DNA from: a virus | Virus record (IMG/VR): IMGVR_UViG_3300027782_000038 | Direction: 5' to 3' (one strand) | DNA: 64,000 nucleotides | Part shown: piece by piece, positions 1-64,000 of the stretch | How positions within the stretch are numbered: the first letter of the stretch is position 1 | Layout of the letters: each line of letters begins with the position of its first letter | Translations under genes and position numbers: made by a program | The notes under the pieces: generated by a model | Database searches by the model: none | Told to the model about the DNA's origin: nothing | Seen by the model: only the letters and a program-made list of their open reading frames with translations

Positions 1-635
1 CTAAAGATGTGTATGACAAAAAGGTCAAACGTGTCAGAGATAAAACCACAGGTAAATTGATTATCAAAGAATATCCGACAGCCTCAGCTTCAACTATTCA
101 CTTCAGGACCCTATTGAATGAACTTAATCTCAAAAAGTCTTTTGTGCCTGATATTATCTTTATTGATTATCTCAACATATGTTGTAGCTCTAGAATTAAA
201 GCAGGAGCAAACATTAATTCGTACACTTATGTTAAATCAATCGCTGAAGAATTGCGTGGTCTTGCCGTTGAATTCGGAGTACCAATTGTATCTGCGACAC
301 AAACAACACGATCAGGTTTTAGTTCTTCCGATCCAGGACTTGAAGATACAAGCGAGAGTTTTGGTTTGCCTGCCACCGCCGATTTGATGTTTGCTTTGAT
401 TACTTCAGAAGAATTGGAAGGTCTAAATCAAATCATGGTTAAGCAATTGAAAAATCGTTATGCTGATCCAACATATTACAAAAGGTTTACTGTTGGTATT
501 GATAGATCGAAAATGAGATTGTATGATATTGAACAATCCGGACAATCTGGTATTGCAGATGCAGGCCATACTGGGCCTACAAAACCTAATGCTCCCGGTT
601 CTACAAAAAAATCATTTGATGGATTTAAAGTATGA
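1..635 (+). CDS. 41: DnaB-like replicative helicase (T4 gp41), C-terminal part; 5' end outside window
   Basis: IIKEYPT, IFIDYLNI (Walker B), SATQTTRSG, SESFGLPATAD, KQLKNRY motifs typical of gp41; frame open to the window start. Confidence 0.95.
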   Translation, partial: KDVYDKKVKRVRDKTTGKLIIKEYPTASASTIHFRTLLNELNLKKSFVPDIIFIDYLNICCSSRIKAGANINSYTYVKSIAEELRGLAVEFGVPIVSATQTTRSGFSSSDPGLEDTSESFGLPATADLMFALITSEELEGLNQIMVKQLKNRYADPTYYKRFTVGIDRSKMRLYDIEQSGQSGIADAGHTGPTKPNAPGSTKKSFDGFKV

Positions 636-1741
636 AGTTAACTACCGAACAGGCTTTATATTGTTCTAAAGTGTTTGATGATTACTTCAGTAATATTGGA
701 AGTACTGAAGAATATATGCGTGATGAAAAGTTAAAAAATCTTAGTGATTTACCTTCTACATTATTTCCAATAGAAGATGATTTATTTTCTGATTTTTCTA
801 TGCATCCAAAAGATATGGATATCACCGTAAGTGAAATTCCAAATACTCAATGGCAATCTTTGGTTGCAATTACTTCATCACATATCAATAAGTCTCCAGT
901 TGGTAAGAACCTTCAACTGGCAGTCAAAGAAAAGAATTCGGGAAAGATTCTAGGTTTCATTCGTTTAGGTTCACCATTGATCTATATGAAACCTCGTAAT
1001 GAATTGCTTGGACAGGTCTGGATTCAACAACCTGATACATCCAAACGATTCAATGATGCTACAGTAATGGGTTTTGTTATTGTACCATCACAGCCTTTCG
1101 GTTTCAACTATCTTGGTGGTAAACTTTTGGCCGCCATTTGTACTAGTCACACCGTCAGAGAAATGTGTAATAAAAAATATGGTATGAATGTATGTCTGTT
1201 TGAAACCACTAGTTTGTATGGTACAACAAAATCTGTATCACAGTATGATGGTATGAAACCATTTATAAGATTTGGTGGCCTAACAGAATCAGACATTGTA
1301 CCTATGATGCATGGTGAAAGATATCATTCCTTGAAACAATATGTTGAAGATATTGTTGGAGATTTATTACAAGGTGATACTTCAACCACAAGTAGAAAAT
1401 TGAGAACATTCACTAAGATTATTGCTCTCACTAAGGCTGCATTAAAAGGAACAACCGAAGGTGATAAGTTCCTTTCAACAATTGAAAATGCCAAAGAATT
1501 AACTGAAAGAAAACGTTATTATACATCAGATTATGGTTTTAAAAATACGATAGATTACATGGCTTGTAGGACAGATACTTTAATTCCTGGTGAAAATTAT
1601 CACAAACATGAATTAGGTAATATTGTTGAATGGTGGCGTAATAAAGCTATAAATAGATATGAAACCCTAAAAAATGAGGGTAGATTGAGGACAGAATTAG
1701 AAATCTGGACTTCTGGAAAATATATTCAAATTATTAGGTAA
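632..1741 (+). CDS. DUF4338 (DruA/Mom-related) family protein
   Basis: VPSQPFGFNYLGGKLLAAIC and ETTSLYG..SQYDG motifs; ATGA overlap with the helicase stop. Confidence 0.7.
   Translation: MKLTTEQALYCSKVFDDYFSNIGSTEEYMRDEKLKNLSDLPSTLFPIEDDLFSDFSMHPKDMDITVSEIPNTQWQSLVAITSSHINKSPVGKNLQLAVKEKNSGKILGFIRLGSPLIYMKPRNELLGQVWIQQPDTSKRFNDATVMGFVIVPSQPFGFNYLGGKLLAAICTSHTVREMCNKKYGMNVCLFETTSLYGTTKSVSQYDGMKPFIRFGGLTESDIVPMMHGERYHSLKQYVEDIVGDLLQGDTSTTSRKLRTFTKIIALTKAALKGTTEGDKFLSTIENAKELTERKRYYTSDYGFKNTIDYMACRTDTLIPGENYHKHELGNIVEWWRNKAINRYETLKNEGRLRTELEIWTSGKYIQIIR
1648..1655 (+). promoter_or_regulatory. T4-type late promoter upstream of the glycosyltransferase cluster
   Basis: Exact TATAAATA about 90 nt before ORF 1746; chance occurrence in AT-rich DNA is possible. 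Confidence 0.55.
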
Positions 1742-1745
1742 TATT

Positions 1746-2462
1746 ATGACTGCGACTGTGATTATACCAACAACTGGTGCAACTGAAGTTAGAAGTGCTA
1801 TAGAATCCGTATTAAATCAAACATACGACACAATTTGTTATGTTGTATGTGATGGTAACAAATTCAAAAGCAAAACAAAGGTAATCCTTGATGATTATCT
1901 TGGTAACAAAAATTTAAGAGTTTGTTACCTTCCGGAAAATGTAGGTGCAAATGGTTTCTATGGACACCGTGTATATGCATCATTCACACATTTAGTAAAT
2001 ACAGAATATGTGATGTACCTAGACCAAGACAATTGGTTGGAAAAAACTCATGTTCAATCCTGTATAGATACAATCATTGATAAAAAACTCCAATGGTGTC
2101 ACTCCCTCAGAAACATTTACGACAAACAATCTAACTTTGTATGTGAAGATAATTGCGAATCACTTGGTAAGTGGATGGCATGGACGAATACATATCATAT
2201 AGATACTAATACATATTTCTTAAAAAGAGAAATTGCAATTAAATTAGCAAGTGCATGGCATGGTGGTTGGGGACAAGATAGAGTATTTTTACAAGTAATC
2301 AATCAGTATTTTCCACAAACATATAGTTGTACTGGTGAATATACGGTGAATTATCGTGTTGATGGTGGTGAAGGATCAGTTAATAAAGAGTTCTTCATCA
2401 AAGGTAATGAATTTATGATTGACAAATATAATGGAGAATTTCCTTGGAAGAAAAAGATTTAG
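1746..2462 (+). CDS. Glycosyltransferase family 2
   Basis: TVIIPT...AIESVLNQTY...VVCDG and YLDQD (DxD) motif. Confidence 0.9.
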   Translation: MTATVIIPTTGATEVRSAIESVLNQTYDTICYVVCDGNKFKSKTKVILDDYLGNKNLRVCYLPENVGANGFYGHRVYASFTHLVNTEYVMYLDQDNWLEKTHVQSCIDTIIDKKLQWCHSLRNIYDKQSNFVCEDNCESLGKWMAWTNTYHIDTNTYFLKREIAIKLASAWHGGWGQDRVFLQVINQYFPQTYSCTGEYTVNYRVDGGEGSVNKEFFIKGNEFMIDKYNGEFPWKKKI

Positions 2463-3316
2463 TAATTGGTTTCATTACAGATTATACAGACTACGGTAAA
2501 ATAAAACCATATGTGAATTCACTGAATCGTTGTGGATTTACTGGTGATAAGATCATGGTAGTTTACAATATTGGTTACGATATCGTCAACCAACTACAAC
2601 AAGATGGATTTACAGTTATTGGTTTCGAACGTGATGAAATCAATAATAGATTTGTATACAAACAAAAATTTAATGTTGTTGTAAGTAGATTCTTCCATAT
2701 TTGGTTTCTACTCAAAGAAATGGAAAAGAAATATCGTTACGTCATATCTGTTGATGTGGCTGATGTTATATTTCAGAAAAACCCTTCAGCCTGGCTTGCA
2801 GAAAACATGAATGGTAAAAAACTTTGTGTTGGTGCTGAGAATCTGAAATATAAAGATGAGTCTTGGGGTATCCACAATATGTACCAATCTTTTGGTGATA
2901 TTGCTGCCATCTATATGCAAGATAAACCAATCTATAATGCTGGTACAGTTGCCGGAGAGTTTGACACCTTCTTAGACTTCTGTTATAATATATTCTTATT
3001 GTGTCAAGGTGCACCTATGGATGTTCCTGGCGGTGGAGGTCCTGACCAAGCTGCATTGAATATATTGTTATCATTAGAACCATATAAATCAATTACCAAA
3101 TTTAATACACATGAAGATGATTGGGCTTGTCAATGTGGTACTACTGTTGATCCAAACAAGATTAATAGTTTCAGACCAAACTTCTTAGTCAAAACCGAAC
3201 CTGTTTGGCGTGATAACGATAGTGTGTATAATAATAAAGATGATAAGTATGTTTTGGTTCATCAATATAATCGTGTTCCGGAATGGAATGAAAAATTAAG
3301 GAAGAAATATGAGTGA
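2444..3316 (+). CDS. Putative GT-A fold glycosyltransferase
   Basis: VDVADVIFQKNP (DxxD), YNAG, DQAALN, VHQYNR motifs; cluster context. Confidence 0.65.
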   Translation: MEEKDLVIGFITDYTDYGKIKPYVNSLNRCGFTGDKIMVVYNIGYDIVNQLQQDGFTVIGFERDEINNRFVYKQKFNVVVSRFFHIWFLLKEMEKKYRYVISVDVADVIFQKNPSAWLAENMNGKKLCVGAENLKYKDESWGIHNMYQSFGDIAAIYMQDKPIYNAGTVAGEFDTFLDFCYNIFLLCQGAPMDVPGGGGPDQAALNILLSLEPYKSITKFNTHEDDWACQCGTTVDPNKINSFRPNFLVKTEPVWRDNDSVYNNKDDKYVLVHQYNRVPEWNEKLRKKYE

Positions 3317-3953
3317 TGTGATTACATATAATACTGAAACAAATCAATACACTAAACAGGAAGCGCACGTTGATCCATGGGAACATCTAGATGTTGATGG
3401 TTGGGTACAGAAACAAGTTGAGTGGGGTGAAGCAAACCCTTCAGGTCGTGGATTGATTCCTTATCTACAGAAGTTGGGTACTGATCTTGTTGGTGCAGAG
3501 ATTGGTGTTTGTCTTGGTGTTACCGCAGAATTAATTCTAAAAGATAAAGACACAAACATTAAAACATACTATGCTGTGGATAATTATCCAACATATATTG
3601 ATTGGAATGATTTACCAATTACAACAGAACGCCAAGAAAGAATTAAATTAAACGCATATAATCGTTTATTCCCGCATGGAGAAGTTGCATTTGTTTACGA
3701 AGATAGTAAAACATTTGCTGAATCTATTGGTGATGAATCATTGGATTTTATCTTCATTGATGCTGATCACACATACGAAGGTGCTTTGCGTGACTTCAAA
3801 CAGTTTTGGCCTAAAGTAAAGAAAGGTGGTATTTTTTCCGGTCATGATTTGAATATACCAACAGTCAATAAAGCAATTCGTGAATTCTTTGGTGAAAAGG
3901 CAAGTAAAATTATTCCTCTAATTGATAACGCTTGGTTATATTATAAGGATTAA
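3309..3953 (+). CDS. Class I SAM-dependent methyltransferase (Methyltransf_24-like)
   Basis: GAEIGV, DFIFIDADHTYE, KKGGIFSGHD. Confidence 0.85.
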   Translation: MSDVITYNTETNQYTKQEAHVDPWEHLDVDGWVQKQVEWGEANPSGRGLIPYLQKLGTDLVGAEIGVCLGVTAELILKDKDTNIKTYYAVDNYPTYIDWNDLPITTERQERIKLNAYNRLFPHGEVAFVYEDSKTFAESIGDESLDFIFIDADHTYEGALRDFKQFWPKVKKGGIFSGHDLNIPTVNKAIREFFGEKASKIIPLIDNAWLYYKD

Positions 3954-3954
3954 T

Positions 3955-4509
3955 ATGTACTGTTCACAATTGGGTCAGGACAAATTAGTAGATGATTACT
4001 TAAAAGAAAAAAGAGATGTATATTTTCTAGATATTGGTTGTTGTCATTGGGACTATATGAGCAATACCTGTTTCTTTGAGAAGGTAAGAAATTGGAAAGG
4101 TATTGGTGTTGATTTGATGGAAAAGTATGCCGGTGAGTGGGAACAACATAGACCAAATAGTATATTTCATTTAGGCAATGCAGTTGAAGTTGATTATCAG
4201 AAATTATTAGATGATAATAATGCACCTATGGTTATTGATTATTTAACCATTGATGTTGATCCACCAACAACACTATCACTTGAAGCCTTATATGCAGTTT
4301 TTAAATCCAATCGTAAATTTAATGTGATCACTTTTGAAACTGATTATGGTGGTGATGTTGAATGTAACTTCACAAGACCTGGCACCTGTGATGCATCTAG
4401 GGAGTTTTTGATAGATAGGGGTTATAAATTAATCTCTGAAATATATACTAGAAATGATACTTATCATGTAGATGATTTTTGGGTTCATAATTCAATTATT
4501 GAGATATAA
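3955..4509 (+). CDS. FkbM-like methyltransferase
   Basis: SQLGQD, FLDIG, SNT, WKGIGVD, IDYLTIDVD; ATG at 3955 follows AAGGA. Confidence 0.75.
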   Translation: MYCSQLGQDKLVDDYLKEKRDVYFLDIGCCHWDYMSNTCFFEKVRNWKGIGVDLMEKYAGEWEQHRPNSIFHLGNAVEVDYQKLLDDNNAPMVIDYLTIDVDPPTTLSLEALYAVFKSNRKFNVITFETDYGGDVECNFTRPGTCDASREFLIDRGYKLISEIYTRNDTYHVDDFWVHNSIIEI

Positions 4510-4510
4510 A

Positions 4511-5506
4511 ATGAAAAAATATAAAAAGATTATTGTTTGGGGTGCAAAGCAAGATACTGGTCACACTCACGCTTTCATTCATGGTGCTATTGTTCGTGCT
4601 GCAAAAGCAATGGGCATTGAAACTTATTGGTTAGACAATCGTGATAATGTGACTGAAGAATTTTTTAATGATGCTATCATCATTACAGAACAATGGTTAG
4701 CATTTTATAATGGTTATAGTAATAATTTACCATTAAATAAAACTTCTTGTTATCTTGTGCATTATCTCGGAAATAAAGGTAATGTTGAGGGAAATCCTGG
4801 TGCAGAAATGTATCTAGGTAAAGTTGGTAAGTTGATTGATTTTAGATTTACTGCCGAACATGGTTGGGGTGTGAATGGTGAAATTGATAAGAATTATGCT
4901 TACATTTTCGACAAGAAAAATTACGAAGCATTTAATGATGTTTCTTATTATGAGGCAAATAGTTTTGATTATGATCGTTTCTATTCTATTTGGGCAACAG
5001 ACTTGTTACCTGAAGAAATAAATTTCGATCATAGATTTACTCCACAACAACGTAGAGCTTTCTTCTGTGGTACTATACGTCAAGATAATGCACCTGTGTT
5101 TGAGAATTTTGTTAAGAAATGTGAACAACATCAAATTCCATTTCTATACAGTACACCGTTCCAAAATCCGTTGTCTACAGAGGATGTTAGGAAAGCAGTT
5201 GTAGAATCATTGTTGCCCTTGGATTGCAGACCAGCAAATCATTTAGCAAATGGATACATTGCTTGTCGTACAATCAAGAACGTAAGTTACGGTGCTTTGG
5301 GTATGACTAACTCAAAATCAATTTATGATTTCTTTGAAGGTGAGATTGCATACGCTGCGGATTCAGGTGATTTATTCGATGTTGCAATGGAAATGCAGAA
5401 CGACCAAAAGACCAAAGATTTGATTTTGAATCAGATGAAACGAATTAAAGAACAACATACATACATTAACAGAGTGAACGATATTATTAAGGCGGCGGAG
5501 ATTTGA
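4511..5506 (+). CDS. Putative glycosyltransferase (GT-B-like)
   Basis: HTH.FIH N-terminus, GYIACRTIKNVSYG, C-terminal HTYINR; cluster context. Confidence 0.5.
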   Translation: MKKYKKIIVWGAKQDTGHTHAFIHGAIVRAAKAMGIETYWLDNRDNVTEEFFNDAIIITEQWLAFYNGYSNNLPLNKTSCYLVHYLGNKGNVEGNPGAEMYLGKVGKLIDFRFTAEHGWGVNGEIDKNYAYIFDKKNYEAFNDVSYYEANSFDYDRFYSIWATDLLPEEINFDHRFTPQQRRAFFCGTIRQDNAPVFENFVKKCEQHQIPFLYSTPFQNPLSTEDVRKAVVESLLPLDCRPANHLANGYIACRTIKNVSYGALGMTNSKSIYDFFEGEIAYAADSGDLFDVAMEMQNDQKTKDLILNQMKRIKEQHTYINRVNDIIKAAEI

Positions 5507-5507
5507 T

Positions 5508-6371
5508 ATGAAAATTTTGATTACAGGTCATATGGGTTTTGTTGGTAAATACTTCATGCGTAAGTACAAAGACCATGACATTACAGGTATTGATATTAAA
5601 GAAGGTAATGATTGTCGTGATTTCTTTAAGACTGATGATAACCACTACGACATGATTATTCATTTGGCTGCTATCGTTGGTGGTCGTGAAACAATTGAAA
5701 ATAATCCATTATCAGTAGCAACAGATTTAGCAATTGATTCTGATATGATGCAATGGGCATTGAGAACAAAACCAAAACGAGTTATTTATTTTTCATCTTC
5801 TGCTGCATATCCGATTCATATACAAGAACATGGCGGCTTTAGATTACGTGAATCAGACATTAAATTAAATGATATTAGAAATCCTGATTTAACATATGGT
5901 TGGGCTAAATTGACAGGTGAGTATTGCTTACAATTCCTACAAGAAAAAGGAATTCGTGTTCATGTATTCAGACCATTTAGTGGCTATGGTACAGACCAAG
6001 ACTTGTCATATCCATTCCCATCATTCATCAAACGAGCAAATGATTTAATGAACCCATTTGATATTTGGGGTGATGGCAATCAAGTTCGTGATTTCATTCA
6101 TATGCAAGATATTGTGGATGCTGTTGATGAGGCAATCAAGCAAGATATTCAAGGACCTGTAAATCTTGGTTCTGGTAATGCAACATCATTCAATAAATTG
6201 AAAGAAATTGTTTGTGGTATTCGAGGATATAATCCAGAAGTTAATCACATCGAAACAGCACCAGTTGGTGTGATGTATCGTGTTGCATATCCAAATAAAA
6301 TGTTATCTTTTTATAAACCAAAAATTAATTTGTATGATGGAATTTCTCGTGCATTGAGGGGTGAAATTTAA
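5508..6371 (+). CDS. NAD-dependent nucleotide-sugar epimerase/dehydratase
   Basis: ILITGHMGFVG Rossmann motif, HLAA, SSSAAY, YGWAK (YxxxK), WGDGNQVRDFIH. Confidence 0.92.
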   Translation: MKILITGHMGFVGKYFMRKYKDHDITGIDIKEGNDCRDFFKTDDNHYDMIIHLAAIVGGRETIENNPLSVATDLAIDSDMMQWALRTKPKRVIYFSSSAAYPIHIQEHGGFRLRESDIKLNDIRNPDLTYGWAKLTGEYCLQFLQEKGIRVHVFRPFSGYGTDQDLSYPFPSFIKRANDLMNPFDIWGDGNQVRDFIHMQDIVDAVDEAIKQDIQGPVNLGSGNATSFNKLKEIVCGIRGYNPEVNHIETAPVGVMYRVAYPNKMLSFYKPKINLYDGISRALRGEI

Positions 6372-6976
6372 TGGAATTCATTTATAATACAGCTAATGCG
6401 TCCATTGTAAAGAAATCCCAGAATAAAATAATTGACATTGGTTCTGGTCCACATCCAAAACCTGATGCAGATGTTCTTATGGACATTCACCAATGGGGTA
6501 ATGTAAATTGTTTACATAATCTAATGGACACTCCTTATCCATTTGAAGATAATACTTTTGAGAAAGCATACATGGGTGATGTAGTCGAACACATTTCCAT
6601 TTTTGATATTAATAGAGTATTAACCGAAGTCTGTCGTATACTAAAACCTGGTGCAACACTAGAAGTTACTGTACCTGATATGGACTGGATTATAGAAAGA
6701 CTTTATAAAAAAGATTGGAATCACCATGCTAATGTTGATTGGTTGAACCCAACAGATGATCCATGGAAAAATGCTTTATCTTATTTGTTCGGTGGGTTTC
6801 ATAATAAAGATGAATACAAACTAGAAGGAATGGGACACCTTAACGCATTTAATCAAAAATCACTCAAAGAATTATTAGAAAATAATGGATTTATTGATTG
6901 TGACCGTCATCCTGATATGAGAAATCCTGAACCTGCTAGAATGTCAGTTCTTAAAATGGTATGCAAGAAAGCATGA
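6371..6976 (+). CDS. SAM-dependent methyltransferase (type 11)
   Basis: IDIGSG, PFEDNTF, VVEH, RILKPGA. Confidence 0.85.
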   Translation: MEFIYNTANASIVKKSQNKIIDIGSGPHPKPDADVLMDIHQWGNVNCLHNLMDTPYPFEDNTFEKAYMGDVVEHISIFDINRVLTEVCRILKPGATLEVTVPDMDWIIERLYKKDWNHHANVDWLNPTDDPWKNALSYLFGGFHNKDEYKLEGMGHLNAFNQKSLKELLENNGFIDCDRHPDMRNPEPARMSVLKMVCKKA

Positions 6977-7935
6977 AAATATTATTTGTAGTACATCGTT
7001 ATGCACCTTATCCTGGTGGCTCAGAATATAATGTTCAAAGAACAGCTGAAGAATGTGTTCGCCGTGGCATTGAAGTCACTGTTGTTGCCGGTGAACATAA
7101 AGGAGATTTAAATGGAGTTACTGTTACTTCTGGTGTTAATCCTGATGACTTTGACCTTATTGTAATACATGGTGGTGATGTTTCTGTTCAGAATCTATTT
7201 CTACAGAATATTAACAATTTCAAGGCACCAGTCCTTTATTGGTTAATCAAGCCATCAGAAAGTCCAATCTGTTTGCAAGCATTAAAAGACGCAAAATATA
7301 TTGGCTGTTCTACAGAAGAAGATTGGGAACACGTTGAGAAATGGGGTGTTAAAGATAAGTCATATAAGATTGCATACGGTATCAAAGAAGAAGATGCTGG
7401 TACAGTTGGAATATTCAAGAAAAAGTATGGTATTGCTGATGATGTAAAAATGTTCTTATCTTGTGGCGGTTATTGGCCTAATAAGAGAATGAAAGAATTG
7501 GCATCAGCATTTAAAGAAGCAAATCTTGAAAATGCAGTTCTTGTAACAACAGGTTATGACAATCGACACGATTTAATGCCAGAAGCCTCACATAATGTTA
7601 TTCCTTTGATGATTGAAGATCCATCGGAAATCAAAGATGCCATGGCCGATGCATATTGTTATATTATGAATTCTGATGCAGAGGGTTTTGGGCTTGTTTT
7701 ATTGGAATCCATGTTAAATTGTACACCTTGGATTTCTCGTAATATTGCTGGTGCAAAATTGATGAGTGATTATGGTTGTGTGTATGATACTGAAGAAGAT
7801 TTGACTCTTATTCTTAAACTTTGGCAAGAAGATGGATGGGGTCTTACCCGAACTGATGCGGCATATGATTTTGTTACTGAAAATAACTTAATTAAAAATA
7901 CGGTAGATGATATACTTAAAATAATAAATATATAA
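6973..7935 (+). CDS. Glycosyltransferase family 4 (GT-B)
   Basis: MKILFV..Y.PYPGGSE, EGFGLVLLESM (EX7E). Confidence 0.88.
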   Translation: MKILFVVHRYAPYPGGSEYNVQRTAEECVRRGIEVTVVAGEHKGDLNGVTVTSGVNPDDFDLIVIHGGDVSVQNLFLQNINNFKAPVLYWLIKPSESPICLQALKDAKYIGCSTEEDWEHVEKWGVKDKSYKIAYGIKEEDAGTVGIFKKKYGIADDVKMFLSCGGYWPNKRMKELASAFKEANLENAVLVTTGYDNRHDLMPEASHNVIPLMIEDPSEIKDAMADAYCYIMNSDAEGFGLVLLESMLNCTPWISRNIAGAKLMSDYGCVYDTEEDLTLILKLWQEDGWGLTRTDAAYDFVTENNLIKNTVDDILKIINI

Positions 7936-7938
7936 ATA
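7931..7938 (+). promoter_or_regulatory. T4-type late promoter
   Basis: TATAAATA directly upstream of the internal-head-protein cluster. Confidence 0.75.
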
Positions 7939-7996
7939 AGTCAAACATCCGTTTTCTTAAAGCAACCATAGTGTGTTGCAAGTCTGAAAGGAAATC

Positions 7997-8446
7997 ATGA
8001 AATCATTTATAACTTTTCTAAAAGAATCTACCGAAGGTGAGGAAGGTGCCAAACTAAAGCATATTCACCATGCGGAAGATCGTCCTCTCATGCACGGTGC
8101 TGCTGGTTTTGAACACGCTCATGCCGCTTTAATGAAAGCTCACGAACATATCAAACGTGGTGAACATCATTCTGGTCTTACCATGAAATATGATGGTTCA
8201 CCTTCTATTGTTTTTGGTCATCACCCAACTACTGGTAAGTTTTTTGTTGCATCTAAGTCAGCATTTAACAAAACACCAAAAATCAACTATACACACAAAG
8301 ATATCGAAAAAAATCATGGTCATGCACCAGGATTGGTCAGTAAACTGAAGGATTCTTTAGATCATTTACCTAAAGTTGCACCAAAGAAAGGTGTGTATCA
8401 AGGTGATGTAATGTTCTCACATGGAGATGTTCATAGTCATGAGTAA
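7997..8446 (+). CDS. DUF6267-like, ligase-type nucleotidyltransferase, N-terminal half; His-rich
   Basis: MKYDGSP (KxDG motif I), YQGD; CTS-like N-terminus MKSFITFLKE. Confidence 0.65.
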   Translation: MKSFITFLKESTEGEEGAKLKHIHHAEDRPLMHGAAGFEHAHAALMKAHEHIKRGEHHSGLTMKYDGSPSIVFGHHPTTGKFFVASKSAFNKTPKINYTHKDIEKNHGHAPGLVSKLKDSLDHLPKVAPKKGVYQGDVMFSHGDVHSHE

Positions 8447-9176
8447 AGTATCTTTCACCCCAAATACCATCACTTATACGGCTAAGGGTCCTGAAGCCGA
8501 TAAGATCAAACGTGCTAAAGTTGGTGTTGTTGTACATACACAATATCACGGAAAAGACCTTGATTCAATGAGAGCTGATCCACATCCGGATACAGAAAAA
8601 TTTAAACAACATCCGGATGTTTGGCATAAATCAGCAGAACATGATACTAGTAAAGTTCATTATGCTAAAAAGGCACAAGATACATTTCAACATCATATGG
8701 ATGCAGCAAAAGACATTCACGAAAAGCACGGCCATGAAATGTATGCTGCTACAGAAAGACACCAAGGTGATGCAGGTCATTTGTCAACATATATAAATCA
8801 CACAGTTCGTACAGGTGAAAAACCTACGGCTGCTGGTTTACAAAAACATATCATGGGTAAACATATCCGTGAAGCTGAAAAAGTTAAGACTGATGCATCA
8901 AAAGAAAAGAAATTGACTGCTGGTAAAGAACACGTTGAACATATTGAACAAAATAAAAAACATTACAATAATTTGTTGAATATGCACGGACATTTACAGA
9001 AAGCAAAAGATGTTCTAGTTCACACACTCAACCAACATGAAGGTGGTTTAGAACATGATATTAGTGGTAAAAAAACACAACCTGAAGGTTTTGTTGTACA
9101 CCATGATAATGAACCAACCAAACTAGTAAATCGTAAAGAATTTGCAAGAGCTAACTTATTAAAGGTGCGTAAATGA
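8439..9176 (+). CDS. DUF6267-like protein, C-terminal half (split or frameshifted gene); His-rich
   Basis: FTPNTITY, PEGFVV (motif IV-like), TKLVNRKEF (motif V-like); ATGAGTAA overlap with the upstream ORF. Confidence 0.65.
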   Translation: MSKVSFTPNTITYTAKGPEADKIKRAKVGVVVHTQYHGKDLDSMRADPHPDTEKFKQHPDVWHKSAEHDTSKVHYAKKAQDTFQHHMDAAKDIHEKHGHEMYAATERHQGDAGHLSTYINHTVRTGEKPTAAGLQKHIMGKHIREAEKVKTDASKEKKLTAGKEHVEHIEQNKKHYNNLLNMHGHLQKAKDVLVHTLNQHEGGLEHDISGKKTQPEGFVVHHDNEPTKLVNRKEFARANLLKVRK

Positions 9177-10135
9177 TAACATTTAAATCATATCTGTTAG
9201 AAGGTCGGGGTATACTAACTGCTTCAGGTGTTACTGGTGAAGATCATAAAAAAAGATATATTGATCCTCATGTAGGTTCAAAAACACCCACTCACGTTTT
9301 AGCAAAAGAACATGATGATATTCCAGCAGGTTCGGCCGTAAAAATTCATAAAGTCGAACATATAAATGGTAAAATACACGTTCATGCTGAAGATGAGACT
9401 GGAAATCATCATGTAATTCCTATTTCTAAATTACATAAACCTGGTGATCAACCTAAAAATAAAGGTCATGAATACGAATCTAAATTTGTTGAAAGATTGA
9501 AAAAACATAAAATTATGCCTAAACATTTATCTGGAGCTGGTTCAACTAGCGGCACTGATTTTTCTGTTCATAATAAGAAAAAAGGAACTTTTACTACAGG
9601 TACAGTTTCCGGTCACTTATTGAATGGTGAAACTAAAAATGGCACTACTGCCGCAATGGGACAATTAACAATACATCATGACAGTGAAAAAGGTTGGCAT
9701 ATTAAAGATTCTCAAAGAGCTAAACGTCCAGAATATGCAAAACATATTGAGAAATCTGGTATATTGAAACACATGAATAAACACGAACCTGAACCTGAGA
9801 AATCTGAAACTACAGCTAGTGGTCGTACAAAGTCAATTGAAATTAAACATCCAAATTTACATCCAGCTGAAGCTTATTTAAAAGATCATCATGTCCATGT
9901 GTTACAAGTAGGTGGCCACGGAACTTATAAAGTTGGTGAAAAAGATGAAACTGGTCACGGTTTACCATCAATTTCAGGTAAAGGTAAGTGGAGAATCAGA
10001 GAAAAACAAAAGGGCAATAAGAGTGCTAGAACTGTGGCTTTCCATCCCGATGGTGTTAAAGGTTTAAATAAGAGTCATGTTGATTTAGATAAAGATGAAG
10101 ATTTACATAAATTTAAAAAGACATTAGGACATTAA
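9173..10135 (+). CDS. His-rich putative internal head protein with possible PD-(D/E)xK nuclease fold
   Basis: MITFKSYLLE start; GHEYE...GTDF...NGETK spacing resembles the restriction-endonuclease motif. Confidence 0.45.
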   Translation: MITFKSYLLEGRGILTASGVTGEDHKKRYIDPHVGSKTPTHVLAKEHDDIPAGSAVKIHKVEHINGKIHVHAEDETGNHHVIPISKLHKPGDQPKNKGHEYESKFVERLKKHKIMPKHLSGAGSTSGTDFSVHNKKKGTFTTGTVSGHLLNGETKNGTTAAMGQLTIHHDSEKGWHIKDSQRAKRPEYAKHIEKSGILKHMNKHEPEPEKSETTASGRTKSIEIKHPNLHPAEAYLKDHHVHVLQVGGHGTYKVGEKDETGHGLPSISGKGKWRIREKQKGNKSARTVAFHPDGVKGLNKSHVDLDKDEDLHKFKKTLGH

Positions 10136-10140
10136 AATTA

Positions 10141-12294
10141 ATGAAATCATTCCTACAGTTGGTTGAGGAACAAGACAAGGCACATAAACCTGTGGTGATG
10201 GCATTCGGTCGTATGAATCCACCTACCACGGGTCACCTGAAACTTATTGATAAAGTTCGTGAAGTTGCAAAAAAACAAAAAGCAGAACATACTGTTATTG
10301 TATCACATTCACAAGATAGTAAGAAGAATCCTTTATCTGGTGAACAGAAAGTAAAACATCTGAAAAGATATTCACCAGGTACTAATTTTGACACTTCAAG
10401 TAAAGAACACCCATCAATATTTCATCATGCTGCCAAATTACACGCAGCTGGACATGATCATTTGACGGTTGTTGCTGGTTCAGATCGTGTTAAAGAATTC
10501 CATGATGCACTACACAAATATAATGGTGTTCATGGCAAACATGGTTATTACAATTTCAAAAAGATTTCGGTAGTTTCTGCTGGGGCTCGTGATCCTGATG
10601 CTGAAGGTGCGGAAGGTATGTCTGGTACTAAGATGCGTGAACATGCCAAGAATAATGATTTTAATTCTTTCCGTCAAGGTGTTCCTTCACACGTTCCAGA
10701 CAAACACGCTAAAGAATTGATGCATGATACTCGTAAGGGTATGGGTTTGCATGAAGATGTGAATCGTGGTCGATTTAAAGCAATATTTGTTACTGGTGGT
10801 CCTGGTTCAGGTAAAGATATTATCATTCGTGAATCTATTGCTGAATCACGCATTGTAGAATTGAATTTCATTCAAGCATTTGACTATCTAACCGACAAAC
10901 AAAAATTATCAGAAAAATCAAATGATTACCGTAGAGAGTCGATTCGTACCCGTGGTCCATTGATTGTTAATGGACCTGCTGATGATGTAGATAAAATATC
11001 TTATATCAAAGAAGAATTGGAAGAACTTGGTTATGATACCATGATGGTATTTGTTAATACATCAAATGAAACAAGCAAAGTACGTAATTCCTTATTATCT
11101 AGAATGATGTCAGAATCCGTCAGACAGGATAAGTGGATGAAATCACAAGAAAATGGTGATTTTTTCATGGAAAAATTTAGTACCTTCATTTCCTTTGACA
11201 ATACAGGAAACATAGATACTATAGAAGAAGATATCACTAATGTTTATCAATCTACCAAAATGTTTTTGGATGAGAAAGACCTTAATGAATCTGCATCAAC
11301 ATGGTTGGATAGAAATTTAAACATCAATGATAAAATTAATTCATTGTTCAAGGAAAACAAAAATGTTAAAGAAAATGCTAAAGAAAATTCTAAATCTATT
11401 CAGAAAGCAAACCTCAGAACCAAAGGCTGTGGAAAACACAGATTCCTTGCCGACAGCACCTGTAAAGGTTGTCTTGCAGTCAGAGGTCCAGCAGACGTTA
11501 CGCCAGACAACAGAGGTGGTGCAACCGGTCCTTACGGAGACTCCATCAAAGGCAACACATTCCCGAGAAAAAACCCCAACGGAACAACCTACACCTTCGG
11601 TGCAGGAGCAGGCGTCTACGCCGAAGCCAAAACGCCAACGATCAAAGTCAGTCCGACACCCAAAGAGTTCAACTTCCAAAAAGACGCAAACACGGAAAGA
11701 TTAAAGAAATTTGGTGATAAGTCACTAAGTGCATCTCGTGTTGGTAAACCCTCAGGTATTGGTCCTGAATATGATACCCGTGCTGGTGGCCAAGGTGCTG
11801 CAGCAGGTGCAGGTTTAGGTCTACAAACATATAGTGAATCTCAGGAATATAGTAACGCACAACCATCCAGTGCAGCATTGCCAGGTAGTTCTGCATTACA
11901 ACCAAACCCACTTAGTAATAGTTATGATGTAAAAAAAGACTTTTCTAGTTTCAGAAAGAAAATTAAAAAAGAAGCCATTGATGATCCAGGAGCAAACGAT
12001 ATGGGTGTATATGGTGTTCTTGGTGGTGCAGGAAATAAGGAAGGCATGGATACTTACAAAGATCCTATGCGTAACATCGGTATCACTATTAAAAAGAAAA
12101 AAAAGTTCAATGAGGACCATGTAAAAGAATTAGAAAATGGTTTACATGAATTAGATAAATATACCTATCAGTCTATCAATAAATTAATGCAATCTATAGC
12201 AAAAAGACATGATATAACGGGTAAAGATTTACATGATGATTTTAAAGATAAGCACAATAAAACTCCTGATGATTGGATCAAGAACAAAAAATGA
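10141..12294 (+). CDS. Cytidyltransferase-like (HIGH) domain fused to a P-loop kinase domain and low-complexity tail
   Basis: FGRMNPPTTGH, KNPL, VAGSDR, MSGTKMR; then AIFVTGGPGSGK. Confidence 0.85.
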   Translation: MKSFLQLVEEQDKAHKPVVMAFGRMNPPTTGHLKLIDKVREVAKKQKAEHTVIVSHSQDSKKNPLSGEQKVKHLKRYSPGTNFDTSSKEHPSIFHHAAKLHAAGHDHLTVVAGSDRVKEFHDALHKYNGVHGKHGYYNFKKISVVSAGARDPDAEGAEGMSGTKMREHAKNNDFNSFRQGVPSHVPDKHAKELMHDTRKGMGLHEDVNRGRFKAIFVTGGPGSGKDIIIRESIAESRIVELNFIQAFDYLTDKQKLSEKSNDYRRESIRTRGPLIVNGPADDVDKISYIKEELEELGYDTMMVFVNTSNETSKVRNSLLSRMMSESVRQDKWMKSQENGDFFMEKFSTFISFDNTGNIDTIEEDITNVYQSTKMFLDEKDLNESASTWLDRNLNINDKINSLFKENKNVKENAKENSKSIQKANLRTKGCGKHRFLADSTCKGCLAVRGPADVTPDNRGGATGPYGDSIKGNTFPRKNPNGTTYTFGAGAGVYAEAKTPTIKVSPTPKEFNFQKDANTERLKKFGDKSLSASRVGKPSGIGPEYDTRAGGQGAAAGAGLGLQTYSESQEYSNAQPSSAALPGSSALQPNPLSNSYDVKKDFSSFRKKIKKEAIDDPGANDMGVYGVLGGAGNKEGMDTYKDPMRNIGITIKKKKKFNEDHVKELENGLHELDKYTYQSINKLMQSIAKRHDITGKDLHDDFKDKHNKTPDDWIKNKK
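11363..11704 (+). CDS. Overprinted 113-aa protein in the +1 frame of the cytidyltransferase gene
   Basis: AAGGA SD before the ATG, amphipathic start MLKKMLKKILNLFRK, P/T/S-rich body, basic tail; local C-rich composition shift. Confidence 0.5.
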   Translation: MLKKMLKKILNLFRKQTSEPKAVENTDSLPTAPVKVVLQSEVQQTLRQTTEVVQPVLTETPSKATHSREKTPTEQPTPSVQEQASTPKPKRQRSKSVRHPKSSTSKKTQTRKD

Positions 12295-12545
12295 AATCAT
12301 TTAAAAATTATCTTGAAGAAGATTTACGACAATGGTTCAAGCAAAAATGGGTTCGCATGGACACCAAAGGAAATATTAAAGGTGATTGTGCTAGAGAACC
12401 CGGTGAAGGTAAGCCAAAATGTTTACCTCAAGCGAAAGCACAAGCTTTAGGTAAAGAAGGTCGTGCTTCTGCTGCTCAAAGAAAACGTAGAGAAGATCCT
12501 AATCCGGAACGGCGTGGTAAACCAATTAACGTTAGCACAAAATAA
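12291..12545 (+). CDS. Small basic putative internal head protein
   Basis: MKSFKNYLEE CTS-like start; LRQWFKQKWV...C...KPKCLP module. Confidence 0.7.
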   Translation: MKSFKNYLEEDLRQWFKQKWVRMDTKGNIKGDCAREPGEGKPKCLPQAKAQALGKEGRASAAQRKRREDPNPERRGKPINVSTK

Positions 12546-12546
12546 C

Positions 12547-13620
12547 ATGAAAAAATTTAAAGAATTTAAAGAAATTATATCAGAAAAAAATGTTCCCACT
12601 AGTCCAGAAAAATGGGCTCGGGCAAAAGCAGCTGCTAAATCCAAGTTTGCTGTTTATCCTTCTGCTTACGCAAATGGTTGGGCATCTAAAAAATATAAGT
12701 CAATGGGTGGTGGATGGAGAAGTACCCAAGAAGAAGTTGAATTGGAAGAAATTTACCATGATCCTTGGAAAGATAAACATTTTGGTCCGACAAAAGTAAT
12801 CAAACAAAAATATAAAGTTAAGACAGATACCAAAACATATAATGTTAAAGCTGACAGTGAAAAACACGCACATGAATTGGTAACCAATCATGCTCCGGGT
12901 TCCAAAATTGTTTCTATTGAACATAAAGGTCGCTTCATGGAACAAGTTGAAGAAAAAGATGATGGGGATGATTTACCAGAACATGAAGTGGAAGTATTTG
13001 ATTATGATACAAACTACTTTCATATATGTCCTTCTGCTACTAAATTATACAAAGATATTGAAGATAAAGTAGAACCTGAAGATCATGATTTATTTGAAGG
13101 CATGGCAAAACTACAAGATTGTATTTTCTTTATTGAACAACATTTGACAGAAAAAAAAGGTTCTGCAAAAGAAGATGACATGGGTTATCTTTTGATGGCA
13201 CAGAATATCAAAGACCAACTCGACCTTATGCTTTCTATGACAACTCCTGAAATGCGTATGGAACACGGATACCTACAAGGTCATATTGAGGTAATTAAAG
13301 AACTTCTTGATTGGGAAAACCGCAAAGAAGAATTAGATGAACAATATGAATGGTTAGAAGAATCTGCTGCATGGAAAAGAAAAGAAGGTAAAAGTCCCAC
13401 TGGAGGATTAAATGCAAAAGGTATCGCTTCTTACCGTAGAGAAAATCCTGGTTCAAAATTAAGTATGGCCGTTACAGGTAAAGTAAAAGCAGGAAGTAAA
13501 GCAGCTAAAAGAAGAAAGTCATTTTGTGCTAGGATGGGTGGTATGCCTGGTCCAATGAAAAAACCCAATGGTGAACCAACAAGAAAATCACTTGCTCTAA
13601 GCAAGTGGAAATGCAGATAA
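12547..13620 (+). CDS. Modular putative head protein (DUF5872-like N-terminal and DUF6321-like C-terminal modules)
   Basis: KFAVYPSAYANGW...GGGWR and AAWKRKEGK..GGLN...RRKSFCARM modules separated by acidic LEE linkers. Confidence 0.65.
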   Translation: MKKFKEFKEIISEKNVPTSPEKWARAKAAAKSKFAVYPSAYANGWASKKYKSMGGGWRSTQEEVELEEIYHDPWKDKHFGPTKVIKQKYKVKTDTKTYNVKADSEKHAHELVTNHAPGSKIVSIEHKGRFMEQVEEKDDGDDLPEHEVEVFDYDTNYFHICPSATKLYKDIEDKVEPEDHDLFEGMAKLQDCIFFIEQHLTEKKGSAKEDDMGYLLMAQNIKDQLDLMLSMTTPEMRMEHGYLQGHIEVIKELLDWENRKEELDEQYEWLEESAAWKRKEGKSPTGGLNAKGIASYRRENPGSKLSMAVTGKVKAGSKAAKRRKSFCARMGGMPGPMKKPNGEPTRKSLALSKWKCR

Positions 13621-13633
13621 CAGGAGAATTATA

Positions 13634-15442
13634 ATGTTTGCAAAAGACAAAGTATCACAATCAATGGTAGACGCAGTAAATTCCGTATTAATGGAAAAGA
13701 AAATGCATGATGTTGAACTAGATGAAACTGGTCTACGTAAAGCTGCATATGCTGCACACAAATCAGGTCAAACTCATTTTGAATTTCAGGGTAAAACTTA
13801 TCCAGTAAAAGTTCAAGGTAAAAACATTATGGCCGGTGAATCAGTTGATGAAGCCTCTGTCAAAGTACCTACCAAAACAGGTACAATGGTTTATGGTGGA
13901 GCTAAAGGTGGTTCTGGTAAAGCATATCTACAACAAAAATATGGTGATGATCTTGCTGACGTTCACGGTCCTTCAGATAAAGACCTAGAAGCAATTAAGC
14001 ACGAAAAGAAAAAGAAAAAAGAAGTTGAAGAAGATTTCAATATTGAAGATTTCTCATTGGAAGAAATTCAAGATTTCATGCAAACTGAAGAATACTACCA
14101 ATTGGATGAATTGAGTAAAGACACTCTCAAAAGATATATTCCTACTGCGGCCGCAGATTTAAGTAAAAAAGGCATTAATGCTGGTATTGATGCTAAATCT
14201 GGTAAAACTGGCGTAACAAAAGCATATGGTGATCATTTTCAAAAAAGATATCGTGGTATTCTTAAAGCAACTAATAAATTAGCTAAAGAAGAAGTAGAAG
14301 GTGTGAATGAAGGTCTAATGAAAACTATTGGTGGTATTCTTGGTGGCAAAAAAGAAAAATCAACAGAAAAATCAACAAATCTTTTTGATCAACCTGATGT
14401 CAAGAAAGACACAAAAGATTATTTGAAGAAATCTGCCAAACAACCAAATGGTCCAAATACAGTTAAAAATATTTTTTCAAAAGAAGAAAATACTTCATTT
14501 GCTTACCGTCTACTACAAAGTATTAGAGAAGGTAAGGGTAATCAACCACAAGAAACATTCACCGACAACAATATTGGTGAAGCCGGTGTTGATCCTTCAG
14601 TTAAAACAACAGATACACTTTCTGGTCGTAAACCTGGTGGTAAATTAAATCAACATGGTCCTGATCCTAAGATTAAATTGAAATCTGAAGAAAAAGAGGA
14701 AGATGAAGGCCATGAAGATGAGAAAGAAGATAAAAAACTTATCAAGAAAATGGTTAAGTCTGATTGCGTGAAAGAAGAAGATGTTACTGAAGCAATGGAT
14801 ACCCGTGCTGACGTACCTGCTTTCTTACGCAAACAACGTGGTGACAAACCTTTGACTCCTGATGAAGTTAAAGCAAAGAAACCAGACACAAGATCAGCTC
14901 CAGGTAATGTTAAAGAGGCTGAGGAAAAAGAACCTCCTTTTGCTGGCCCTTATACAAAATCAAAAGGTACTGTTACAGACAAATCTGGTGCAAAACATAC
15001 TCCAATGTCCCGTGTTAAAGATTTAGCTCGCCAATCAATGAAGAAAGTTAAGACTGAAACTTTGATGGGTACGGCTGGTGCAACTTCAGAATCAGTTGAA
15101 GAATTGGATGAATTGAATGATAAAACCGTGGCTTCCTATATCAGTAAAAGAATGACAGGTGTATTGGGTGGAGAATATAAACGGGGCCAAAAAGATCAAG
15201 AGGCAAAATCCCGTACAGGTGGTTTTAATCCATTTGATGCGAAAGCACATAAACGAAAAGAAGGATTAAAAAGAGCTGTTGGTCGTTTAGCTAAAGAAGA
15301 AGTTGAAGAACTTGATGAAGATGCTATGTTGGATGTTTATCTAAAGTCTAGAGGCCTTAATCCTGCAACTATACCTACAGACAAAAAGATTGCATATGCA
15401 AAAGGCTCAGATTTTCTGAGATGGAAGCAAAATCATTCTTAA
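13634..15442 (+). CDS. Large modular putative internal head polyprotein
   Basis: Basic modules separated by repeated EEVEELDE-type linkers. Confidence 0.6.
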   Translation: MFAKDKVSQSMVDAVNSVLMEKKMHDVELDETGLRKAAYAAHKSGQTHFEFQGKTYPVKVQGKNIMAGESVDEASVKVPTKTGTMVYGGAKGGSGKAYLQQKYGDDLADVHGPSDKDLEAIKHEKKKKKEVEEDFNIEDFSLEEIQDFMQTEEYYQLDELSKDTLKRYIPTAAADLSKKGINAGIDAKSGKTGVTKAYGDHFQKRYRGILKATNKLAKEEVEGVNEGLMKTIGGILGGKKEKSTEKSTNLFDQPDVKKDTKDYLKKSAKQPNGPNTVKNIFSKEENTSFAYRLLQSIREGKGNQPQETFTDNNIGEAGVDPSVKTTDTLSGRKPGGKLNQHGPDPKIKLKSEEKEEDEGHEDEKEDKKLIKKMVKSDCVKEEDVTEAMDTRADVPAFLRKQRGDKPLTPDEVKAKKPDTRSAPGNVKEAEEKEPPFAGPYTKSKGTVTDKSGAKHTPMSRVKDLARQSMKKVKTETLMGTAGATSESVEELDELNDKTVASYISKRMTGVLGGEYKRGQKDQEAKSRTGGFNPFDAKAHKRKEGLKRAVGRLAKEEVEELDEDAMLDVYLKSRGLNPATIPTDKKIAYAKGSDFLRWKQNHS

Positions 15443-15455
15443 TAAGAAAAAATAT

Positions 15456-15932
15456 ATGTCTAAGAAACTAAAAGATTTTATTAAGAAGAATCCTGAACCA
15501 GCTGGCGGAACAAATAATAATCCAAGCCAGTTGGGACAGTATTCATCAAAATATAATATCAGTGAAGCTCCCACATTGGATCGTTATCTATTATCAAGAG
15601 GTATAGATCCAAAACGGACTGCACTTTCAACAAAGATTGGTCACTCTAAATCTTCGTTGTTTATGAAATGGAAAAATGATCATCAATTTGAAGAAGTTGA
15701 ACAGACTTATGGTAAAAAATCAAAGATAAGCAAAGAATCATCAATTGGTGAAAATAAACCATCGGCTGCTTCAACCTTAACTGGCGGTAAAACATTAACA
15801 GGTAATTCTAGAGATAATGTTGAAATTGATCCGATGATGAAAACCAATAAACCAGATCAACCATTAAAAGATAGTACTGAAAAGAAGAAAAACTTTAGTG
15901 GTCTCAGAAAAGAATTAAAGATAAATAGGTAA
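15456..15932 (+). CDS. Hypothetical head-associated protein
   Basis: Shares a YL.SRG..P...K...F..WK..H module with the C-terminus of the upstream ORF. Confidence 0.6.
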   Translation: MSKKLKDFIKKNPEPAGGTNNNPSQLGQYSSKYNISEAPTLDRYLLSRGIDPKRTALSTKIGHSKSSLFMKWKNDHQFEEVEQTYGKKSKISKESSIGENKPSAASTLTGGKTLTGNSRDNVEIDPMMKTNKPDQPLKDSTEKKKNFSGLRKELKINR

Positions 15933-15959
15933 CATAACCCAAGGTTAAAGGAGATAGAA

Positions 15960-16613
15960 ATGGCTTTATGGGGAACTACAGATGCTGCTAACAGCAAACC
16001 AATACTTCCGGTAGAAAGAGAAGTCGTATCAATTACATCATTAGTAACACAAAACGCAACTATTGCAACCGCTAACACAATTACGTTTCAAAAAATTGCT
16101 GGTTCCAATTCTATTCCTTCAAACATTATTGTTGGATCTTTTGTTTATTCATTAGATGCAAACAATGCTGTTTCTAGGTATACTGATGGTACTATCATTA
16201 CTCAAAATGAAGTTGCTTTCTTTAAATCAAATAATAGGGTCGTTGCAGTCGATAGTGCTAATAGTACTGTTAGATTAGCAAATACATTAGTTGCAGTTTT
16301 AGCTAATAACTCGACTGTTTGGTTTGCAAATTTGATCACATACAAAGCAAACACACAAGCTAATACTTATTACTTAGATACAGTTTTGATGACACCCGGT
16401 CGTGTTGCTAATAACAGAACTTCATCGGCCTCACCAGCTGTAGCTAACATTGGTAATATGAATCAAGGTTGGGTACACGTTCAAAAGAAAACTAATGGTG
16501 GCGATGGTGCTGTGCGTTATATAACTGAAACATTGGTTGCACTTGCTAATACATCAGCTGCTAATACTGCATCTGGTAATACAAGTTTTGGTAGATTTGT
16601 TTCTGGTCTTTAA
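15960..16613 (+). CDS. Putative virion structural protein
   Basis: MALWGTTD start, GWV...RY..ETLVA C-terminus, N/T/S/A-rich; strong SD; GATAAATA late-like promoter at 15920. Confidence 0.6.
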   Translation: MALWGTTDAANSKPILPVEREVVSITSLVTQNATIATANTITFQKIAGSNSIPSNIIVGSFVYSLDANNAVSRYTDGTIITQNEVAFFKSNNRVVAVDSANSTVRLANTLVAVLANNSTVWFANLITYKANTQANTYYLDTVLMTPGRVANNRTSSASPAVANIGNMNQGWVHVQKKTNGGDGAVRYITETLVALANTSAANTASGNTSFGRFVSGL

Positions 16614-16665
16614 TTAAATTTAAATAAATTATGAAAAAATAATATGATTATTACTGATGTGAAAT

Positions 16666-17052
16666 ATGTTTGATGACTTAAATGAAGATAATTTTCTGAT
16701 TTATGCGATAAAATGTTATATCGCTCCAAATTATATAATGTCTGAATTTGAAGGTGATCTTAAAAGAACAAAATATCTTAAAAGATTATTTCGTAGATAT
16801 AAGGTCACCAAATCAATTAAAGAACGATTGATATTAAATCACATTATTTTGTTGAATAATGTTTTTGGTCCAGAAGCAACATCAAGGATATTATTCTACA
16901 AGATAGATGAAAGAGATTATGACATTCTGAAAACTTTTCTGATATATCTTAATATTATGCCAGAAACAGTTTTTAACATAAATGGTAAAAACATATACTC
17001 TACTGATATTCCAGTGGATTTACAAGCGGCCGAGATATTAAGAAAAATATGA
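16666..17052 (+). CDS. Conserved T4-like phage hypothetical protein
   Basis: LNEDNFLIYA, EFEGDLKR.KYLKRL, ERLILNHII.L.NVFG motifs. Confidence 0.7.
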   Translation: MFDDLNEDNFLIYAIKCYIAPNYIMSEFEGDLKRTKYLKRLFRRYKVTKSIKERLILNHIILLNNVFGPEATSRILFYKIDERDYDILKTFLIYLNIMPETVFNINGKNIYSTDIPVDLQAAEILRKI

Positions 17053-17567
17053 TAAAATTCAAACAATACTTAGAAGAAGCCGATAAGAAAGATACAGTCA
17101 CAGTTGATATTCCTTTACTGATTCGTTTACTTGAACTCGCACGTGAAGATATCAAGTCTGATATGGATTTACATCGTGTTGTTGAACGACTCATTGATAT
17201 TCGTAATAAAGGCATACTAACAATGGATGATTATGATTTCATTGCACATATCAAAGAAGAATTTGTTAATGAACACATTGTTAAAGTCGGAGATCAATAT
17301 AGATTAGTATCAAAAAGTACAGGTAAAAATCTAGGAACATATCCTTCAAAGTCCGGCGCAGAAAAACGTGAAAAACAAGTTCAGTATTTCAAGCATATAG
17401 GTGAAGATGGTATTGCTGCAACAGGACCAACAAATGTAAATGTAGTAGGTGGTGGTGCTATAGCAGGTACAGGCGGGCTAGGTGGTGAACCTGGTGTTAA
17501 TTTACGTAATCGTAAAAAACAAAATCCAATTGTAATGGCTATGGGAAAAAGGAAAGCACTAGAATAA
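17049..17567 (+). CDS. Putative internal head protein
   Basis: MIKFKQYLEE CTS-like start; D.VT.DIPLLIRLLE.ARE and KNLGTYPS..GA.KRE modules. Confidence 0.6.
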   Translation: MIKFKQYLEEADKKDTVTVDIPLLIRLLELAREDIKSDMDLHRVVERLIDIRNKGILTMDDYDFIAHIKEEFVNEHIVKVGDQYRLVSKSTGKNLGTYPSKSGAEKREKQVQYFKHIGEDGIAATGPTNVNVVGGGAIAGTGGLGGEPGVNLRNRKKQNPIVMAMGKRKALE

Positions 17568-17578
17568 CATAAATTGGA

Positions 17579-18019
17579 GTGAATATGTGGATTTTAAGTT
17601 GGTTGCCCGAATTTGTATTTCATTTGATTTTAACAATAGGACTTTTAGGACTAATTTCTAGTTTTTTACTAGGTTTAATTCCCTTTGTAAATACATATAA
17701 AATTCCTATACAGATTGTTTCAATACTTTTACTAGTTATTGGAATATGGTTTGAAGGTGTAATTTGTACAAATAAGGCTTGGGAACAAAAAGTATCTCAA
17801 TTAGAGCTTAAATTAGCTCAAGCGGAAAAACTCTCATCTGATTTGAATACTCAATTGGTTGAACAGATGTTTGAGAATGAAAAGAAATTGATTGAGTTAG
17901 TGAATGAAAACAAAAAATATCTTAATTCTGTTAGAGTTAAGGTTGATAATGAATGTAAGATTGGTCCAGAAGTTATAAATCTACATAACTCCTCAGCAAA
18001 GAACAAGGCAATCAAATGA
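17579..18019 (+). CDS. Putative inner-membrane spanin (Rz-like)
   Basis: N-terminal TM helices, coiled coil, C-terminal Cys; upstream of a lipoprotein and endolysin. Confidence 0.65.
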   Translation: MNMWILSWLPEFVFHLILTIGLLGLISSFLLGLIPFVNTYKIPIQIVSILLLVIGIWFEGVICTNKAWEQKVSQLELKLAQAEKLSSDLNTQLVEQMFENEKKLIELVNENKKYLNSVRVKVDNECKIGPEVINLHNSSAKNKAIK

Positions 18020-18273
18020 AATATTTGATTATTTGTTTATCCCTACTAGTAACTGGTTGTGTAATGCCAGTCAAACAAAACTTTCCATCCGTACCAAAAA
18101 CTTTCTTAGAACAACCACAAGAGTTGAAAGAAGTTCCCGAAAACTCATCATTTTCAAATATGTTAGATATTGTACTGGACAATTATGGTTCATATTACAT
18201 AGTTTCAGAAAGACTAACTGCATGGCAAAATTGGTACAAACAGCAAAAACAAATATTTGAGGCAATAAAATGA
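18016..18273 (+). CDS. Putative outer-membrane spanin lipoprotein (Rz1-like)
   Basis: Signal peptide with lipobox LLVTGC followed by a Pro-rich segment. Confidence 0.7.
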   Translation: MKYLIICLSLLVTGCVMPVKQNFPSVPKTFLEQPQELKEVPENSSFSNMLDIVLDNYGSYYIVSERLTAWQNWYKQQKQIFEAIK

Positions 18274-18878
18274 TTACATCTGATAAATTAAAACAATTCA
18301 TACCAGATAATAAACATATAGATGAATGGTGTGTTTCTTTAAATAATATACTTCCAAATTACGATATTAACACAGGCAAGAGAATATCCATGTTTCTTGC
18401 TCAATGTGCCCATGAATCCGGAAACTTCAATACCTTATCTGAAAATCTTTATTATAGATCACAAGCATTGATGCGTACTTGGCCTTCTAGATTTCCAACA
18501 GCAATGATAGCCGATCAATATGCAATGCAGCCGGAGAAGATTGCAAATCGTGCTTATGCTGATCGTATGGGTAATGGAAATGAAGCGTCTGGAGACGGTT
18601 GGAGATATCGTGGAAAAGGTTTAATTCAAGTTACTGGACATGACAATACTGTTAACTTTGCTAAGTCAAAAGATATGACAGTTGAACAAGCTATAACCTA
18701 TCTACTCACATATGACGGTGCCGTGGAGTCTGCTTGTTGGTACTGGAAAGTAAACAATATAAATCCATGGTGTGATGTTGAGGATGTAAAAAAAGTTACA
18801 CAAATCATTAATGGTGGATACAATGGTTTGGATGATAGGATTAATAAATATAGTAGAGCAATTGAAATCTTTGGATAA
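18270..18878 (+). CDS. Endolysin, glycoside hydrolase family 19
   Basis: FLAQCAHESG, GDGWRYRGKGLIQVTG, INGGYNGLDDR. Confidence 0.92.
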   Translation: MITSDKLKQFIPDNKHIDEWCVSLNNILPNYDINTGKRISMFLAQCAHESGNFNTLSENLYYRSQALMRTWPSRFPTAMIADQYAMQPEKIANRAYADRMGNGNEASGDGWRYRGKGLIQVTGHDNTVNFAKSKDMTVEQAITYLLTYDGAVESACWYWKVNNINPWCDVEDVKKVTQIINGGYNGLDDRINKYSRAIEIFG

Positions 18879-19151
18879 TTGATAATGCCGATTAAAATTG
18901 TAAAAGAATTACTGACAGGAAGAGATAATCAGACCCACGATATAGCAAGATGGTCCTGGATGATTACAACTGTTGTTATAATTATCGGCGCTTCATATAA
19001 CGCATTTTATACCAACTCATTTGGAGTTAGAGAATTTGCGGAATCTATAGGTATTATTGCTGGTGCTCATGGTGCAGCAGTTTTTATGAAAAAAGATTCT
19101 GAACCTGCACCAGTTCCCCTTGAACAAAATATGGTTGAAAATAAAAAATGA
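18879..19151 (+). CDS. Putative holin
   Basis: Small protein with 2 hydrophobic segments directly after the endolysin. Confidence 0.55.
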   Translation: MIMPIKIVKELLTGRDNQTHDIARWSWMITTVVIIIGASYNAFYTNSFGVREFAESIGIIAGAHGAAVFMKKDSEPAPVPLEQNMVENKK

Positions 19152-19579
19152 CAGATTCGAATCGAGATGACGTAGAAGTTAAAATAGATATTGGTGTCTT
19201 AAAGACCCAAGTTTTGACGTTATCATCTCTTTGCAATAAGATGGATACCGTCATTGAAAAACTTATCGAACAACAAGAAAGGTATATCGGAAAAGTTTAC
19301 ACAGATATGGAAACACGTAGAAAAGAAACGGAAGCTGATATTGGTGAGATTCATGGTCGTATTGATACCGTCCTCGATAAAGTTCAAAGTACCGAACTTA
19401 GAATTATGGATGAAATAAAATCTCTCCGTAATGATATGTTTAAACATAATAAAGAAGAAAAAGAAGCTTTTGAGAAATTAAATCAATGGAAATGGATGAT
19501 TGCTGGTGGTATACTAGTGCTTTCATGGTTGATTTCTCACATAAATTTTGATACAATACTACATATACCCCTGAAGTAA
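19148..19579 (+). CDS. Coiled-coil protein with C-terminal TM anchor (lysis-region hypothetical)
   Basis: Heptad pattern; WKWMIAGGILVLSWL. Confidence 0.55.
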   Translation: MTDSNRDDVEVKIDIGVLKTQVLTLSSLCNKMDTVIEKLIEQQERYIGKVYTDMETRRKETEADIGEIHGRIDTVLDKVQSTELRIMDEIKSLRNDMFKHNKEEKEAFEKLNQWKWMIAGGILVLSWLISHINFDTILHIPLK

Positions 19580-19608
19580 TTTAATTCTTCTTATTATAAT
19601 ACTATATT

Positions 19609-20619
19609 ATGAGCATTTTCATCGACAGGTCTTTCCTGTTACGTATGTCCCCTAAATTGGATAGGTTCGCCAAGAAAAAAGACGACCTATACAATTTCAG
19701 ATGTCCGCTCTGTGGCGACTCACAGAAAAATAAAACAAAATCCCGTGGTTACGTTTACCGTAAGAAAAATGACTATTTCTATATGTGTCATAATTGCGGT
19801 GTCAGTACAACTTTTTACAATTTCATAAAACTGTTAGATGCTGGACTATTGGCTGAATACCAACTTGAGAGATATAAAAATGGCGAAACTGGAAATAACA
19901 ATTACCCGAAACCAAGTTTTGATGAGGTTAATACAGAAAAACCAGTATTCAGAGAAAAGTTACAACTTCCCACGATTGAGTCATTACAGGAAGGTCACTT
20001 TGCTAAACAATATGTACAAAAAAGAAAGATCCCTGAAAGCTACTTCACCAATCTTTATTATGCAGAAGATTTCAAAGAATTCGTTGAAAGCTTTGGTATA
20101 CAAAAAGAGTTATTGGCTGGAGATAAACGACTCATTATCCCGTTCTATGATGAAGAAAAAAATCTCATCGCTTTTCAAGGTCGTGCTTTAGGAGAGTCTA
20201 AGTTACGGTATATCACAGTCAAGTTACATGATGATAATAAGAAGTTATTTGGACTTGATAGGATCAACCAGGAAGAAAAGATATATGTAGTTGAAGGGCC
20301 AATAGACTCAATGTTCCTAGACAATTCTGTAGCTACCTGTGATTCACATTTAGAAGCTGCATCAGAAGTTTTGAATAGATCGAATTTGGTATTGGTATTT
20401 GATAATGAACCTCGTAATAAAGAAATAGTTAGACAGATAGAACGTGCCATTGATAACCATTTTAACGTGGTAATCTGGCCTGAAATGATTGAAGAAAAAG
20501 ATATTAATGATATGATACTTGCTGGCTTTACATCGGATGATATTAACGATATAATAGACAATCATACATATCAAAACCTTAGAGCAAAATTAGAATTTAT
20601 GAATTGGAAAAAAATATGA
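19609..20619 (+). CDS. 61: DNA primase (T4 gp61)
   Basis: CPLCGDS...CHNCG zinc finger, VEGPIDS, FDNEPRN, KDINDM TOPRIM motifs. Confidence 0.95.
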   Translation: MSIFIDRSFLLRMSPKLDRFAKKKDDLYNFRCPLCGDSQKNKTKSRGYVYRKKNDYFYMCHNCGVSTTFYNFIKLLDAGLLAEYQLERYKNGETGNNNYPKPSFDEVNTEKPVFREKLQLPTIESLQEGHFAKQYVQKRKIPESYFTNLYYAEDFKEFVESFGIQKELLAGDKRLIIPFYDEEKNLIAFQGRALGESKLRYITVKLHDDNKKLFGLDRINQEEKIYVVEGPIDSMFLDNSVATCDSHLEAASEVLNRSNLVLVFDNEPRNKEIVRQIERAIDNHFNVVIWPEMIEEKDINDMILAGFTSDDINDIIDNHTYQNLRAKLEFMNWKKI

Positions 20620-21275
20620 AAGTGAAATTAATTTCATCAACACAAGGTGTGGATGGCAAAAACCTACTAGAACAGGTTGCTTATGCAGCAAGAGTATCAA
20701 ACCCAGCAAACCAGGACAACGATGGAACTGCTGAAAAGTTAGTTCGTTATCTAATCAAACATCAACATTGGTCACCACTAGAAATGGTCAATGTCTGCCT
20801 AGAGATTGAAACAACAAGAGATATTGCACGACAGATTCTCCGTCACCGATCATTTTCATTCCAAGAATTTAGTCAGCGTTATGCTGTGGCTGATTTAGGA
20901 TGGGAGTTAAAAGAAACTAGACTACAAGACACTAAAAATCGCCAGAATAGTATTGCCGTAACCGGAACAACCTTAACTGAACAGAATCTAATGGAACAAT
21001 GGAAATGGAAACAAGAAGAAGTTATTTCCGCTGTTGAACATTCATATAAATGGGCTATTACGAATGGTATCGCCAAAGAACAAGCTCGGGCTGTACTACC
21101 AGAAGGCATTACACTAAGCAGATTATACATGAACGGAACCTTGCGTTCCTGGGTGCACTATATACAACTACGAAGTGGAGTGGAAACACAAAAAGAACAC
21201 CGTGAGGTTGCTCTTGCTTGTGCTGATGCGATTGAACCTATTTTCCCAATGATTAAGGAATATGTGAATGTATAA
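20616..21275 (+). CDS. thyX: Flavin-dependent thymidylate synthase
   Basis: HWSPLE, RQILRHRSFSFQEFSQRY signature. Confidence 0.96.
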   Translation: MKVKLISSTQGVDGKNLLEQVAYAARVSNPANQDNDGTAEKLVRYLIKHQHWSPLEMVNVCLEIETTRDIARQILRHRSFSFQEFSQRYAVADLGWELKETRLQDTKNRQNSIAVTGTTLTEQNLMEQWKWKQEEVISAVEHSYKWAITNGIAKEQARAVLPEGITLSRLYMNGTLRSWVHYIQLRSGVETQKEHREVALACADAIEPIFPMIKEYVNV

Positions 21276-21615
21276 TGATGTTGTGAAGTTTATTGAAGCG
21301 TGTGAACAAGAAAAATCGGAAGATAATCAATGGTTGTATTCAAATTTAATTCAAGAAGAATATGATGAATTTATAAATGCGATTCATTCAGAAGATGATA
21401 TAGAACAACTTGATGCTTGCATGGACATGATTTGGGTTATTCTTGGTTTCTGTTACATGAAAGGTTATAATGTCAAAGGTGCATGGGACGAAGTTGCACG
21501 TTCAAATCTTAGTAAAATAAATCCAGAAACAGGTAAAGTAATTAAAAGAGAAGATGGTAAAGTGTTGAAGCCTGAAGGCTGGACACCGCCGCAATTAGAA
21601 CAATTCACAAAATAA
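21268..21615 (+). CDS. All-alpha NTP pyrophosphohydrolase (PRA-PH/MazG-like)
   Basis: LIQEEYDE, LDACMD, SNLSK, REDGKVLKP. Confidence 0.85.
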   Translation: MYNDVVKFIEACEQEKSEDNQWLYSNLIQEEYDEFINAIHSEDDIEQLDACMDMIWVILGFCYMKGYNVKGAWDEVARSNLSKINPETGKVIKREDGKVLKPEGWTPPQLEQFTK

Positions 21616-21628
21616 GAATAAGGTAATT

Positions 21629-23431
21629 ATGGAATACTTAGGTATCAATATAGATTTAGAAAGAGATAAATTATTTGATGTGTTGGGCATTAAACGATTA
21701 CAAGAATCGTACATGAGAGAAGATGAAACATCACCACAACAACGATTCGCTTTTGTTTCTAAAGCATTTGGGAGCAATCCAGATCATGCACAAAGATTAT
21801 ACGATTACAGTAGCAAACATTGGCTCTCTTATTCTACTCCCATTCTTTCTTTTGGTCGCTCTAAGCGTGGGTTGCCTATCAGTTGTTTTCTCAATTATAT
21901 TGAAGATACTGCGGAGGGATTAGTTGATAACCTATCAGAAACTAATTGGCTTTCTATGTTCGGCGGCGGTGTTGGTATTGGTTTTGGTATTCGCTCTGCC
22001 GATGATAAGTCTACAGGTGTTATGCCTCATCTTAAAATGTATGATGCAAGTTCTCTTGCTTATCGTCAAGGTCGTACTCGCCGTGGTTCTTACGCCGCTT
22101 ATCTTGATATTTCTCATCCTGATGTTATTTCATTCTTGGAGATGCGAAAACCGACAGGAGACCAAAATGTAAGGTGTTTGAATCTACATCACGGTATCAA
22201 TATTCCAGATGCTTTCATGCAGATCATTGAGAACTGTATGGTTGATCCTGATGCAAATGATGATTGGAACTTAGTTGATCCAGCATCAAGCGAAATTCGT
22301 GAAACTGTATCAGCTAAAATGTTATGGCAGATGATTATGGAATTGCGTATGCATACCGGTGAACCATATCTACATTTTATTGATAGAAGTAATGAACATC
22401 TTCCGCAATGGTTGAAAGACAAAGGTTTAAAAGTAAATCAATCTAATTTATGTTCTGAAATTATTTTACCTACTAACGAACAACGTACTGCTGTATGTTG
22501 TTTGTCCAGTCTCAATTTAGAGACCTATGATGAATGGAAAGATGAACCACTATTTCTCAAAGATGTGGCAGAAATGCTTGATAATGTTCTTCAGTATTTT
22601 ATTGATAATGCTCCAAGTCAAATATCCAGAGCTAAATATTCTGCCGAACGTGAGCGAAGCATTGGTGTTGGCGCTCTTGGTTTTCACGCTTATTTACAAA
22701 AGAATGGCATTGCTTTTGAAGGAGTAATGGCCAAAATTGCAAACAAGAAAATTTTTAGTTCAATCAGAAAAGGATTAGACGATGCTAATATTCAACTTGG
22801 AAAAGAACGGGGTGAAGCTCCTGACGCTGTGGGTACTGGTTTTCGTTTTAGTCATGTTATGGCCATTGCTCCTAATGCCAGTTCTTCCATTATTATGGGT
22901 AATACTAGCCCTAGCATTGAACCTTATCGGGCTAACGCTTACCGTCAAGATACTTTGTCAGGTTCTTTCTTAAATAAGAACAAATGGTTGGATGAATTAA
23001 TTCAAAATAAATTGGCTAATGAATTGAATGAAATTAGTTCTGATGAATATGATGATATTTGGTCATCAATCATTGCTAATGACGGTTCAGTACAACATTT
23101 AGATATTCTAGATGAAAATGAAAAGTATGTGTATAAGACAGCATTGGAAATTGATCAACGTTGGGTTATTGAACTTGCTGCTGATAGACAAGAATATATT
23201 GACCAAGCACAATCATTAAATGTATTCGTTAGACCTGATGCAAATATTAAATATCTTCATGCTATTCATTTTATGGCATGGAAAAAAGGATTGAAAACTT
23301 TATATTACTTACGTTCTGAAAAGATTGGTAAAGCAGATAAAGTATCAAAGAAAATTGAACGTCAAGTTATTAAAGAACTTGATATGACACAATTAGCACA
23401 AGGCAATGATTGTATTGCTTGCGAGGGTTAA
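21629..23431 (+). CDS. nrdA: Ribonucleotide reductase class I alpha subunit (no ATP cone)
   Basis: ISCF, SNLCSEI, AIAPNASSS, KTLYYLRS, C-terminal CIAC. Confidence 0.96.
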   Translation: MEYLGINIDLERDKLFDVLGIKRLQESYMREDETSPQQRFAFVSKAFGSNPDHAQRLYDYSSKHWLSYSTPILSFGRSKRGLPISCFLNYIEDTAEGLVDNLSETNWLSMFGGGVGIGFGIRSADDKSTGVMPHLKMYDASSLAYRQGRTRRGSYAAYLDISHPDVISFLEMRKPTGDQNVRCLNLHHGINIPDAFMQIIENCMVDPDANDDWNLVDPASSEIRETVSAKMLWQMIMELRMHTGEPYLHFIDRSNEHLPQWLKDKGLKVNQSNLCSEIILPTNEQRTAVCCLSSLNLETYDEWKDEPLFLKDVAEMLDNVLQYFIDNAPSQISRAKYSAERERSIGVGALGFHAYLQKNGIAFEGVMAKIANKKIFSSIRKGLDDANIQLGKERGEAPDAVGTGFRFSHVMAIAPNASSSIIMGNTSPSIEPYRANAYRQDTLSGSFLNKNKWLDELIQNKLANELNEISSDEYDDIWSSIIANDGSVQHLDILDENEKYVYKTALEIDQRWVIELAADRQEYIDQAQSLNVFVRPDANIKYLHAIHFMAWKKGLKTLYYLRSEKIGKADKVSKKIERQVIKELDMTQLAQGNDCIACEG

Positions 23432-24418
23432 ATGATTAAGAAGATTGATAGTAAATTAACAGATACACGGGATAGTTTTAAACCGTTTAGTTATCCGTGG
23501 GCTTATGACGCATGGTTGAAGCATGAACAATCTCACTGGCTTCACACAGAAGTACCAATGAATGAGGACGTAAAAGACTGGAAAAAGAAACTTACCAAGG
23601 AAGAAAAACAATTCCTGACACACATCTTCCGTTTCTTTACTCAAGGTGATATTGATGTGGCTGGTGGATATGTAAAAAATTATCTTCCTTATTTTTCACA
23701 ACCAGAAGTTCGTATGATGCTTCTAGGATTCGCCGCCAGAGAGGCGTTACACGTTGCTGCTTACTCACACCTCATTGAGACACTTGGCCTGCCTGACACC
23801 ACTTATAATGAGTTCCTAGCATATCAGGAGATGAAAGATAAACACGATTATGTCCTGGCCATTTCCGATAAGAATGGTACCAAAGAAAACACAGCATTAC
23901 ATATTGCTGTATTCTCAGCCTTCACTGAAGGTATGCAATTGTTTAGTTCCTTTGTTATGTTGTTAAACTTCCCTCGACATGGTAAAATGATAGGCATGGG
24001 TCAGATTGTTACTTGGTCAATTGTTGATGAAACAATGCACGCCGAGAATATGATTAAATTGTTCAGAACATATATCAATGAAAACAGAGAAATCTGGAAT
24101 GATGAATTGAAATCAAATATCTACACCATTGCAGAAAAAATGGTTGAACTTGAAGATAGATTTATTGATCTGGCTTTTGGTTTGACTGAAATGGAAGGTC
24201 TAACAATTGATGAGTTGAAAAAGTATATTAGATATATAGCAGATAGACGATTGATTAGCCTAGGAATGAAAGGCATTTTCAAAGTTAAACGTAATCCTCT
24301 ACCGTGGGTTGAGGAAATGATCAATGCACCTACACATACTAATTTCTTTGAAAACAGAGCAACCGATTATGCAAAAGGTGCTCAATCAGGTGATTGGAGT
24401 GACGTTTGGGCTAATTAA
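23432..24418 (+). CDS. nrdB: Ribonucleotide reductase class I beta subunit
   Basis: FFTQGD, EALH..AY, EG.QLFSSF, DETMH, NFFE...DY. Confidence 0.96.
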   Translation: MIKKIDSKLTDTRDSFKPFSYPWAYDAWLKHEQSHWLHTEVPMNEDVKDWKKKLTKEEKQFLTHIFRFFTQGDIDVAGGYVKNYLPYFSQPEVRMMLLGFAAREALHVAAYSHLIETLGLPDTTYNEFLAYQEMKDKHDYVLAISDKNGTKENTALHIAVFSAFTEGMQLFSSFVMLLNFPRHGKMIGMGQIVTWSIVDETMHAENMIKLFRTYINENREIWNDELKSNIYTIAEKMVELEDRFIDLAFGLTEMEGLTIDELKKYIRYIADRRLISLGMKGIFKVKRNPLPWVEEMINAPTHTNFFENRATDYAKGAQSGDWSDVWAN

Positions 24419-24435
24419 AAATAATAAGGAAGAAT

Positions 24436-24621
24436 ATGACGCCTAAGACAGTATCGGGAGATTGTGGAAATTGCGAGTCCACATTTCAAATAGAATATAT
24501 GCAAGAATTTGTATCGGAAGAATATCCAGAACACTGCCCATTCTGCGGCGAATCAATAGACGATTTATCTGAAGAATATATAGAAGATGATGACTCTAAT
24601 GATGAAGAAGAATGGGACTGA
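24436..24621 (+). CDS. Small zinc-ribbon protein with acidic tail
   Basis: CGNC...CPFC. Confidence 0.65.
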   Translation: MTPKTVSGDCGNCESTFQIEYMQEFVSEEYPEHCPFCGESIDDLSEEYIEDDDSNDEEEWD

Positions 24622-25046
24622 ACTGGATATTTCAAGATAAAGAATTTACGGAAGACTTGGTTGGTGATAACATAGGGTTCGTCTATGTGATTACAAATCT
24701 GACGAATAAAAGAAAATACGTAGGCAAGAAATTATTTCATTCTGCCAAAACCAAACAAGTCAAAGGTAAAAAGAAACGTTATAAAGTTCCAAGTGATTGG
24801 AAAACTTATTATGGTTCTAATGAAGAATTGAAGAAAGATGTTAAAGAAATGGGTGAAGATAATTTCATCCGTGAGATTTTACATCTTTGTAAATCTAAAG
24901 GTGAATGTTCTTATTTGGAAGCAAAGGAACAATTTAATCGTAATGTAATGGAAGGTGATGAATATTACAACGTATGGATTATGGTACGGGTAAGAAAATC
25001 ACATATTAAGGACTATAATGCTAGAATTTCTCAAAGAAGTAGCTGA
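24612..25046 (+). CDS. GIY-YIG endonuclease (endonuclease II-like)
   Basis: GFVYVITN...YVGKK, WKTYYGS, YLE, YYN; position after nrdB. Confidence 0.8.
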   Translation: MGLNWIFQDKEFTEDLVGDNIGFVYVITNLTNKRKYVGKKLFHSAKTKQVKGKKKRYKVPSDWKTYYGSNEELKKDVKEMGEDNFIREILHLCKSKGECSYLEAKEQFNRNVMEGDEYYNVWIMVRVRKSHIKDYNARISQRSS

Positions 25047-25359
25047 ATCGGATTATGATACAATATTTTTTGTACCAGGACCAGAAGAAGATTCGGTTCA
25101 AGTAGAAGGCAGTCAGTATAAAGACCGTGGTGTAAAAGTTGGTGGCAGCAATCTAGGAGATGAATTTCATATTATTCTATTCAAAGAAGATGAAGATGGT
25201 AAACCCTGTGAATTGGATAAATTTGATGCCATTCTTGGTGAACCATTGGAATACATTTCAGTATTAATACCAATGGACTGGTATGGTATAGTTTGTAGAA
25301 AAACAACAACTTCTGGTAAATTTGTTAAGAATTTGTTTGACAACCTTGTAAATGTATGA
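25018..25359 (+). CDS. Hypothetical protein
   Basis: Intact ORF with AAGGA SD. Confidence 0.6.
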   Translation: MLEFLKEVAESDYDTIFFVPGPEEDSVQVEGSQYKDRGVKVGGSNLGDEFHIILFKEDEDGKPCELDKFDAILGEPLEYISVLIPMDWYGIVCRKTTTSGKFVKNLFDNLVNV

Positions 25360-25398
25360 TATGATGGTAGTTCGTTGAAACTTTAAAGTTTAATTATC

Positions 25399-26250
25399 AT
25401 GATTCTCATTGATCTAAATCAAGTAATACTAGCCGGTTTGATGGCTCAAATTTCCAAACAAAAAAATGTAAAGTTGGAAGAAGATTTAATTCGTCATATG
25501 GTTCTAAACATTATTCGTACACATATAAACAAATTTCGTAATGAATATGGTGAAGTTGTATTGTGTTGTGACAATCGAAAATACTGGCGGAAAGAATTCT
25601 TTCCTTTCTACAAAGCACACCGCAAAGCAGCCAGAGAAAAATCAGACCTTGATTGGCATCTAATTTTCGATATGCTTGGTAAATTCAAGCAAGAATTAAA
25701 AGATAATTTTCCATACAAAGTCATTGATGTTGACGGTGCGGAAGCCGATGATGTTATTGGCACTCTCGTACCTATGTTTGCAGATAAAGAAAAGATGTTA
25801 ATTCTTTCTAGTGATGGTGATTTTCTACAACTGCAAAAATATGGAAGCAATGTCAAACAATATAATCCTTCATTGAAGAAATATATTAAGTCTGAAAATC
25901 CATTGTTGGAATTAAAAGAGAAAATTATCCGTGGTGATAAAGGAGATGGCATTCCAAACATCTTTTCACCATCAGATTGTTTCGTTCGTGATTTACGTCA
26001 AAAAGCTATCACAAAGGGTGTATTAGACAAATACCTAAACGAACACTATGGTGATTGGCAGGATGAAAATGCAAGAGTTGGTTTTTCTCGTAATCAAACA
26101 CTTATTGATTTAAGTTTGATTCCTGGTGACATAAAGCAGAAAATAATAAATACTTTTGATGAAACCAAACCGGCAACCAAACAAAAGATGTTAAACTACT
26201 TTATTGAAAAGAAACTTAAAAATTTAATGGATGTAATTGAGGAATTTTAA
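25399..26250 (+). CDS. rnh: RNase H / 5'-3' exonuclease (T4 rnh)
   Basis: ILID, YWRK...YKA.R, EADD, SSDGDF.QL, GDKGDGIPN. Confidence 0.95.
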   Translation: MILIDLNQVILAGLMAQISKQKNVKLEEDLIRHMVLNIIRTHINKFRNEYGEVVLCCDNRKYWRKEFFPFYKAHRKAAREKSDLDWHLIFDMLGKFKQELKDNFPYKVIDVDGAEADDVIGTLVPMFADKEKMLILSSDGDFLQLQKYGSNVKQYNPSLKKYIKSENPLLELKEKIIRGDKGDGIPNIFSPSDCFVRDLRQKAITKGVLDKYLNEHYGDWQDENARVGFSRNQTLIDLSLIPGDIKQKIINTFDETKPATKQKMLNYFIEKKLKNLMDVIEEF

Positions 26251-26672
26251 TGAAAAATATGTATGAAGTATTCGATGAGTTTGAAGAAGCTACATCAAAG
26301 AAAGAACGGTTGCAGGTAATAGAAAAAAACTTATCACAAACACTAGTACAAGTATTACAATTAACATTTCATCCAGATTATCAATGGTTGATTAATGAAT
26401 TACCAGAAAATTACATAATACCTGATACATTACCTGGAATGTCTAGAGAACAATTATCTTTACAGATTAGAAAGTTGTATTTGTTTCGTAAAGGTGAACC
26501 AACAGCTGAAAAGTTGACACCAGAGAAACGTAATCAACTTTTATTACAGATGTTAGAGTCATTAGAACCTCGTGAAGCAGAAGTTGTTGTCGGTATTTTC
26601 AAAAAAGATTTGGGTGTTAAAGGTTTAACATACAAATTTGTTAAAGAAGCCTTTCCCAATTTACTGCCATAA
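26250..26672 (+). CDS. Conserved T4-like hypothetical (DUF6433-like)
   Basis: LLQMLESLEPREAE, GLTYKFVKEAFP. Confidence 0.65.
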   Translation: MKNMYEVFDEFEEATSKKERLQVIEKNLSQTLVQVLQLTFHPDYQWLINELPENYIIPDTLPGMSREQLSLQIRKLYLFRKGEPTAEKLTPEKRNQLLLQMLESLEPREAEVVVGIFKKDLGVKGLTYKFVKEAFPNLLP

Positions 26673-26693
26673 AAAGATAGGAGATTAAACAAA

Positions 26694-26879
26694 GTGACGA
26701 AGTTCGTAGGCAAGTTTCGTAAACATAAAGACTATAGAGATGATTACGATTACGCAAAAGATTACCTAAATGTTAAAAAGGTTAGAAGTGAACATACTGA
26801 GGTTCGCAAACAGTTGAGAGAAAAAAACTGGGAAGAGGAGTATGTTAAGGAATTCGGGAATGAGGAAGAACGAACATAA
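26694..26879 (+). CDS. Hypothetical protein
   Basis: GTG start with AGGAG SD. Confidence 0.55.
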   Translation: MTKFVGKFRKHKDYRDDYDYAKDYLNVKKVRSEHTEVRKQLREKNWEEEYVKEFGNEEERT

Positions 26880-26881
26880 TC

Positions 26882-26944
26882 TGTTGTTTTTTTACAACAT
26901 TCTGAGACCTGTCTATTGACAGGTTTTTTTATTTGTGTTACAAT
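26882..26944 (+). promoter_or_regulatory. Early sigma70-type promoter with upstream TGTTG-N8-CAACA palindrome
   Basis: Palindrome 26882-26899; TTGACA 26916; 17 bp; TACAAT 26939. Confidence 0.8.
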
Positions 26945-26970
26945 GGTATATACTTATTGGAGATATTATT

Positions 26971-27348
26971 ATGATGGTATATGGCAAAATTCCAAAATCC
27001 AAAATTCGCAAAGTTACTAAAAAAGTGCAAGAACAGCATGATGAATGGTTAAAAACACATCAACCAAAAGTCATAGTTACTAAATCCTTCAAAAAACCGT
27101 TATCAAGACACCTTCCGAGGGTACCAGTTGGTCGTGAAACGCCAAATTACCCATCCTTAGCGACAAATTTTTCGGGAGCACTCACAAAATCTGGAATTAT
27201 GAAGGAATATCATCTAATGACAGCTGATGAGCGAAAGAAAATTGATGATCTTGGTATGTGTGTTGCACCGTTACACAAAGGTAATTACATATATGTTACT
27301 GAAGGTATGAATCCTGCTGGTTTTGGCAGAAAAAATGAGGTATTATGA
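26971..27348 (+). CDS. Hypothetical basic protein
   Basis: GGAGA SD; APLHKGNY motif common in T4-like small proteins. Confidence 0.6.
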   Translation: MMVYGKIPKSKIRKVTKKVQEQHDEWLKTHQPKVIVTKSFKKPLSRHLPRVPVGRETPNYPSLATNFSGALTKSGIMKEYHLMTADERKKIDDLGMCVAPLHKGNYIYVTEGMNPAGFGRKNEVL

Positions 27349-27497
27349 TGAAGAAAATAAATTTTACAATAAAGTTAGAGCGTCCTCATTGCAGGACACC
27401 TATTCCTGCTCGTCAAAAGCATAAAATTGACACTAAGTACACTCGTAAACCTAAACACAGGAGAAAGAGTGATGATACCAAATTGGTCCAAGAGTGA
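27345..27497 (+). CDS. 50-aa basic peptide with ArfA-like YxRKxKH motif (not in ORF track)
   Basis: MMKKINFTIKLERPHCRTPIPARQKHKIDTKYTRKPKHRRKSDDTKLVQE; GAGG SD; ATGA overlap. Confidence 0.55.
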   Translation: MMKKINFTIKLERPHCRTPIPARQKHKIDTKYTRKPKHRRKSDDTKLVQE

Positions 27498-27751
27498 ATG
27501 GCGTGAAATGAGCGAATATCTGTCTAAATTGCCCGCAAAAAAACTAACGGATGAACAAAAATTCTTTAAAGCTTTGATAAAAGCTAAAGAATCCGGTAAA
27601 CTTTATCAAAATGATCAAGAACATCAATTACACTAAAGGTAAAAAATGCATTACGAATGGAAAATGTTAGAAACGATTATTCGTCAATGGGCTGTTTTGT
27701 CTGGATTTGAAAAAGATTATGAAGAATATAGAAAACTCAAAGAAACAACTG

Positions 27752-27928
27752 ATGCAAAGTAATACCTACACAGCAAATGTTGTTAGTATTGAATCTAACG
27801 GTGATGCAATCCTTGAACTTCCTCAAAAATTGTGTGATACAATGGGTTGGGGTGAAGGAACTATACTCGACATTTCCACGGAAGTTGGAACTGGTGCAAT
27901 AATTATAAAAGAAGTTAAAAATGTGTAG
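27752..27928 (+). CDS. AbrB/MazE/SpoVT-like DNA-binding protein
   Basis: GDAILELP...MGWGEGTIL pattern. Confidence 0.7.
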   Translation: MQSNTYTANVVSIESNGDAILELPQKLCDTMGWGEGTILDISTEVGTGAIIIKEVKNV

Positions 27929-27930
27929 GA

Positions 27931-27993
27931 TGTTGTATAAAAACAACAGTTATACAAATATTGCTTGACAGAAATCACGGTTCATGAGATAAT
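27931..27993 (+). promoter_or_regulatory. Early promoter with upstream palindrome
   Basis: TGTTGTATAAAAACAACA 27931-27948; TTGACA 27965; 17 bp; GATAAT 27988. Confidence 0.8.
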
Positions 27994-28016
27994 AGTACAT
28001 CTACTGGAGAAATTAC

Positions 28017-30209
28017 ATGGAATTAATTCAATCTAAATCATTACTTGCCAAATTGATGGCAACCGAAAACTTGATTGTTGAGCAACGCAACGTATCTACC
28101 GCATCTTTTAATGTTAAAGATCGTGTTCTCACTTTGCCAATTTTAGATAAAGATATTTCTGCCGAACTTTACGATTTATTGGTTGGGCATGAGGTCGGCC
28201 ACGCTTTATGGACGGATCAAGAATTGCTCCTCCGTGGTATTGATTTGAAAATTGCACGTTCTGTACTGAATGTGATTGAAGATGTTCGTATCGAACGAAA
28301 AATCAAAAACAAATATCCTGGTATCCGGACATCTTTCATTAAAGGTTACCGTGAACTTATTGCGAAAGACTTTTTTGGTACTGCCGGTCTTGACTTAAAC
28401 GATCTTAATTATATTGATCGTGTCAACCTGTATTCTAAAGGTGGCGCAAATGCCGGTATTAAATTCATTGAGGTTGAACGTGACCTATTGAAAGAAATTG
28501 AATCTACCGAAACACCGGATGATGTTATTGTCGTTGCTAAAAAAGTAATGGAATACCTGAAAGAAGAAAAAGAGGAAAAAGAGAAACAGAATCCAAAACA
28601 GGAAAATGATCAATCTGATGATGAATTGGAAGAATCTAATTCCGATTATGATGATGAATCTGATTATGGTGATGAAGATGAAGATCAAAACCAATCTTCT
28701 TCCAATTCTGAATTTGGTGAAGAAGAAGGTGATGAATCGGAAACCGATAATTTGGGTTCACAAGCTGATACTGGTGATAAAGAAGAATCGGAACAACAGG
28801 AAAGTACCGGTAGCGAAGCTGGTAGAAAAAATGAAGAATTGAAATCACATACTGATGAAAATTTCCGTCAGAATGAAAATAAATTGTATGTTGATGACAA
28901 ACGTGTTTACTACTATGGTAATGTTCCTAACATTCCAACCAAAGATGTAATTGTTTCACATAAAGTTTTGTGGAATCGTTATCGTGAATTTTTTGTTGAT
29001 TTAGAGAAAAACAGATATTACACTGGAAATGGTCATGACCATAGTGATGCATTGAAGAACTTCCAAAAGTTGCGTACTGAAGCAAATAAAGTTGTTTCAT
29101 ACTTAGCTAAAGAATTCGAATTGCGTAAAAATGCAGATCAAATGAAACGGGCTTCTGTTTCTAAGACAGGCGATCTTAATATGAATAGAATTTTCTCATA
29201 TAAGTTTAGTGAGGATATTTTTAAGAAGATCACCGTTATTCCTGGTGGTAAATCACATGGTTTGGTTATGTTTATTGATTGGTCTGGTTCTATGAGTGAC
29301 CACCTTCAAAACACCATGAAACAATTGATTAACTTGGTTATGTTTTGCAAGAAGGTTAATATTCCATATGAAGTATATGCTTTCACAGATAACTATGACG
29401 ATAACTTCCAAATAGAAAGAAAAGTCGGTGATATTTGTGTTGGTGATTTCAAATTGTTGAATATTTTATCAAGCAAAATGTCAGCATCAGATTTTTCATA
29501 TGCTGCATCAGCTCTTGTTCGTTACAGTTCATCAAGACGTAATGTTATTTGGCCTTCATGGTTTTGTCTAGGTGGTACTCCACTAAATGAAGCCGTCATG
29601 GCAGCAATGAATGTTGTACCTGAATTTCAGAAAGCATATAAGCTTCAAGTTGTTAATACCGTATTCTTGACTGATGGTGAAGGTGCAAATAATTATAACA
29701 TTTGGACGGAGAATCCTAATCCCGGCGGCGCCTTGTACGAAGGATTCGGAGATACAAATTCATCATCTAATTATAGATGGACTCGTTACTTGACGATTCG
29801 TGATCCAATCACAAAAAATCAGCAAGTTGCTGGATCTGATTCCAATCGGGTTTTGACTTCACATTTTATTAAGTTGTTGAAAGCTCGCACCAACAGTAAT
29901 ATCGTTGGTTTCTATGTATTGTCTGGTCGTGAACTTGGTCGTAATTTGTATTCTTTCTTTGGTTCTGCAGCAGATAATTCAAAACTGAAAGCTACTTTCC
30001 GTAAAGAAAAGAGTTTAACGGTTACTTCATCAGGATTTGATGAATACTATTTGCTTCGTTCTGAAGGTCTAGATACGGAAGAAGATACTGAATTGGAAGT
30101 AAAAGAAAATGCCACAACCCGTGGTTTGGTTTCTGCCTTCACTAAGTTTTCTGGTGGACGCCAATCAAGTCGTGTTGTTTTAAATCGTTTTATTAATATG
30201 ATTGCCTAA
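28017..30209 (+). CDS. CobT-like protein: metallopeptidase-like N-terminus, acidic linker, VWA domain
   Basis: HEVGH, NVIEDVRIE, IDWSGSM (MIDAS), GTPLNEA, FLTDGE. Confidence 0.85.
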   Translation: MELIQSKSLLAKLMATENLIVEQRNVSTASFNVKDRVLTLPILDKDISAELYDLLVGHEVGHALWTDQELLLRGIDLKIARSVLNVIEDVRIERKIKNKYPGIRTSFIKGYRELIAKDFFGTAGLDLNDLNYIDRVNLYSKGGANAGIKFIEVERDLLKEIESTETPDDVIVVAKKVMEYLKEEKEEKEKQNPKQENDQSDDELEESNSDYDDESDYGDEDEDQNQSSSNSEFGEEEGDESETDNLGSQADTGDKEESEQQESTGSEAGRKNEELKSHTDENFRQNENKLYVDDKRVYYYGNVPNIPTKDVIVSHKVLWNRYREFFVDLEKNRYYTGNGHDHSDALKNFQKLRTEANKVVSYLAKEFELRKNADQMKRASVSKTGDLNMNRIFSYKFSEDIFKKITVIPGGKSHGLVMFIDWSGSMSDHLQNTMKQLINLVMFCKKVNIPYEVYAFTDNYDDNFQIERKVGDICVGDFKLLNILSSKMSASDFSYAASALVRYSSSRRNVIWPSWFCLGGTPLNEAVMAAMNVVPEFQKAYKLQVVNTVFLTDGEGANNYNIWTENPNPGGALYEGFGDTNSSSNYRWTRYLTIRDPITKNQQVAGSDSNRVLTSHFIKLLKARTNSNIVGFYVLSGRELGRNLYSFFGSAADNSKLKATFRKEKSLTVTSSGFDEYYLLRSEGLDTEEDTELEVKENATTRGLVSAFTKFSGGRQSSRVVLNRFINMIA

Positions 30210-30221
30210 AAAGGAAAAAAT

Positions 30222-30416
30222 ATGTTTAAAGAAATTGCAGCAGAAAACAAACGTGTTCGTATTGAACAGTCTGATATAGGTTATTCGGTAACTTTTTATA
30301 TGGATAACCGATTGATGAATAAATCTACCGTTCAGTCATTACATGAAGCCAATGAACTTGCCGATCAGTTTATTGAAGATAACATTTCACCAACTTTGTT
30401 GAATGAAGCGTCATGA
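30222..30416 (+). CDS. Hypothetical protein
   Basis: AAGGA SD; ATGA overlap with the next gene. Confidence 0.55.
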   Translation: MFKEIAAENKRVRIEQSDIGYSVTFYMDNRLMNKSTVQSLHEANELADQFIEDNISPTLLNEAS

Positions 30417-30697
30417 TTGAGTTTGATGACCAGACTAGGGAAGCCTTGTTAATTACACAGGAAGAATGTGCTGAAGTAACACAGGCTATCTCTAAAGTAT
30501 TCCGTTTTGGATTTGATTCCGTTTGGCCAATTGATGATTCATCTCCAAATAACAAGGAACGGTTGGAAGAAGAAGTTGGTGATCTTCTTGCCATGATTGA
30601 CATCCTTGTGGAGAAGTGTATAATATCAGATTGGAATGTCAATCAAGCAAGACATAAAAAGAGACAGAAATTAACCATGTGGTCTGGCATCAAATGA
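30413..30697 (+). CDS. MazG-like NTP pyrophosphohydrolase
   Basis: QEECAEVTQAISK..RFG, LEEEVGDL. Confidence 0.8.
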   Translation: MIEFDDQTREALLITQEECAEVTQAISKVFRFGFDSVWPIDDSSPNNKERLEEEVGDLLAMIDILVEKCIISDWNVNQARHKKRQKLTMWSGIK

Positions 30698-30814
30698 ATA
30701 TTCATGAATTAATTAATTTTTTACATCGTGTTTGGTGTTGGATACCGCATGATAATCCGGTTAGAAACGAAGTAAAAGAACTAATCAATAGATTAAAATC
30801 ACAGATTAATTAAA

Positions 30815-30985
30815 TTAAGAGTAAAATGCACTTTTCATTGTATAACGTTCATACTCTTTAAGAATCCGTTCAACGTCAGCAGGAGAGGTTGGGCGTTTTG
30901 AGGCAACATATAAGTCGAGGCGTGACTGTAAAATCTCAGAATTAATGTTGAATAGTTTGTTAAGTAGCCTAAGAAATGTTTTCAT
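30815..30985 (-). CDS. 56-aa protein, DUF3563-like (not in ORF track)
   Basis: MKTFLRLLNKLFNINSEILQSRLDLYVASKRPTSPADVERILKEYERYTMKSAFYS; AAAGGA SD; TATAAATA at 31024-31017 on the - strand. Confidence 0.7.
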   Translation of the reverse strand: MKTFLRLLNKLFNINSEILQSRLDLYVASKRPTSPADVERILKEYERYTMKSAFYS

Positions 30986-31245
30986 TTGAAGTCCTTTGTT
31001 GTTTATGATATACTTTTATTTATAAGATAATTAGTGTAACTACTAATGTATTTAAAATTATTTTTAAGAAAATATGAAATCTCAATCTGCTTTGTATGGT
31101 AAATTTAAAAAAGAATTTATAGGTCCAATTTTACCTAGAAAGATAGCTAGAGAACGTGGTATTGGTTTTGGTGTTCCTATGCCTGCTGATAAACCACCAA
31201 GATGCGATAAAAAAGATAAGAATTTTAAAATTTAATGAGGAAATT

Positions 31246-31506
31246 ATGATTAATGTATTAAAAAATAATGTAGCAGTTGAGTTGATTGAAAAAGAGAAGG
31301 TAACGGCTTCTGGTCTCATTCTTTCGGCCGCCGATCCAACTGAAGCCAACAAAGGTATCGTAATTGCTGTTGGACCTGATGTTACTTCCGTTCAGGTAGG
31401 TGATATTGTTTTGCCCAATTGGAATGGAAATACTGGTAAATTCACACATGAAGATCAAGACCTTTGGATTATTCCAGAGAAACAGATCGTTGGTATATTC
31501 GATTAG
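31246..31506 (+). CDS. groES: Co-chaperonin GroES-like
   Basis: TASGLIL, GIVIAVGP, VQVGDIV, I.EKQIVG. Confidence 0.88.
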   Translation: MINVLKNNVAVELIEKEKVTASGLILSAADPTEANKGIVIAVGPDVTSVQVGDIVLPNWNGNTGKFTHEDQDLWIIPEKQIVGIFD

Positions 31507-33322
31507 AGGTTATTATGGACGTAACGGTAGAAGAAAAATTCTTACATTGTATTAATTTGGTTTCTAAATTAAGTAGATCAATCAACAACAATACAAGAGT
31601 ATCCTTTCAGTTGAAATTGCTAGTTGATGAACTTGTTAAACTTAGTATAGAATATGACGAAGGTCCTAAACTTGCTGATCCCACAAAACCACTTCATGGT
31701 TTATATGATGACCACAAGATGGATTATGGTGTCCCTTTACCTGAGAAGGATATTTCATGGCTGACACAGACGAAGTAAACGAAATAAAAAAACCAGTAAA
31801 ACAGAAGGTTGAGTATGACGGTTATTACCGTATTGATTCAACCACTCGTGATGGTAAAGTTGTGCACATATATTGTCGTGGCCATCAATTGAAATCATGG
31901 TTAAATTTTGAGAATTCAATGAGCTCCATCATATTGTCGGAGTATCACCAGGTGACAGAAATGGAATATATGGATCATCATTGGACGGCTTATGCTTATC
32001 CTATTGATGAAGAAACTGTAACTGTTCATATTAAACAACCAGTAGAGAAACCTTTGGTCGTACAGAAACAGAAAGTTCCAAAGAATAATATCAAGACAAA
32101 GAAAAAAGTATCTAAGACTGATCGTAATATCGGTGATCTTTCCGAATTTATGAAAAAATAAACAAAAGTATTTTAAATGTTAACAAAATATAAAAGAACT
32201 TCTAAAAAGACAGGTAACTTCAGTAGAAGAACAAGGACAATTAACGCTAATGGTCGTGTAACTGAATCTTTTTCGTATAAGACACCTGGTAAAAATGGAG
32301 TAAGAAGAACTGTATCAACAAATAATAAGAGTGGTGCTGTTAAAACTACAATAACATCATTCAGTAGTAATGGATGGACTCAAGTAAGAACGAATACAAC
32401 GAATACACAAAGTAAAAAGTCTAATGGAAATTCTGTAAAATTTTTGTCTCCATCGGAAACTGGAGCACTTGCAATTTTATTACTAGTTGTAATTATTATT
32501 TGTTTTATTGTTTATTATTTTTATTGGATAATAGTAGCTTCTGTATGGGCATTAGTATTTTATACAGTATGCAAAGTGTTCGATAAACATCAAAAAAGAC
32601 TTGATGATGAGCATAACAGCAGAATTTTTTACGAACCTTATATTAACAAAGATGATTGAAATGAAACAACTAGAAATACAATTTTTCTGGCCACTAACAG
32701 AACAGATTCCCATGGATCTAGACTTTACCGAATCTGATCGGTATGCCGAAGAACTCAGAGAAGAAAAGTTGAAGAAACAAGCAAGAGAGAGTGTTGTCTG
32801 TAATATTGGTCCCACCACCACGACATGGGGAATGCCAACGATGCCTTCATTGGTTATCAATGGTAAAGATACAATTAGTTACCTGAATGTGGGTAATACT
32901 AAACTTGGTTTGAACAGTATTCCAAAGTGGTATCAGAAATTATTATATAAATTATTGGGTTTTTCATGGAGTAAGAAATAAAATGGGAATGTTTGACCAG
33001 TTATATTACAAAGACGTAGAGTATCAGACCAAAGATACTCCAGATCAAGCCTTATCGAATTACAAGATTGAAGCGGATCAGGATTCTGGTCATGAGTATC
33101 TGTGGTTGGAACATTGTGATACTGAATGGATCAAAGATGAAGGTCATATCTTTGGTGCTTACTTACAAGAATCTAATCATCATTGGGTACGGTGTGATGA
33201 CTTTGATGGTAATATTGTATTCTATCGTAATACAGATAGGACGTATAAGAAATGGAATCAATACTCTGCTCTCTTTATGAACGGTAGAATGATTAAACTT
33301 ACTAAGTGGGAAGGTGCTGATT

Positions 33323-33553
33323 ATGAATGAACGAATTAGAGAACTTGCTGAACAGGCTGGTATCACAACCAATTTGAATACTGATTACTTTGAACGAGAT
33401 ATCAACAAATGGATTGACTATTATTCGGAAAAGTTCGCCGAGTTAATTATTAAACAATGCTGTGATGCTGCCGATGACTGGTATGAAAATCAATATATGA
33501 TTCATTGTGATCCTGCTCAACATATTAGAGATAATTTCGGAGTTGAAGAATGA
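33323..33553 (+). CDS. MNER-FAELI-FGVEE paralog family, copy 1
   Basis: MNERIRELAEQAG...EKFAELII...FGVEE. Confidence 0.7.
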   Translation: MNERIRELAEQAGITTNLNTDYFERDINKWIDYYSEKFAELIIKQCCDAADDWYENQYMIHCDPAQHIRDNFGVEE

Positions 33554-33740
33554 TTAAACTATCAATTAAAGATTTGAAAAAGATCAAAGATATTGTTAAT
33601 GAACTTGGTATAGAGGAGTTTACTCTTAAACAAGAAAGTGTAAGTGGTATTGGATCAATATTGATCTTGGAGTGTGGAACATTTGTTGCAGATTATCCTG
33701 CCACAATTGTGGTTGAAGTTAACGGTGTGGAGGCTTGGTG

Positions 33741-34016
33741 ATGAACGAACAATTACAGGAATTTTATAGACAAGCAATACAATCCACTAATACGGATGAA
33801 TGCCTTGATATGCCAAATAAACAGGTACAAAGGTTGATTCTAACAAAGTATGCTGAATTGATTGGGAAAGAATATCTTGACTGTATTGATATTATGGAAA
33901 AGATTGCTAATAGTTCTAACGCCAGTATTCCTGAAAACTATGACAAATACACCTATCTTAAAACATTAGATGATCTGAAAGGTTTATTGAAAGTACACTT
34001 TGGAGTTGAAGGATGA
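33741..34016 (+). CDS. MNER-FAELI-FGVEE paralog family, copy 2
   Basis: MNEQLQEF...KYAELIGKE...HFGVEG. Confidence 0.65.
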   Translation: MNEQLQEFYRQAIQSTNTDECLDMPNKQVQRLILTKYAELIGKEYLDCIDIMEKIANSSNASIPENYDKYTYLKTLDDLKGLLKVHFGVEG

Positions 34017-34819
34017 ACCAAGAAGAATTGAAGAAAGACTACTCACTCCCATGTGTGGTATATTATATTATTGCTAATAAAAATTTCAGACAAGTATACA
34101 CTATTGATGACATTGAGAAACCATCAGAAGAACTTTTTGATTGGCATGTGTGTGATTTGATGACTTTGGGTAGATCAATCCCAGAATATGAAGATTGGGC
34201 TAGAGGATATATGGAAATGGCTTTGGAGAATAAGCAAAAAAATGCTGGATATTTACTTACATTAGAAAAGTTTTCGATAACATCATTTGACGATATTGAG
34301 ACATTTTTTGATGAAAATTGTGATAATCTAGCATTTCAGTATTTTGCTGATGATAGGCTTAATAACTATTTTGAGATTATAAAATGAATCAAGATAGGGG
34401 CGAAGAATGACCCGTAGAGCAATTAAACTGCAAGGTACTGATACCGTACTAGAGTTATCCAAGTTTGCCACGCCAAAGACCGACAAAGAGTTTATTCATT
34501 TAGACAAACTGCCTGACGGAACATGGAGATTACTGTATAATGTAGTTGGTACTGATATTAAGAATGTTTCTGCATTAACCATTGTGAGAGAAGAATGACC
34601 TTTATGTCCTTTGAAGAATACAAAGCGATTTTTCCTCCATCCGAAGAAATGGTAGAAGGAATAACCTATGAAGTCCTGAGAAACAAATACTATGATGGGC
34701 ACGAATTGACTACTGACCAGATTAAAGGTCGGATTGCTTGTGATATAGAAGTAATTCTCAGATATGACTACGAAGTACTAAAGAAAGTAGTCGAGGGAAA
34801 AAACACTGGAAGTCTCTGA

Positions 34820-35340
34820 GGACCTCCTGGAAATCCTCCGGGAAATCCTCCGGGAAAAAATCTGGAGACCTCTGGGACCTCCTGAAAAAAATTCTGAATC
34901 CTTCTGGTGGGCTCCAGAAAATAAAAATTTGAAAGATTTAGTTTGACCTGGTGGGGCTTTTTGTTGTTTCCATACAACACAGCGCCCCGCCTCACCACCA
35001 TTGCGTCTCCAGACACCAGCCCCAGCGCCGAAACCGTACCACCACACGCTCTCCGCAGCGCTCATCGCCGAAACCCTGAGCGTCCCTGAGCATTTTCTGT
35101 TGTTTCCATACAACACTTTGTTGTTTTTGTGTCACTCTGTCGCTTTCCGGCACAATATCTGCCGATACTGCTTGCTCAACCCGCCAAAACCTGTATAATG
35201 GTATCTGTTGAGTCGAGAGTGGTAGCAGTTAAAAGTGTTGTTTTTATACAACAGGTGCTTGTGACAAAAAGCAACAGGTCGCAAGATTTTAATTGACACC
35301 ACTACCAACTCCTGTATAATGGTTTTATTGAGTAGTTAAA
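34820..35340. repeat. GC-rich non-coding control region with short direct repeats, several palindromic operators and two early promoters
   Basis: Tandem AATCCTCCGGGA; identical TGTTGTTTCCATACAACAC at 34962 and 35098; CGCCGAAACC x2; -35/-10 pairs at 35172/35194 and 35293/35315. Confidence 0.7.
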
Positions 35341-35362
35341 CAGTCATTTCAAAGGAAATCAT

Positions 35363-35755
35363 ATGACTAATTTCGTTTTCGCTTGTTCGTCCGTTAACGG
35401 ACTCACCCTTCAACAAAAGCGGGAAACCGTTAAAGCGCTCCGTGCCTCGATTGCTGAGGAAGTGCTGTACCGCAAGCACGCCAAATCTGTCGCTGCTGAC
35501 GAAAAGGCGCAGTTGCGTCTTGCCAAAGCAGAAGCGCAAGCGCTGAAGCGTGAACAGGTCGCTGCTAAACGCATGAGTGCTATCGCTAAGGCGCAGGCAC
35601 GCCTTGATAAACTCATGGCGAAAGCAGTAGGTCCTGTCGGGCATAAAGCAGCACGTGCTTCGAAGCGCCCCTCTAAGGTTGTGACGTACGGCGCTGAAGA
35701 TAACGCTATCGCCGCTGCTTTGGTTGCTAAACGTGTACAAAAGGAGTTATTCTAA
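35363..35755 (+). CDS. Ala/Lys-rich basic helical early protein
   Basis: AAAGGA SD; first gene after tandem promoters; higher-GC codon usage. Confidence 0.7.
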   Translation: MTNFVFACSSVNGLTLQQKRETVKALRASIAEEVLYRKHAKSVAADEKAQLRLAKAEAQALKREQVAAKRMSAIAKAQARLDKLMAKAVGPVGHKAARASKRPSKVVTYGAEDNAIAAALVAKRVQKELF

Positions 35756-35757
35756 TC

Positions 35758-38077
35758 ATGAGTAAAACCCTCACTCTGGTCCTTACTCAGCACCAAATGG
35801 ATGTGCTTTATGACGCTCTGACGGAGTATCAAAACTCTGCAGAACCCGATGATGCTGAGGTTGCTTCTGAAGTTATATCGGAAATGTACAATCAATTGAC
35901 GGCGCAGGGATAATGAGTAAAATCATTTATGACGCTGTTGCGTTGCTGTGCTTTTCGCTGTCCGTTCTTTTCGCTTTTGTTGTCTTATCTGAGGTATTCT
36001 GAAATGCATGAAATGAATCGCTGGCACGCCAAGTGCATCCAAGACCGTGATCGTGCTGCTGAGCTTGCTCGGGTGCGTGCTGAGTTAAAAGCAAAGTTGG
36101 AAACTGCTCTGCTGATGCATCGGTTGTGCCATCCAAAAGGTAAATCGTAGGTTAACTGAGGTATACTGAAATGGTTTAAATTGCTCGCTAACATTGCTGT
36201 CGGTCTGAGCCCCGACCTGAATATGGTGAGATTCCATATTATAAGTGATTTCCGTATGAGTTGCGATAACATCAATGCATAGAATTCGCTTATAATATGT
36301 TATTTTAAATGGAGAAGTTATGCAAGATACCACTTTTGTGCAAACCTACGCTTCTGATGCGGAAAACGAATTCGACATTTTCCAGTATTCTGTGAAGGTT
36401 GGTTATTATGTCGAATACTTTGCACACCCTGAAACTGGCGAGAAATTCTATTCACCGGTCTATGAGGTTTACTATGACGATCAAGGTACCGATGAGGAAC
36501 CCGATTATTGTTCGTCCGTGATTTTTGATGATTTGAATACCGCACGTACTGACTTTGAGTATTTTGTTGAAAATTCGATATACTGAGGAATTGATTATGT
36601 TATCATGGGAAGAAATGACGCCTATTGAGCAGGCGCAATTGGTGTACTGGGATGCCTATAAGGATGCCTACGGGTTCCGCCCCCGTAATATTGACACAAC
36701 CGAGTGGTTGTTGTCGGATTTCCAAAAGGAGATTCTGGTGCTCGAGCAGGTTATCGCTGAGAATGAAGTCCAACGTAAACTGGACGAAGCGGTTGCTGCT
36801 GATAAGGTCGAGAGGACTATTCTGAACCTCTTGGAGTCCGGTGCAAAAGATCGTGAAATGTGCATCCGTTGGTTGTTAGAAGCGCATGATGCCGGTGAGG
36901 ATCGGGATTATCTGTGTTTTCTACTCGGTGTGGAGTACGGGTACTTTGATGAAAAGGTCTGAGGTCGCTCGGAGGTGCTCTGGGATTAACCAGGATTATC
37001 GGAGGCGTTGTGCCTTCAGACTTAAACCTGCCCACAGCACCACCAGTGCGACTTCACCGGCGACAATATTTCATAATGCGAAAAGTTTCATAATATGAAA
37101 TGTGGTTATTAGTGTCATAAGTGAAATTCACTGTTTTATTGGTTTCTCTAGTGGATTTCACTGATTACATTCGTAATTCCTGATTACATTATACAGGTTT
37201 CTGTATTATTCTATTATTCTCTACTATAAGGTTACTATGACTAGTGATAAAGTGAAGGTTTTTATTGTACGTGCTGAAAATGGTGGTTGCCCCGAGAGTT
37301 ATATTATGGGTGTCTATCCTACTGAGGCATTGGCGGAGGCACGTTGCGATTCGTTGGAAAACGATGAGGAATACTGTTTTGAATATATCTGGTTCCAAAC
37401 GGTTGAAGTTGGTGCTGAAGGTGTTGATTGTGAATTGTGTAACCGATAGGAGTTATTATGAAAATTAAAGAAACGTACAATGGCAATATCAAGATTAAGC
37501 TTACTCCTTATGAGTTTGCTTTAATTGAAAGGGTGTTCGGTGAGTTAACTTCTGGTATTATGAAAGAAATGGATCTTGATGTGGATCAACGGAAAGATAC
37601 ATTACGAATTTACGAAGAAATGAATGAATTTAGTGGAGATACTTTTGGACTCTAATGACGATCGGTTTGTTTGTTATGAAATGATTGCTGATACGGTTTC
37701 TGGTTATTGGTATTATGATACGGATGAGCAGGATTACGTTTTTGTGCCTGCTGATCTAAGTTAAATTCTCTTTAGTGTTGTGTGGATACAACACTATTAT
37801 ACAGGCCGCTTGAAATTGCTTGTGGTTTATCAGGATTCCTGTATAATGGTATTTGTTGTTTAAAGAAAAAGGAATTATTTTGGATAAAGAAACTGAATTG
37901 CACCGACAATTGTTGGAAATCGTCAAACAGTATTCTTCTGGTTTACTGATGGACGTTGAAATGTTAATGTGTTGTGAAACACTTCTAAAGATGTATGAGG
38001 GCGTTAAGTTGAAGCATGACCCGAATACTGGTCTGCGTGTTCCTGAAGGTTATCTCTTTACTAAAAAGGCAGTTTAA
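35758..38077 (+). other. Early small hypothetical genes (35758-35913, 35913-36002 TM peptide, ~36003-36150, 36320, ~36597, 37237, 37458, 37853)
   Basis: Short ORFs with SDs; WDAYKDAYGFRPR motif in the ORF ending at 36962. Confidence 0.55.
37776..37847 (+). promoter_or_regulatory. Early promoter with upstream palindrome
   Basis: TGTTGTGTGGATACAACA 37776-37793; CCTGTATAATGGT with -10 at 37842; -35 weak. Confidence 0.7.
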
Positions 38078-38080
38078 AAT

Positions 38081-38869
38081 ATGAAATTACTATCTGTTGG
38101 TAACCCAAAAGTCTTAAAAGGTATGTCACAAGGTTATATGACGTACATTCTGCACCTTGCACCGGCAGATGAATCAGGTTATAACGTATGTGCAAAGGCA
38201 ACGATTGGTTGTAAATCAGGTTGTTTGAATAAGGCAGGTCGTGGCGGTATGTTCAAGAAAGGCGAAACGACCAATGTTATTCAGAAAGCCCGTATTCGCA
38301 AAACCAAGTATTTCTTTGAGAATCGTGATGCTTTCATGTTGGACTTGGTTGCGGATATCAAACGTGGTATCAAGCAATCATTCAAGAAAGGTTTAATTCC
38401 TGTTGTTCGTTTGAACGGTACTTCTGACCTTTCATGGGAAAAGTATCTGGTTCCTGGTACTGAAATGAATCTGTTTCAATACTTCCCGTTCCTACAATTC
38501 TACGATTATACTAAGGTGTTAGGTCGTAAAGTTAAAGCGTTTTCTAATTATCACCTGACATTTTCTGCTGCTGATGGCAATGATGTTGACGTTGCTCGTG
38601 CAATGTTCGATGGTTACAATATCGCTGTGGTATTCGGACTGAAGAAAGGCGCTATGATGCCTGAAACGTATCTGGAAATGCCGGTGTTTAACGGTGATGA
38701 TTCTGATCTCCGTTTTCTGGATCCAAAAGGCGTGGTTGTTGGTTTGTATGCCAAAGGTCCTGCTAAGAAGGATACGACTGGTTTTGTAAAGAATGTGGTT
38801 GTTCCATCGGCGTTCAGTAAGATTATGCCGATGCCTAAGTTTCCTACTTTTTACGCAATGGTGGCCTGA
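38081..38869 (+). CDS. GP88 family protein
   Basis: LHLAPA, C..A..GC...CL...GRG, VRLNGTSD, FYDYTK, NYHLTFS, GD.SDLRFLD, GL.AKG. Confidence 0.8.
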   Translation: MKLLSVGNPKVLKGMSQGYMTYILHLAPADESGYNVCAKATIGCKSGCLNKAGRGGMFKKGETTNVIQKARIRKTKYFFENRDAFMLDLVADIKRGIKQSFKKGLIPVVRLNGTSDLSWEKYLVPGTEMNLFQYFPFLQFYDYTKVLGRKVKAFSNYHLTFSAADGNDVDVARAMFDGYNIAVVFGLKKGAMMPETYLEMPVFNGDDSDLRFLDPKGVVVGLYAKGPAKKDTTGFVKNVVVPSAFSKIMPMPKFPTFYAMVA

Positions 38870-38871
38870 TT

Positions 38872-39895
38872 ATGAATAAGTTTTCTGATGGTTTTCCTAC
38901 TTCTGATGATCGTGATGAAATCGAAGAATTGATGATTAACCATGTTATTGAAGGCTTGGATATGTCCTCGTTAGTACAGTTTGCTCGTGAGGCCTTGTAC
39001 AAAGCGTATGCCGATTACACGGACAACGATTTGTTAGAGGAAGTTGAACGATTTGCACCACACCTTTTAGAAGAATATGATGATTTGGAAGATGAGGAAG
39101 AAACAGAATCGTCCATGATGGATGAGTATATCGACCAACACCGATCTAACAAGGAAGGATTATGAATTTAAAACCCTATTATACTGAAACAAAACCTTCC
39201 ATTGTTTATGGTCGTGCTATTCAAGAGGTATCACTTTACAAGAATATCCCGATCAGTGAGTTGGACAAGGTGAGGGCATTTCTTAAAAGTAAAGGAATTA
39301 CCGTTCGTATTCGGTATCGTGGTCCACGTAATGAATTTAGTGATATTCGACCAAAGCACCGCCGTATGCAAGATTGTTTGAAACAGTTTGCTAACCGTTT
39401 TTCTGTTTACTTGAGGTAATTATGACTGATGCTCAATATGATCGTCAAAAGTGTATCGAAGAATTGGTAAATGATGATCTTGTCAATAATGAACACGGTG
39501 ATTTTCTCAAACACCTTCTTATTGTAGGTTTCAAAGGTTACGTTAGTTTTACCGATGAAGAAATTATGGCAGAATTAGAAGATCGTGATATTTCGTATTT
39601 GTTTGGTGATGACGATTATGAATATGATGGTCAACCAGACGAAGCCCAAGAATGGCATGATTTTGATCCGGACGCTTAAATTATGAATAAATTGACTGAT
39701 TGGTTTTCTGAGAATGTTAATCCTGTCCATGTTGGAGTTTATCAGGTAAACCGTGACAAGCAGGGAATCTGGTTCCGACATTGGAACGGTTCTTACTGGT
39801 CGCTTTGTGCAGAGAAACCTGCATATGCCGAAGCGGCAAGGACTGTGAAATCACCGGCACCTGCCTTTCCGTGGCGGGGAATTGCTAAGGGTTAG
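38872..39895 (+). other. Four small hypothetical genes (38872, 39162, 39422, 39683)
   Basis: Contiguous ORFs; 38872 and 39422 look paralogous. Confidence 0.6.
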
Positions 39896-39911
39896 TATCC
39901 ACTCACTACGG

Positions 39912-39988
39912 TGTTGTTCCTATACAACACCATTATACAAAAGTCTTGCCTACCAGCAGGATTCCTGTATAATGGTATCTGTTGAGTC
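39912..39988 (+). promoter_or_regulatory. Early promoter with upstream palindrome
   Basis: TGTTGTTCCTATACAACA 39912-39929; TTGCCT 39946; TATAAT 39968. Confidence 0.8.
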
Positions 39989-40007
39989 AAAATTATTGGA
40001 GTTTTGC

Positions 40008-40877
40008 ATGAGCGAAATCAAATTTGTTAGCGGTAAATATCAGGCGATGGTTAACGGCAAAATCGTTAAACGTACCAAACTGGCACACCTTGAGTATGTT
40101 CTACGCAAGTCTATTGAAGAAACCAATCCTGTAACGACCTTTGCTACACAACCGTCTAAATTCACAATCAATCAACGATTTGAGTTTGTTCGTAAGTTGG
40201 TGAATATGGTCTCTAAAGAGATTCAGGTTTCTGCTATCATCACCGGCAAAGGCGGTCTAGGTAAATCTTACACCGTCACCAAGACTTTGTTAGATGCCGG
40301 TTTCAAAGATATTTCAGACAAAGAAGATTTTCAGTCATTCAATGGTCAGAAGGTTTTTCGTGTAATGAAAGGTTTTTCAACAGCACGAGCATTCTATAAA
40401 AACCTGTATACTAATAATAATGCCATTTTGATCTGTGACGATATGGATTCCATCCAACGTGACAAAGATGCTGTTGGTATTATGAAAGCTGCACTAGATT
40501 CAAACAATCGCCGTATTGTGACTTGGGGTGCAGATAACAAGAATGAGGATATTCCAAATTCTTTCATTTACACAGGTCGTATCATTTTCATTAGTAACAT
40601 GACGCCAGATTCTATTGACCAAGCAATTCGCTCACGTTCAATGATGATTGATTTGTCGATGACTAAAGATGAAATGATTGATCGTATGGAGTTTATTTCA
40701 AAAGAAAAAGACTTTATGCCTGATTTTGATACCAAACATAAAGCTGATGCTATTGGTTTTATGCGTAAGATCAAAGATAGTGCAAATGATCTTTCATTGC
40801 GTTCATTGATTTCTATCGTTAAGGTTCGTGCAGCAAACAAAGATTGGGAAGATATGGCCGAGTATATTATGAATTGA
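40008..40877 (+). CDS. AAA+ family P-loop ATPase
   Basis: GKGGLGKS Walker A, ICDDMD Walker B, IFISN, AIRSRS. Confidence 0.85.
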   Translation: MSEIKFVSGKYQAMVNGKIVKRTKLAHLEYVLRKSIEETNPVTTFATQPSKFTINQRFEFVRKLVNMVSKEIQVSAIITGKGGLGKSYTVTKTLLDAGFKDISDKEDFQSFNGQKVFRVMKGFSTARAFYKNLYTNNNAILICDDMDSIQRDKDAVGIMKAALDSNNRRIVTWGADNKNEDIPNSFIYTGRIIFISNMTPDSIDQAIRSRSMMIDLSMTKDEMIDRMEFISKEKDFMPDFDTKHKADAIGFMRKIKDSANDLSLRSLISIVKVRAANKDWEDMAEYIMN

Positions 40878-41421
40878 TTTTAACGCATCTATTTCGGTGC
40901 CACCTGTTATAATTGGATAATCCTTTACCCGATTTACCACAATGACAGGTCCATTCAAACTTAGATGGGTGCGTTCCATTCTTCATTCTTTCTTTAGTGG
41001 AGTTTATTAAGTTTTTAGTACCATGAAATTCATCACCTTTTGACAATGCAAGGTGTTTCATAAACTGACTTCTTTCTAAATTAGATTCAAGTGAATGGTG
41101 TTTACCATACATACCATTTTTTTCACCAACGACTTTTCTTTTTTCAATCCATTCACTTGTTTGTTTTTTACCTTTACCTTTTAAACCACCTTTTCTACCA
41201 CCCTTTTTACCTGCAAGTGAACAAACCTCTTTTATGATTTCTTCTTTTGATAACATACCAGACAAACATTGCCAAGCTAGTTTATCTTCAGGTCTATTGT
41301 ATTGTTCAAAAAGAATACGATGTGCTTCTGCGTGTTCAGTAATAGTTAACTCTATCAAATTCGATGCGTCATCAGATCCACCTGCGTGTCTTGGTATTAT
41401 GTGATGTTTATGCTTTATCAT
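40867..41421 (-). mobile_element. Free-standing HNH homing endonuclease with NUMOD3-like repeats
   Basis: HHIIPRHAGG.D...NL.ELT..EH.EAH; NGMYGKHHS.E; late promoter TATAAATA at 41452-41445. Confidence 0.85.
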
Positions 41422-41486
41422 GTTGAAATCTCCTTATTATTATTTATTTATAATTATCGAACTTTGTATGACAACTGGGAGTTAGT

Positions 41487-43110
41487 ATGAGAATCCACAA
41501 ACGCAGGTACTTGAATGCCTTGAAAAAGGCAGCCAAGATCAACCGATACCTCAAGAAAGGTTATCATGTGTTTTACGGTGGTGATCGGATTGATAAAGGT
41601 TTTGTATTAGAAGATAATCAACAAATAGTATTAAAACTATCTGATAATTTTTCTGTGATATTTTACGAAAACAGTCCCGATTGGGACCACGGATATTGGA
41701 CAAGTATCAAGAAATACAACGAAGAATTTTCAGAATATTTTGAAGTGTATAAACCATCAGCAAGGATTGAATTATGAACGAAATAATCGAGAGGTTGGCT
41801 AAAGATCATTTACTACACGAAAAGTACAATAGTGACGGTGATGTTATTGAAGGTGATTACTATGAATTCGATAAGCAAGAGTTGTTAAAATTCGTGGAAT
41901 CTATCGTTGATGAATGTATTGACCATGCTGCCGCTGAAGAGCATGATCAGATTTATTACTTGTCTAACCATTTTGGATTTAAATGATGAACGAAAAACAA
42001 ATTGATATTAATAAAATGTTTACCTATCTGGAACAAGCAGAATCACTTGTTGATTCAGTATATCATTATGCCATAGAAACAGGCAACAGCGAATTGCAGG
42101 AACTTATGCATATGGCCGGTACTGCGTGTAATGATGGTCGAAATATGTTACCAAAACCTGGTATGTCGAAAGATGAAATCATGAGTAAATTGGATTTGGC
42201 ACAACAATTGCTATCTGATGTTTACCATGATGCCTGTGAAAAAGGTAATTCAGAAATTGAATCTCAAATGTCTTGTGCCGATTCTTGTATCGGTGAAGCA
42301 ATGGATAGATTGGAGAAAGAATGAGTTTTATGCAAGAAGCAGTCCGTGAGTGGACGTGGAATGTAGGCCAAGATCGAGCAGACCAACAATGGATTCTTTC
42401 CGATTATGATACATGGGAACGTAATCCACATTATACTGGTCCCGATCAAGGTCATCCTGAAGATGAACCTTATGAGGATGAAGAATGAATGAAAGATTGA
42501 AAAAGTTGGCTGAGCAAGCTGGTTACTTTATTAAGTTTGAAAGAACTGGAGATAATGTTACTGTGGTTTATACAAAGGAACCAGGTACTGATGGTGACCT
42601 TGCGTTATTCACCGAGTTGATTGTGAAAGAATGTGTCAAGGCATTATGGACTGAAGATTGTAATGTTAGCGATCTAGCAATAATTGATTTTAACGAAAAG
42701 AAACGTAAAATTTACGAACATATGGGAGTAGAATAATGGGTACCAGAAGCCTAACGTATGTGTATGACAAGGAAATGTCAGATTTGCCATTTATGTGTAT
42801 GTACCGCCATTATGATGGTTATCCATCCGGTCACGGTGCAGAGTTGGCCAAGTTTTTAAAGGATGCCGATCACAACGGAATCCCTTGTTTGGCGGCATCA
42901 ATGGTTGCTCACTTTAAAACTGGTCCTTACAATATCTACCTTTATCCACCTGATCTTGACCAAGATTGTTGGCAAGATTATGAATATCATGTTTATAACG
43001 GATATGTGAAAGTTACCAAGATTCGACAAGAGAAAGTTTTATTCCATGGTACATGGGAAGAATTTACCGAATTCTGTAAAGCGGATGAAACGGAAGAATC
43101 CGTGGAGTGA
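41487..43110 (+). other. Small hypothetical genes (41487, 41774, 41983, 42321-42488, 42485, 42736)
   Basis: Overlapping ORFs; 42736 carries the conserved Y.HYDGYP motif; 41774 and 42485 belong to the MNER family. Confidence 0.6.
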
Positions 43111-43187
43111 TGTTGCCAAAATACAACACCACGCAAAATAGTTGTTGACATTCTCTACCAAACCTGTATAATGGTATCTGTTGAGTC
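43111..43187 (+). promoter_or_regulatory. Early promoter with upstream palindrome
   Basis: TGTTGCCAAAATACAACA 43111-43128; TTGACA 43145; TATAAT 43167. Confidence 0.85.
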
Positions 43188-43201
43188 AATCAGGAGATTT
43201 T

Positions 43202-43459
43202 ATGTTGAAAGTAAATATCGGTGATGTTATTCGTTCCTACGATTTCAAACCAATGGTTGGTCGTGAGGATTGTTTTGTTGAAGGTATTGTAGAACGTGAA
43301 ACAAACGAAAATGGTTACAATGCCTTCAAGATTACGGTAATCAAGGATTCGTGGTCTGATTCGGAAGATAAAGGCCGAGTCGGCAAGATTGTTTATGTAC
43401 CTGTGAAAGTTAGTTACAATGATTATCCAGGTCGTGTTATTAATTTATCAAGGATTTGA
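43202..43459 (+). CDS. Hypothetical protein (SH3-like beta fold possible)
   Basis: AGGAG SD; IGDVIRSYDF. Confidence 0.6.
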   Translation: MLKVNIGDVIRSYDFKPMVGREDCFVEGIVERETNENGYNAFKITVIKDSWSDSEDKGRVGKIVYVPVKVSYNDYPGRVINLSRI

Positions 43460-43461
43460 TT

Positions 43462-43611
43462 ATGGGTAAAATGAAAGAGTTGTATCAGGATATTGTTGAT
43501 TTGTTAGATGATTCGGAAAATACTCCGTTGATTATTGCTAATAAATTGAATGTGCCTGTTGAAATGGTTTTAGATGTTATGTCAACTTTAGAGAATGAAT
43601 ATTATGAATAA
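43462..43611 (+). CDS. 49-aa HTH-like protein (not in ORF track)
   Basis: TPLIIANKLNVPVEMV pattern; AAGGA SD. Confidence 0.5.
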   Translation: MGKMKELYQDIVDLLDDSENTPLIIANKLNVPVEMVLDVMSTLENEYYE

Positions 43612-44779
43612 AAATGCAAAGTTGTTTGTTGATGCGGCCGAAGCAATCTTTGGTGTCGGTGCAATTCTGACCCGTGATGGTGTTAATCACGTTGTATCCG
43701 AATCAGGCGCCCCCTATCCGTTCTGGCTTGTCACTAAAGCCGAACATCGTGCAGGTCGTGGACAGTATAAACTGCCTACTTCCGGCGTCTCCAAAACGTC
43801 TCCAACGCCCGTTGAGTCCGTGTTAACTACTAACGAACAAGAACCTATGACCGTTGACCTTACATCACAGGTATTATCGTTCCGTCAACCTAAACTGATT
43901 GATGAATCTGACTCTGCTGTGCCTGCTGTTTTCCCTGATTATGTGCCATTTGGTTTCTACAAGGATTTGGTTAACATTATCAGTTCTAAGGCATACTATC
44001 CTGTGTTTGTTACCGGTTTATCTGGTAACGGCAAGACCTTGATGGTTGAGCAAGTATGTGCCAAACTTAAACGTGAATGTATCCGTGTTAACATTTCCAT
44101 TGAAACCGATGAATCTGATCTACTCGGTGGTCCCACTCTGGTCAATGGTAACGTGGTCAATCGTGATGGTCCTGTTATTCAGGCAATGAAGAAAGGCGCA
44201 GTATTGCTGATTGATGAAGTTGATCGTGGTTCAAATAAGTTAATGTGTCTACAAGGCATCCTAGAAGGCAAACCATATTACAACAAGAAAAACGGCGAAA
44301 TGGTATTTCCCGCTGAAGGTTTTAATGTGGTTGCCACGGCTAACACTAAAGGACGTGGATCTGATGAAGGCAAATACTTATCGCAAATTCTTGACGATGC
44401 GTTTCTCGAACGTTTTCCGATTACAGTTGAACAGGAATATCCTGATACTAAGACAGAGAAAAAGATCCTTACTCCCCTGATTGAAGATAAAGAATTTGTT
44501 GAGAATCTTATTCAATGGGCAGATGTGGTTCGGCAATCTTACTTTCAAGGTGCAACCGATGAGATTATCTCCACTCGCCGTTTGGTACACATTGCAAAAG
44601 CATATGGTATCTTCAAAGATCGTAAGAAAGCAATTGAGTTGTGTGTGAATCGTTTTGATACCGAAACTAAACTGGCATTCCTTGATTTGTACAGTAAAGT
44701 GGACGGTTCAATCAATCCGGTTGATCCAATTGCAGTGGCTGCCATGGAAGTCTTGAAGAATGAAGAAGTACCATTCTAA
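43604..44779 (+). CDS. cobS: CobS/MoxR-like AAA+ ATPase
   Basis: GLSGNGKT, LLIDEVD, ATANTKG.G, AFLERF, ISTRRL. Confidence 0.88.
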   Translation: MNKNAKLFVDAAEAIFGVGAILTRDGVNHVVSESGAPYPFWLVTKAEHRAGRGQYKLPTSGVSKTSPTPVESVLTTNEQEPMTVDLTSQVLSFRQPKLIDESDSAVPAVFPDYVPFGFYKDLVNIISSKAYYPVFVTGLSGNGKTLMVEQVCAKLKRECIRVNISIETDESDLLGGPTLVNGNVVNRDGPVIQAMKKGAVLLIDEVDRGSNKLMCLQGILEGKPYYNKKNGEMVFPAEGFNVVATANTKGRGSDEGKYLSQILDDAFLERFPITVEQEYPDTKTEKKILTPLIEDKEFVENLIQWADVVRQSYFQGATDEIISTRRLVHIAKAYGIFKDRKKAIELCVNRFDTETKLAFLDLYSKVDGSINPVDPIAVAAMEVLKNEEVPF

Positions 44780-44887
44780 GTCTGGTATATTTGAATACGG
44801 ATGGTTGCCAAGGGGTCTACCATCCATTATAATGAGTATGTAGCCCCTTAGATTTACATTATATTAACTTGATTAGGAAATTATATT

Positions 44888-45247
44888 ATGATTCGTACTG
44901 GAAAACAAAATCGCCATGAGAAAATCACCGTAACATTGCTGTCTGGCAAACCTGTTACACCTGCTGAGATTGCTGACGTATTCAAAGGCACAGACCAAGA
45001 AGCTGTATTGTATCGACTATCAACCAATATCTATAATATTCGGTTAGATGGCGGTGTTATCAAAGTACACAAGTCTGGTCGTTCCGTGACTGCCTACCAA
45101 TTGATGAACCCACAAGACTTTGATACTACTGGTCGTTACAATCGGGCTGTATATCAGAATACCAAACCTATTGTAGTTCAAACACCTGTTGTTAAGTCTG
45201 TAGAACCTGTGGTTGAAACAGTAGAATCTGAAGTATTAACTGCCTAA
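44888..45247 (+). CDS. Putative winged-helix DNA-binding protein
   Basis: VTPAEI...LSTNIYNIR..G.VI......AYQL pattern; own promoter (TTGCCA...TATAAT) near 44805-44833. Confidence 0.55.
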   Translation: MIRTGKQNRHEKITVTLLSGKPVTPAEIADVFKGTDQEAVLYRLSTNIYNIRLDGGVIKVHKSGRSVTAYQLMNPQDFDTTGRYNRAVYQNTKPIVVQTPVVKSVEPVVETVESEVLTA

Positions 45248-45253
45248 CATTAA

Positions 45254-45357
45254 GTGGGTTGAAATATACCCACCATATTGAAGTACATTTCAGGTAGGCT
45301 AGCCAACATTCTGTTTTATCGAACAGGATCAGGAGTGTACTTCAATATGTTTTTTTA
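45254..45357 (+). ncRNA. Structured intergenic element (long stem ending in a U-tract)
   Basis: GTGGGT/ACCCAC hairpin; perfect 14-bp CATATTGAAGTACA/TGTACTTCAATATG stem followed by a T-run. Confidence 0.4.
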
Positions 45358-45372
45358 CCGTGAGGAGTTATT

Positions 45373-45690
45373 ATGTTATCATTTACAGAAACAAAACCTG
45401 GTTTATTCCCTGATCAGGAAGAAAAGGATCAATTTAAAGATATCTTACGCAACTATGTGGTTGATGTTACATTCACCAAGAAAGATGGTACAGAGCGTAA
45501 GATGAAATGTACACTCAAAGAAGATATTATACCACAAAAAGTTACATCCGAAAGTATTGTACAAGTTAAAGTTAACCGTACATTTTCAGATGATGCTTTG
45601 CCTGTGTATGATATTGAATCCAATGGTTGGCGTTCATTTCGTTGGGATTCGGTTACATCAATCGAGTGGTCATTAGGAGAAGATGAATGA
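45373..45690 (+). CDS. WYL-like/SH3-fold protein (DUF2693, T4 gp61.1-like)
   Basis: VTFTKKDGTER.M.CTL, VYDIE..GWRSFRWD. Confidence 0.8.
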   Translation: MLSFTETKPGLFPDQEEKDQFKDILRNYVVDVTFTKKDGTERKMKCTLKEDIIPQKVTSESIVQVKVNRTFSDDALPVYDIESNGWRSFRWDSVTSIEWSLGEDE

Positions 45691-46029
45691 AAGTTAACTT
45701 AACCGGTTTCGTTTGGTTATCATTCTGTGCCTGTGTTGGTTATCTTATTACTAATTCATTGTATGGTACAATTGCAGGTTTGACCGTTGGTCTTTTTCTA
45801 ACTTTACTTGCTGAGATTTTTCTATGAAATATCCATTTAGTTCGATTAAAGATTGGTTAGTTCTATCGGCAATGTTCATTGCTGAAATGGGAACTCTCGC
45901 TGCATTTATTTTTATTGGTGTGAGTGTGTTATCATGAAAATTGTTTTTACATTACTCACCTTGTTTATCATTATATTACCTTTTAGTTTTTTTATATGGG
46001 CAGTTAATGCATTCAATGGAAGTATGTGA
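45687..46029 (+). CDS. Three ATGA-coupled membrane micropeptides (45687-45827, 45824-45937, 45934-46029)
   Basis: 46, 37 and 31 aa, each strongly hydrophobic; below the ORF track cutoff. Confidence 0.55.
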
Positions 46030-46280
46030 TGACTACAGAAGAAATTGTTAATCTAATTGCTGATCTTGCCAAAGAAGTTGACTTGGAAGATCCCATTGAT
46101 TTTGGAATGTTGTTAGTTGATGAAGATACATTATGGAAAATGATGGCATCAAATGTATTAGAACTTATGCGTGTTGATGGTATCAATGAAAAGATGGTGA
46201 TGATGGCAACGATTACTAAGTTGTTGGTTGAAAACTTTGTGCTTCATGCACAGATGATGAAGATTCTACAAGACCGGTGA
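46026..46280 (+). CDS. Hypothetical protein
   Basis: EDPIDFG.L, ATITKLLVENF. Confidence 0.6.
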   Translation: MMTTEEIVNLIADLAKEVDLEDPIDFGMLLVDEDTLWKMMASNVLELMRVDGINEKMVMMATITKLLVENFVLHAQMMKILQDR

Positions 46281-46290
46281 AGGAAAATAA

Positions 46291-46863
46291 ATGTTTGTTT
46301 TTGATGTGGAAACTTTAGGTAAAGAATCGAATGCTGTAATTTTATCAATGGCGTGTGTCCATTTTTCAGATGAAACTAAATCATCATTTCAATACATGAA
46401 AGATACATCATTCTTTGTTAAATTCGATGCCATAGATCAACGTAAAAGATTGAAACGTACATTCACCATGTCATCATTAGAATGGTGGAAGAAACAATGT
46501 CTGAATGTTAGAATCAAATCATTTAAACCTGCACCTGATGATGTAAAGTTGGAAGATGGTATTGAATTGATGAGGTCTTGGGCTAGTCAATTCAGAGAAT
46601 CTAAATCGTGGGTATTTGCCCGTGGTAATCTAGATCAATTGGTATTAGATTCGGTTGAAGAACAATTAGGTATTGAACCTGTATTTCATTTTGCACGTTG
46701 GCGAGATATAAGAACGGCTATTGATTTTATGTACAACACAACCACCGGTTATTGTAATGTAAATTATCCGGGGTTTGATTCTTTTTTAAACATTACTAAA
46801 CATGATCCCGTTGATGATTGTTTACTTGATGCGATGATGTTATTACATGGAGATGGAAAATGA
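46291..46863 (+). CDS. DnaQ/DEDDh 3'-5' exonuclease (DexA-like)
   Basis: FDVETLG, RDIRT, H.P.DD. Confidence 0.8.
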   Translation: MFVFDVETLGKESNAVILSMACVHFSDETKSSFQYMKDTSFFVKFDAIDQRKRLKRTFTMSSLEWWKKQCLNVRIKSFKPAPDDVKLEDGIELMRSWASQFRESKSWVFARGNLDQLVLDSVEEQLGIEPVFHFARWRDIRTAIDFMYNTTTGYCNVNYPGFDSFLNITKHDPVDDCLLDAMMLLHGDGK

Positions 46864-49160
46864 GTGCGTGGTTGATTATTGTTACTGGTTTGATTTATGG
46901 TTACATTGCTGTTGAGCAAGGACTCAAAGGTAATCTTGCAATGTTCATTATCTATTCCGGTTACGCTTCCTCTAACATTGGTCTTTATATGATGGCGGTA
47001 AAATGAAAATACCTTATGAAGTGGCAGATGCTATTACGTTGAAAACTTTGAAATGGCAACGTAAGTATCTAAAGAAAGAATTGAAACATTTTAAAGAAGA
47101 TCCACGAACAGATGAAAATCCAGATGGTTATTGGATGCATCCTGAAGATGTGGGTAAAAATGCCAGAATGATTGTTACATTAACTGAAGTTATTAAATAT
47201 TTTGGAGGTGAGTGAATGAAACACAAACACTACGACATGATCGTTGCGTGGGCGGAAGGTAAACAGATTCAAGTTAAAGCTTTTAATTTGACATGGGACG
47301 ATAGAGAAAAACCCCTTTGGTGTTTAAACAGGGAGTACCGCATCAAGCCTGATCCAAAGCCTGATGTTGTGCGAAATATTATTATTGAAGCAACGTATTC
47401 GGATTCTGTGGATTTTGTGCAAGTATATGTGTCAAAATATCTACCATCCAATTTACGCCTGACTTTTGATGGCGAAACAGGTAAACTTAAAAAGGCAGAA
47501 GTATTATGAATTTATATGTCGGTAATTACTGGTGTCCGTTTCCTCGTTCAGAATACGGTGGTGTATGGATTGTTGTGGCTGAAAATGGAGAACAAGTTTG
47601 TCAGATGTTGTTAAAAGAACAAGGCGATTATAATGGAGAATATGATGATCGTATTCCGGGTGCCGTGTTAAAAGCTGAAGTGTTTCCTCTTGATACATCT
47701 AAAATGTTACTCAAGAATCCTCGAATTGTTGATACCTTTTTCACATAGGATTTATTATGAACTATATTGCCAAACCAAACCTGTTTAACTTTGAACACTC
47801 TAAGACTTTTAAAGATGCCAAGAGTGCCATTGTGTATCTGAATAACCGATTGTCTGACAAAGGCGTACCTGAGCATTTAGATTATATGTTTGTTGCACCT
47901 AAAGTATCAGATAAACAATTAAGATTTGCTATTGAAGAATACTGTGGTATTGGTAAATTAATTATTGAGGAATAATATGAAAGTTGTGATTAATACTGAT
48001 TGGGGTGGGTTCGGTTTATCTGATGACGCAATTCGCCGTTATGCCGAACTCAAAGGCATTACTTTGGTAGAAGAAACCAATGAATATGGAATTACTTTCT
48101 ATGTTGATCAAATAAACGATGAAAGTTATTTTGAGGCTCATGATTTTGATCGTACTGATCCTGCTCTGATTCAAGTGGTGGAAGAAATGGGTGATGCTTC
48201 ATTTGGATGGGCTGCCAAACTAAAGATCGTAGAAATTCCTGATGGTGTGGATTGGTATGTTTCCGACTATGATGGTGTTGAACACATTGCAGAACGACAT
48301 AGGACATGGCATTGATATGAACGAACGAATTAAAGAATTGGCCGAACAGGCTGGGATACCAACTTACTATCCAGCAGGCATTGCAGAAAGACTGGAAAAG
48401 TTCGCCGAGTTGATTGTGAGGAAATGTATTGACTCAACCCTGAGCCTACATGATACTGCGATTGATAATCAGTGGAATTTGGATGAAACATTTCATGTGA
48501 TTGTTGATACGATTGTAGAAGATTTAGATATGCAACACATTTTTCGGAGTTGAAGAATGAAATTCAGAAAGAAACCTGTAGTGATTGAATCAATACAATG
48601 GTTTAAGAACGGTGACCATCCTAACGTAGTGCCTGATCCGGTTGGACACCCTTACGATAGTTATTATGGAATTCATACGTTAGAGGGATTTATGCGAGTT
48701 ACCCCTGGAGATTGGATTATTACAGGTGTACATGGCGAACATTACCCATGTAAACCTGATATTTTTGAATTAACTTACGAAAAGGTAGAATAATGTTTAT
48801 CTACACAGTAAACGACATAATCGGTGCAATTTTTTTAGGGTTGATGTTATTGCTTGGTTTGTTTATTTTAGTTTTGTCTGTTATTGACAAAGTGAAACGT
48901 AAATTTAGGAGTAAGAAATGAACGCTGGATATATTCGCAAATTGGTATCTGATGATCTAAGGGAAACTCTGTTTTTCTGTGGTCTAATTAAGGATTGGCA
49001 TTGTAAAACCAGAGAAACCGATAGCAAGAATAAGACTCGGTATCGTATGGAAACGACCATAGGAGACATATTCGTATACGGACCTAGGCAGATATACTTT
49101 AAGGATCAGAAGTTCTCCTCCCTCGATTCCATGCGTCAGGAACTAGGAAGATACTTGTAA
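46860..49160 (+). other. Small hypothetical genes (46860-47006 membrane, 47003, 47216, 47506, 47757, 47965, 48317 MNER family, 48557 PGDYG-like, 48918)
   Basis: Overlapping ORFs; 48557 has TLEG.M...PGDWII.GV.GE.YPCKPDIF. Confidence 0.6.
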
Positions 49161-49163
49161 AAG

Positions 49164-49216
49164 TGTTGTTTTTATACAACAAAATGGTTGACCTGGATCT
49201 GGATGTATGTTATAAT
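49164..49216 (+). promoter_or_regulatory. Early promoter with upstream palindrome
   Basis: TGTTGTTTTTATACAACA 49164-49181; TTGACC 49188; 17 bp; TATAAT 49211. Confidence 0.8.
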
Positions 49217-49245
49217 AAGATATAGATTAATTATAGGAAAATATT

Positions 49246-50091
49246 ATGAAAATTGCAGTTTGTTCAGACCTTCACCTTGAATTCGCTGATCTGGTTTTGA
49301 AAAATGATGAAAATGCCGATGTGCTGATTCTTTCTGGTGATATCTGTGTTGCTAAAGAATTGCCATTTGCCGATTCACATCAAGGTGAACGTTTTCGTGA
49401 TTTTTTCAAACGTTGTTCATTGGAATTTCCCAATGTTGTTATGATTGCCGGTAATCACGAATCGTATCACGGTGATATTTCCACAACTACACAATTGTTA
49501 AAAGATGCGGTGTCTGATCTTACAAACTTTCATGTATTGGAGAAAGAATCATTTGTACTTAATGAAGTGACTTTCGTTGGTGGTACATTGTGGACTGATA
49601 TGAACGGTAATGACGATTTAACCATACGTCATATTTCCCGTGCGATGAATGATTTTCGTTTAATCAAAAACAGTAACACTATGGTATCATACAAAGCAAT
49701 TGCTGAAGATGGTACTGTTGAATTCAAGGAACGTCCTTCTACATTTTCTCCGCTTGATGCAATTGTAGAACATGATAAAATGCTTGACTATATCATGGCG
49801 GTAGTAGATAATAGACCAACTGAAAAGTTTGTTGTTGTTGGTCATCACGCACCTAGTAAATTGAGTACCAAACCACAATATGAACATGATACACTTATGA
49901 ATGGTGGTTACAGTTCTCACTTGTATCAGTTTATGTTGGATCGTCCACAGATCAAGGTTTGGACACACGGACATACACACCATAACTTTGATTATGTGAT
50001 TGGTGAAACTCGTGTTGTTTGTAATCCTCGTGGTTATAAAGGTCATGAACAACAAGCAGAAGATTTTAAATTACAATACTTTGAGGTTTAA
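49246..50091 (+). CDS. Calcineurin-like metallophosphoesterase
   Basis: SDLH, GD, GNHE, HHAP, HGHTH, NPRGY. Confidence 0.9.
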   Translation: MKIAVCSDLHLEFADLVLKNDENADVLILSGDICVAKELPFADSHQGERFRDFFKRCSLEFPNVVMIAGNHESYHGDISTTTQLLKDAVSDLTNFHVLEKESFVLNEVTFVGGTLWTDMNGNDDLTIRHISRAMNDFRLIKNSNTMVSYKAIAEDGTVEFKERPSTFSPLDAIVEHDKMLDYIMAVVDNRPTEKFVVVGHHAPSKLSTKPQYEHDTLMNGGYSSHLYQFMLDRPQIKVWTHGHTHHNFDYVIGETRVVCNPRGYKGHEQQAEDFKLQYFEV

Positions 50092-50093
50092 TT

Positions 50094-52646
50094 ATGAGCG
50101 ATTACTTTGATTATTTGGAAGAACTACGGCAGAGTGGGGTCACCAATATGTTTGGTGCTACTCCATACCTAATGGAAGAATTTGGACTAAGTAGGCATGA
50201 AGCCAAAGATGTTCTACTTCAATGGATGAAAGGTTATGAACGAAAAGACTAAACAAATTGCAGGACAAGTGCTAGATGAATTGGTTCCTAATACTTGGGT
50301 ATCATTAGGATATGATAAGATTAAAGAGATTCAATATCGTACATCTGAGTTGATTGTACTAGAATCTAGTAAATGGATAGTAGATAATTCTAGTTCTATG
50401 GCACTTTGTAAACATTTTGGAGTAAAATAATGATTGAGTATGATATAGACGATAAAAACATAAAAAGAGATATATCATTCGGTCAATGGTTTGCCAAAAT
50501 TACCTGTAGTATTATTATAATTTCTGCTATCATCTATTACATTTGGAAATAAAATGAAAGTCAAAATTGGAAAGTATAAGAATTTTATCGGCCCCTACCA
50601 AATCGCCGAGGCTCTTTGCTTTTGGGCCAAAAAAGAAACAGATGAATATGGATTCAAACATAAACCCGATTGGGTACATAATTTCGGCACTTGGTTATCA
50701 GGCGGTGAAGATAAAGAATCATGGCTTCACAAATTTTGTATTTGGGTTGAGTCTAAACGTACTCGTACAATCAAAGTAAAGATTGATCGTTGGGATACAT
50801 GGTCAATGGATCATACCTTGGCTCACATTGTTTTACCTATGTTGAAACAACTAAATGAAACCAAACACGGTTCTCCTTTTGTTGATGATGAAGATGTACC
50901 AGAAGAATTGCGTTCTACCAATGCAGAACCAAAAGAGAATGAGTACGACACCGACAGTAATCACTTCAAGCGTTGGGATTGGGTCATGGGAGAAATGATC
51001 TTTGCCTTTGAATGTAAACTTGATGACTCATGGGAAGATGCGTTTCGTTCAGGTGAAATGGATCTCAAATGGGTTCCTACTCAGTTTGATGATAATGGTA
51101 AACCAAAAATGTACAGTATGGAAGATGGACCAAATCATACCTATGAGTGTGACTATGAAGGTATGAAGGTTGTACAGAAACGTATTTCAAATGGTTTTCG
51201 TTTGTTTGGTAAATATTACGAAGGACTTTGGGACTAATCATGGGAATGCTCTACGAATATGAATTTAATGATGAACCGACATTCAAAGTTGGTGAACGTG
51301 TGTTTGTTAAACCACTAGGTGTTGAAGCTACTGTAATTTGTCAGATTAGAAGTTATGATGGTGATGAATGTTTTTGGGGTAATGTTGAATTACAATATGA
51401 TGATGGTGGGAAAGGTGTCTCACACTCTTGGCAATTAGAGAAACGATAATGGCAATATCAACTGGTTCTTCTGGTATGAATACTCTAGGTACTTCAATAG
51501 TAAATCCAATGTACACGGATAATAATATTAGAGAAGTAGCAATCAAAGGTGAATGTTTTTCTGTTTCTAAGTCTTTTGGTTTAGGTATGATTAATGATGA
51601 TGTAATAACACCAGATGAAATCAAACGAATGTTGATTAGAGACCTTCTTGAAAAGATGTTGGATAGTAATTTCATTGAGTTTACTAAATTACAAGATTAT
51701 GAAAAAATAACTTTTCGTGCTAGAGTATTTGTAGTACCTGATTCACTAGTTAGACTTCTTAGATTGGAAGGAGTAATTGAATGAGCGATGAAGATCAAAA
51801 AGAGTACGTTTCAAAACGTCTACATAATACACAGAAGCACATTGATAGACAGCTTCGTATTGCAAAAACATCCGATCTTGATGTTTCACAACCACATAGA
51901 TATGCCAAGATGCACGCATTAAATTGTGGTGATCCTAGATGTATTATGTGTGCAAATCCTCGTAAAGTATGGGGTGAAAAGACAATGCAAGAAAGAAAGT
52001 TTGAACAGACTGCTAAATGGATAGAGGATGATAGAGATGAATGAAGATCAACCACATAGGGAAAAGTATTGGTGGGAACATTACCCATTACATAAGTGGT
52101 GGTGTAACGATGCTTGTCCATTAGTACCACGATTTACATATCGTAAAGGTGATCAATACAATACCAATAATTGGACTTTGCATTGGTTGATAATTACTAT
52201 TTGGACAATGGATCATTTCTCTTTTGGTATTGATGCTGAGATTGGCCCTCATGATGGTGCATATGTTGGTTTTATTTTACCTTATTTGAGAGTGACAATC
52301 GGCATCAGACATACCTATTATCAATGGCAATGGAAACTATCACAGTTGCTTAGTAGGAAACCAAAAGGCACAGGATTCCCTGATGATTAGTATAATACAT
52401 TACATTTCTGCCATTAGGCGCTTGAAAGAGTCTGAAAAAACTGTTATGATGATGGGAGGCGAGAGTGAATGTCAACCTATGATACTGGCACAAAGGGATT
52501 ATATAAAAATGGAAGTTGGATATTATAAATCCAAAGCTTTATTTTGGTCAATTATACTAGCAATACTTCCAGTTATTCTTATTCCTTTTACACCAAACAT
52601 ATATGGTTTCGTAACGAACATTATAATGTCTAGCGGCATCAAGTAA
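50094..52646 (+). other. Hypothetical genes (50094-50252, 50236 MNER family, 50554, 51228, 51428, 51781, 52028, 52383)
   Basis: Contiguous ORFs; 50094 has the conserved LRQSGVTNMFGA motif; 50554 has the conserved DTWSMD.TLA motif. Confidence 0.6.
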
Positions 52647-53168
52647 ACTTTCAAATATTTTTCCATTTGGATCAGATACTTTTTTTGCGTTTGGATTTTT
52701 AGATGCACTCAAACCATAACAAGGATTATTTTTACCTTTAGTTTTTTCACTTTGATTTTTCTTCCTTTCATATGCAAATTCCCAATGTGAGGTAACTATC
52801 TCAGAAAGTTTTTTTCTAACTTCAGTTTTACAAGCTGGATTATTATCACCTCTCAAATTTTCTTTAAATTTTTGAGTTCTAATTGCACCAGCACCACCTT
52901 CACCACCATCAGTTTTGTTTCTAAGAATACCAGTATTAATATCTTTACGTCCATACCAACGAATCATCCTACGTTCCAAAGCAAAAGCACCAAGTTCGGT
53001 AAGATTGGATTCAATTATGATTATTTTTGATTTGTCTTTAGGTGGTTGTATTTCTTTTTTGAAATGTTTCCATGCTCTATTTTCTTTACCTTTACCAATA
53101 TAGTAAGGTGTACCATCTCCTCTAAGATAGGCATAAATGTAGAAAATATTTGAATATATACTTGACAT
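52557..53168 (-). mobile_element. Free-standing GIY-YIG homing endonuclease with NUMOD domains
   Basis: [17 protein letters not shown]...R, A.ALE, LRN.TDGGEG; late promoter TATAAATA at 53244-53237. Confidence 0.85.
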
Positions 53169-53263
53169 GGCTGTGTCCTTGTGTTAAAATTTGACATAGA
53201 GTAGGTGGGATTGTGGTGATCCGTGACCTACACTTTTATTTATATAATTTTAAGGGGTTAAAA

Positions 53264-53533
53264 ATGTTATTAGTCGAAGTTGAAAGTGTTGAACGTAATT
53301 GCAAAGTGTTGATTAACATGGATTTGGTTGTTGAAGTTGTGCCTTTGATGGCTGGTGGAACAACTCTATTCTTTGCTGATTCGGCTGCCGTAAATGGTAA
53401 GACTGCATATCAAGTCAAAGATTCTTTCCCTCAATTCCAACAATTTGCCATGCAGACTGTTACTGCTGATGATGTTGCAAAGAAAGTTAAATCATTGAAA
53501 GTTGCTGCAGGATTGGAGATTCCTAAACTATGA
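53264..53533 (+). CDS. Hypothetical protein
   Basis: AAGGGG SD; intact ORF. Confidence 0.6.
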   Translation: MLLVEVESVERNCKVLINMDLVVEVVPLMAGGTTLFFADSAAVNGKTAYQVKDSFPQFQQFAMQTVTADDVAKKVKSLKVAAGLEIPKL

Positions 53534-53817
53534 AGTTTACCCTAATTGCTGAAGATGAACCTTGGTTCACTAGTGGTACTGGTACAAATGCCACAACCAA
53601 AAGAACAGTTGAATTTAGAGCTGAATCATTGACTGATATCATTACTGAATTTGATTTGTTCCTAAAAGGTTCAGGTTACATTTTTGATCATCTAGAGGTT
53701 CATGATGATAATGAAGATGATGAATTTTGTGAATCAGAAACACAAGAAGATTTAGTGTTTGATGAAGAAACTGCTGGACCTGTTTTACATCCTTATGCAA
53801 AAGTGAAAGTTATTTAA
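53530..53817 (+). CDS. Hypothetical protein
   Basis: EF.A..L.DI...F..FLKG.GY motif. Confidence 0.6.
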   Translation: MKFTLIAEDEPWFTSGTGTNATTKRTVEFRAESLTDIITEFDLFLKGSGYIFDHLEVHDDNEDDEFCESETQEDLVFDEETAGPVLHPYAKVKVI

Positions 53818-53822
53818 TCATC

Positions 53823-53858
53823 GACATAACACATCCTATGGTGTGTTATGTCTCTTTT
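53823..53858 (+). terminator. Probable intrinsic terminator
   Basis: GACATAACACA/TGTGTTATGTC stem followed by TCTTTT. Confidence 0.55.
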
Positions 53859-53929
53859 ATGATATATTATGAATTGTCAGAATTCTTATTTTTATAAATA
53901 AGTTTATATGAATACTGACGGAATGTAAA

Positions 53930-54454
53930 ATGAAAAAAACAATGCCTCAAATGGCAAGAACTGGTAAAAATGGCCATGGAAATCCAAGACCAAAAGTTAT
54001 TTGTTTGGATTGTAAACAATCATTGGCACAGAAATTCTTTTCCTATAAAGTTAAAGAAGATCCTTCCCAAGGCATAAGAGAAAGATGTAAATCTTGTTCA
54101 GCTTTAAGAGCAAAAAAAGAAAGTGATAGAAGAAAGAATGATTGGAAATATCAACCAACTAAACATATGTTAAATAATTCTAAACAGAGAGCTAAAGAAT
54201 CAGGAAAAGAACATACATTAACAATAAATGATATTGTTATTCCTGATTTTTGTCCTGTTTTAGGAATAAAGTTGGAAACCGGAGACCGAAAAAACCATTT
54301 TAATGCACCAAGTATTGATAGAATAGATAATACTAAAGGTTACATTAAAGATAATATAGTGGTTGTTTCAACAAGAGCAAATCTTCTTAAAAAAGATGCT
54401 ACTATAAAAGAACTTATTATGATTAGTGAATTTTATAAAAAATATGGAGATTAA
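53930..54454 (+). mobile_element. Free-standing HNH-type (His-Me finger) endonuclease with N-terminal zinc finger
   Basis: CLDC...CKSC; CPVLG, PSIDRID...GY...N.....AN..K; TATAAATA at 53893. Confidence 0.75.
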
Positions 54455-54456
54455 AA

Positions 54457-55038
54457 ATTAATATTTTCTATCTTGATCCTATACCAACCGTATGTGCAAA
54501 ATATCATGTGGATCGTCATGTAACGAAAATGGTACTTGAATATGCTCAACTTCTTTCTACTGCTCACCGGTACCTTGATGGTACTCCCAATGATATACGT
54601 TCAACTACAACTGGTAGAAAGCAAGTTCGCTATATCCTTTCTGATAGTCGTAATGATTTGCTTTATAGTGCCACTCATATCAATCACCCGTCAGCTGTTT
54701 GGGTCAGGCAGTCTGTTAGGAACTATATGTGGTTATCAAATCTTCTGGTAGAATTATGTAAAGAATATACCTATCGTTATGGTAAAGTGCATAAGACTGA
54801 ACGTGATGGTTTGGTGAAATTCTTACATGATGTAATACCAGATAATATTCCACTTACCACATTCACCGAACCTACACCAGCCATGCCTGATGAGGTAAAA
54901 GTGGCAAACGATTCACTGAAGTCATACAGAAATTACTATATAAGTAATAAACAACATCTAGCCTCATGGCAAGGTAAAGTTAATTCTCGAAAGGTGCCTT
55001 CATGGTATCAAATTAGGAGTAGTAATGCCATCATATGA
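54457..55038 (+). CDS. Pyrimidine-dimer DNA glycosylase (DenV-like); probable ATT start
   Basis: (I)NIFYLD....CA..H.DRHV.KM.LEYAQLLSTAH, THINHPS, EY..RYGK.H, PAMP. Confidence 0.75.
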   Translation: MNIFYLDPIPTVCAKYHVDRHVTKMVLEYAQLLSTAHRYLDGTPNDIRSTTTGRKQVRYILSDSRNDLLYSATHINHPSAVWVRQSVRNYMWLSNLLVELCKEYTYRYGKVHKTERDGLVKFLHDVIPDNIPLTTFTEPTPAMPDEVKVANDSLKSYRNYYISNKQHLASWQGKVNSRKVPSWYQIRSSNAII

Positions 55039-55303
55039 TATGCGTAATAAAGAGACAGGTGAAATTGTCGAACATAGAATGAGTTATAAGGTAGTAGATA
55101 AATTCTTAGAAGATAATCCTCATCTGGAACATTATCATACCGCTAAAAATCTTCCAATTATGTCTGATGGTGCTCGTATGAGTGTACCTGGTATTGGACA
55201 ACCTCATGCGGCATTTGAACGTGGGGTTATTCAGAGAATGAAAGAAACTATTCCAGGCAATACTATGTCTGGACATAAAACCAAACTTCCCAGAGAATGG
55301 TAA
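55025..55303 (+). CDS. FmdB-like small regulatory protein
   Basis: MPSYD..N.ETGE; typical position upstream of phoH in T4-like phages. Confidence 0.6.
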   Translation: MPSYDMRNKETGEIVEHRMSYKVVDKFLEDNPHLEHYHTAKNLPIMSDGARMSVPGIGQPHAAFERGVIQRMKETIPGNTMSGHKTKLPREW

Positions 55304-55346
55304 TCTTTAAAACATATTTTATTCATAATAAAAAGAGGTGTTATTA

Positions 55347-56159
55347 ATGGTGACAAGAGCATCAAAGTCCAAAAAAACTCCCATAGAAGAAGTATCATTC
55401 AAACAACAATTTGATACAACTACAAAAGAAAATAATTATGAGGATAAGTATCAATCTCAAAGTAAATCAAGTAATCATTTAAAGATTCGTATTGATGATT
55501 TAAAAACATTCGACCCACTTACAGAAAACCAAAAGATTTTCTTTGATTCTTATAGGCGTGGTGACTATTTTGTAGCATTACATGGTGTGGCAGGTACAGG
55601 TAAAACATTTTGTGCTTTATATAAGGCTTTAGAGGAAGTTTTAGACAAGAGTAATCCTTTTAAGAAGATTATTATTGTAAGGTCAGCAGTACAGTCTAGA
55701 GAGATTGGACATTTACCGGGTGATGTAAATGAAAAGATGGAAATATTTCAGCAACCATATGTTCAGATTTGTGACACATTATTTGGTCGTAAAGATGCAT
55801 ATCAAAGATTAAGTGAACAAGGTTACATTGAATTTATTTCTACATCTTTTATTCGTGGTATGAGTTTTGATGATGCAATCATTATTGTAGATGAAATGCA
55901 GAATCTTAACTTTGAAGAAATTGATACAGTAATGACCCGTGTAGGTTATCGTTCCAAAATTATTTGGTGTGGTGATTATAGACAAACTGATTTGAATAAA
56001 CGTAAAAATGATATGACTGGTATTCTTAAATTCTTTGATATTGCTATACACATGGGTGCCTTCACTAGAATTGAATTTACTGCCGAAGATATTGTTAGGA
56101 GCAGTCTTGTGAAGGACTACATATTAGCTAAGATGAGATATGAGGATAACGAAAAATAA
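55347..56159 (+). CDS. phoH: PhoH-like ATPase
   Basis: GVAGTGKT, IG.LPG, RGMSF, IVDEMQN, GD..Q.DL, DIVRS. Confidence 0.95.
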   Translation: MVTRASKSKKTPIEEVSFKQQFDTTTKENNYEDKYQSQSKSSNHLKIRIDDLKTFDPLTENQKIFFDSYRRGDYFVALHGVAGTGKTFCALYKALEEVLDKSNPFKKIIIVRSAVQSREIGHLPGDVNEKMEIFQQPYVQICDTLFGRKDAYQRLSEQGYIEFISTSFIRGMSFDDAIIIVDEMQNLNFEEIDTVMTRVGYRSKIIWCGDYRQTDLNKRKNDMTGILKFFDIAIHMGAFTRIEFTAEDIVRSSLVKDYILAKMRYEDNEK

Positions 56160-56161
56160 TA

Positions 56162-56821
56162 ATGTTTAACTATTGCCCACCAATTCAACTGCCAGATATA
56201 AAATCAACAACCTTTCCTGATGGGAAAAGGTACTATACACTCCCTGATGGTACTCGTTTACCTTCTGTTACAACTGTAATTGGTGCTCAGAAGAAACAGT
56301 CGATCATGGAATGGCGTCAACGGGTTGGTGAGGCAAAAGCTAATGAAATCTCCCGTAAAGCAACAGGCCGTGGCACCAATGTTCATACAATCTGTGAGAA
56401 TTATCTAAATAATAAATCAGATTTTATGAAAGGTATCATGCCTGATGCTGTAGAGTTCTTTCTAAGTATCAAACCATATCTTAATAAAATCAATAACATA
56501 CACTATCAAGAAGCTGCACTTTGGTCAACTAAATTACAAATGGCAGGTCGTGTGGATTGTATTGGTGAATATGAAGGTGAACTATCCGTTATTGATTTTA
56601 AAACTGCAAGTCGAACGAAAACCAGAGATCAAATCTTAGATTACTTTTGGCAAACTACCGCATACGCTTTGATGTATGGGGAATTGGTAGGTGTTCCTAT
56701 AAATAAATTGGTTATTATTATGGCGGTAGAAGATAAAGAACCTTTAATCTTCATTGAAAAGACTGAGGATCATATTCAAGGTCTGGTAGATGCTATTAAA
56801 TTTTATAGAGAACAGGCTTGA
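56162..56821 (+). CDS. PD-(D/E)xK exonuclease
   Basis: PSVTT, RGT.VH, AGRVD, IDFKT, Q..AY. Confidence 0.85.
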   Translation: MFNYCPPIQLPDIKSTTFPDGKRYYTLPDGTRLPSVTTVIGAQKKQSIMEWRQRVGEAKANEISRKATGRGTNVHTICENYLNNKSDFMKGIMPDAVEFFLSIKPYLNKINNIHYQEAALWSTKLQMAGRVDCIGEYEGELSVIDFKTASRTKTRDQILDYFWQTTAYALMYGELVGVPINKLVIIMAVEDKEPLIFIEKTEDHIQGLVDAIKFYREQA

Positions 56822-56847
56822 CATTGTATGTTTTTATAGTGTATAAT
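56818..56847 (+). promoter_or_regulatory. Sigma70-type promoter for the endonuclease/tmRNA locus
   Basis: TTGACA, 18 bp, TATAAT. Confidence 0.8.
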
Positions 56848-56899
56848 GTAAGTTATGGTTGTATGAAGTAAAGAGAAAAGTGTTGATTTTGGAATTATT

Positions 56900-57562
56900 A
56901 TGAATTTAAATAAAAAACAAATTATAGATGAAAAAGGTCAAATCAGAACAACCAATTTTTGGAATATTGAAATAGATTATAATAATATTACAGAATTAGA
57001 AGAACTAAGAAAAATTATAAGTGGACAGATTCAAAGTATAAAAAGTAAATTTAATGGATTGAAAAACTTAAAAAAAGAAAGATTTGAATCTTGTATAGAC
57101 ATTTACAATACTGACATTTCTCATCTTTATTCTGAAATAAAATTAGACGAAAAACCAATCTACTATGTTTATGCACACTGTATGTCAAATAAAATTGCAG
57201 CGAAAAAAGATGGAATAACTACGTGGGCTGCAACTATAGGATTTACTCACATACCATTCTATATTGGAAAAGGTACAGGTAGAAGAGCATTTGATTTAAA
57301 TCGTAACGAAACTCACAAAAAAGTTAGAGAAAAATTAAAAATTTTTGATAAAAATATAGAAGTTAAAATAATAAAAGAAAATTTAACTGAAATGGAAGCA
57401 TTATGTTTAGAATCAAAATTTATTGATATTTTTGGTTTGATGGGTAAAAGTGGTAGACTGGTAAATTTAGATGAAGGTTTAAAATCTAAAGAAAGACAGA
57501 TGTTATACCGAGATAGTTTAATTAAATTAAATAGTTTTTATGAGAATTCGTTGAAGGTATAG
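56900..57562 (+). mobile_element. GIY-YIG homing endonuclease at the tmRNA locus
   Basis: YYVYAH...PFYIGKG.G.R, EAL.LE..I..FG, LVN. Confidence 0.8.
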
Positions 57563-57850
57563 TAGTGACGGACAGGACGGGAGGTGACTGCTCCCCAGGT
57601 CCACCATAAAGTATATTGACCCGATAAGACACTCTAAAGTCTGAACTGGGAAAACTGTATATTAATATACTTTATAATGGGCCTGAATAATGTCGAATCG
57701 ACTGACGGAACAATGATACTGGAGAATCGTGAAGCACTCACGTAAAATAGCGCAAAAAACGTAAATGCAAATGACGAAAGTTTTGCTTTAGCAGCCTAAA
57801 CACTGCTTAGGGTATTCGGTTGGTTTCCCTCGTAACAGAATTAACCAACC
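57543..57850 (+). ncRNA. ssrA: Circularly permuted (two-piece) tmRNA; outer ends approximate
   Basis: T-arm plus CAGGTCC-A-CCA at 57579-57606 precedes the 5' strand GGGCCTG at 57679 (7-bp acceptor stem with G3:U70); tag GCA..TAA 57767-57799 = ANDESFALAA. Confidence 0.92.
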
Positions 57851-57890
57851 ATTTCACACACAGCAGTTATACACACTAAGGAGAAGTAAA

Positions 57891-58130
57891 ATGAGTTTAA
57901 ATCCATATGAAGTACGTTTAGAAGTTTTGAAGATGGCCGCAGGAATGCTTAATGATGAATATTATGGTAAACGACAGGTAATTGATGAAAATTTTCATAC
58001 ACAGGTTGCCACCGCTAGGGAAAATAATACTACACCACCAGATCATCCTGGATTTCCCGATTTTCCAACAGAAGAAAAGATTCTAGAAAAAGCAAACAAA
58101 CTTTATAAGTTTATTTCAGAATCGAAGTAA
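57891..58130 (+). CDS. Hypothetical protein
   Basis: AAGGAG SD; PYE.RLE.LKMA...PT.E.I..KA..L..F. Confidence 0.65.
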   Translation: MSLNPYEVRLEVLKMAAGMLNDEYYGKRQVIDENFHTQVATARENNTTPPDHPGFPDFPTEEKILEKANKLYKFISESK

Positions 58131-58188
58131 TGCAATAGGTTCGATGGGTTCCATAATACCCATCACCTTATTAACAACAGGATATATA

Positions 58189-58410
58189 ATGCCTAGTCGT
58201 GAAGAAATTAAAGATTTTAGTTTGATGATTGAACATCTTTCTATAGAGAAAAAAATGGGACTGATGGATGCAATCTGTCATTATTGTAAAGAAAGTGGGT
58301 TGGAAGTTGAAGTATCCGCCACTCTCATTTCACCCGTATTGAAATCTAAAATCCGTGAAGAAGCAGAATCACTTAACCTAATTAAAAAGACTAGCAAGTT
58401 ACCAATATGA
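58189..58410 (+). CDS. 33: Late transcription coactivator (T4 gp33)
   Basis: DAI.HYC...GLE.E....LIS..LK.KI..EA; gene order 33-59-32. Confidence 0.85.
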   Translation: MPSREEIKDFSLMIEHLSIEKKMGLMDAICHYCKESGLEVEVSATLISPVLKSKIREEAESLNLIKKTSKLPI

Positions 58411-59024
58411 CAGAAAATACTGGCTTCTCTGCGTTTGCCATGTATAATTCTTTTAAGTTACATTTCACTTCCACATCCTATGATTATTTTAAGTATCATG
58501 GGAAAACAAATGTAACCAAAGAGAATTTCATGCGCCGCAAGGACCGATATTCTTTCTATAAGTTATCAAGAAAATATTCTATAGATGAATTGAAAGAGTA
58601 TTTGGTTGCAAACTTTGTTTATGGTACTAGTACATGGGTGGGAGACTTACTGACACCAGAAGGTGAAGATGCACATAAGAAGTGGCAGAAGATTCACCAG
58701 TCGTTATCCTATACGTTTGAGAATGATATGGACTATCTATTGGACAAGTATGGTATAAAATCTGAAGAAATCTTTAGAGTGGATCGTGGACAACATCCAG
58801 CATTATTGAAAGAGGTTATGTCTGGTTCAGTCAAGATAGAAACATTGGTAATACTAAATGATCTTACCAATTTTGTTGAAGGTCATTGGCAACCAAGGAT
58901 AGAAGATAATATTATTTGGCCCAACTGGTATCTCAAGATTAAGAAATATACTCCGTTTGTTACCTTTGATAAAACTAAGTTTAAAAGTATATTGAAAGAA
59001 AAGATACAGGAATATATGGTATAA
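58407..59024 (+). CDS. 59: Helicase loader (T4 gp59)
   Basis: KLHF...YDYFKY.GK, F..RKD...F.KL, IETL. Confidence 0.9.
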   Translation: MTENTGFSAFAMYNSFKLHFTSTSYDYFKYHGKTNVTKENFMRRKDRYSFYKLSRKYSIDELKEYLVANFVYGTSTWVGDLLTPEGEDAHKKWQKIHQSLSYTFENDMDYLLDKYGIKSEEIFRVDRGQHPALLKEVMSGSVKIETLVILNDLTNFVEGHWQPRIEDNIIWPNWYLKIKKYTPFVTFDKTKFKSILKEKIQEYMV

Positions 59025-59054
59025 ATAAGTGATAATAATAACTTTGGTGTAATT

Positions 59055-59297
59055 ATGAAATCAATACAAGAACAAATTTACAGATCACGAGCTGGTTTGG
59101 CTGAATCTAGAAAAGATACGGACGAAAAGATTTTGCGTTTATTTACGTTTGGTCACAAGTCACATGAAATTGCTAAAAAATTAAATATTGACCACGATGA
59201 TGTAAAAGATTATATTCAAAATAGAATGCCTAAATCACAAGACAATAGTAGTCGTGGTTATAGTTCTGGTCGTACAGTTGGTCATGGCATGAATTAA
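59055..59297 (+). CDS. Small late-expressed HTH-like protein
   Basis: TATAAATA at 59020; GHKSHEIAKKLNI...DV. Confidence 0.6.
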   Translation: MKSIQEQIYRSRAGLAESRKDTDEKILRLFTFGHKSHEIAKKLNIDHDDVKDYIQNRMPKSQDNSSRGYSSGRTVGHGMN

Positions 59298-59308
59298 GTT
59301 TTGGTAAA

Positions 59309-59330
59309 CAAGTCTTTCGGGGCTTGCTTT
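59309..59330 (+). terminator. Probable terminator hairpin with TTCG loop
   Basis: CAAGTCT-TTCG-GGGCTTG followed by CTTT. Confidence 0.45.
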
Positions 59331-59425
59331 CTAGTAGTACCTGTAGTATAATATATACTGTAGTTGATTATGAATTAAGTGAAATACTCCGTTAAATACT
59401 CCGTCTATACGAAAGGAAATAAATT

Positions 59426-60313
59426 ATGTCATTCGCAAATCTCAAACGCCAATCAGGCAACCTTGACAAACTCTCAAAAGCAATCGAAGCACTCAATGCC
59501 TCCTCATCCGAAGGTGCATCAGATAAAGAATTATTCTGGCGTCCCGAAGTTGATAAAGTTGGCAATGGTTATGCAGAGATTCGTTTTCTCCCCGCACCAG
59601 AAGTTGATGGTGAGGATTCTCTGCCTTGGGTCAAACTGTTCTCTCATGGTTTCCAAGGTCCAGGTGGTTGGTTAATTGATAACTGTCTCACAACCAATAA
59701 CAAACAATGTCCTGTTTGTGAGTACAATTCTACATTATGGAACTCAGGCATCGAAGCCAACAAAGATGTGGTTCGTAAACAAAAACGTAAGTTGAATTAC
59801 ATTGCTAACGTGTATATCGTTTCTGATCCAAAACATCCAGAGAATGAAGGTCAAGTTAAACTGTTCAAGTTTGGTAAGAAAATCTTTGATAAGATTACTG
59901 AAGCCATGAATCCTGCATTTGAAGATGAAAAGGCAATCAACCCATTTGATTTATGGGAAGGTGCAAACTTCAAGTTGAAGATTCGTAAAGTTGAAGGTTA
60001 TCAGAACTATGATAAATCTGAATTTACATCACAAACTGCGTTATCTGATGATGATGCAAAACTAGAGAAAATCTGGAAAATGGGCAACTCATTGAAATCA
60101 ATGACTGCTGACAAAGAATTTAAATCTTATGATGACCTCAAAGGTCGTTTAGATAAAGTTCTTGGTCTGAACGGTGAAGCACCACGTACTACTGTGGAAC
60201 AAGCTAGAGCATCTGCACCAGCATCACGTCCAGTTGCTCAGGATTCACCAATGCCTGCTGCTTCTGATGATGACGATCTAAGTTATTTTAGTAAGTTAGC
60301 TGAACAAGACTAA
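59426..60313 (+). CDS. 32: Single-stranded DNA-binding protein (T4 gp32)
   Basis: GNGYA.IRFLP, HGF, NC.......CPVC, G.NFKLK, NYDKSEF, acidic tail. Confidence 0.96.
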   Translation: MSFANLKRQSGNLDKLSKAIEALNASSSEGASDKELFWRPEVDKVGNGYAEIRFLPAPEVDGEDSLPWVKLFSHGFQGPGGWLIDNCLTTNNKQCPVCEYNSTLWNSGIEANKDVVRKQKRKLNYIANVYIVSDPKHPENEGQVKLFKFGKKIFDKITEAMNPAFEDEKAINPFDLWEGANFKLKIRKVEGYQNYDKSEFTSQTALSDDDAKLEKIWKMGNSLKSMTADKEFKSYDDLKGRLDKVLGLNGEAPRTTVEQARASAPASRPVAQDSPMPAASDDDDLSYFSKLAEQD

Positions 60314-60333
60314 ATCTAAATAACTGCAACACG

Positions 60334-60371
60334 GCCCACCCCTCTACCGAAAGGCACGGGTGGGTTTTCTT
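60334..60371 (+). terminator. Intrinsic terminator between convergent genes
   Basis: CCCACCC/GGGTGGG stem with inner CC-GAAA-GG, followed by a T-rich run. Confidence 0.7.
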
Positions 60372-62330
60372 TTATACCGTGCGATAATTAGCAAATTGAA
60401 GTTTTCTCATTGTTATGTCAGCAGTTCTTATTGCTGTAAGAACTTCAATACCTATATCTCCACCACCATTATTAATAATGTTTGTGACAGGACTATTCAC
60501 TAAAGCAGTGAGTCCCATAGCCTTTTGAAATTCACTTTCATCATACTGTCCAAGTTTTAACGAAGATTCAGTTGAATCTATTGGTTCAGGTACAGGCGGT
60601 GCCTCTATAGGTGTGTTTTTATTATTCGAATCCATAGGTTTTGTATCAACACCTGTTGCGGAAGATGTATCTTCTTTTAGAAAACCCTTGTTTTTTACCG
60701 TATCAATCCACATTTTTTTAAAAACGGGATCTTCCAAATGTCGAATTGATATCGGATCTTTTCCTAATTTATCCCGTTCTTCATTATATAAATTATAAGC
60801 TTCTTCTTCTGCCGCATTTAATGGACTTTTATATTCAGTTTTTGGTACAGGTGTAGCTGTACTATTGTCTGTTTTTGGTTGAACAACCGGAGATACACCA
60901 GTTTGCGTAGGTGTAACTGGTGCAGTTGAACTTGTATCTTTTGGTGTTGGTGTAACTGGTGCATTTGAACTTGTATCTTTTGGTGTAACAGTTGTAACTT
61001 TTACTGAAGAACCTGCTTCTGCTTTTATCAATTCATCTATATCATCAGGTAATGTTCCGTCACCTAATTTTGAAGGAGTTAACAAAGCCGTTAGTGCGAA
61101 TGTCACAGGATTTTTTGCAAGTACATTTCGAGCTTGAGCTAAATATTCCAATAGTTTTTTTATATCATCTTTAAGTTGTCCTTGTTTTGGTTTATCAATT
61201 TCGTCAGGTGTTAAATCCGGTGGTAGTGGTTGTCCTGGTTTATCTCCTGGCTTTTGACCTGTTGGTTTTGGTTTATCTTTATCAATTTCGTCAGGTGTTA
61301 AATCGTCAAATAAACCACCCATACCTAAACCAGCACCTATGCCGCCGGCCGAAGTTTTTGAAACTTTTTCTGCGGTTGGTTTTGTTTGTTCTTTTTTACC
61401 ACCAAGTTTTCCTAACAAATCATCTAAGAATTTTTGTTTTTCTAATTCTCTTTCTTTTTTGAAGTTATTTTGTAACTCAAATCTCTTTTTTTCTTCTTCA
61501 GCTTGGCGAAATTTAAGATTGTAAAGTTTGGCTAACACATCAGCAATCGAATCACCTTTGGCAACACTTGTTGATCTACCAGGAGAAACTTTACTATGTA
61601 ATACATCCTTTTTTACTCTCTTTCTTTTGCCTGTAGGTTCACTTTGTTTGAAATAAGGTTCTAGTCGTTCAGTAGTTTCTTCTGATACATTTAGATTTTG
61701 TGTACTTGGTCTAATACCCGTAAAATAAGAAATATCTTCTGTACTACGACCAGTAGCACGACCAAATATGGTTGCACCAAGATTTCCACCTAATGCTTTT
61801 GCAATATTAAGTGAGTCGAAATTCTTTTTGAAATCGAATTTTTCTCTGATACCTGTTAGTGTGGCTTTTGTTTTGTCTGATATTGAACCTTTTATAGATT
61901 TGCCGAGACTTTCACCAGAAATCATCTTCTGTGCAATTAAACGTGTTAGTCCAGTTCGTCTTACATCTTCAGCTTCAGCATATTCCCGATCTTTCTTTCT
62001 ATATTCAACAGAACGACCGGTGCCTTTGATAGGTTCTTCTTCTTCTTCTTTAACTTTTTTAACAGATTCTTTTTTAAACTTTTTAATAGCTTCTGTTTTA
62101 GCCTTTTTAGCAGCTTCTTCTTTAGCTTTCTTTTCAGTATCTTCTTCGTAAACATCCGGTGATTCAGGTATTGTATCACCTAATGGTGGTTTACCTAATA
62201 ATACTGATTGATTTTTACTGGCTGCACGACCTAGTCCACCTTTTGTGCCCAAAACAAACCAGTATCCTTTGCCTTTGAAAGCATTAGGATCCCATGCGTA
62301 AACTTCATCTTTTAATTTTTTCGTTATCAT
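60372..62330 (-). CDS. Large low-complexity protein, probably tail/baseplate hub or tape-measure-related
   Basis: Coiled coils, P/T-rich repeats; position convergent on gene 32 as in T4-like genomes. Confidence 0.5.
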   Translation of the reverse strand: MITKKLKDEVYAWDPNAFKGKGYWFVLGTKGGLGRAASKNQSVLLGKPPLGDTIPESPDVYEEDTEKKAKEEAAKKAKTEAIKKFKKESVKKVKEEEEEPIKGTGRSVEYRKKDREYAEAEDVRRTGLTRLIAQKMISGESLGKSIKGSISDKTKATLTGIREKFDFKKNFDSLNIAKALGGNLGATIFGRATGRSTEDISYFTGIRPSTQNLNVSEETTERLEPYFKQSEPTGKRKRVKKDVLHSKVSPGRSTSVAKGDSIADVLAKLYNLKFRQAEEEKKRFELQNNFKKERELEKQKFLDDLLGKLGGKKEQTKPTAEKVSKTSAGGIGAGLGMGGLFDDLTPDEIDKDKPKPTGQKPGDKPGQPLPPDLTPDEIDKPKQGQLKDDIKKLLEYLAQARNVLAKNPVTFALTALLTPSKLGDGTLPDDIDELIKAEAGSSVKVTTVTPKDTSSNAPVTPTPKDTSSTAPVTPTQTGVSPVVQPKTDNSTATPVPKTEYKSPLNAAEEEAYNLYNEERDKLGKDPISIRHLEDPVFKKMWIDTVKNKGFLKEDTSSATGVDTKPMDSNNKNTPIEAPPVPEPIDSTESSLKLGQYDESEFQKAMGLTALVNSPVTNIINNGGGDIGIEVLTAIRTADITMRKLQFANYRTV

Positions 62331-62334
62331 TTTA

Positions 62335-64000
62335 CTATCCTACTGATCGTGTTATATGTGGACCTACAAAACCAGCAACCATAGGATAATCCTGTACATT
62401 AGGAGCAATTAACGTTCTGGGTTTAGATACACTACCTGTCGTAGTTGTTTTTGGATTATTTGTTGCAATAAAATTACCTTGATTTCGTAAATTTTGATTC
62501 TCTGTTGAAATTGAAGATATTTTTTCTCCAGTAGTTTGTGCAGTTTCTTGAGCTGGAACTTGACCAACAGGATTAACTTGTGATAATGCATTGGTTAACG
62601 GATCAACTGGTTTACCTTGTTGTAATATTTCATAATGCAGATGTGGACCTGTACTAGATCCTGTTGAACCCACACCACCAAGTTTTTGTCCTTCTGTTAC
62701 TTCATCGCCGACTTTAACATCTATTGATGATAGGTGAGCATATTTTGTTATGACACCGTTGCCATGGTCAACAACAACCAAATTGCCGTATCCTTGTTTC
62801 TTATCTGCTCCTGGTTGTAGGCCTGCAACAACAACTCGACCTGATTTAGTTGAGTTAACTGGTGTTCCAGGAGTTGCTGGTATATCAATACCCGTATGAT
62901 CAGATTCTTTCCCTGAAAATGGGTCTTTTCTTCGACCAAATCCACTAGAAACGTTAGTGGCTGATGGTGGTTGTACATATTCAGATGCTGTTTTTTCTCT
63001 CAAGTCTATACGATTAACAATGCCTTGTTTATTTTTTGGGTTTGTTTTTAAATAACTTGAAAATGCTGTATCAATATTAGCTCTATCATATTCTGAAACT
63101 TTTTTAATAAAATCGTCAGAGGTTGAAGCTGATGCTGCTGCTTTTAGTGCATTAGATTCATCGTGTTTACCATATTGATTTCTTCTGTCTGACATATACA
63201 GTAAAACTTTTTCATCCGTTGCCAATTTTTCAGGTAACACTTTCAATAAATCAGATTTTAAAGGTGATTGTATGTATTTGTTATACCATGCAAGTTGAGC
63301 CTGTAACATTTCTTGTGGTTTTTCTTTCGCCACTTTCTTCCATTCTGCATCAAATTCTTTTGATGCAATAGTTTCTTTAAAATTAAATTGTGGATTATCT
63401 TTTATAAAAAGTCCAACAGACGATTTATCACCGCCACCCGAATTCAAACCAAGTATACCATAAGAAGAAACTCCCGGTTTTGGATCATTTGGTACAACTT
63501 GGCCAACTCCTTCTATTGCTCGATCAGGAGATAATCCAGTTTCACCTTTGATCGTCAAAGCCGCTGCTGCTGATATACCAGTATTTGTGTTGTTCGATAA
63601 TGAACCATTTGGTTGTCTAGTTGCAGTTGGGTTTTGTGTATTTGATGTAGTTGGTGTATCTTTTTTGTCACCAAAAGTGTTTTCTAACCATTTCTTTTGT
63701 TGTTCAAGAATATTATCTAGCTTTAATCCCACCATTTTTTCCGTATCACCAAGCAATTTATCAAATATTTCATATCCAACTACACCAGCCATTGAACCGC
63801 CAATTAATTTGGCCATTACGCCAGCTTTGCCTTTTCCTAATCCTGTTGGAAGTTTGAAAGATCCAATTCCATCAAAATCACCTCCGCCACCAGAGTCTTG
63901 TATAGTTTCTTCTTTTGGTTTTTCTTCTTTTTTAGTATCTAATTTTTTTAGTATTTCTTTATACTTTCTTTTTTCTTCAAGATCAGATTCTTTTTCAAAA
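62335..64000 (-). CDS. Tail-associated protein with M23 peptidase and an upstream putative lysozyme-like domain; 5' end outside window
   Basis: SSGFG.R, HTGID, YGN.V.VDH, YAHL, STGPHLHYE; frame is open from 63816 to the window end. Confidence 0.85.
   Translation of the reverse strand, partial: FEKESDLEEKRKYKEILKKLDTKKEEKPKEETIQDSGGGGDFDGIGSFKLPTGLGKGKAGVMAKLIGGSMAGVVGYEIFDKLLGDTEKMVGLKLDNILEQQKKWLENTFGDKKDTPTTSNTQNPTATRQPNGSLSNNTNTGISAAAALTIKGETGLSPDRAIEGVGQVVPNDPKPGVSSYGILGLNSGGGDKSSVGLFIKDNPQFNFKETIASKEFDAEWKKVAKEKPQEMLQAQLAWYNKYIQSPLKSDLLKVLPEKLATDEKVLLYMSDRRNQYGKHDESNALKAAASASTSDDFIKKVSEYDRANIDTAFSSYLKTNPKNKQGIVNRIDLREKTASEYVQPPSATNVSSGFGRRKDPFSGKESDHTGIDIPATPGTPVNSTKSGRVVVAGLQPGADKKQGYGNLVVVDHGNGVITKYAHLSSIDVKVGDEVTEGQKLGGVGSTGSSTGPHLHYEILQQGKPVDPLTNALSQVNPVGQVPAQETAQTTGEKISSISTENQNLRNQGNFIATNNPKTTTTGSVSKPRTLIAPNVQDYPMVAGFVGPHITRSVG

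Follow-up and report, generated by a model that had tools for sequence, protein, structure and literature searches.

The stretch of viral DNA analyzed here, 64,000 nt in its whole length (hereafter the window; IMG/VR record IMGVR_UViG_3300027782_000038), carries between positions 7997 and 12294 four tightly packed genes, which abut or overlap one another (Table 1). They encode the two pieces of a ligase-like enzyme of family DUF6267, a nuclease-like protein of 320 aa, and a 717-aa protein that joins an NMNAT-like to a kinase-like domain. The octamer found in front of them is located where a late promoter would fit, and their reading as a late operon is plausible from the sequence; octamers of this type are not enriched within the window (8 observed vs 7.2 expected). 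The tagged block continues past 12294 with a further leader-tagged gene, and in the case of the 357-aa gene that follows the true start is the ATG at 12547 and not the GTG at 12463. Primase and nrdAB genes are located downstream in the window.

Table 1. Positions of the features in and around the gene block.
Feature	Position	Strand	Details
T4 late-promoter-like octamer TATAAATA	7931..7938	+	Within the 61-nt gap that precedes the block; 59 nt ahead of the first ATG
DUF6267 ligase-like enzyme, N-terminal piece, 149 aa	7997..8446	+	Pfam PF19782 4.9e-45, phrog_455; leader MKSFITFLKE, conserved HIHHAED, motif I KYDG (K64; 8186-8197), motif III-like QGD (8399-8407)
DUF6267 ligase-like enzyme, C-terminal piece, 245 aa	8439..9176	+	Pfam PF19782 4.7e-51; SFTPN, helical insert, motif IV EGFVV (9084-9098), motif V TKLVNR (9117-9134)
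Nuclease-like protein, 320 aa	9173..10135	+	Leader MITFKSYLLE; E102...D129...E153-x-K155...Q164 signature
717-aa protein, residues 1-205	10141..10755	+	Leader MKSFLQLVEE, then NMNAT-fold HIGH-type nucleotidyltransferase; PF01467 2e-6, TIGR00125; PPTTGH (10219-10236), SGTKMR
717-aa protein, residues 206-380	10756..11280	+	P-loop kinase-fold domain; GGPGSGKD at 10795-10818
717-aa protein, residues 381-717	11281..12294	+	Low-complexity linker, second GLHE site (aa 667-670), C-terminal module
Next leader-tagged gene, 84 aa	12291..12545	+	MKSFKNYLEE; 4-nt overlap with the previous stop
Leader-like gene, 357 aa	12547..13620	+	MKKFKEFKEIISE; DUF5872 + DUF6321
Last leader-bearing ORF in the window	17049..17567	+	MIKFKQYLEE; far end of the tagged block

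The first two ORFs lie in different frames with an 8-nt overlap, in which the downstream ATG overlaps the upstream stop (ATGAGTAA). Each corresponds to a different half of the Pfam DUF6267 profile (positions 2-123 and 131-373, respectively), and both together form one two-piece enzyme. The ligase motifs reported in an earlier sequence-only reading (KYDG, QGD, EGFVV and TKLV) are present where it placed them; its assignment of all four to a single protein was wrong, being the motifs spread over the two ORFs. Locus L002, which differs from the window by 20 synonymous and 3 non-synonymous changes, has an identical 8-nt ATG/TAA overlap, and so has L087, whose halves are 65% and 54% identical to those of the window. 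Among diverged lineages the gene is divided in this way in P0171, P0172 and P0209/L087. We rejected an error or a fresh pseudogene as the origin of the split, since lineages of only 54-65% identity share its exact codon position and purifying selection acts on each of the two halves (dN/dS 0.03-0.04 from the comparison with L002).

No papers on DUF6267 were found by a literature search, and the enzyme was analyzed through an AlphaFold model of an intact relative, L053 (pLDDT 94.5, pTM 0.91). The top 14 structural matches were all nucleotidyltransferase domains of ligases, with RNA ligases in the first places (Naegleria Rnl 5cot, Z 8.3 over 187 aa; REL1, 8.0; Trl1, 7.7; T4 Rnl2, 7.4; T4 Rnl1, 6.9) and DNA ligases further down (Z 6.3-5.3). 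These Z scores are moderate, and Foldseek alone gave an E value of ~0.1. In an alignment of 72 diverse homologues (32-71% identity) K64, K87, E365 and G366 are invariant, while D66, G67, Q135-G136-D137, K377 and R381 are nearly so; hhalign places EGFV on motif IV of T4 Rnl1 and Rnl2, the matches being short and non-significant. The model thus shows for DUF6267 the adenylyltransferase fold of ATP-dependent RNA ligases, in agreement with the ligase fold anticipated for this gene.

In the case of the fourth gene, the structural models show an adenylyltransferase of the NMNAT fold to which a P-loop kinase fold is attached, bearing out the HIGH-type nucleotidyltransferase and kinase proposed before, and of the fold assignments of both enzymes we have little doubt. 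The N-terminal domain matched NMNATs with Z values from 13.6 to 11 (M. jannaschii NMNAT 1f9a, 13.6; NadM 2qjt, 13.2), PPAT and FAD synthetase scoring almost as high. Its motifs PPTTGH and SGTKMR resemble the adenylyltransferase motifs (H/T)xGH and ISSTxxR. The kinase domain, which has no histidines and whose Walker A motif ends in GKD rather than GK[ST], scores about equally against kinases that act on polynucleotides, on tRNA and on small molecules (C. thermocellum Pnkp kinase 4gp6, Z 13.0; Kti12, 12.7; PSTK, 12.3; adenylate kinases, ~11), and a Foldseek search with both domains together retrieved ATP sulfurylase/APS kinase and NadR. Most members of the NMNAT-like family do not have the kinase domain; the first domain of the 717-aa protein ends at a GLHE sequence, and this [LI]xE site is conserved exactly at the point where the stand-alone proteins end. 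The conserved C-terminal module of ~50 aa (phrog_10346 matches residues 658-717) is a separate small ORF in L017, L018, L021, L023 and L064.

In 71 of 74 loci the ligase-like gene has the NMNAT-like gene as its downstream neighbor, and fusions of the two, in both orders, are found elsewhere. The co-conservation expected for the three enzymes thus holds for this pair and fails for the nuclease-like gene, which occurs in some 12 of 80 related loci, other genes filling its slot elsewhere; the slot often contains nuclease-like cargo. Only 221 homologues of the 320-aa protein were found, and it had no sequence match in Pfam or PDB; E102, D129, E153, K155 and Q164 are invariant across 29 of them, and the protein, with this E...D...ExK signature, on which the PD-(D/E)xK label depends entirely, is a candidate nuclease of this type. 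It is an optional, swappable cargo and not part of a fixed trio. In cyanophages the pair is located in the replication-gene region, following gp43 and gp41 and preceding gp61 and nrdAB. Complete relatives have, besides the pair, a canonical DNA ligase and, immediately next to Nampt, a separate gene for a NadM-type NMNAT-Nudix protein; one of them carries an Rnl2-type RNA ligase as well, which indicates that the module is not a simple substitute. The pair belongs to the core genes of marine T4-like phages; this fits a general role in infection better than a niche counter-defence, and the latter proposal is weakened accordingly.

The leaders follow a 10-residue consensus, M-x-x-F-x-x-[FYL]-[LV]-x-E, which is conserved among homologues and which a regular-expression scan of all six frames of the window detected at real gene starts only inside 7997-17567. 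All three gene units carry them, as the sequence-only reading stated, and they agree with the T4 rules, in which positions 4 and 7 serve for targeting and positions 8 and 10 for processing; in T4 the leader is sufficient to package and deliver foreign proteins (PMC9026906). Moreover, NMNAT-like orthologues were detected by mass spectrometry in virions of S-SM1, S-SCSM1 and S-CREM2 (PMC3037559, PMC9602691, PMC10665884), and the three carry the same leader (GC190 MKKFSAFLNE, NMNAT MKSFLQFLKE and gp154 MKNFSSFLTE, respectively). Relatives G001, G002 and G004 encode gp21-type proteases. Packaging of these proteins in the capsid is thus quite likely in our view, and since each enzyme begins with a T4-style head-targeting tag, they are probably injected along with the DNA. 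Cyanophage DUF6267 proteins are leaderless, and those of S-SM1 and Syn9 have no proteomic flag in virions, indicating that the ligase-like enzyme can also work unpackaged.

The best explanation for the locus is that a block of cargo genes targeted to the head of an uncultured T4-like phage begins with 7997-12294, which would encode a packaged and injected module, although taken as a whole this reading falls somewhat short of an even chance. Through the leaders the proteins would be loaded into the prohead core; a gp21-type protease would then cut behind Glu10, removing the leader, and the mature enzymes would be carried in the capsid and pass into the cell along with the DNA, three steps with good support; the protease probably also cuts the 717-aa protein at its conserved GLHE sites. 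Because only the N-terminal ligase piece is tagged, the C-terminal piece would have to enter as part of the assembled enzyme. Inside the cell the module may heal and seal broken polynucleotide ends, RNA more likely than DNA: the kinase might phosphorylate 5'-OH ends and the ligase-fold enzyme might join them via a lysyl-AMP intermediate on K64, while the NMNAT-fold partner might supply or recycle the adenylyl donor or, alternatively, adenylylate the 5'-phosphate in the manner of NMN to NAD; the 320-aa protein may be an interchangeable extra cargo. This end-repair role is possible but doubtful: the block yielded no phosphoesterase for the healing of 3' ends, and with the ligases that the relatives already have, a further one for repair is not obviously needed.

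An unlikely alternative is that the 717-aa protein acts in the manner of NadR, first as a kinase and then as an NMNAT, and rebuilds NAD+ or a related dinucleotide immediately upon injection, for example against NAD+-depleting host defences, the ligase-fold partner using that cofactor. The NMNAT fold matches, the presumed adenylyltransferase motifs and the Foldseek match to NadR over both domains (E 4.5e-7, identical domain order) argue for it, and the cyanophage papers already raise, as a speculation, the idea that the NMNAT-like proteins of virions modulate host NAD (PMC9602691, PMC10665884). However, the NCBIfam NMNAT/NadR models score far under their cut-offs (16.3 vs 341 bits), PPAT and FAD synthetase score nearly as well as NMNAT, the kinase domain is missing from most of the family and is probably cleaved off at GLHE, and the NadM-type gene beside Nampt means that complete relatives already have the standard NAD+ salvage pair. 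It also leaves the constant ligase-fold partner unexplained.

It is improbable, too, that the enzymes act in the producing cell or prohead, for example making a small nucleotide-linked metabolite or modifying head contents, and are retained in virions incidentally, the leader serving assembly and not delivery. Fusions of a HIGH-type nucleotidyltransferase with a kinase are typical of small-molecule pathways (NadR, ATP sulfurylase/APS kinase; CoA synthase is another), and the leaderless, proteomically unflagged cyanophage DUF6267 suggests that part of the pair works in the cytoplasm; the authors of the proteomic studies also warn of abundant proteins that may be carried along when virions are purified (PMC9602691, PMC10665884). 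Against this stand the match to a leader sufficient for delivery in T4, its presence on every virion-detected orthologue examined, and a block full of similarly tagged, rapidly swapped genes. Equally improbable is that the packaged ligase-fold enzyme and its partners take care of the phage's own DNA at entry, sealing nicks in the linear genome or modifying its ends ahead of all phage gene expression: the predicted sharing of the head with DNA, the DNA ligases among the structural matches, the neighboring replication genes in cyanophages and in the window, and the nuclease-like cargo between the pair would suit it, but the modeled enzyme does not have the OB domain of DNA ligases, RNA ligases outrank these, relatives encode a canonical DNA ligase, and nothing in the analysis points to nicked genomes.

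Compared with known systems, DUF6267 shares with ATP-dependent RNA ligases (Naegleria Rnl5-type 5cot, trypanosome REL1, T4 Rnl2, T4 Rnl1, the ligase domain of fungal Trl1) the nucleotidyltransferase fold, the KxDG motif I lysine, the usual order of motifs III, IV and V and the absence of an OB domain. It differs in that its sequence matches neither a ligase family in Pfam nor a chain in the PDB, that motifs IIIa and IV are separated by a helical insertion domain of ~120 aa, and that a conserved HxxHxED precedes motif I; motif III has an Asp, motif V is KxVxR and, in the window, the enzyme consists of two polypeptides. As in T4 Pnkp and Rnl1 and bacterial Pnkp/Hen1, a P-loop kinase fold, here with Pnkp as top structural match, and a ligase fold share one neighborhood; however, those systems have a 3'-phosphatase or cyclic phosphodiesterase partner, not found here, the T4 enzymes are made early and not packaged, and in the phage family the kinase is mostly missing while the constant partner is an NMNAT-fold enzyme, a feature of no known repair system. 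Compared with NadR (NMNAT plus ribosylnicotinamide kinase) and with NadM/NatV-Nampt, the NAD+ salvage of phages, the 717-aa protein likewise has a HIGH-type NMNAT-fold domain with a P-loop kinase domain after it, but it is far from the curated NMNAT and NadR models, coexists in relatives with a separate NadM-Nampt pair, is leader-tagged and is always paired with a ligase-fold enzyme.

The leaders resemble those of T4 internal proteins and Alt (aromatic at position 4, aromatic or hydrophobic at 7, L/V at 8, Glu at 10), as do the diverse, clustered, fast-swapping tagged genes and the gp21-type protease of relatives, and Alt is a precedent for a packaged enzyme. In T4, however, the cargo consists of small anti-restriction proteins or an ADP-ribosyltransferase, whereas here it comprises nucleotidyl-transfer and kinase enzymes whose cleavage and injection are predicted. 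The cyanophage virion-associated 'cytidylyltransferase' or NMNAT-like protein (T4-GC190) has an orthologous domain (32-44% identity), the same leader and, in Syn9 and S-SM1, a DUF6267 gene (T4-GC71) upstream; the protein of the window is extended by a kinase domain, a long linker and a C-terminal module, and its DUF6267 neighbor is leader-tagged and split.

In the gene block at 7997-12294 five ORFs are tightly packed, with an 8-nt overlap, a 4-nt overlap, a 5-nt gap and a 4-nt overlap at the successive junctions. A reading made from the sequence alone had described three gene units here; the motifs that it listed are present, while its single ligase protein corresponds to two ORFs. The late operon that it proposed fits the gene packing and the position of the octamer TATAAATA, which is compatible with a T4-type late promoter, although the window shows no enrichment of this octamer; scans for sigma-70 promoters and for terminators gave background levels only.

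Features of the gene block and of the gap upstream of it
Feature	Coordinates	Strand	Length or location
TATAAATA octamer, T4-type late-promoter-like	7931-7938		in gap upstream of block
Ligase-like N-terminal piece	7997-8446	+	149 aa
Ligase-like C-terminal piece	8439-9176	+	245 aa
Nuclease-like candidate	9173-10135	+	320 aa
NMNAT-like/kinase protein	10141-12294	+	717 aa
Next tagged ORF, start inside block	12291-12545	+	84 aa

The window belongs to an uncultured T4-like phage; every gene up to about 60 kb lies on the + strand, and the G+C content is about 35%. No close relative was found among deposited phages; the gp183/gp184 region of Syn9 is linked to the window only by short DNA matches of ~77% identity, and the primase and nrdA/nrdB genes downstream of the block are in the same order as in Syn9. 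An ORF called from GTG 12463 (12463-13620) has its true start at ATG 12547 (MKKFKEFKEIISE), its overlap with the 84-aa gene being an ORF-calling artefact and not a second frameshift. Elsewhere, a 730-aa protein (28017-30209) matches phrog_459 'peptidase' over its full length, and a 492-aa protein on the - strand (62335-63816) carries a C-terminal metallo-endopeptidase/endolysin-like domain.

Each of the two ligase-like ORFs corresponds to one half of Pfam DUF6267 (4.9e-45 and 4.7e-51, respectively), a family annotated as 'hypothetical protein' throughout the homologues listed from 470 deposited phage genomes and named in no paper found by our literature search. Among the deposited carriers are Methylophilales and Pelagibacter phages and Stenotrophomonas phage DLP_6. 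An alignment of 72 diverse homologues was used to assess conservation and as input for AlphaFold, which gave a model of an intact relative with a pLDDT of 94.5 and a pTM of 0.91. KYDG, at 8186-8197, corresponds to motif I (KxDG), its lysine being invariant and its D and G nearly invariant among the 72 homologues; QGD, EGFVV and TKLVNR follow in the canonical order of motifs III, IV and V (IIIa was also counted in the order tested); E365 and G366 never vary among these homologues, and K377 and R381 hardly do. When the model was compared with known structures by VIA-align, all the top 14 matches were ligase domains (Z 8.3-6.2, 167-202 residues aligned), led by RNA ligases: the Naegleria enzyme 5cot (Z 8.3), REL1 (8.0) and Trl1 (7.7 and 7.4), followed by T4 Rnl2 (7.4), an archaeal RNA ligase (7.3) and T4 Rnl1 (6.9), with DNA ligases at Z 6.3-5.3. 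The ligase fold suspected from the motifs alone was thus upheld by structure comparison. Foldseek returned only weak DNA-ligase matches (E ~0.1), sequence and profile searches of the PDB found no ligase, and with hhalign the individual sequences of T4 Rnl1, Rnl2 and Pnk could be aligned only over motifs IV/V or over the P-loop, in no case significantly; such local alignments put EGFV onto motif IV of Rnl1 and Rnl2. The predicted structure shows that DUF6267 has the nucleotidyltransferase domain fold of the covalent nucleotidyltransferase superfamily (ligases and capping enzymes); the structural matches have moderate Z values, yet the positions that never vary are ones on which a ligase depends, namely the motif I lysine and the motif IV Glu-Gly, and the nearly invariant motif V lysine and arginine are also among them. 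Particular to the family are an inserted helical domain (about 120 residues) ahead of motif IV and, N-terminal to motif I, a conserved HxxHxED stretch.

About 70 related IMG/VR loci encode DUF6267 as a single intact ORF of 390-400 aa; the two ORFs of the window also match phrog_455, over its positions 1-334. The first ORF ends in ...HSHE-TAA and the second starts at an ATG within ATGAGTAA, reading MSKVSFTPN where intact relatives read ...GKVSFTPN. Judged from the model and the alignment, the split point lies in a loop at the protein surface that differs in length from one homologue to another. An independent contig, L002, has the same junction and differs from the window over the gene by 20 synonymous and 3 non-synonymous changes, the dN/dS values of 0.03 and 0.04 in the two halves indicating purifying selection. 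Starts of the second-ORF type occur at the same residue (MSK, MSDK or MAK) in three further proteins, each representing a different 50%-identity cluster; two of them have a 145-146-aa ORF for the N-terminal half just upstream, with an 8-nt overlap in one. Locus L087 has CATGGCTAAGG at the junction where the window has CATGAGTAAAG, and its halves are only 65% and 54% identical to those of the window. A poorly resolved tree places all four split forms in one 14-member clade, a placement compatible with one origin of the split as well as with several.

A sequencing error or a recent pseudogene is ruled out by the identical junction in L002 and by purifying selection in both halves, and is further countered by the same split in lineages that are 54-65% identical. 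A programmed +1 frameshift was rejected as well, as re-pairing in the +1 frame is impossible for the codons that precede the stop (GAG; GGC in L087); the conserved ATG overlapping the stop points instead to two coupled ORFs. Given the shared junction, the selection on both halves and the split in diverged lineages, we take this arrangement to be a long-lived form of the enzyme in two polypeptides, produced by coupled translation. The L087 region (1-6976 of an ENA contig of 86.6 kb) encodes the split DUF6267 and a 200-aa NMNAT-like gene, neighboured by CsgG, CsgF, FecR and CHASE2 domain genes and two metallophosphatases; the contig comes either from a phage whose accessory genes are unusual or from a cell.

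The partner gene follows with great regularity. The NMNAT-like gene lies downstream of DUF6267 in 71 of the 74 loci with enough sequence, directly abutting it in 32 of those 71; fusion proteins of the two exist in both orders, and phrog_455 covers both parts. In cyanomyoviruses DUF6267 is T4-GC71 and the NMNAT-like protein T4-GC190, both being present in 16/16 genomes (Sullivan et al. 2010, PMC3037559, supplementary file 3). Protein clusters number > 3,000 for DUF6267 and > 7,000 for its NMNAT-like neighbour. This survey of synteny confirms the co-conservation of the two genes expected from the sequence-only reading; the fixed three-enzyme kit that it envisaged does not extend to the 320-aa gene, which was found in roughly 12 of 80 related loci.

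The first domain of the 717-aa protein is matched by the Pfam cytidylyltransferase-like domain (residues 21-120). A model of residues 1-400 (pLDDT 88) consists of two domains, the first presenting PPTTGH and SGTKMR, motifs of the (H/T)xGH and ISSTxxR types, on a Rossmann-like fold. NMN adenylyltransferases are the best structural matches of residues 15-205 (1f9a, Z 13.6, 153/164 residues aligned; NadM 2qjt, 13.2), followed by PPAT (12.1) and NaMN adenylyltransferases (about 11.5). No NMNAT was found by PDB sequence searches, and the curated models TIGR01526 (16.3 bits, cut-off 341) and TIGR00482 (13.7, cut-off 112) were not reached; the generic TIGR00125 is the sole one to pass its cut-off. 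Residues 206-380 adopt a predicted P-loop kinase fold, closest to the C. thermocellum Pnkp kinase (Z 13.0), Kti12 (12.7) and PSTK (12.3), with adenylate, guanylate and other small-molecule kinases at Z 10-11.6; this order hints at a polynucleotide or tRNA kinase, the differences being within noise. The nucleotidyltransferase-kinase fusion recognised earlier from its HIGH-type motif and P-loop therefore stands as to both modelled folds. Across both domains Foldseek found ATP sulfurylase/APS kinase and NadR (NadR E 4.5e-7), NadR being aligned by VIA-align to the first domain only. The P-loop reads GGPGSGKD (GSGKD, as against GxxxxGK[ST]) in every homologue with a kinase domain.

Many relatives consist of the first domain alone, about 200 aa, and end precisely where the window has GLHE, a putative prohead-protease site; longer relatives in the alignment keep [LI]xE there. 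The final 47 residues, which follow a second GLHE, form a module that other loci encode as a separate ORF. With such sites at domain ends and a module encoded separately elsewhere, the 717-aa protein looks like a polyprotein that the prohead protease would cut in pieces. The last ~50-60 residues (12139-12294), after the second GLHE, occur elsewhere as a separate small ORF or fused to the family of the next gene, and match the C-terminal end of several tagged-protein PHROG families. Across 7997-10755 the proteins are rich in histidine: 11-13% in both ligase pieces, 10% in the 320-aa protein and 9.8% in the NMNAT-like domain. Directly after GLHE, in the kinase domain (10756-11280), the share falls to 0%.

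The gap between the two partner genes is a hotspot of many unrelated genes, about half of them tagged with a capsid-targeting leader: it is occupied in 39/71 loci by varied genes, and 20 of 42 inserted ORFs start with a leader under a strict pattern. L002, which shares 93% identity with the window in the flanks and 98% within the DUF6267 gene, has in this slot (6102-7214) a different, tagged gene of 370 aa in place of the 320-aa one. The 320-aa protein has only 221 homologues, in which E102, D129, E153, K155 and Q164 are invariant. This is the pattern of PD-(D/E)xK nucleases, and the protein is thus a candidate nuclease at the level of motifs; the earlier assignment keeps its acidic/lysine signature and gained no match in Pfam, PADLOC or PDB sequence searches, in which no nuclease was found. 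An atlas lead to R.HinP1I (0.81) was at chance level.

In T4, internal proteins carry their capsid targeting sequence in residues 1-10, of which 4 and 7 mainly direct targeting and 8 and 10 processing, with cleavage after L/I-x-E (PMC9026906). The leaders of the window (7997, 9173, 10141, 12291 and 17049) have Phe at 4, Phe/Tyr/Leu at 7, Leu/Val at 8 and Glu at 10 and are kept in homologues, so that their recognition as capsid-targeting starts was sound. A gp21-type protease is encoded by relatives, and no gp21 homologue was found within the 64-kb window. Orthologues of the NMNAT-like protein detected in virions (PMC3037559, PMC9602691, PMC10665884) start with MKKFSAFLNE (S-SM1 GC190), MKSFLQFLKE (S-SCSM1 NMNAT) and MKNFSSFLTE (S-CREM2 gp154), whereas DUF6267 of S-SM1 and Syn9 starts MCDSTL..., without leader and without proteomic flag. 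This correlation backs the leader as a packaging signal, and the leaderless proteins show that DUF6267 is packaged in some phages at most, and not in all. Packaging and leader processing in the phage of the window are probable and well, if indirectly, supported, by these orthologues and by the protease of relatives.

Whole-genome content was taken from two complete relatives (174 kb), whose DUF6267 is 57-64% identical to that of the window. In each of them a NadM-type NMNAT-Nudix gene immediately precedes a Nampt gene, the known layout of the phage NAD+ salvage pair (L092, 1489-2460; L089, 991-2391; relative G001); no NadM-Nampt homologues were found within the window. Both also encode a canonical ATP-dependent DNA ligase (PF01068). 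The ligase-like/NMNAT-like pair is therefore not replacing a missing NMNAT or DNA ligase, and its roles as the phage's only NMNAT and, for this clade, as a stand-in for a replicative DNA ligase were rejected. An Rnl2-type RNA ligase is present in one of the two relatives and Tpt1 had no match in either; a search for the Rnl1 family was blank in the relatives and in control genomes too, and so means little.

For the demonstrated folds, split, linkage and leaders, the reading that we favour, with less than even confidence, is a capsid-delivered module for the healing and sealing of polynucleotide ends. In it the NMNAT-fold partner could provide the adenylyl donor or recycle it; we put forward tentatively which substrate is involved and what the kinase does, and most tentatively the part played by the NMNAT-fold partner. 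Injection of the enzymes as a cofactor supply, in phages whose relatives carry a NadM-Nudix gene beside Nampt, we hold to be unlikely. A function in tending ends or nicks of the phage's own DNA, in a clade with its own DNA ligase, and a role in the producing cell, where leaderless DUF6267 proteins might act, are both less probable still. It is possible, if doubtful, that most marine and freshwater T4-like phages have a hitherto unrecognised two-enzyme adenylyl-transfer system, made of an RNA-ligase-fold enzyme and an obligate NMNAT-fold partner, that this clade packages and injects both to mend broken RNA or DNA ends or to replenish a nucleotide cofactor before phage protein synthesis, and that the ligase can also function when its two halves are translated separately.

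Few genes of unknown function are as widespread in the T4-like phages of oceans and lakes as DUF6267 and the NMNAT-like gene beside it, both of which belong to the cyanomyovirus core. Head-targeted cargo and virion-associated NMNAT-like proteins were already known; new are the assignment of DUF6267 to a ligase fold, its obligate pairing with an NMNAT-fold enzyme, the tagging of both and a stable two-piece ligase, which is of interest for enzyme engineering, and the window also adds the split gene, a variable cargo slot and the correlation between proteomics and leader. The fold, the coupling and the shared tag offer concrete experiments for the long-standing annotations 'hypothetical protein' and 'cytidylyltransferase'. 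If injected, these would be the first ready-made nucleic-acid joining enzymes delivered by a virion, and the recurrent NMNAT-like proteins in cyanophage particle proteomes would be explained.

Compared with known systems, ATP-dependent DNA ligases have an OB-fold and match PF01068, whereas DUF6267 has no PF01068 match and no OB-fold domain after the nucleotidyltransferase domain, its model ending with one helix past motif V. T4 Rnl1 and Rnl2 resemble it in fold but not in sequence membership, the Pfam scan of the ligase-like ORFs giving DUF6267 only and neither PF09511 nor PF09414. T4 Pnk and bacterial Pnkp usually carry a 3'-phosphatase domain, and none was found in the 717-aa protein or the gene block. 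NadR, in which an NMNAT domain precedes an RNK P-loop domain that acts on nicotinamide riboside, has its domains in the same order as the 717-aa protein. With the capsid-targeted internal proteins of T4, the tagged genes of the window share the leader rule at positions 4, 7, 8 and 10.

Follow-up and report, generated by a model that had tools for sequence, protein, structure and literature searches.

What is the function of a short palindrome that recurs ahead of promoters in the genome of an uncultured, freshwater, T4-like phage? We analyzed one 64-kb stretch of this phage's DNA (the window; 64,000 nucleotides), for which a previous reading of the letters (the original prediction) had named nine copies of TGTTG-N8-CAACA and had proposed that they define an early regulon activated by a dimeric host or injected factor. 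All nine positions proved to be exact matches (Table 1), against a mean of 0.19 and a largest value of 2 in 100 dinucleotide-preserving shuffles of the window; the palindrome is thus non-random. The nine copies are all intergenic, lie 0-16 nt past stop codons and are confined to positions 26882-49181. Permitting one mismatch adds just six palindromes where 4.3 are expected, which means that the motif is sharp. The window holds 65 matches with two mismatches and 379 with three mismatches in the ten arm positions (about one per 170 bp), and because of this last number the degenerate copies proposed at 35119 and 35138, each with three mismatches, are at chance level. A third degenerate copy, proposed at 35260, has its actual register at 35259; with two mismatches and a gap of 16 bp to the -35 hexamer at 35293, it is plausible but weak.

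A sigma70-type -35 hexamer lies downstream of seven of the nine exact copies, at gaps of 16 bp (four copies), 6, 26 and 39 bp; of the remaining two, the 35098 copy is 56 bp from a weak -35 and the 34962 copy has no promoter after it. A gap of exactly 16 bp had been proposed for six promoters: it holds at 26916, 27965, 39946 and 43145, is plausible but weak at 35293, and fails at 35172, for which 35098 is the sole exact copy. The shorter gap at 49188 (6 bp) and the longer one at 37820 (26 bp) are as described. No box was found at the strong window promoters 30597, 44805, 53162 and 56818, so the box is a feature of some, not all, sigma70-type promoters of the window, and with several equally strong promoters lacking it the label "early regulon" is too strong. 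By analogy with T4, the box promoters would be active early in infection.

Table 1. Elements of the window that bear on the palindrome (positions in the 64-kb window; gaps are counted from the palindrome to the -35 hexamer; PeSL, promoter-early stem-loop).
Element	Position	Strand	Remarks
Degenerate palindrome, 2 arm mismatches	25291..25308	.	28 bp ahead of the -35 of strong promoter 25337-25365; weak, being one of 65 such matches in the window
Palindrome TGTTGTTTTTTTACAACA	26882..26899	.	2 nt past the stop of ORF 26694-26879; gap 16
Terminator-like hairpin with T run	26904-26927 (element 26904..26944)	+	PeSL-type, separate from the adjoining palindrome
Promoter TTGACA-17-TACAAT	26916-26944	+	-35 overlapped by the terminator-like hairpin
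Palindrome 27931-27948, 16 bp, promoter TTGACA-17-GATAAT 27965-27993	27931..27993	+	Precedes 730-aa peptidase gene
Palindrome without downstream promoter	34962..34979	.	Left border of 118-bp G+C-rich insert
Palindrome 35098-35115, identical to 34962 copy	35098..35199	+	56 bp ahead of weak -35
Weak promoter after 35098 palindrome	-35 TTGCTC 35172, TATAAT 35194-35199	+	
Palindrome 35236-35253, 2-mismatch copy 35259-35276 and promoter	35236..35320	+	
Promoter TTGACA-16-TATAAT	35293-35320	+	2-mismatch copy 35259-35276 at gap 16
Palindrome 37776-37793, 26 bp, promoter TTGTGG-16-TATAAT 37820-37847	37776..37847	+	
Palindrome 39912-39929, 16 bp, promoter TTGCCT-16-TATAAT 39946-39973	39912..39973	+	Precedes AAA ATPase gene
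Palindrome 43111-43128, 16 bp, promoter TTGACA-16-TATAAT 43145-43172	43111..43172	+	Precedes 43181-cobS operon; A-rich stretch aaaatagttg within the gap
28-nt block AAACCTGTATAATGGTATCTGTTGAGTC over -10 and start region	43160..43187	+	Repeated at 35187 (100%), 39961 (93%) and 37835 (79%)
119-aa winged-helix protein	44888..45247	+	Phage-encoded candidate binder
Palindrome 49164-49181, 6 bp, promoter TTGACC-17-TATAAT 49188-49216	49164..49216	+	Precedes metallophosphoesterase gene

Beyond the window, a strong promoter lies within 60 bp of 46% of 112 palindromes collected without reference to promoters, compared with 2.7% of random positions. The gap to the -35 was analyzed in 137 dereplicated, non-ascertained sites from environmental phage contigs: it is 5-9 bp in 51 sites and 13-16 bp in 36, with modes at 6 and 16, minor groups at 25-31 and 36-40, and no gap of 10-12 bp among the 137. 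Periodicity is strongest at 10.5 bp (Rayleigh p ~3e-12), and the helical phasing first proposed from a few window promoters is therefore borne out by spacing statistics, as a constraint to one helical face typical of class I activator sites, in a sample that is far larger and for the most part unselected; small gap classes of 3, 9 and 13 do not fit a strict one-face rule cleanly. Of 53 close relatives retrieved through the protein alone, 18 have the box ahead of cobS, and in related phages the cobS promoter has its box at a gap of 5-7 in some lineages and of 15-16 in others.

Activator-dependent promoters usually have poor -35 boxes, and in this the partner promoters depart from class I systems: most are TTGACA-16/17-TATAAT or one to two changes away, many with an extended -10. 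Such near-consensus promoters need no activator, which counts against an activating role and fits a negative site, at which a host or phage protein would damp very strong promoters as a timing switch, for example by blocking contacts of the alpha C-terminal domain with the UP element or by looping between tandem copies. Tandem boxes 18-29 bp apart, as well as pairs such as 35098/35236, do occur, and a gap-6 box fills the position of the UP element itself. We nevertheless regard damping as quite improbable: repressors usually cover the region from -35 to +1, where no box overlaps, a one-face constraint at -50/-60 is the classic mark of activators that touch RNA polymerase, and the bacterial genes that carry the box (porins, OmpA; see below) are typically very highly expressed.

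The composition of the box bears on whether it acts as DNA or as RNA. Its 18-bp consensus consists of TGTTGY, six mostly A/T bases and RCAACA. Among 100 dereplicated sites, positions 6 and 13 are T-A in 71, T-G in 13, C-A in 12 and C-G in 2, the last against 2.25 expected under independence; no compensatory change between the two positions is seen in this set. The box is thus two-fold symmetric with half-sites that vary independently, as in class I sites, while runs of A or of T, in one orientation or the other, make up its centre, and its flanks are uninformative. An alternative would be that the box works in RNA, as a 3' hairpin that stabilizes the upstream transcript or guides its processing, since the window copies follow stop codons so closely and can form a 6-bp stem. 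This we judge extremely improbable. The stem, at -2.4 to -4.5 kcal/mol, is weak and no U tract follows it, unlike the G+C-rich stem and U tract of an intrinsic terminator; C-A mismatches are as frequent as T-G pairs; A-rich and T-rich centres are equally frequent, so that the strand is irrelevant; and the constrained spacing is to the promoter downstream. In addition, the box often comes right after a true terminator or tRNA 3' end, or such an element overlaps the -35 (the layout of the hairpin at 26904 recurs in relatives L112, L055, L053 and L072), and many copies, sitting behind a real terminator, would seldom be transcribed. The comparison of sites indicates that the box works at the level of DNA, as a site for a symmetric (dimeric) protein, and is not a selected hairpin.

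Complete T4-like genomes carry 2-11 copies of the box, and the complete HMO-2011-type podoviruses G009 and G010 carry 4-5, one of which, inside the portal gene of G009, is probably coincidental. The only proteins that G009 has in common with the window are NrdA/B, ThyX, PhoH and a few unrelated ones, and as far as the sequences indicate the box factor is not tied to a single phage lineage. An A-rich spacer is common to the T4-like and podovirus copies, and could stem from whole promoter cassettes moving between phages, which would count against a host factor. No regulatory copy was found in the cultured relatives HTVC008M, Mosig, HMO-2011, CRP-1 and Limnohabitans DC31, which have other hosts, nor was the box found in cultured relatives that infect Alphaproteobacteria.

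The box is also present on bacterial chromosomes. A scan of 185,579 bacterial species for the box followed by 16 bp and TTGACA returned 39 matches, 23 of them at several distinct loci in records of Nitrosomonas, Nitrosomonadales, Gallionellaceae or Burkholderiales. All 20 sampled A/T-centred boxes in genomes of the order Burkholderiales, an assignment that rests on record titles and on an order-level sample (which includes the unpublished genome G218, counted only in the 65-of-301 tally), are intergenic, and eight of them precede outer-membrane protein genes: three PorB-like porins, one Porin_4, one Porin_O_P, two FadL/TodX proteins and one ESPR autotransporter. Other bacterial boxes precede OmpA and a fatty acyl-AMP ligase gene, the latter conserved in about 20 Nitrosomonas species. 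It should be noted that each bacterial genome has only 1-3 good copies, few for a global regulator, and that most bacterial copies show no 6- or 16-bp coupling to a recognizable promoter.

Because the box occurs in unrelated phage families and ahead of betaproteobacterial chromosomal genes, a host-encoded factor is favored. Our tentative reading, to which we give a little less than an even chance, is that the box is an upstream site at which a dimeric betaproteobacterial host protein stimulates some of the early promoters; the host is most likely a betaproteobacterium, within the order Burkholderiales as GTDB defines it. A symmetric, probably dimeric and most likely host-encoded protein would bind the 18-bp box on double-stranded DNA. 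Boxes are placed by the phage on a single helical face, with centres near -60.5 at gap 16, near -50.5 at gap 6 and more rarely near -70 or -82, and in the gap-16 class an A-rich stretch resembling a proximal UP subsite lies between box and -35. Once bound, the protein would assist RNA polymerase, probably by way of the alpha C-terminal domain, so that the box promoters would be taken by RNA polymerase directly after injection. Of the factor originally envisaged, the symmetric DNA-level site is upheld and the host origin is favored; activation itself is what we infer.

One observation that counts against a host factor is the conservation, in nearly all box-bearing T4-like loci, of the phage winged-helix protein encoded at 44888, which had been put forward as a candidate binder. 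The main rival explanation, which we consider unlikely, is that the box is the operator of this protein, made early, the dimer of which would shut off or boost a subset of promoters, its own included in some relatives. The protein does model as a winged helix (pLDDT 73.8), with SmtB/ArsR, MarR, Fur and PadR domains as top fold matches (probability 0.9-0.98), although the E-values of the fold search are weak (0.08 or worse). Its family is conserved beside cobS in 21 of 22 box-bearing cobS loci and is found in complete genomes with 4, 9 and 11 boxes; in L063/G005 and in L156 the start of the family member is preceded, at about 100 nt, by an exact box, and a box with one mismatch (TGATGY-N6-ACAACA) is present 92-107 nt ahead of the start in 9 of 32 dereplicated relatives, compared with 3.7% of control windows. 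However, the protein is also encoded in 26 of 54 box-free loci, so its link to the box is largely phylogenetic, and the promoter of the window's own 44888 gene has no box. A profile search finds no such protein in the complete box-bearing genomes G008, G009 and G010, nor was it found in five box-bearing bacterial genomes, and a phage protein cannot account for boxes at bacterial porin, OmpA and FadL genes.

The repetition of sigma70-like promoters in intergenic spaces of a plastic region, as is usual for the PeSL cassettes of T4-like phages, raises a further alternative: the box could be the stem-loop half of a mobile promoter cassette with no dedicated binding protein, its repeats being kept for recombination and gene shuffling in a hyperplastic region and perhaps attenuating read-through. 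The anatomy is PeSL-like, with an inverted repeat just ahead of sigma70-like early promoters between small ORFs, and the 28-nt blocks at 35187 and 43160, which span the -10 and the start of the transcript region, are identical. Indels or mini-circles arise by recombination between PeSL copies; here, a DNA contig (run X2) skips 34962 to 35097, between the two identical copies, although this is weak as its short side spans 20 letters. Moreover, the peptidase and cobS genes are adjacent in HTVC008M and 13 kb apart in the window, where box promoters precede both genes and lie in the DNA between them. Against this, a repeat of 18 bp whose centre varies is ill suited to recombination, and arms that stay invariant while centres, spacers and flanks diverge fully point to selection on sequence, not to recent copying. 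Recombination leaves the strict distance classes to the -35 unexplained, the stems, weak and without a U tract, are unlike the G+C-rich ones of phage RB49, which terminate transcription, and the box also stands at single-copy bacterial genes. We therefore consider a binder-free cassette very unlikely.

The host-factor reading can be extended, although we hold the extension to be rather doubtful. A single betaproteobacterial regulator of porin, OmpA and FadL-type genes, acting through TGTTGY-N6-RCAACA, would have been hijacked by at least two unrelated freshwater phage families, the T4-like myoviruses and the HMO-2011-type podoviruses, which would use it to drive some of their early promoters. 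The 44888 protein may compete for the box, later switching off these promoters and perhaps host porin genes. If this is true, the box would be a sequence-only host-range marker for uncultured phages.

The literature that we searched describes no box of this kind in T4-like phages; the closest parallel is their PeSL cassettes (Arbiol et al. 2010, PMC2839356; Comeau et al. 2014, PMC4122927). Both are composites of an intergenic inverted repeat, an AT-rich stretch, a sigma70-like early promoter and a Shine-Dalgarno site, repeated among small ORFs in plastic regions of T4-like genomes, with a repeat sequence characteristic of the phage group. In PST and nt-1 the PeSL stem-loop sits immediately ahead of the promoter, as the window box does; those of RB49/phi1 are G+C-rich, terminate transcription in a reporter and are variably placed, often between or over the -35 and -10 (PMC2839356, PMC4122927). 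The window box differs from the stable, terminating or attenuating stem-loops of PeSLs in its weak stem without U tract or covariation, in its helical phasing to the -35, in its co-existence with separate terminators, and in its occurrence in podoviruses and on bacterial chromosomes.

The original prediction had also noted a resemblance to operators of HexR/RpiR regulators. In Pseudomonas, two RpiR-family proteins, HexR (consensus TTGT-N7-8-ACAA), a repressor of zwf/edd/gap genes, and RccR (TGTAGT/ACTACA) have operators of this kind (PMC5489143), and the inverted TTGT/ACAA cores are indeed alike. Nevertheless, the inner spacing of the box is N6, and its bacterial targets are outer-membrane and lipid genes (porins, OmpA, FadL, acyl-AMP ligase) rather than central carbon genes such as zwf/edd, so that the proposed resemblance does not hold.

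CRP binds a 16-bp site, TGTGA-N6-TCACA, the class I copies of which are centred at -61.5 at lac and elsewhere at -71.5, -82.5 and -92.5. The box has the same two-fold symmetry, variable centre and placement upstream of the -35 at positions about one helical turn apart. It differs in sequence and length, in its major -50.5 class, which CRP is not known to use, and in promoters that are not activator-dependent by sequence. Finally, UP elements or host proteins, architectural or activating, serve the early promoters of other phages: those of T4 use A-tracts and Alt, and IHF acts at lambda pL and Mu Pe. In these phages, as would be the case here, host components are recruited upstream of the -35 to strengthen the first promoters; the window phage differs in that the element is a discrete, invariant palindrome held in common with envelope genes of the host.

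The 18-bp palindrome TGTTG-N8-CAACA (hereafter, the box) is real, widespread and sharply defined as a regulatory element; it is most likely an upstream site, linked to the host, for a predicted binding protein. The window in which it was noticed comes from an uncultured freshwater myovirus of the T4-like group. It encodes ribonucleotide reductase, RNase H, ThyX, PhoH, CobS and a peptidase characteristic of T4-like phages from the sea and fresh water, and its DNA is found in runs from freshwater and lake metagenomes. Between 1 and ~60 kb nearly all of its genes lie on the plus strand, with many small ORFs separated by short gaps from ~26 kb onwards. The box region had no megablast match among isolate phages, and parts of it are covered by metatranscriptome contigs (run X3), which cannot resolve starts, ends or strand. 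No feature noted in the window suggests control of the T4 MotA type. The peptidase (28017-30209) and cobS (43595-44779) genes are neighbours in Pelagibacter phage HTVC008M (KC465899.1 87395-91077); in the window, unlike that adjacent pair, they are separated by ~13 kb of small ORFs. This intervening DNA is richer in G+C (0.40-0.43 over 34-40 kb), and box-bearing promoters precede both genes and occur in the DNA between them.

Nine exact copies are present in the window (0.19 expected), all confined to 26882-49181 and all intergenic, six of them lying 0-16 nt after a stop codon; relaxing the box by one mismatch gained only background. A sigma70-type promoter lies 6 to 39 bp downstream of seven exact copies. 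The original prediction had measured the gap from the end of the box to the -35 hexamer as 16 bp at six promoters, two of them through degenerate copies, 6 bp at another and about 26 bp at the last. The 6- and 26-bp gaps and four of the 16-bp gaps were reproduced (see table). Among the degenerate copies, those at 35119 and 35138 carry three arm mismatches each, which is chance level, while the one placed at 35260 begins at 35259 but does lie, with two mismatches, 16 bp from its hexamer.

Box copies, promoters and repeated start blocks in the window
Feature	Position	Gap (bp)	Remark
-35 hexamer	26916	16	
-35 hexamer	27965	16	
-35 hexamer	39946	16	
-35 hexamer	43145	16	
-35 hexamer	49188	6	
-35 hexamer	37820	26	
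-35 hexamer	35293	39	
-35 hexamer	35172	56	weak promoter; box at 35098
Box copy	34962		without promoter
Strong promoter	30597		box absent
Strong promoter	44805		box absent
Strong promoter	53162		box absent
Strong promoter	56818		box absent
28-nt block	35187-35214		
28-nt block	37835-37862		
28-nt block	39961-39988		
28-nt block	43160-43187		

Four window promoters share a 28-nt block running from the -10 element into the first transcribed bases (93-100% identity at three, 79% at the fourth), a likeness that suggests recent copying or an extra constraint around the transcription start. Four window promoters also have a TGTTGA half-site near the transcription start; as only 7-12% of box-bearing promoters elsewhere have one, we regard it as a feature of this lineage and not a general one. 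Two identical 23-nt copies of the box region, at 34958 and 35094, border a 118-bp insert (34980-35097) that is G+C-rich in contrast to the 35% G+C of the phage. The insert had no match in Rfam, and its fold is not notable (z = -2.0). A single contig in one DNA run connects 34962 to 35097, and a deletion between the two identical boxes is possible.

A scan whose query was only the palindrome (TGTTGTNTNNANACAACA) gave spacing data free of bias from the query. A strong promoter lay within 60 bp of the box at 46% of 112 sites, compared with 2.7% of random positions. When all dereplicated sites unselected by spacing were pooled (n = 137), the gap to the -35 hexamer was 5-9 bp in 51, 13-16 bp in 36 and 10-12 bp in none, with small groups at 25-31 and 36-40 bp. 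The best period was 10.5 bp (Rayleigh p ~3e-12), and this clustering bears out, far beyond the window, the proposal that the gaps change in steps of one helical turn; minor gap classes of 3, 9 and 13 bp do not fit this pattern neatly. Given a 17-bp spacer, the box centres would stand at -50.5, -60.5, ~-71 and ~-82. Sites with a 16-bp gap usually have an A-rich 'aaaatagttg' just before the -35 hexamer, the position of a proximal UP subsite. Related phages differ in the gap at their cobS promoter, some lineages having 5-7 bp and others 15-16 bp.

An IMG/VR scan for the box followed by 16 bp and TTGACA returned at least 119 loci, and those listed contain 79 further palindromes, against ~3 expected. 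Among the matches listed, 100 dereplicated sites gave the consensus TGTTGY-N6-RCAACA, with A or T runs in either orientation at the centre and flanks that carry no information. Positions 6 and 13 vary independently (T-A 71, T-G 13, C-A 12, C-G 2), and the RNA stem of the box is weak (-2.4 to -4.5 kcal/mol) and lacks a downstream U tract. Many box copies are directly preceded by a tRNA 3' end or by a true G+C hairpin and its T run. Since the two positions are independent, the stem is weak and the terminators are separate, it is the sequence and not pairing that is conserved, and the box belongs to the downstream promoter. Judged from its sequence, the box looks like a site for a symmetric DNA-binding protein.

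Next to one window palindrome, a terminator-like hairpin with a T run (26904-26927) overlaps the -35 box, an arrangement that recurs in relatives. At 26904-26944 the hexamer falls within the loop and 3' arm of this hairpin, and the arrangement is conserved downstream of the RNase H gene block in six diverged loci (L112, L055, L053, L072, L032 and L096). This stretch is a true terminator-over-promoter composite of the type found in the promoter-early stem-loop (PeSL) cassettes of T4-like phages.

The genome-wide motif scan proposed in the original prediction was carried out on relatives, and several complete T4-like genomes carry multiple boxes: 4, 9 and 11 copies in 170-kb genomes and two in a 190-kb genome, compared with 0-1 in controls. 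Among cobS loci gathered by their protein only, 18 of 53 close relatives (at least 65% identity) and one of 23 distant ones have an exact box in the 900 nt before cobS, so the box belongs to some sub-lineages and not to the whole group. The box is also found, in 4-5 copies and with the gap of 15-16 bp and the A-rich spacer of the T4-like copies, in two complete 58-kb genomes with terminal repeats (G009 and G010); their portal protein shares 71% identity with its counterpart in Puniceispirillum phage HMO-2011. G009 has in common with the window only NrdA, NrdB, ThyX, PhoH and a few unrelated proteins. One G009 box copy lies within the portal gene, where an in-frame TGTTGTT...AACAACA palindrome is conserved in HMO-2011-type podoviruses (G009 6423-6440; MW202701.1 36277-36294); this is probably a coding coincidence, and such copies should not be counted as regulatory sites. 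Regulatory copies are absent from cultured relatives on other hosts, namely the Pelagibacter phages HTVC008M and Mosig, HMO-2011, Roseobacter phage CRP-1 and Limnohabitans phage DC31. Alcaligenes phage QDWS535, whose NrdA is the closest among cultured phages, has no box. Short-query BLAST with the cassette gave only chance matches in cultured phages, the match to Aeromonas phage B614 being to a terminator T-run.

In many contigs, a box followed by 16 bp and TTGACA-17-TACACT is conserved inside a WYL_2 gene, ~122-139 nt after its start (homologs of window 45373-45690 at L012, L090, L099, L103, L104, L028, L001, L018 and others); this could be either an internal promoter or a coincidence of the coding sequence. 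T4-like phages and an HMO-2011-type podovirus also share a highly conserved, acidic, Trp-rich protein of 227 amino acids (window 50554-51237; G009 49059-49484), the sole non-metabolic match of any length (157 aligned residues) in a BLAST comparison of the window with G009. Metagenomes contain more than 8000 close homologs of this protein, with 68-93% identity among the best 120 of these, and it matches no Pfam family. It does not look like a DNA binder and was rejected as a candidate for binding the box.

Bacterial chromosomes were scanned for the box, 16 bp and TTGACA in one genome per species (185,579 species), which gave 39 matches. Twenty-three belong to Nitrosomonas, Nitrosomonadales, Gallionellaceae or 'Burkholderiales' records; most of these represent one conserved fatty acyl-AMP ligase promoter, and others lie before OmpA and further genes. 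In ~20 Nitrosomonas species this conserved promoter (box, 16 bp, TTGACA, ...TATAAGCTGCG; L235-L273, e.g., L245 5122-5200) and a long conserved leader precede a fatty acyl-AMP ligase/reductase gene pair; these loci had no Rfam match. TGTTGT-N6-ACAACA occurs in 65 of 301 genomes of the Burkholderiales order, a tally that takes in one unpublished genome (G218), used for this count alone. In a sample of 20 copies with A/T-rich centres from genomes of this order, all were intergenic and eight lay upstream of outer-membrane protein genes (three PorB-like porins, Porin_4, Porin_O_P, two FadL/TodX and one ESPR autotransporter), others preceding genes for PQQ methanol/ethanol dehydrogenase, an MMPL transporter and acyl-AMP ligase. 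No transcription-factor gene adjoins the box at the loci examined. A 'Bacilli' MAG of G+C ~25% holds at least seven cassettes (TGTTGTGAGTTAACAACA, 16 bp, TTGACA, CCGGGGGGGG...; L241, L251, L255, L257, L262, L263 and L266) before paralogous genes starting MRIINKK, with box and spacing as in the phage in a very different genome.

A host factor is favored because the box is shared with another phage family that is unrelated, has no regulatory copy in cultured relatives on other hosts and is present on bacterial chromosomes. This reading is limited by the bacterial copies themselves, most of which lack the 6/16-bp coupling to a recognizable promoter and of which each genome has only 1-3 good ones. 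The phage's own gp44888, a putative winged-helix protein of 119 amino acids (ORF 44888-45247, plus strand), remains a real rival as box binder. It and its family are modeled as a winged helix, the predicted fold matching SmtB, MarR, Fur and PadR domains, and the family gene follows cobS in most close relatives. Of the 22 cobS loci with a box, 21 also have the family gene, but so do 26 of the 54 without one. Complete genomes carrying 4, 9 and 11 boxes have the gene, as does a partial contig with six (G013), yet it is absent from three box-bearing phage genomes (G008, G009 and G010) and from five bacterial genomes in which the box occurs. An exact or one-mismatch box stands ~100 nt before the family gene in some relatives, whereas the window's own gene has none. 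The one-mismatch form, TGATGY-AAAAAA-ACAACA, stands 8 bp from a TTGCCA -35 hexamer in 9 of 32 dereplicated relatives and was seen at L309, L328, L331, L332, L338, L341 and L354. At a later stage of infection, gp44888 could also bind this box.

If this reading is correct, uncultured freshwater T4-like phages, a large group, would have a first defined upstream element that controls their early transcription, and one host regulator would be used, convergently or shared, by unrelated phage families. The lack of the box in relatives on other hosts would also make it a practical host clue, readable from sequence alone, for hundreds of environmental phage contigs. The bacterial copies point to a putative, undescribed regulator of outer-membrane protein genes in Betaproteobacteria.

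A literature search on the motif found nothing relevant, a RegPrecise-type paper containing no comparable motif. The suggested resemblance to HexR operators fails on spacing and target genes, and the analogy with class I activation by CRP extends to symmetry and phasing, though the promoters here are not weak. The closest described elements are the PeSL cassettes of T4-like phages (PMC2839356, PMC4122927), whose anatomy and genomic setting the box cassettes share. PeSL-style shuffling fits both the identical 28-nt block at the -10 element and start and the possible deletion between identical boxes. The box differs in lacking the stem-loop/terminator property that defines PeSLs, and the helix-phased, sequence-invariant box is itself an added element.

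Follow-up and report, generated by a model that had tools for sequence, protein, structure and literature searches.

The window analysed here, i.e., the whole stretch of 64,000 nt from the IMG/VR virus record IMGVR_UViG_3300027782_000038, carries a locus in which a promoter, a short leader, a GIY-YIG open reading frame (ORF) and the acceptor piece of a two-piece tmRNA follow one another. This order had been described in the initial annotation, and every one of its elements was recovered at its place in the following arrangement:

56818 to 56847, plus strand: sigma-70-type early promoter (TTGACA, 18-nt spacer, TATAAT; 12/12 match)
56857 to 56884, plus strand: stub left from the acceptor piece of the displaced resident tmRNA (its first 28 nt, identical to positions 678-705 of contig L170), now the beginning of the 5' leader of the ORF
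56885 to 56899, plus strand: left edge of the imported segment and 5' UTR of the ORF (no similarity to ORF-less alleles)
56900 to 57562, plus strand: GIY-YIG nuclease ORF of 220 aa (from the ORF list)
57546 to 57606, plus strand: tmRNA acceptor piece (from the RF04321 alignment, the covariation count and the T-loop table)
57607 to 57678, plus strand: intervening segment of 72 nt, between the CCA and G1 of GGGCCUG
57679 to 57853, plus strand: tmRNA coding piece (RF04321 match to 57799, RF01850 match to 57856)

The promoter at 56818-56847 is the sole full 12/12 sigma-70 match within 56100-58200, and it aligns with the promoters lying directly 5' of intact tmRNAs in three related loci (L170, L073, and L075). 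Going by these alignments, it is the promoter of the resident tmRNA, now located 5' of the nuclease ORF. Our promoter scan covered sigma-70 and late-type promoters. Sigma-70-like sites within the ORF did not exceed the count in shuffled sequences (best 10/12), and the interval from the promoter to the tmRNA contains no TATAAATA and no terminator. Because no above-chance sigma-70 site, TATAAATA or terminator separates the promoter from the tmRNA, it is plausible that the nuclease mRNA and the tmRNA share one precursor transcribed from the captured promoter. The segment 56885-56899 is unstructured and without a strong Shine-Dalgarno sequence; the leader fold (-1.7 kcal/mol, z +1.8) is less structured than its shuffles, and this folding comparison gave no regulatory hairpin across the ORF start.

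The leader at 56857-56884 reads GGTTGTATGAAGTAAAGAGAAAAGTGTT and is identical at 28/28 positions to the start of the intact tmRNA of L170. Together with the promoter, it is ~90 to 95% identical in dozens of other loci, far beyond chance, and its resemblance to the 5' ends of other phage tmRNAs, noted in the initial annotation, is real. Neither of the two features that would speak against an invasion of the tmRNA gene was found, i.e., a leader unrelated to tmRNA 5' ends and a separate promoter inside the ORF: the leader is a tmRNA 5' end, and the ORF holds no sigma-70 site above chance. L170 is a metagenome contig and the closest relative found (exonuclease 90% identical in amino acids), and it lacks the ORF. 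Aligned with this endonuclease-free locus, the window is 89.7% identical over 56180-56884; L170 then runs on as an intact tmRNA (after its 28-nt leader, CAAGACGAGGGTTCGATTCCC...CCACCA), while the window shows no identity over 56885-57761, 81.7% over 57762-57854, and 96.8% from 57853. Homology to all ORF-less alleles likewise ends at 56884. L170 is, from this comparison, the empty-site allele. Since it matches the window to 56884 and then enters an intact tmRNA where the window enters the ORF, the proposal that an endonuclease invaded the gene and stranded its old 5' end is well founded. The left junction has no homology able to explain the first origin of the stub, so that one or more illegitimate joining events have to be invoked.

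The RNA downstream of the ORF is a complete permuted tmRNA that extends from 57546 to ~57853. The Rfam model RF04321 (tmRNA_permuted) matches 57546-57799 with 83.1 bits (gathering score 47, E 2e-14), and the match spans the whole model (positions 1 to 213 of 213). The beta_tmRNA model RF01850 gives 60.3 bits, under its cutoff of 84, with a match reaching 57856. In the acceptor piece, the 5' strand AUUCGUUGAAGGUAUAG overlaps the last ORF codons and their TAG (57560-57562), and is followed by the T arm (57579-57595), the acceptor 3' strand, A73, and the CCA at 57604-57606. The intervening segment of two-piece tmRNAs is removed during maturation. The coding piece comprises the acceptor 5' strand GGGCCUG with a G3:U70 pair (7/7 acceptor pairs against CAGGUCC), a hairpin, the 3' terminal stem, and the partners of the 5' strand (AUACU, 57716-57720; GAAU, 57724-57727). 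Its tag frame, 57767-57799, runs from the alanine resume codon GCA at 57767 through ANDESFALAA to the stop codon at 57797-57799.

In the Rfam alignment, GAATTCGTTGAAGGTATAG at 57544-57562 and ATACTGGAGAAT at 57716-57727 form the two outer helices of the tRNA-like domain, which are kept, with compensatory change, in eight related RNAs. A covariation count found 85% of cells paired, versus 31 to 49% in slid controls, and 12 pairs varying on both sides; the compensatory changes lie in the acceptor stem, the T stem, and the outer helices, and the G3:U70 pair is invariant (8/8 relatives). The inner helix is weak, with helix 3 paired in 59% of cells. The duplex energy of the true 5' strand with the coding piece (-11.9 kcal/mol) equals the shuffle mean; since duplex energies did not discriminate, the evidence that the 5' strand is paired comes from the covariance model and covariation. 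As judged from these comparisons, the incoming RNA is under structural selection.

The end of the ORF had been suspected to pair with the coding piece as part of the RNA, and the Rfam helices and the covariation bear this out. The 5' strand of the tmRNA doubles as the last six ORF codons with their stop codon: no stop codon precedes the RNA in the ORF, which terminates at a UAG inside that strand. The NS(LK)V motif encoded by the 5' strand ends 47 of the 104 ORF homologues. Hence, the same stretch of DNA encodes a protein tail with its stop codon and one strand of a helix in a structured RNA. A given transcript could either be translated through the end of the ORF or fold the tmRNA 5' helices, not both, and the acceptor piece would have to be trimmed from the ~690-nt 5' extension of one early transcript issued from the captured promoter.

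The replacement for the stranded 5' end was thus imported, as initially suggested, but it is not merely a new 5' end: the import comprises the ORF and a complete divergent tmRNA allele up to ~57853. Compared with the displaced allele, the incoming one has a different 5' strand, a different pairing partner of this strand, and a different T loop, and the partner strand in the coding piece fits the new 5' strand, not the old one. This bears directly on another reading, in which the ORF would lie within a self-splicing intron, or in a three-piece RNA, with the promoter-proximal leader still working as the tmRNA 5' strand. Group I introns with LAGLIDADG genes do interrupt the T loops of tmRNA genes (PMC11915505), and the leader reproduces a tmRNA 5' strand without a mismatch. 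The downstream RNA, however, has its own complete 5' strand supported by covariation, and the coding piece has GAAU in place of CAACY, the partner of the leader GGUUG. The duplex between leader and coding piece (-5.9 kcal/mol) is worse than 486 of 500 shuffles, so the three-piece RNA raised earlier as an alternative was abandoned. Moreover, other ORF-bearing loci have no stub (L083 and L184) or a quite different one (L084/85, where a whole acceptor piece and 13 nt of coding piece lie 5' of the ORF). A group I intron was also rejected, with no intron family matching 56700-57950 even at E up to 5. Altogether, we consider a spliced or three-piece RNA extremely improbable.

A crippled gene would be another outcome of the insertion: the downstream tmRNA-like sequence would be a decaying pseudogene, and the locus would only express the nuclease. 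Several properties of the RNA go in this direction. The T loop GUGACUG, on a 5-bp stem, is non-canonical (not UUCRA), the inner helix is weak as described above, the RF04321 score of 83 bits compares with 100 to 154 in ORF-less alleles, and ARAGORN reported no tRNA or tmRNA over the whole window. For these four reasons, full trans-translation activity of the window tmRNA, as predicted from its sequence, is not assured. Nevertheless, many related phage tmRNAs, ORF-less ones included, also have non-canonical T loops, and such a loop lowers confidence in full activity, not in homology. The compensatory changes listed above, together with an intact G3:U70, CCA, resume codon, and ...ALAA tag, do not fit decay either. 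Comparison of the window with L083 shows stronger conservation of the tmRNA than of the ORF: the coding piece (57677-57854 of the window) is ~90% identical and the acceptor piece differs at 3/61 positions, versus 77% for the alignment block covering the ORF. We find a pseudogene most unlikely, and hold to an imported tmRNA kept under selection.

Regarding the ORF product, the catalytic domain occupies residues ~84 to 200 of 220, and the GIY-YIG motif residues Y89, V90, Y91, Y121, G123, R129, E171, and N189 are invariant among 46 aligned homologues. The Pfam family PF22945 (LEM-3_GIY-YIG) matches with 19.5 bits, versus a cutoff of 27, and a precomputed PF22945 match is present in a few homologues. 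The AlphaFold model (pLDDT 93) was closest by VIA-align to PD-T4-3 (Z 6.7, rmsd 2.9, 83 aa) and then to the I-TevI catalytic domain (Z 6.3, rmsd 2.4, 81 aa), followed by T4 EndoII (Z 4.4) and UvrC (Z 4.3); these top four are all GIY-YIG nucleases, and the next, unrelated structure has Z 3.6. A PDB search with Foldseek yielded only weak E-values, none at 0.001 or better, and VIA-align gave the clearer result. Residues 1 to 83 form a beta-hairpin plus helices of no recognised fold, and no recognisable DNA-binding domain was found in this part or in residues 200 to 220, both confidently modelled with matches of Z ≤3.6 only. According to the model, the ORF product is a GIY-YIG nuclease with the GIY-YIG alpha/beta fold. 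The GC content of the ORF is 22 to 28%, versus 31 to 39% in the flanks.

The ORF family comprises 104 metagenomic homologues. A single-protein scan of IMG/VR with the ORF gave no match, and the IMG/VR homologues were found with an alignment-based scan. Among loci anchored on the exonuclease, the ORF is present in 0/80 from IMG/VR (tmRNA in ~60 of those) and in 1/80 of a second, metagenome set (L184); it is absent from about 158 of these 160 related loci, most of which have a tmRNA. Around more distant homologues in IMG/VR, a permuted tmRNA adjoins the ORF in 15 of 20 loci, on either side and on either strand. The ORF with its overlapping tmRNA recurs in L083, L084/85, L086-88, L184, and L169. 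A promoter with a stub of ~31 nt is seen in L086-88, and nested stubs without ORF in L074. From these distributions, presence is sporadic and the empty site is identifiable, as expected of a homing endonuclease. L030 and L031 carry the tmRNA allele of the window without the ORF; the window tmRNA is 97.9% identical to that of L030 over 233 nt, with flanks only ~72% identical, and the exact type-B T-arm pattern is confined in IMG/VR to two contigs, namely L030 and L031. This mosaic identity, seen by sequence comparison, indicates that the flanking tmRNA allele was transferred with the nuclease gene. A search of 50,697 cultured-phage records (tblastn) returned only two weak matches, neither of them in T4, i.e., an annotated homing endonuclease of Vibrio phage MZH0603 and a decayed 47-aa remnant in Pseudanabaena phage Pam2, with no tmRNA nearby at Rfam thresholds. 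A canonical T loop is found in 2/13 tmRNAs directly downstream of the ORF and in 26/41 without ORF (Fisher p 0.004, phylogeny ignored), an indirect hint, at most, that the nuclease may cut alleles lacking its gene and spare its own. Our literature search brought up no family of free-standing GIY-YIG endonucleases associated with permuted tmRNA genes of phages, and the nuclease family adjoining these genes is seemingly undescribed.

The same distribution can be read differently, with the GIY-YIG protein as a dedicated partner of the tmRNA that would process the precursor or cut stalled messages, linked to the RNA for co-expression and not selfish, the stubs being ordinary recombination by-products. 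The tight family-wide linkage fits such a role, as do the catalytic residues conserved across ~100 homologues and the physical overlap of ORF and RNA. Yet the ORF is missing from nearly all related loci, the closest relative L170 included, and L030 and L031 retain the same tmRNA allele without it; low GC, mosaic identity, and the stubs of displaced alleles are marks of mobility. To our knowledge, characterised GIY-YIG nucleases have DNA as their substrate. We regard a dedicated partner as unlikely, and the ORF, on the sequence evidence, is probably a free-standing, selfish homing endonuclease.

We therefore propose, as the likely history of this locus, that the resident tmRNA of a freshwater T4-like phage gave way, from nucleotide 29 onward, to a mobile cassette in which a homing-endonuclease gene is fused to a variant two-piece tmRNA gene of its own. 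The nuclease would cut ORF-less tmRNA genes of co-infecting relatives, possibly near the T-arm DNA by analogy with T4 SegB, and repair would copy the nuclease gene along with the linked, cut-resistant tmRNA allele. A more tentative hypothesis could be that this GIY-YIG family is a homing lineage specialised on phage tmRNA genes, with a SegB-like recognition of T-psi-C arm DNA, and that the partner alleles escape self-cutting through T loops shifted from UUCRA (GUGACUG, GUGGUG, and UAUCGUAU). If such a cassette arms race exists, it could account for the unusually diverse T loops of tmRNAs in aquatic phages, for the piled-up stubs of L074 and L084, and for a nuclease that takes its expression signals and stop codon from the tmRNA promoter and 5' strand; provided that these RNAs are active, a tmRNA would be able to function without the canonical T loop.

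Our study sheds light on a locus that clearly records a homing-type event: a relative has the empty site, a promoter-proximal stub was left stranded, and the imported allele is common to a distant phage. If our interpretation holds, a selfish gene, forming the 5' leader of an RNA precursor, would profit from a strong early promoter, and the locus would offer a direct test of the T-loop variation tolerated by tmRNA. For annotation, ARAGORN misses the window tmRNA, and gene callers would report the ORF and overlook the RNA.

Several known systems can be compared with this cassette. tmRNA genes are known landing sites for genomic islands. Mobile ORFs that bring a replacement for the displaced part of a host gene include T4 SegF/SegG, by intronless homing with co-conversion, and the mobile ORFs of fungal mitochondria. 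The window locus likewise has a nuclease gene accompanied by a putatively functional stand-in, and a relic of the displaced part; in the window, however, the substitute covers nearly the entire RNA gene, with the promoter and 28 nt left, and it is an RNA gene whose 5' strand encodes the C-terminal tail and the stop of the nuclease.

Bacterial tmRNA genes can have group I introns in their T loop, some with LAGLIDADG endonuclease genes (PMC11915505); these resemble the window in that a mobile endonuclease gene accompanies the tRNA-like part of the tmRNA gene. The window differs in having no intron, a nuclease of another superfamily, and a permuted gene, with the RNA gene presumably kept working by wholesale allele replacement and not by splicing. 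Two-piece tmRNA genes are found in marine and aquatic T4-like phages, e.g., Melnitz and the pelagimyophages (PMC9004378). Like that of the window, they are permuted, follow immediately upon an early promoter, and precede the gp33 late-transcription coactivator; their descriptions (PMC9004378) make no mention of an endonuclease gene, a stub, or an allele replacement, and the window allele differs by its non-canonical T loop.

Encoded within the tRNA gene cluster, the free-standing GIY-YIG homing endonuclease SegB of T4 has a site that includes the T-psi-C stem-loop motif, and it promotes the inheritance of the tRNA genes next to it (PMC2330249). Both SegB and the window ORF lie free among tRNA-like RNA genes of T4-like phages, are absent from close relatives, and have neighbouring RNA genes inherited along with them; moreover, the region of the SegB site (T-psi-C) is where the window and empty-site alleles differ most. 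Unlike SegB, to which it has no detectable sequence similarity (tblastn), the window ORF product has its catalytic domain in a mid to C-terminal and not N-terminal position, and its gene overlaps the RNA gene, appears to share its promoter, and has as its predicted target a tmRNA instead of a tRNA.

The locus sits in the replication/early-gene part of a T4-like phage genome (gene order in the window: PhoH, PD-(D/E)XK exonuclease, the promoter/ORF/tmRNA locus, a 79-aa ORF, the late-transcription coactivator gp33, gp59, and gp32). The initial annotation had described a promoter, a leader, a GIY-YIG ORF, and an acceptor piece; this layout was recovered, with every quoted string in its place:

56818-56847: sigma-70 promoter, 12/12 match, the only full match in 2.1 kb
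56857-56884: leader of 28 nt, 3' of the promoter and 5' of the ORF
56900-57562 (+): ORF of 220 aa, its stop codon lying within the 5' strand of the tmRNA
57546-57606: acceptor piece, with its CCA end at 57604-57606
Between acceptor and coding pieces: intervening segment of 72 nt
57679 to ~57853: coding piece, starting GGGCCUG, which pairs 7/7 with CAGGUCC, G3:U70 included
Tag frame of the tmRNA: encodes ANDESFALAA

The sole Rfam RNA in the whole 64 kb is a permuted tmRNA, matched over its full length at 57546-57799 (RF04321; 83.1 bits versus a gathering score of 47), and ARAGORN gave no tRNA or tmRNA match over the window.

Anchoring on the neighboring exonuclease yielded 80 viral and 80 metagenomic relatives. 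In most of these, the exonuclease and gp33 genes flank a permuted tmRNA with a common layout (TTGACA, 17-18 nt, TATAAT, ~9 nt, GGUUGUAUGAAG...GUGUUCUGGACG..., T arm, ...CCACCA). The closest, metagenome contig L170 (exonuclease, 90% at the amino acid level), matches window 56180-56884 at 89.7%, and the 28-nt leader is identical in both. Past the leader, the window reads GATTTTGG...ATG, whereas L170 reads CAAGACGAGGGTTCGATTCCC...CCACCA and then a full coding piece. Identity is undetectable over 56885-57761, reaches 81.7% over 57762-57854, and is 96.8% from 57853 on, the difference being a ~970-nt block comprising the ORF and a tmRNA unlike that of L170. Because identity stops at 56884, where L170 continues into an intact tmRNA with no ORF, we take L170 to be the empty-site allele and the leader to be the stranded 5' end of the displaced resident tmRNA. 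The likeness of the leader to other phage tmRNA 5' starts, initially suggested, thus holds as identity to the L170 tmRNA start, and the reading that the ORF invaded a tmRNA gene and stranded its old 5' end gains support from this empty site. Since no sequence is common to both sides of the 56884/56885 junction, we infer that the founding event of the stub must have included a non-homologous join. An ORF within an intron and a three-piece RNA, the latter an alternative in the initial annotation, are rejected: no intron model matched, the RNA downstream comes with its own complete 5' strand, and the leader pairs with the coding piece worse than 486/500 shuffles.

A replacement did come with the ORF, and its sequence indicates not merely the new 5' end initially envisaged but a whole tmRNA allele traveling with the ORF. 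The RNA starts with AUUCGUUGAAGGUAUAG versus GGUUGUAUGAAGYAAAG in the resident type, and its partner within the coding piece reads GGAGAAUCG versus GGACARCUC. The AUUC-type RNA seen in the window recurs at loci L083, L084/85, L086-88, L184, and L169, each time with the end of a homologous ORF overlapping it. When tmRNA-style pairing was scored on eight AUUC-type RNAs, 85% of cells were paired versus 31-49% in controls with slid partners; G3:U70 was invariant, and 12/32 pairs changed on both sides, the acceptor and T stems among them. The helix made by the last codons of the ORF itself shows a two-sided change (GUAU:AUAC versus GUAG:CUAC), bearing out the earlier suspicion that the ORF end may belong to the RNA. 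This paired-cell excess and these two-sided changes argue that the AUUC-type RNA is maintained by selection and that the 3' end of the ORF is part of the tmRNA. After ...FYKN, nuclease tails end in V-stop, VEA-stop, or a longer read-through; the homologues P0015, P0027, and P0045 lack the early stop and extend another 8-10 codons into the acceptor piece (e.g., ...VEARGQDAG), which argues that the C-terminal tail is dictated by the RNA gene.

The covariation also disfavors a decaying pseudogene downstream of the ORF, as does a comparison of the window with L083, in which the RNA is better conserved than the ORF. Nevertheless, an odd T loop, a weak inner helix, and an Rfam score of 83 bits versus 100-154 bits in ORF-less alleles point in that direction and leave some doubt on full activity of the window tmRNA. 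Its T loop is GUGACUG versus the canonical UUCGAUU of L170. Among unique full tmRNAs, UUCRA loops occur in 2/13 directly behind the ORF versus 26/41 without it (P = 0.004, a statistic that ignores shared ancestry), a contrast that we regard as a lead, not a result, toward a cut-resistant linked allele. Phage tmRNAs free of the nuclease include a large group with T loops UGCAAAU/UGCGAAU, in which G takes the place of the universal U55 (as in the acceptor pieces of L046, L051, L060, L067, L072, L073, L075, and others). Other phage tmRNAs have GGCAGYA, and UUCRA is kept in only about half of the sampled unique phage tmRNAs.

Signature residues and modeled fold identify the ORF product as a GIY-YIG nuclease with predicted activity. 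Pfam gave a sub-threshold match to LEM-3_GIY-YIG only. A search of 5.8 billion proteins returned 104 homologues. Aligning 46 of these showed residues Y89, Y91, Y121, G123, R129, E171, and N189 to be invariant. In the confident AlphaFold model (pLDDT, 93), the catalytic domain spans residues ~84-200, and the N-terminal 83 residues showed no recognized fold in structural comparison. The best four structural matches are all GIY-YIG nucleases, namely, PD-T4-3 (Z, 6.7), the I-TevI catalytic domain (Z, 6.3; rmsd, 2.4 over 81 residues), T4 EndoII, and UvrC, with unrelated structures reaching Z of ≤3.6. The ORF has a GC content of 22-28% versus 31-39% in its surroundings. The cultured cyanophage Pseudanabaena phage Pam2 (ON014754.1; L250:1573-1716) holds an unannotated 47-aa fragment that matches the C-terminal third of this nuclease family only, in a 1.1-kb stretch without annotated genes where Rfam found no tmRNA; it is probably a decayed copy of the nuclease gene.

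The ORF is present in 0/80 viral and 1/80 metagenomic relatives. This rarity, together with the same tmRNA allele standing without the ORF in L030, makes it unlikely that the ORF product is a functional partner of the tmRNA. The window tmRNA shares 97.9% identity over 233 nt with that of L030/L031, whose flanking genes share only ~72%; there, the nuclease ORF is missing, and just a promoter and a 44-aa ORF stand 5' of the RNA. This lysine-rich ORF (MK..KL.KKL......HN.E..K.FW.K.LKKS.KG...) is conserved between promoter and tmRNA in several relatives (L030:4115-4249 and L184:1361-1489; also 5' of the tmRNA in L001 and L006) and matched no PHROGs family. A ~148-aa gene resembling an outer-membrane beta-barrel, 3' of the tmRNA in several relatives (L170:998-1440, L030:4648-5094, and L083:2206-2658, the last with a weak precomputed PF13505 OMP_b-brl match) and absent from the window, is a second presence/absence difference at the locus.

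Relics vary among ORF carriers. L086-88 retain the promoter and a ~31-nt stub that breaks off no more than a few bases from the window junction. In L084/85, an entire acceptor piece stands 5' of the ORF, together with its intervening segment and 13 nt of a coding piece, and L083 and L184 have no stub. The T loop of the L084/85 stub (L084:2791-3000 and L085:355-565), UAUCGUAU, recurs in complete tmRNAs behind distant ORF homologues in L089 and L109, which suggests that one cassette displaced another. L074 (L074:6640-7346) has no nuclease gene, and its complete tmRNA is preceded by two nested partial copies. The first has a promoter, full acceptor piece, intervening segment, and 12 nt of a coding piece; joined to it are the final 11 nt of a second acceptor piece, with its intervening segment and ~25 nt of a coding piece. 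The array has the look of a fossil record in which alleles were replaced repeatedly. A permuted tmRNA adjoins 15/20 more distant ORF homologues in IMG/VR (35-53% identity), mostly lying immediately downstream, at times upstream or on the opposite strand. At L095:3017-3092, a family member is followed by only that half of a coding piece which encodes the tag, and no acceptor piece was detected; this may mark a different insertion position within a tmRNA gene. A homing endonuclease is consistent with the sporadic presence, mosaic identity, relics, and decay; an obligatory RNA partner is not.

Architecture, empty site, allele replacement, and ORF/RNA overlap are documented by these comparisons. 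We propose a model in which the nuclease would cut tmRNA genes that lack the ORF in co-infecting relatives, and repair would copy the ORF together with its linked tmRNA allele, which would itself resist cutting. One transcript from the captured early promoter would cover both ORF and tmRNA, so that the acceptor piece would then have to be trimmed from a ~690-nt 5' extension. Sigma-70 sites inside the ORF were not above chance, the promoter-to-tmRNA stretch contains neither TATAAATA nor a terminator, and the leader is unstructured on folding. Exact T4-type late promoter motifs (TATAAATA) lie at 56698-56705 inside the exonuclease gene and at 59020-59027 just 5' of an ORF at 59055, their count across the window being no higher than chance.

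Altogether, the initial observation is confirmed and its interpretation supported, with refinements. In Melnitz and pelagimyophages, two-piece tmRNAs have been reported that immediately follow an early promoter and precede gp33 (PMC9004378), and group I introns, some with LAGLIDADG genes, interrupt tmRNA genes in the T loop (PMC11915505); the window cassette sits at the 5' end of the tmRNA gene and replaces almost all of it. The literature searched yielded no GIY-YIG gene linked to a tmRNA. The nearest functional analogue is T4 SegB, which acts in the tRNA cluster at a recognition site including the T-psi-C stem-loop motif, repair copying the nuclease gene with linked genes (PMC2330249). The cassette appears to be of the same kind as known free-standing homing endonuclease genes that are linked to a resistant allele, from which it differs in its putative target, a tmRNA gene, and in the unusual overlap of protein and RNA.
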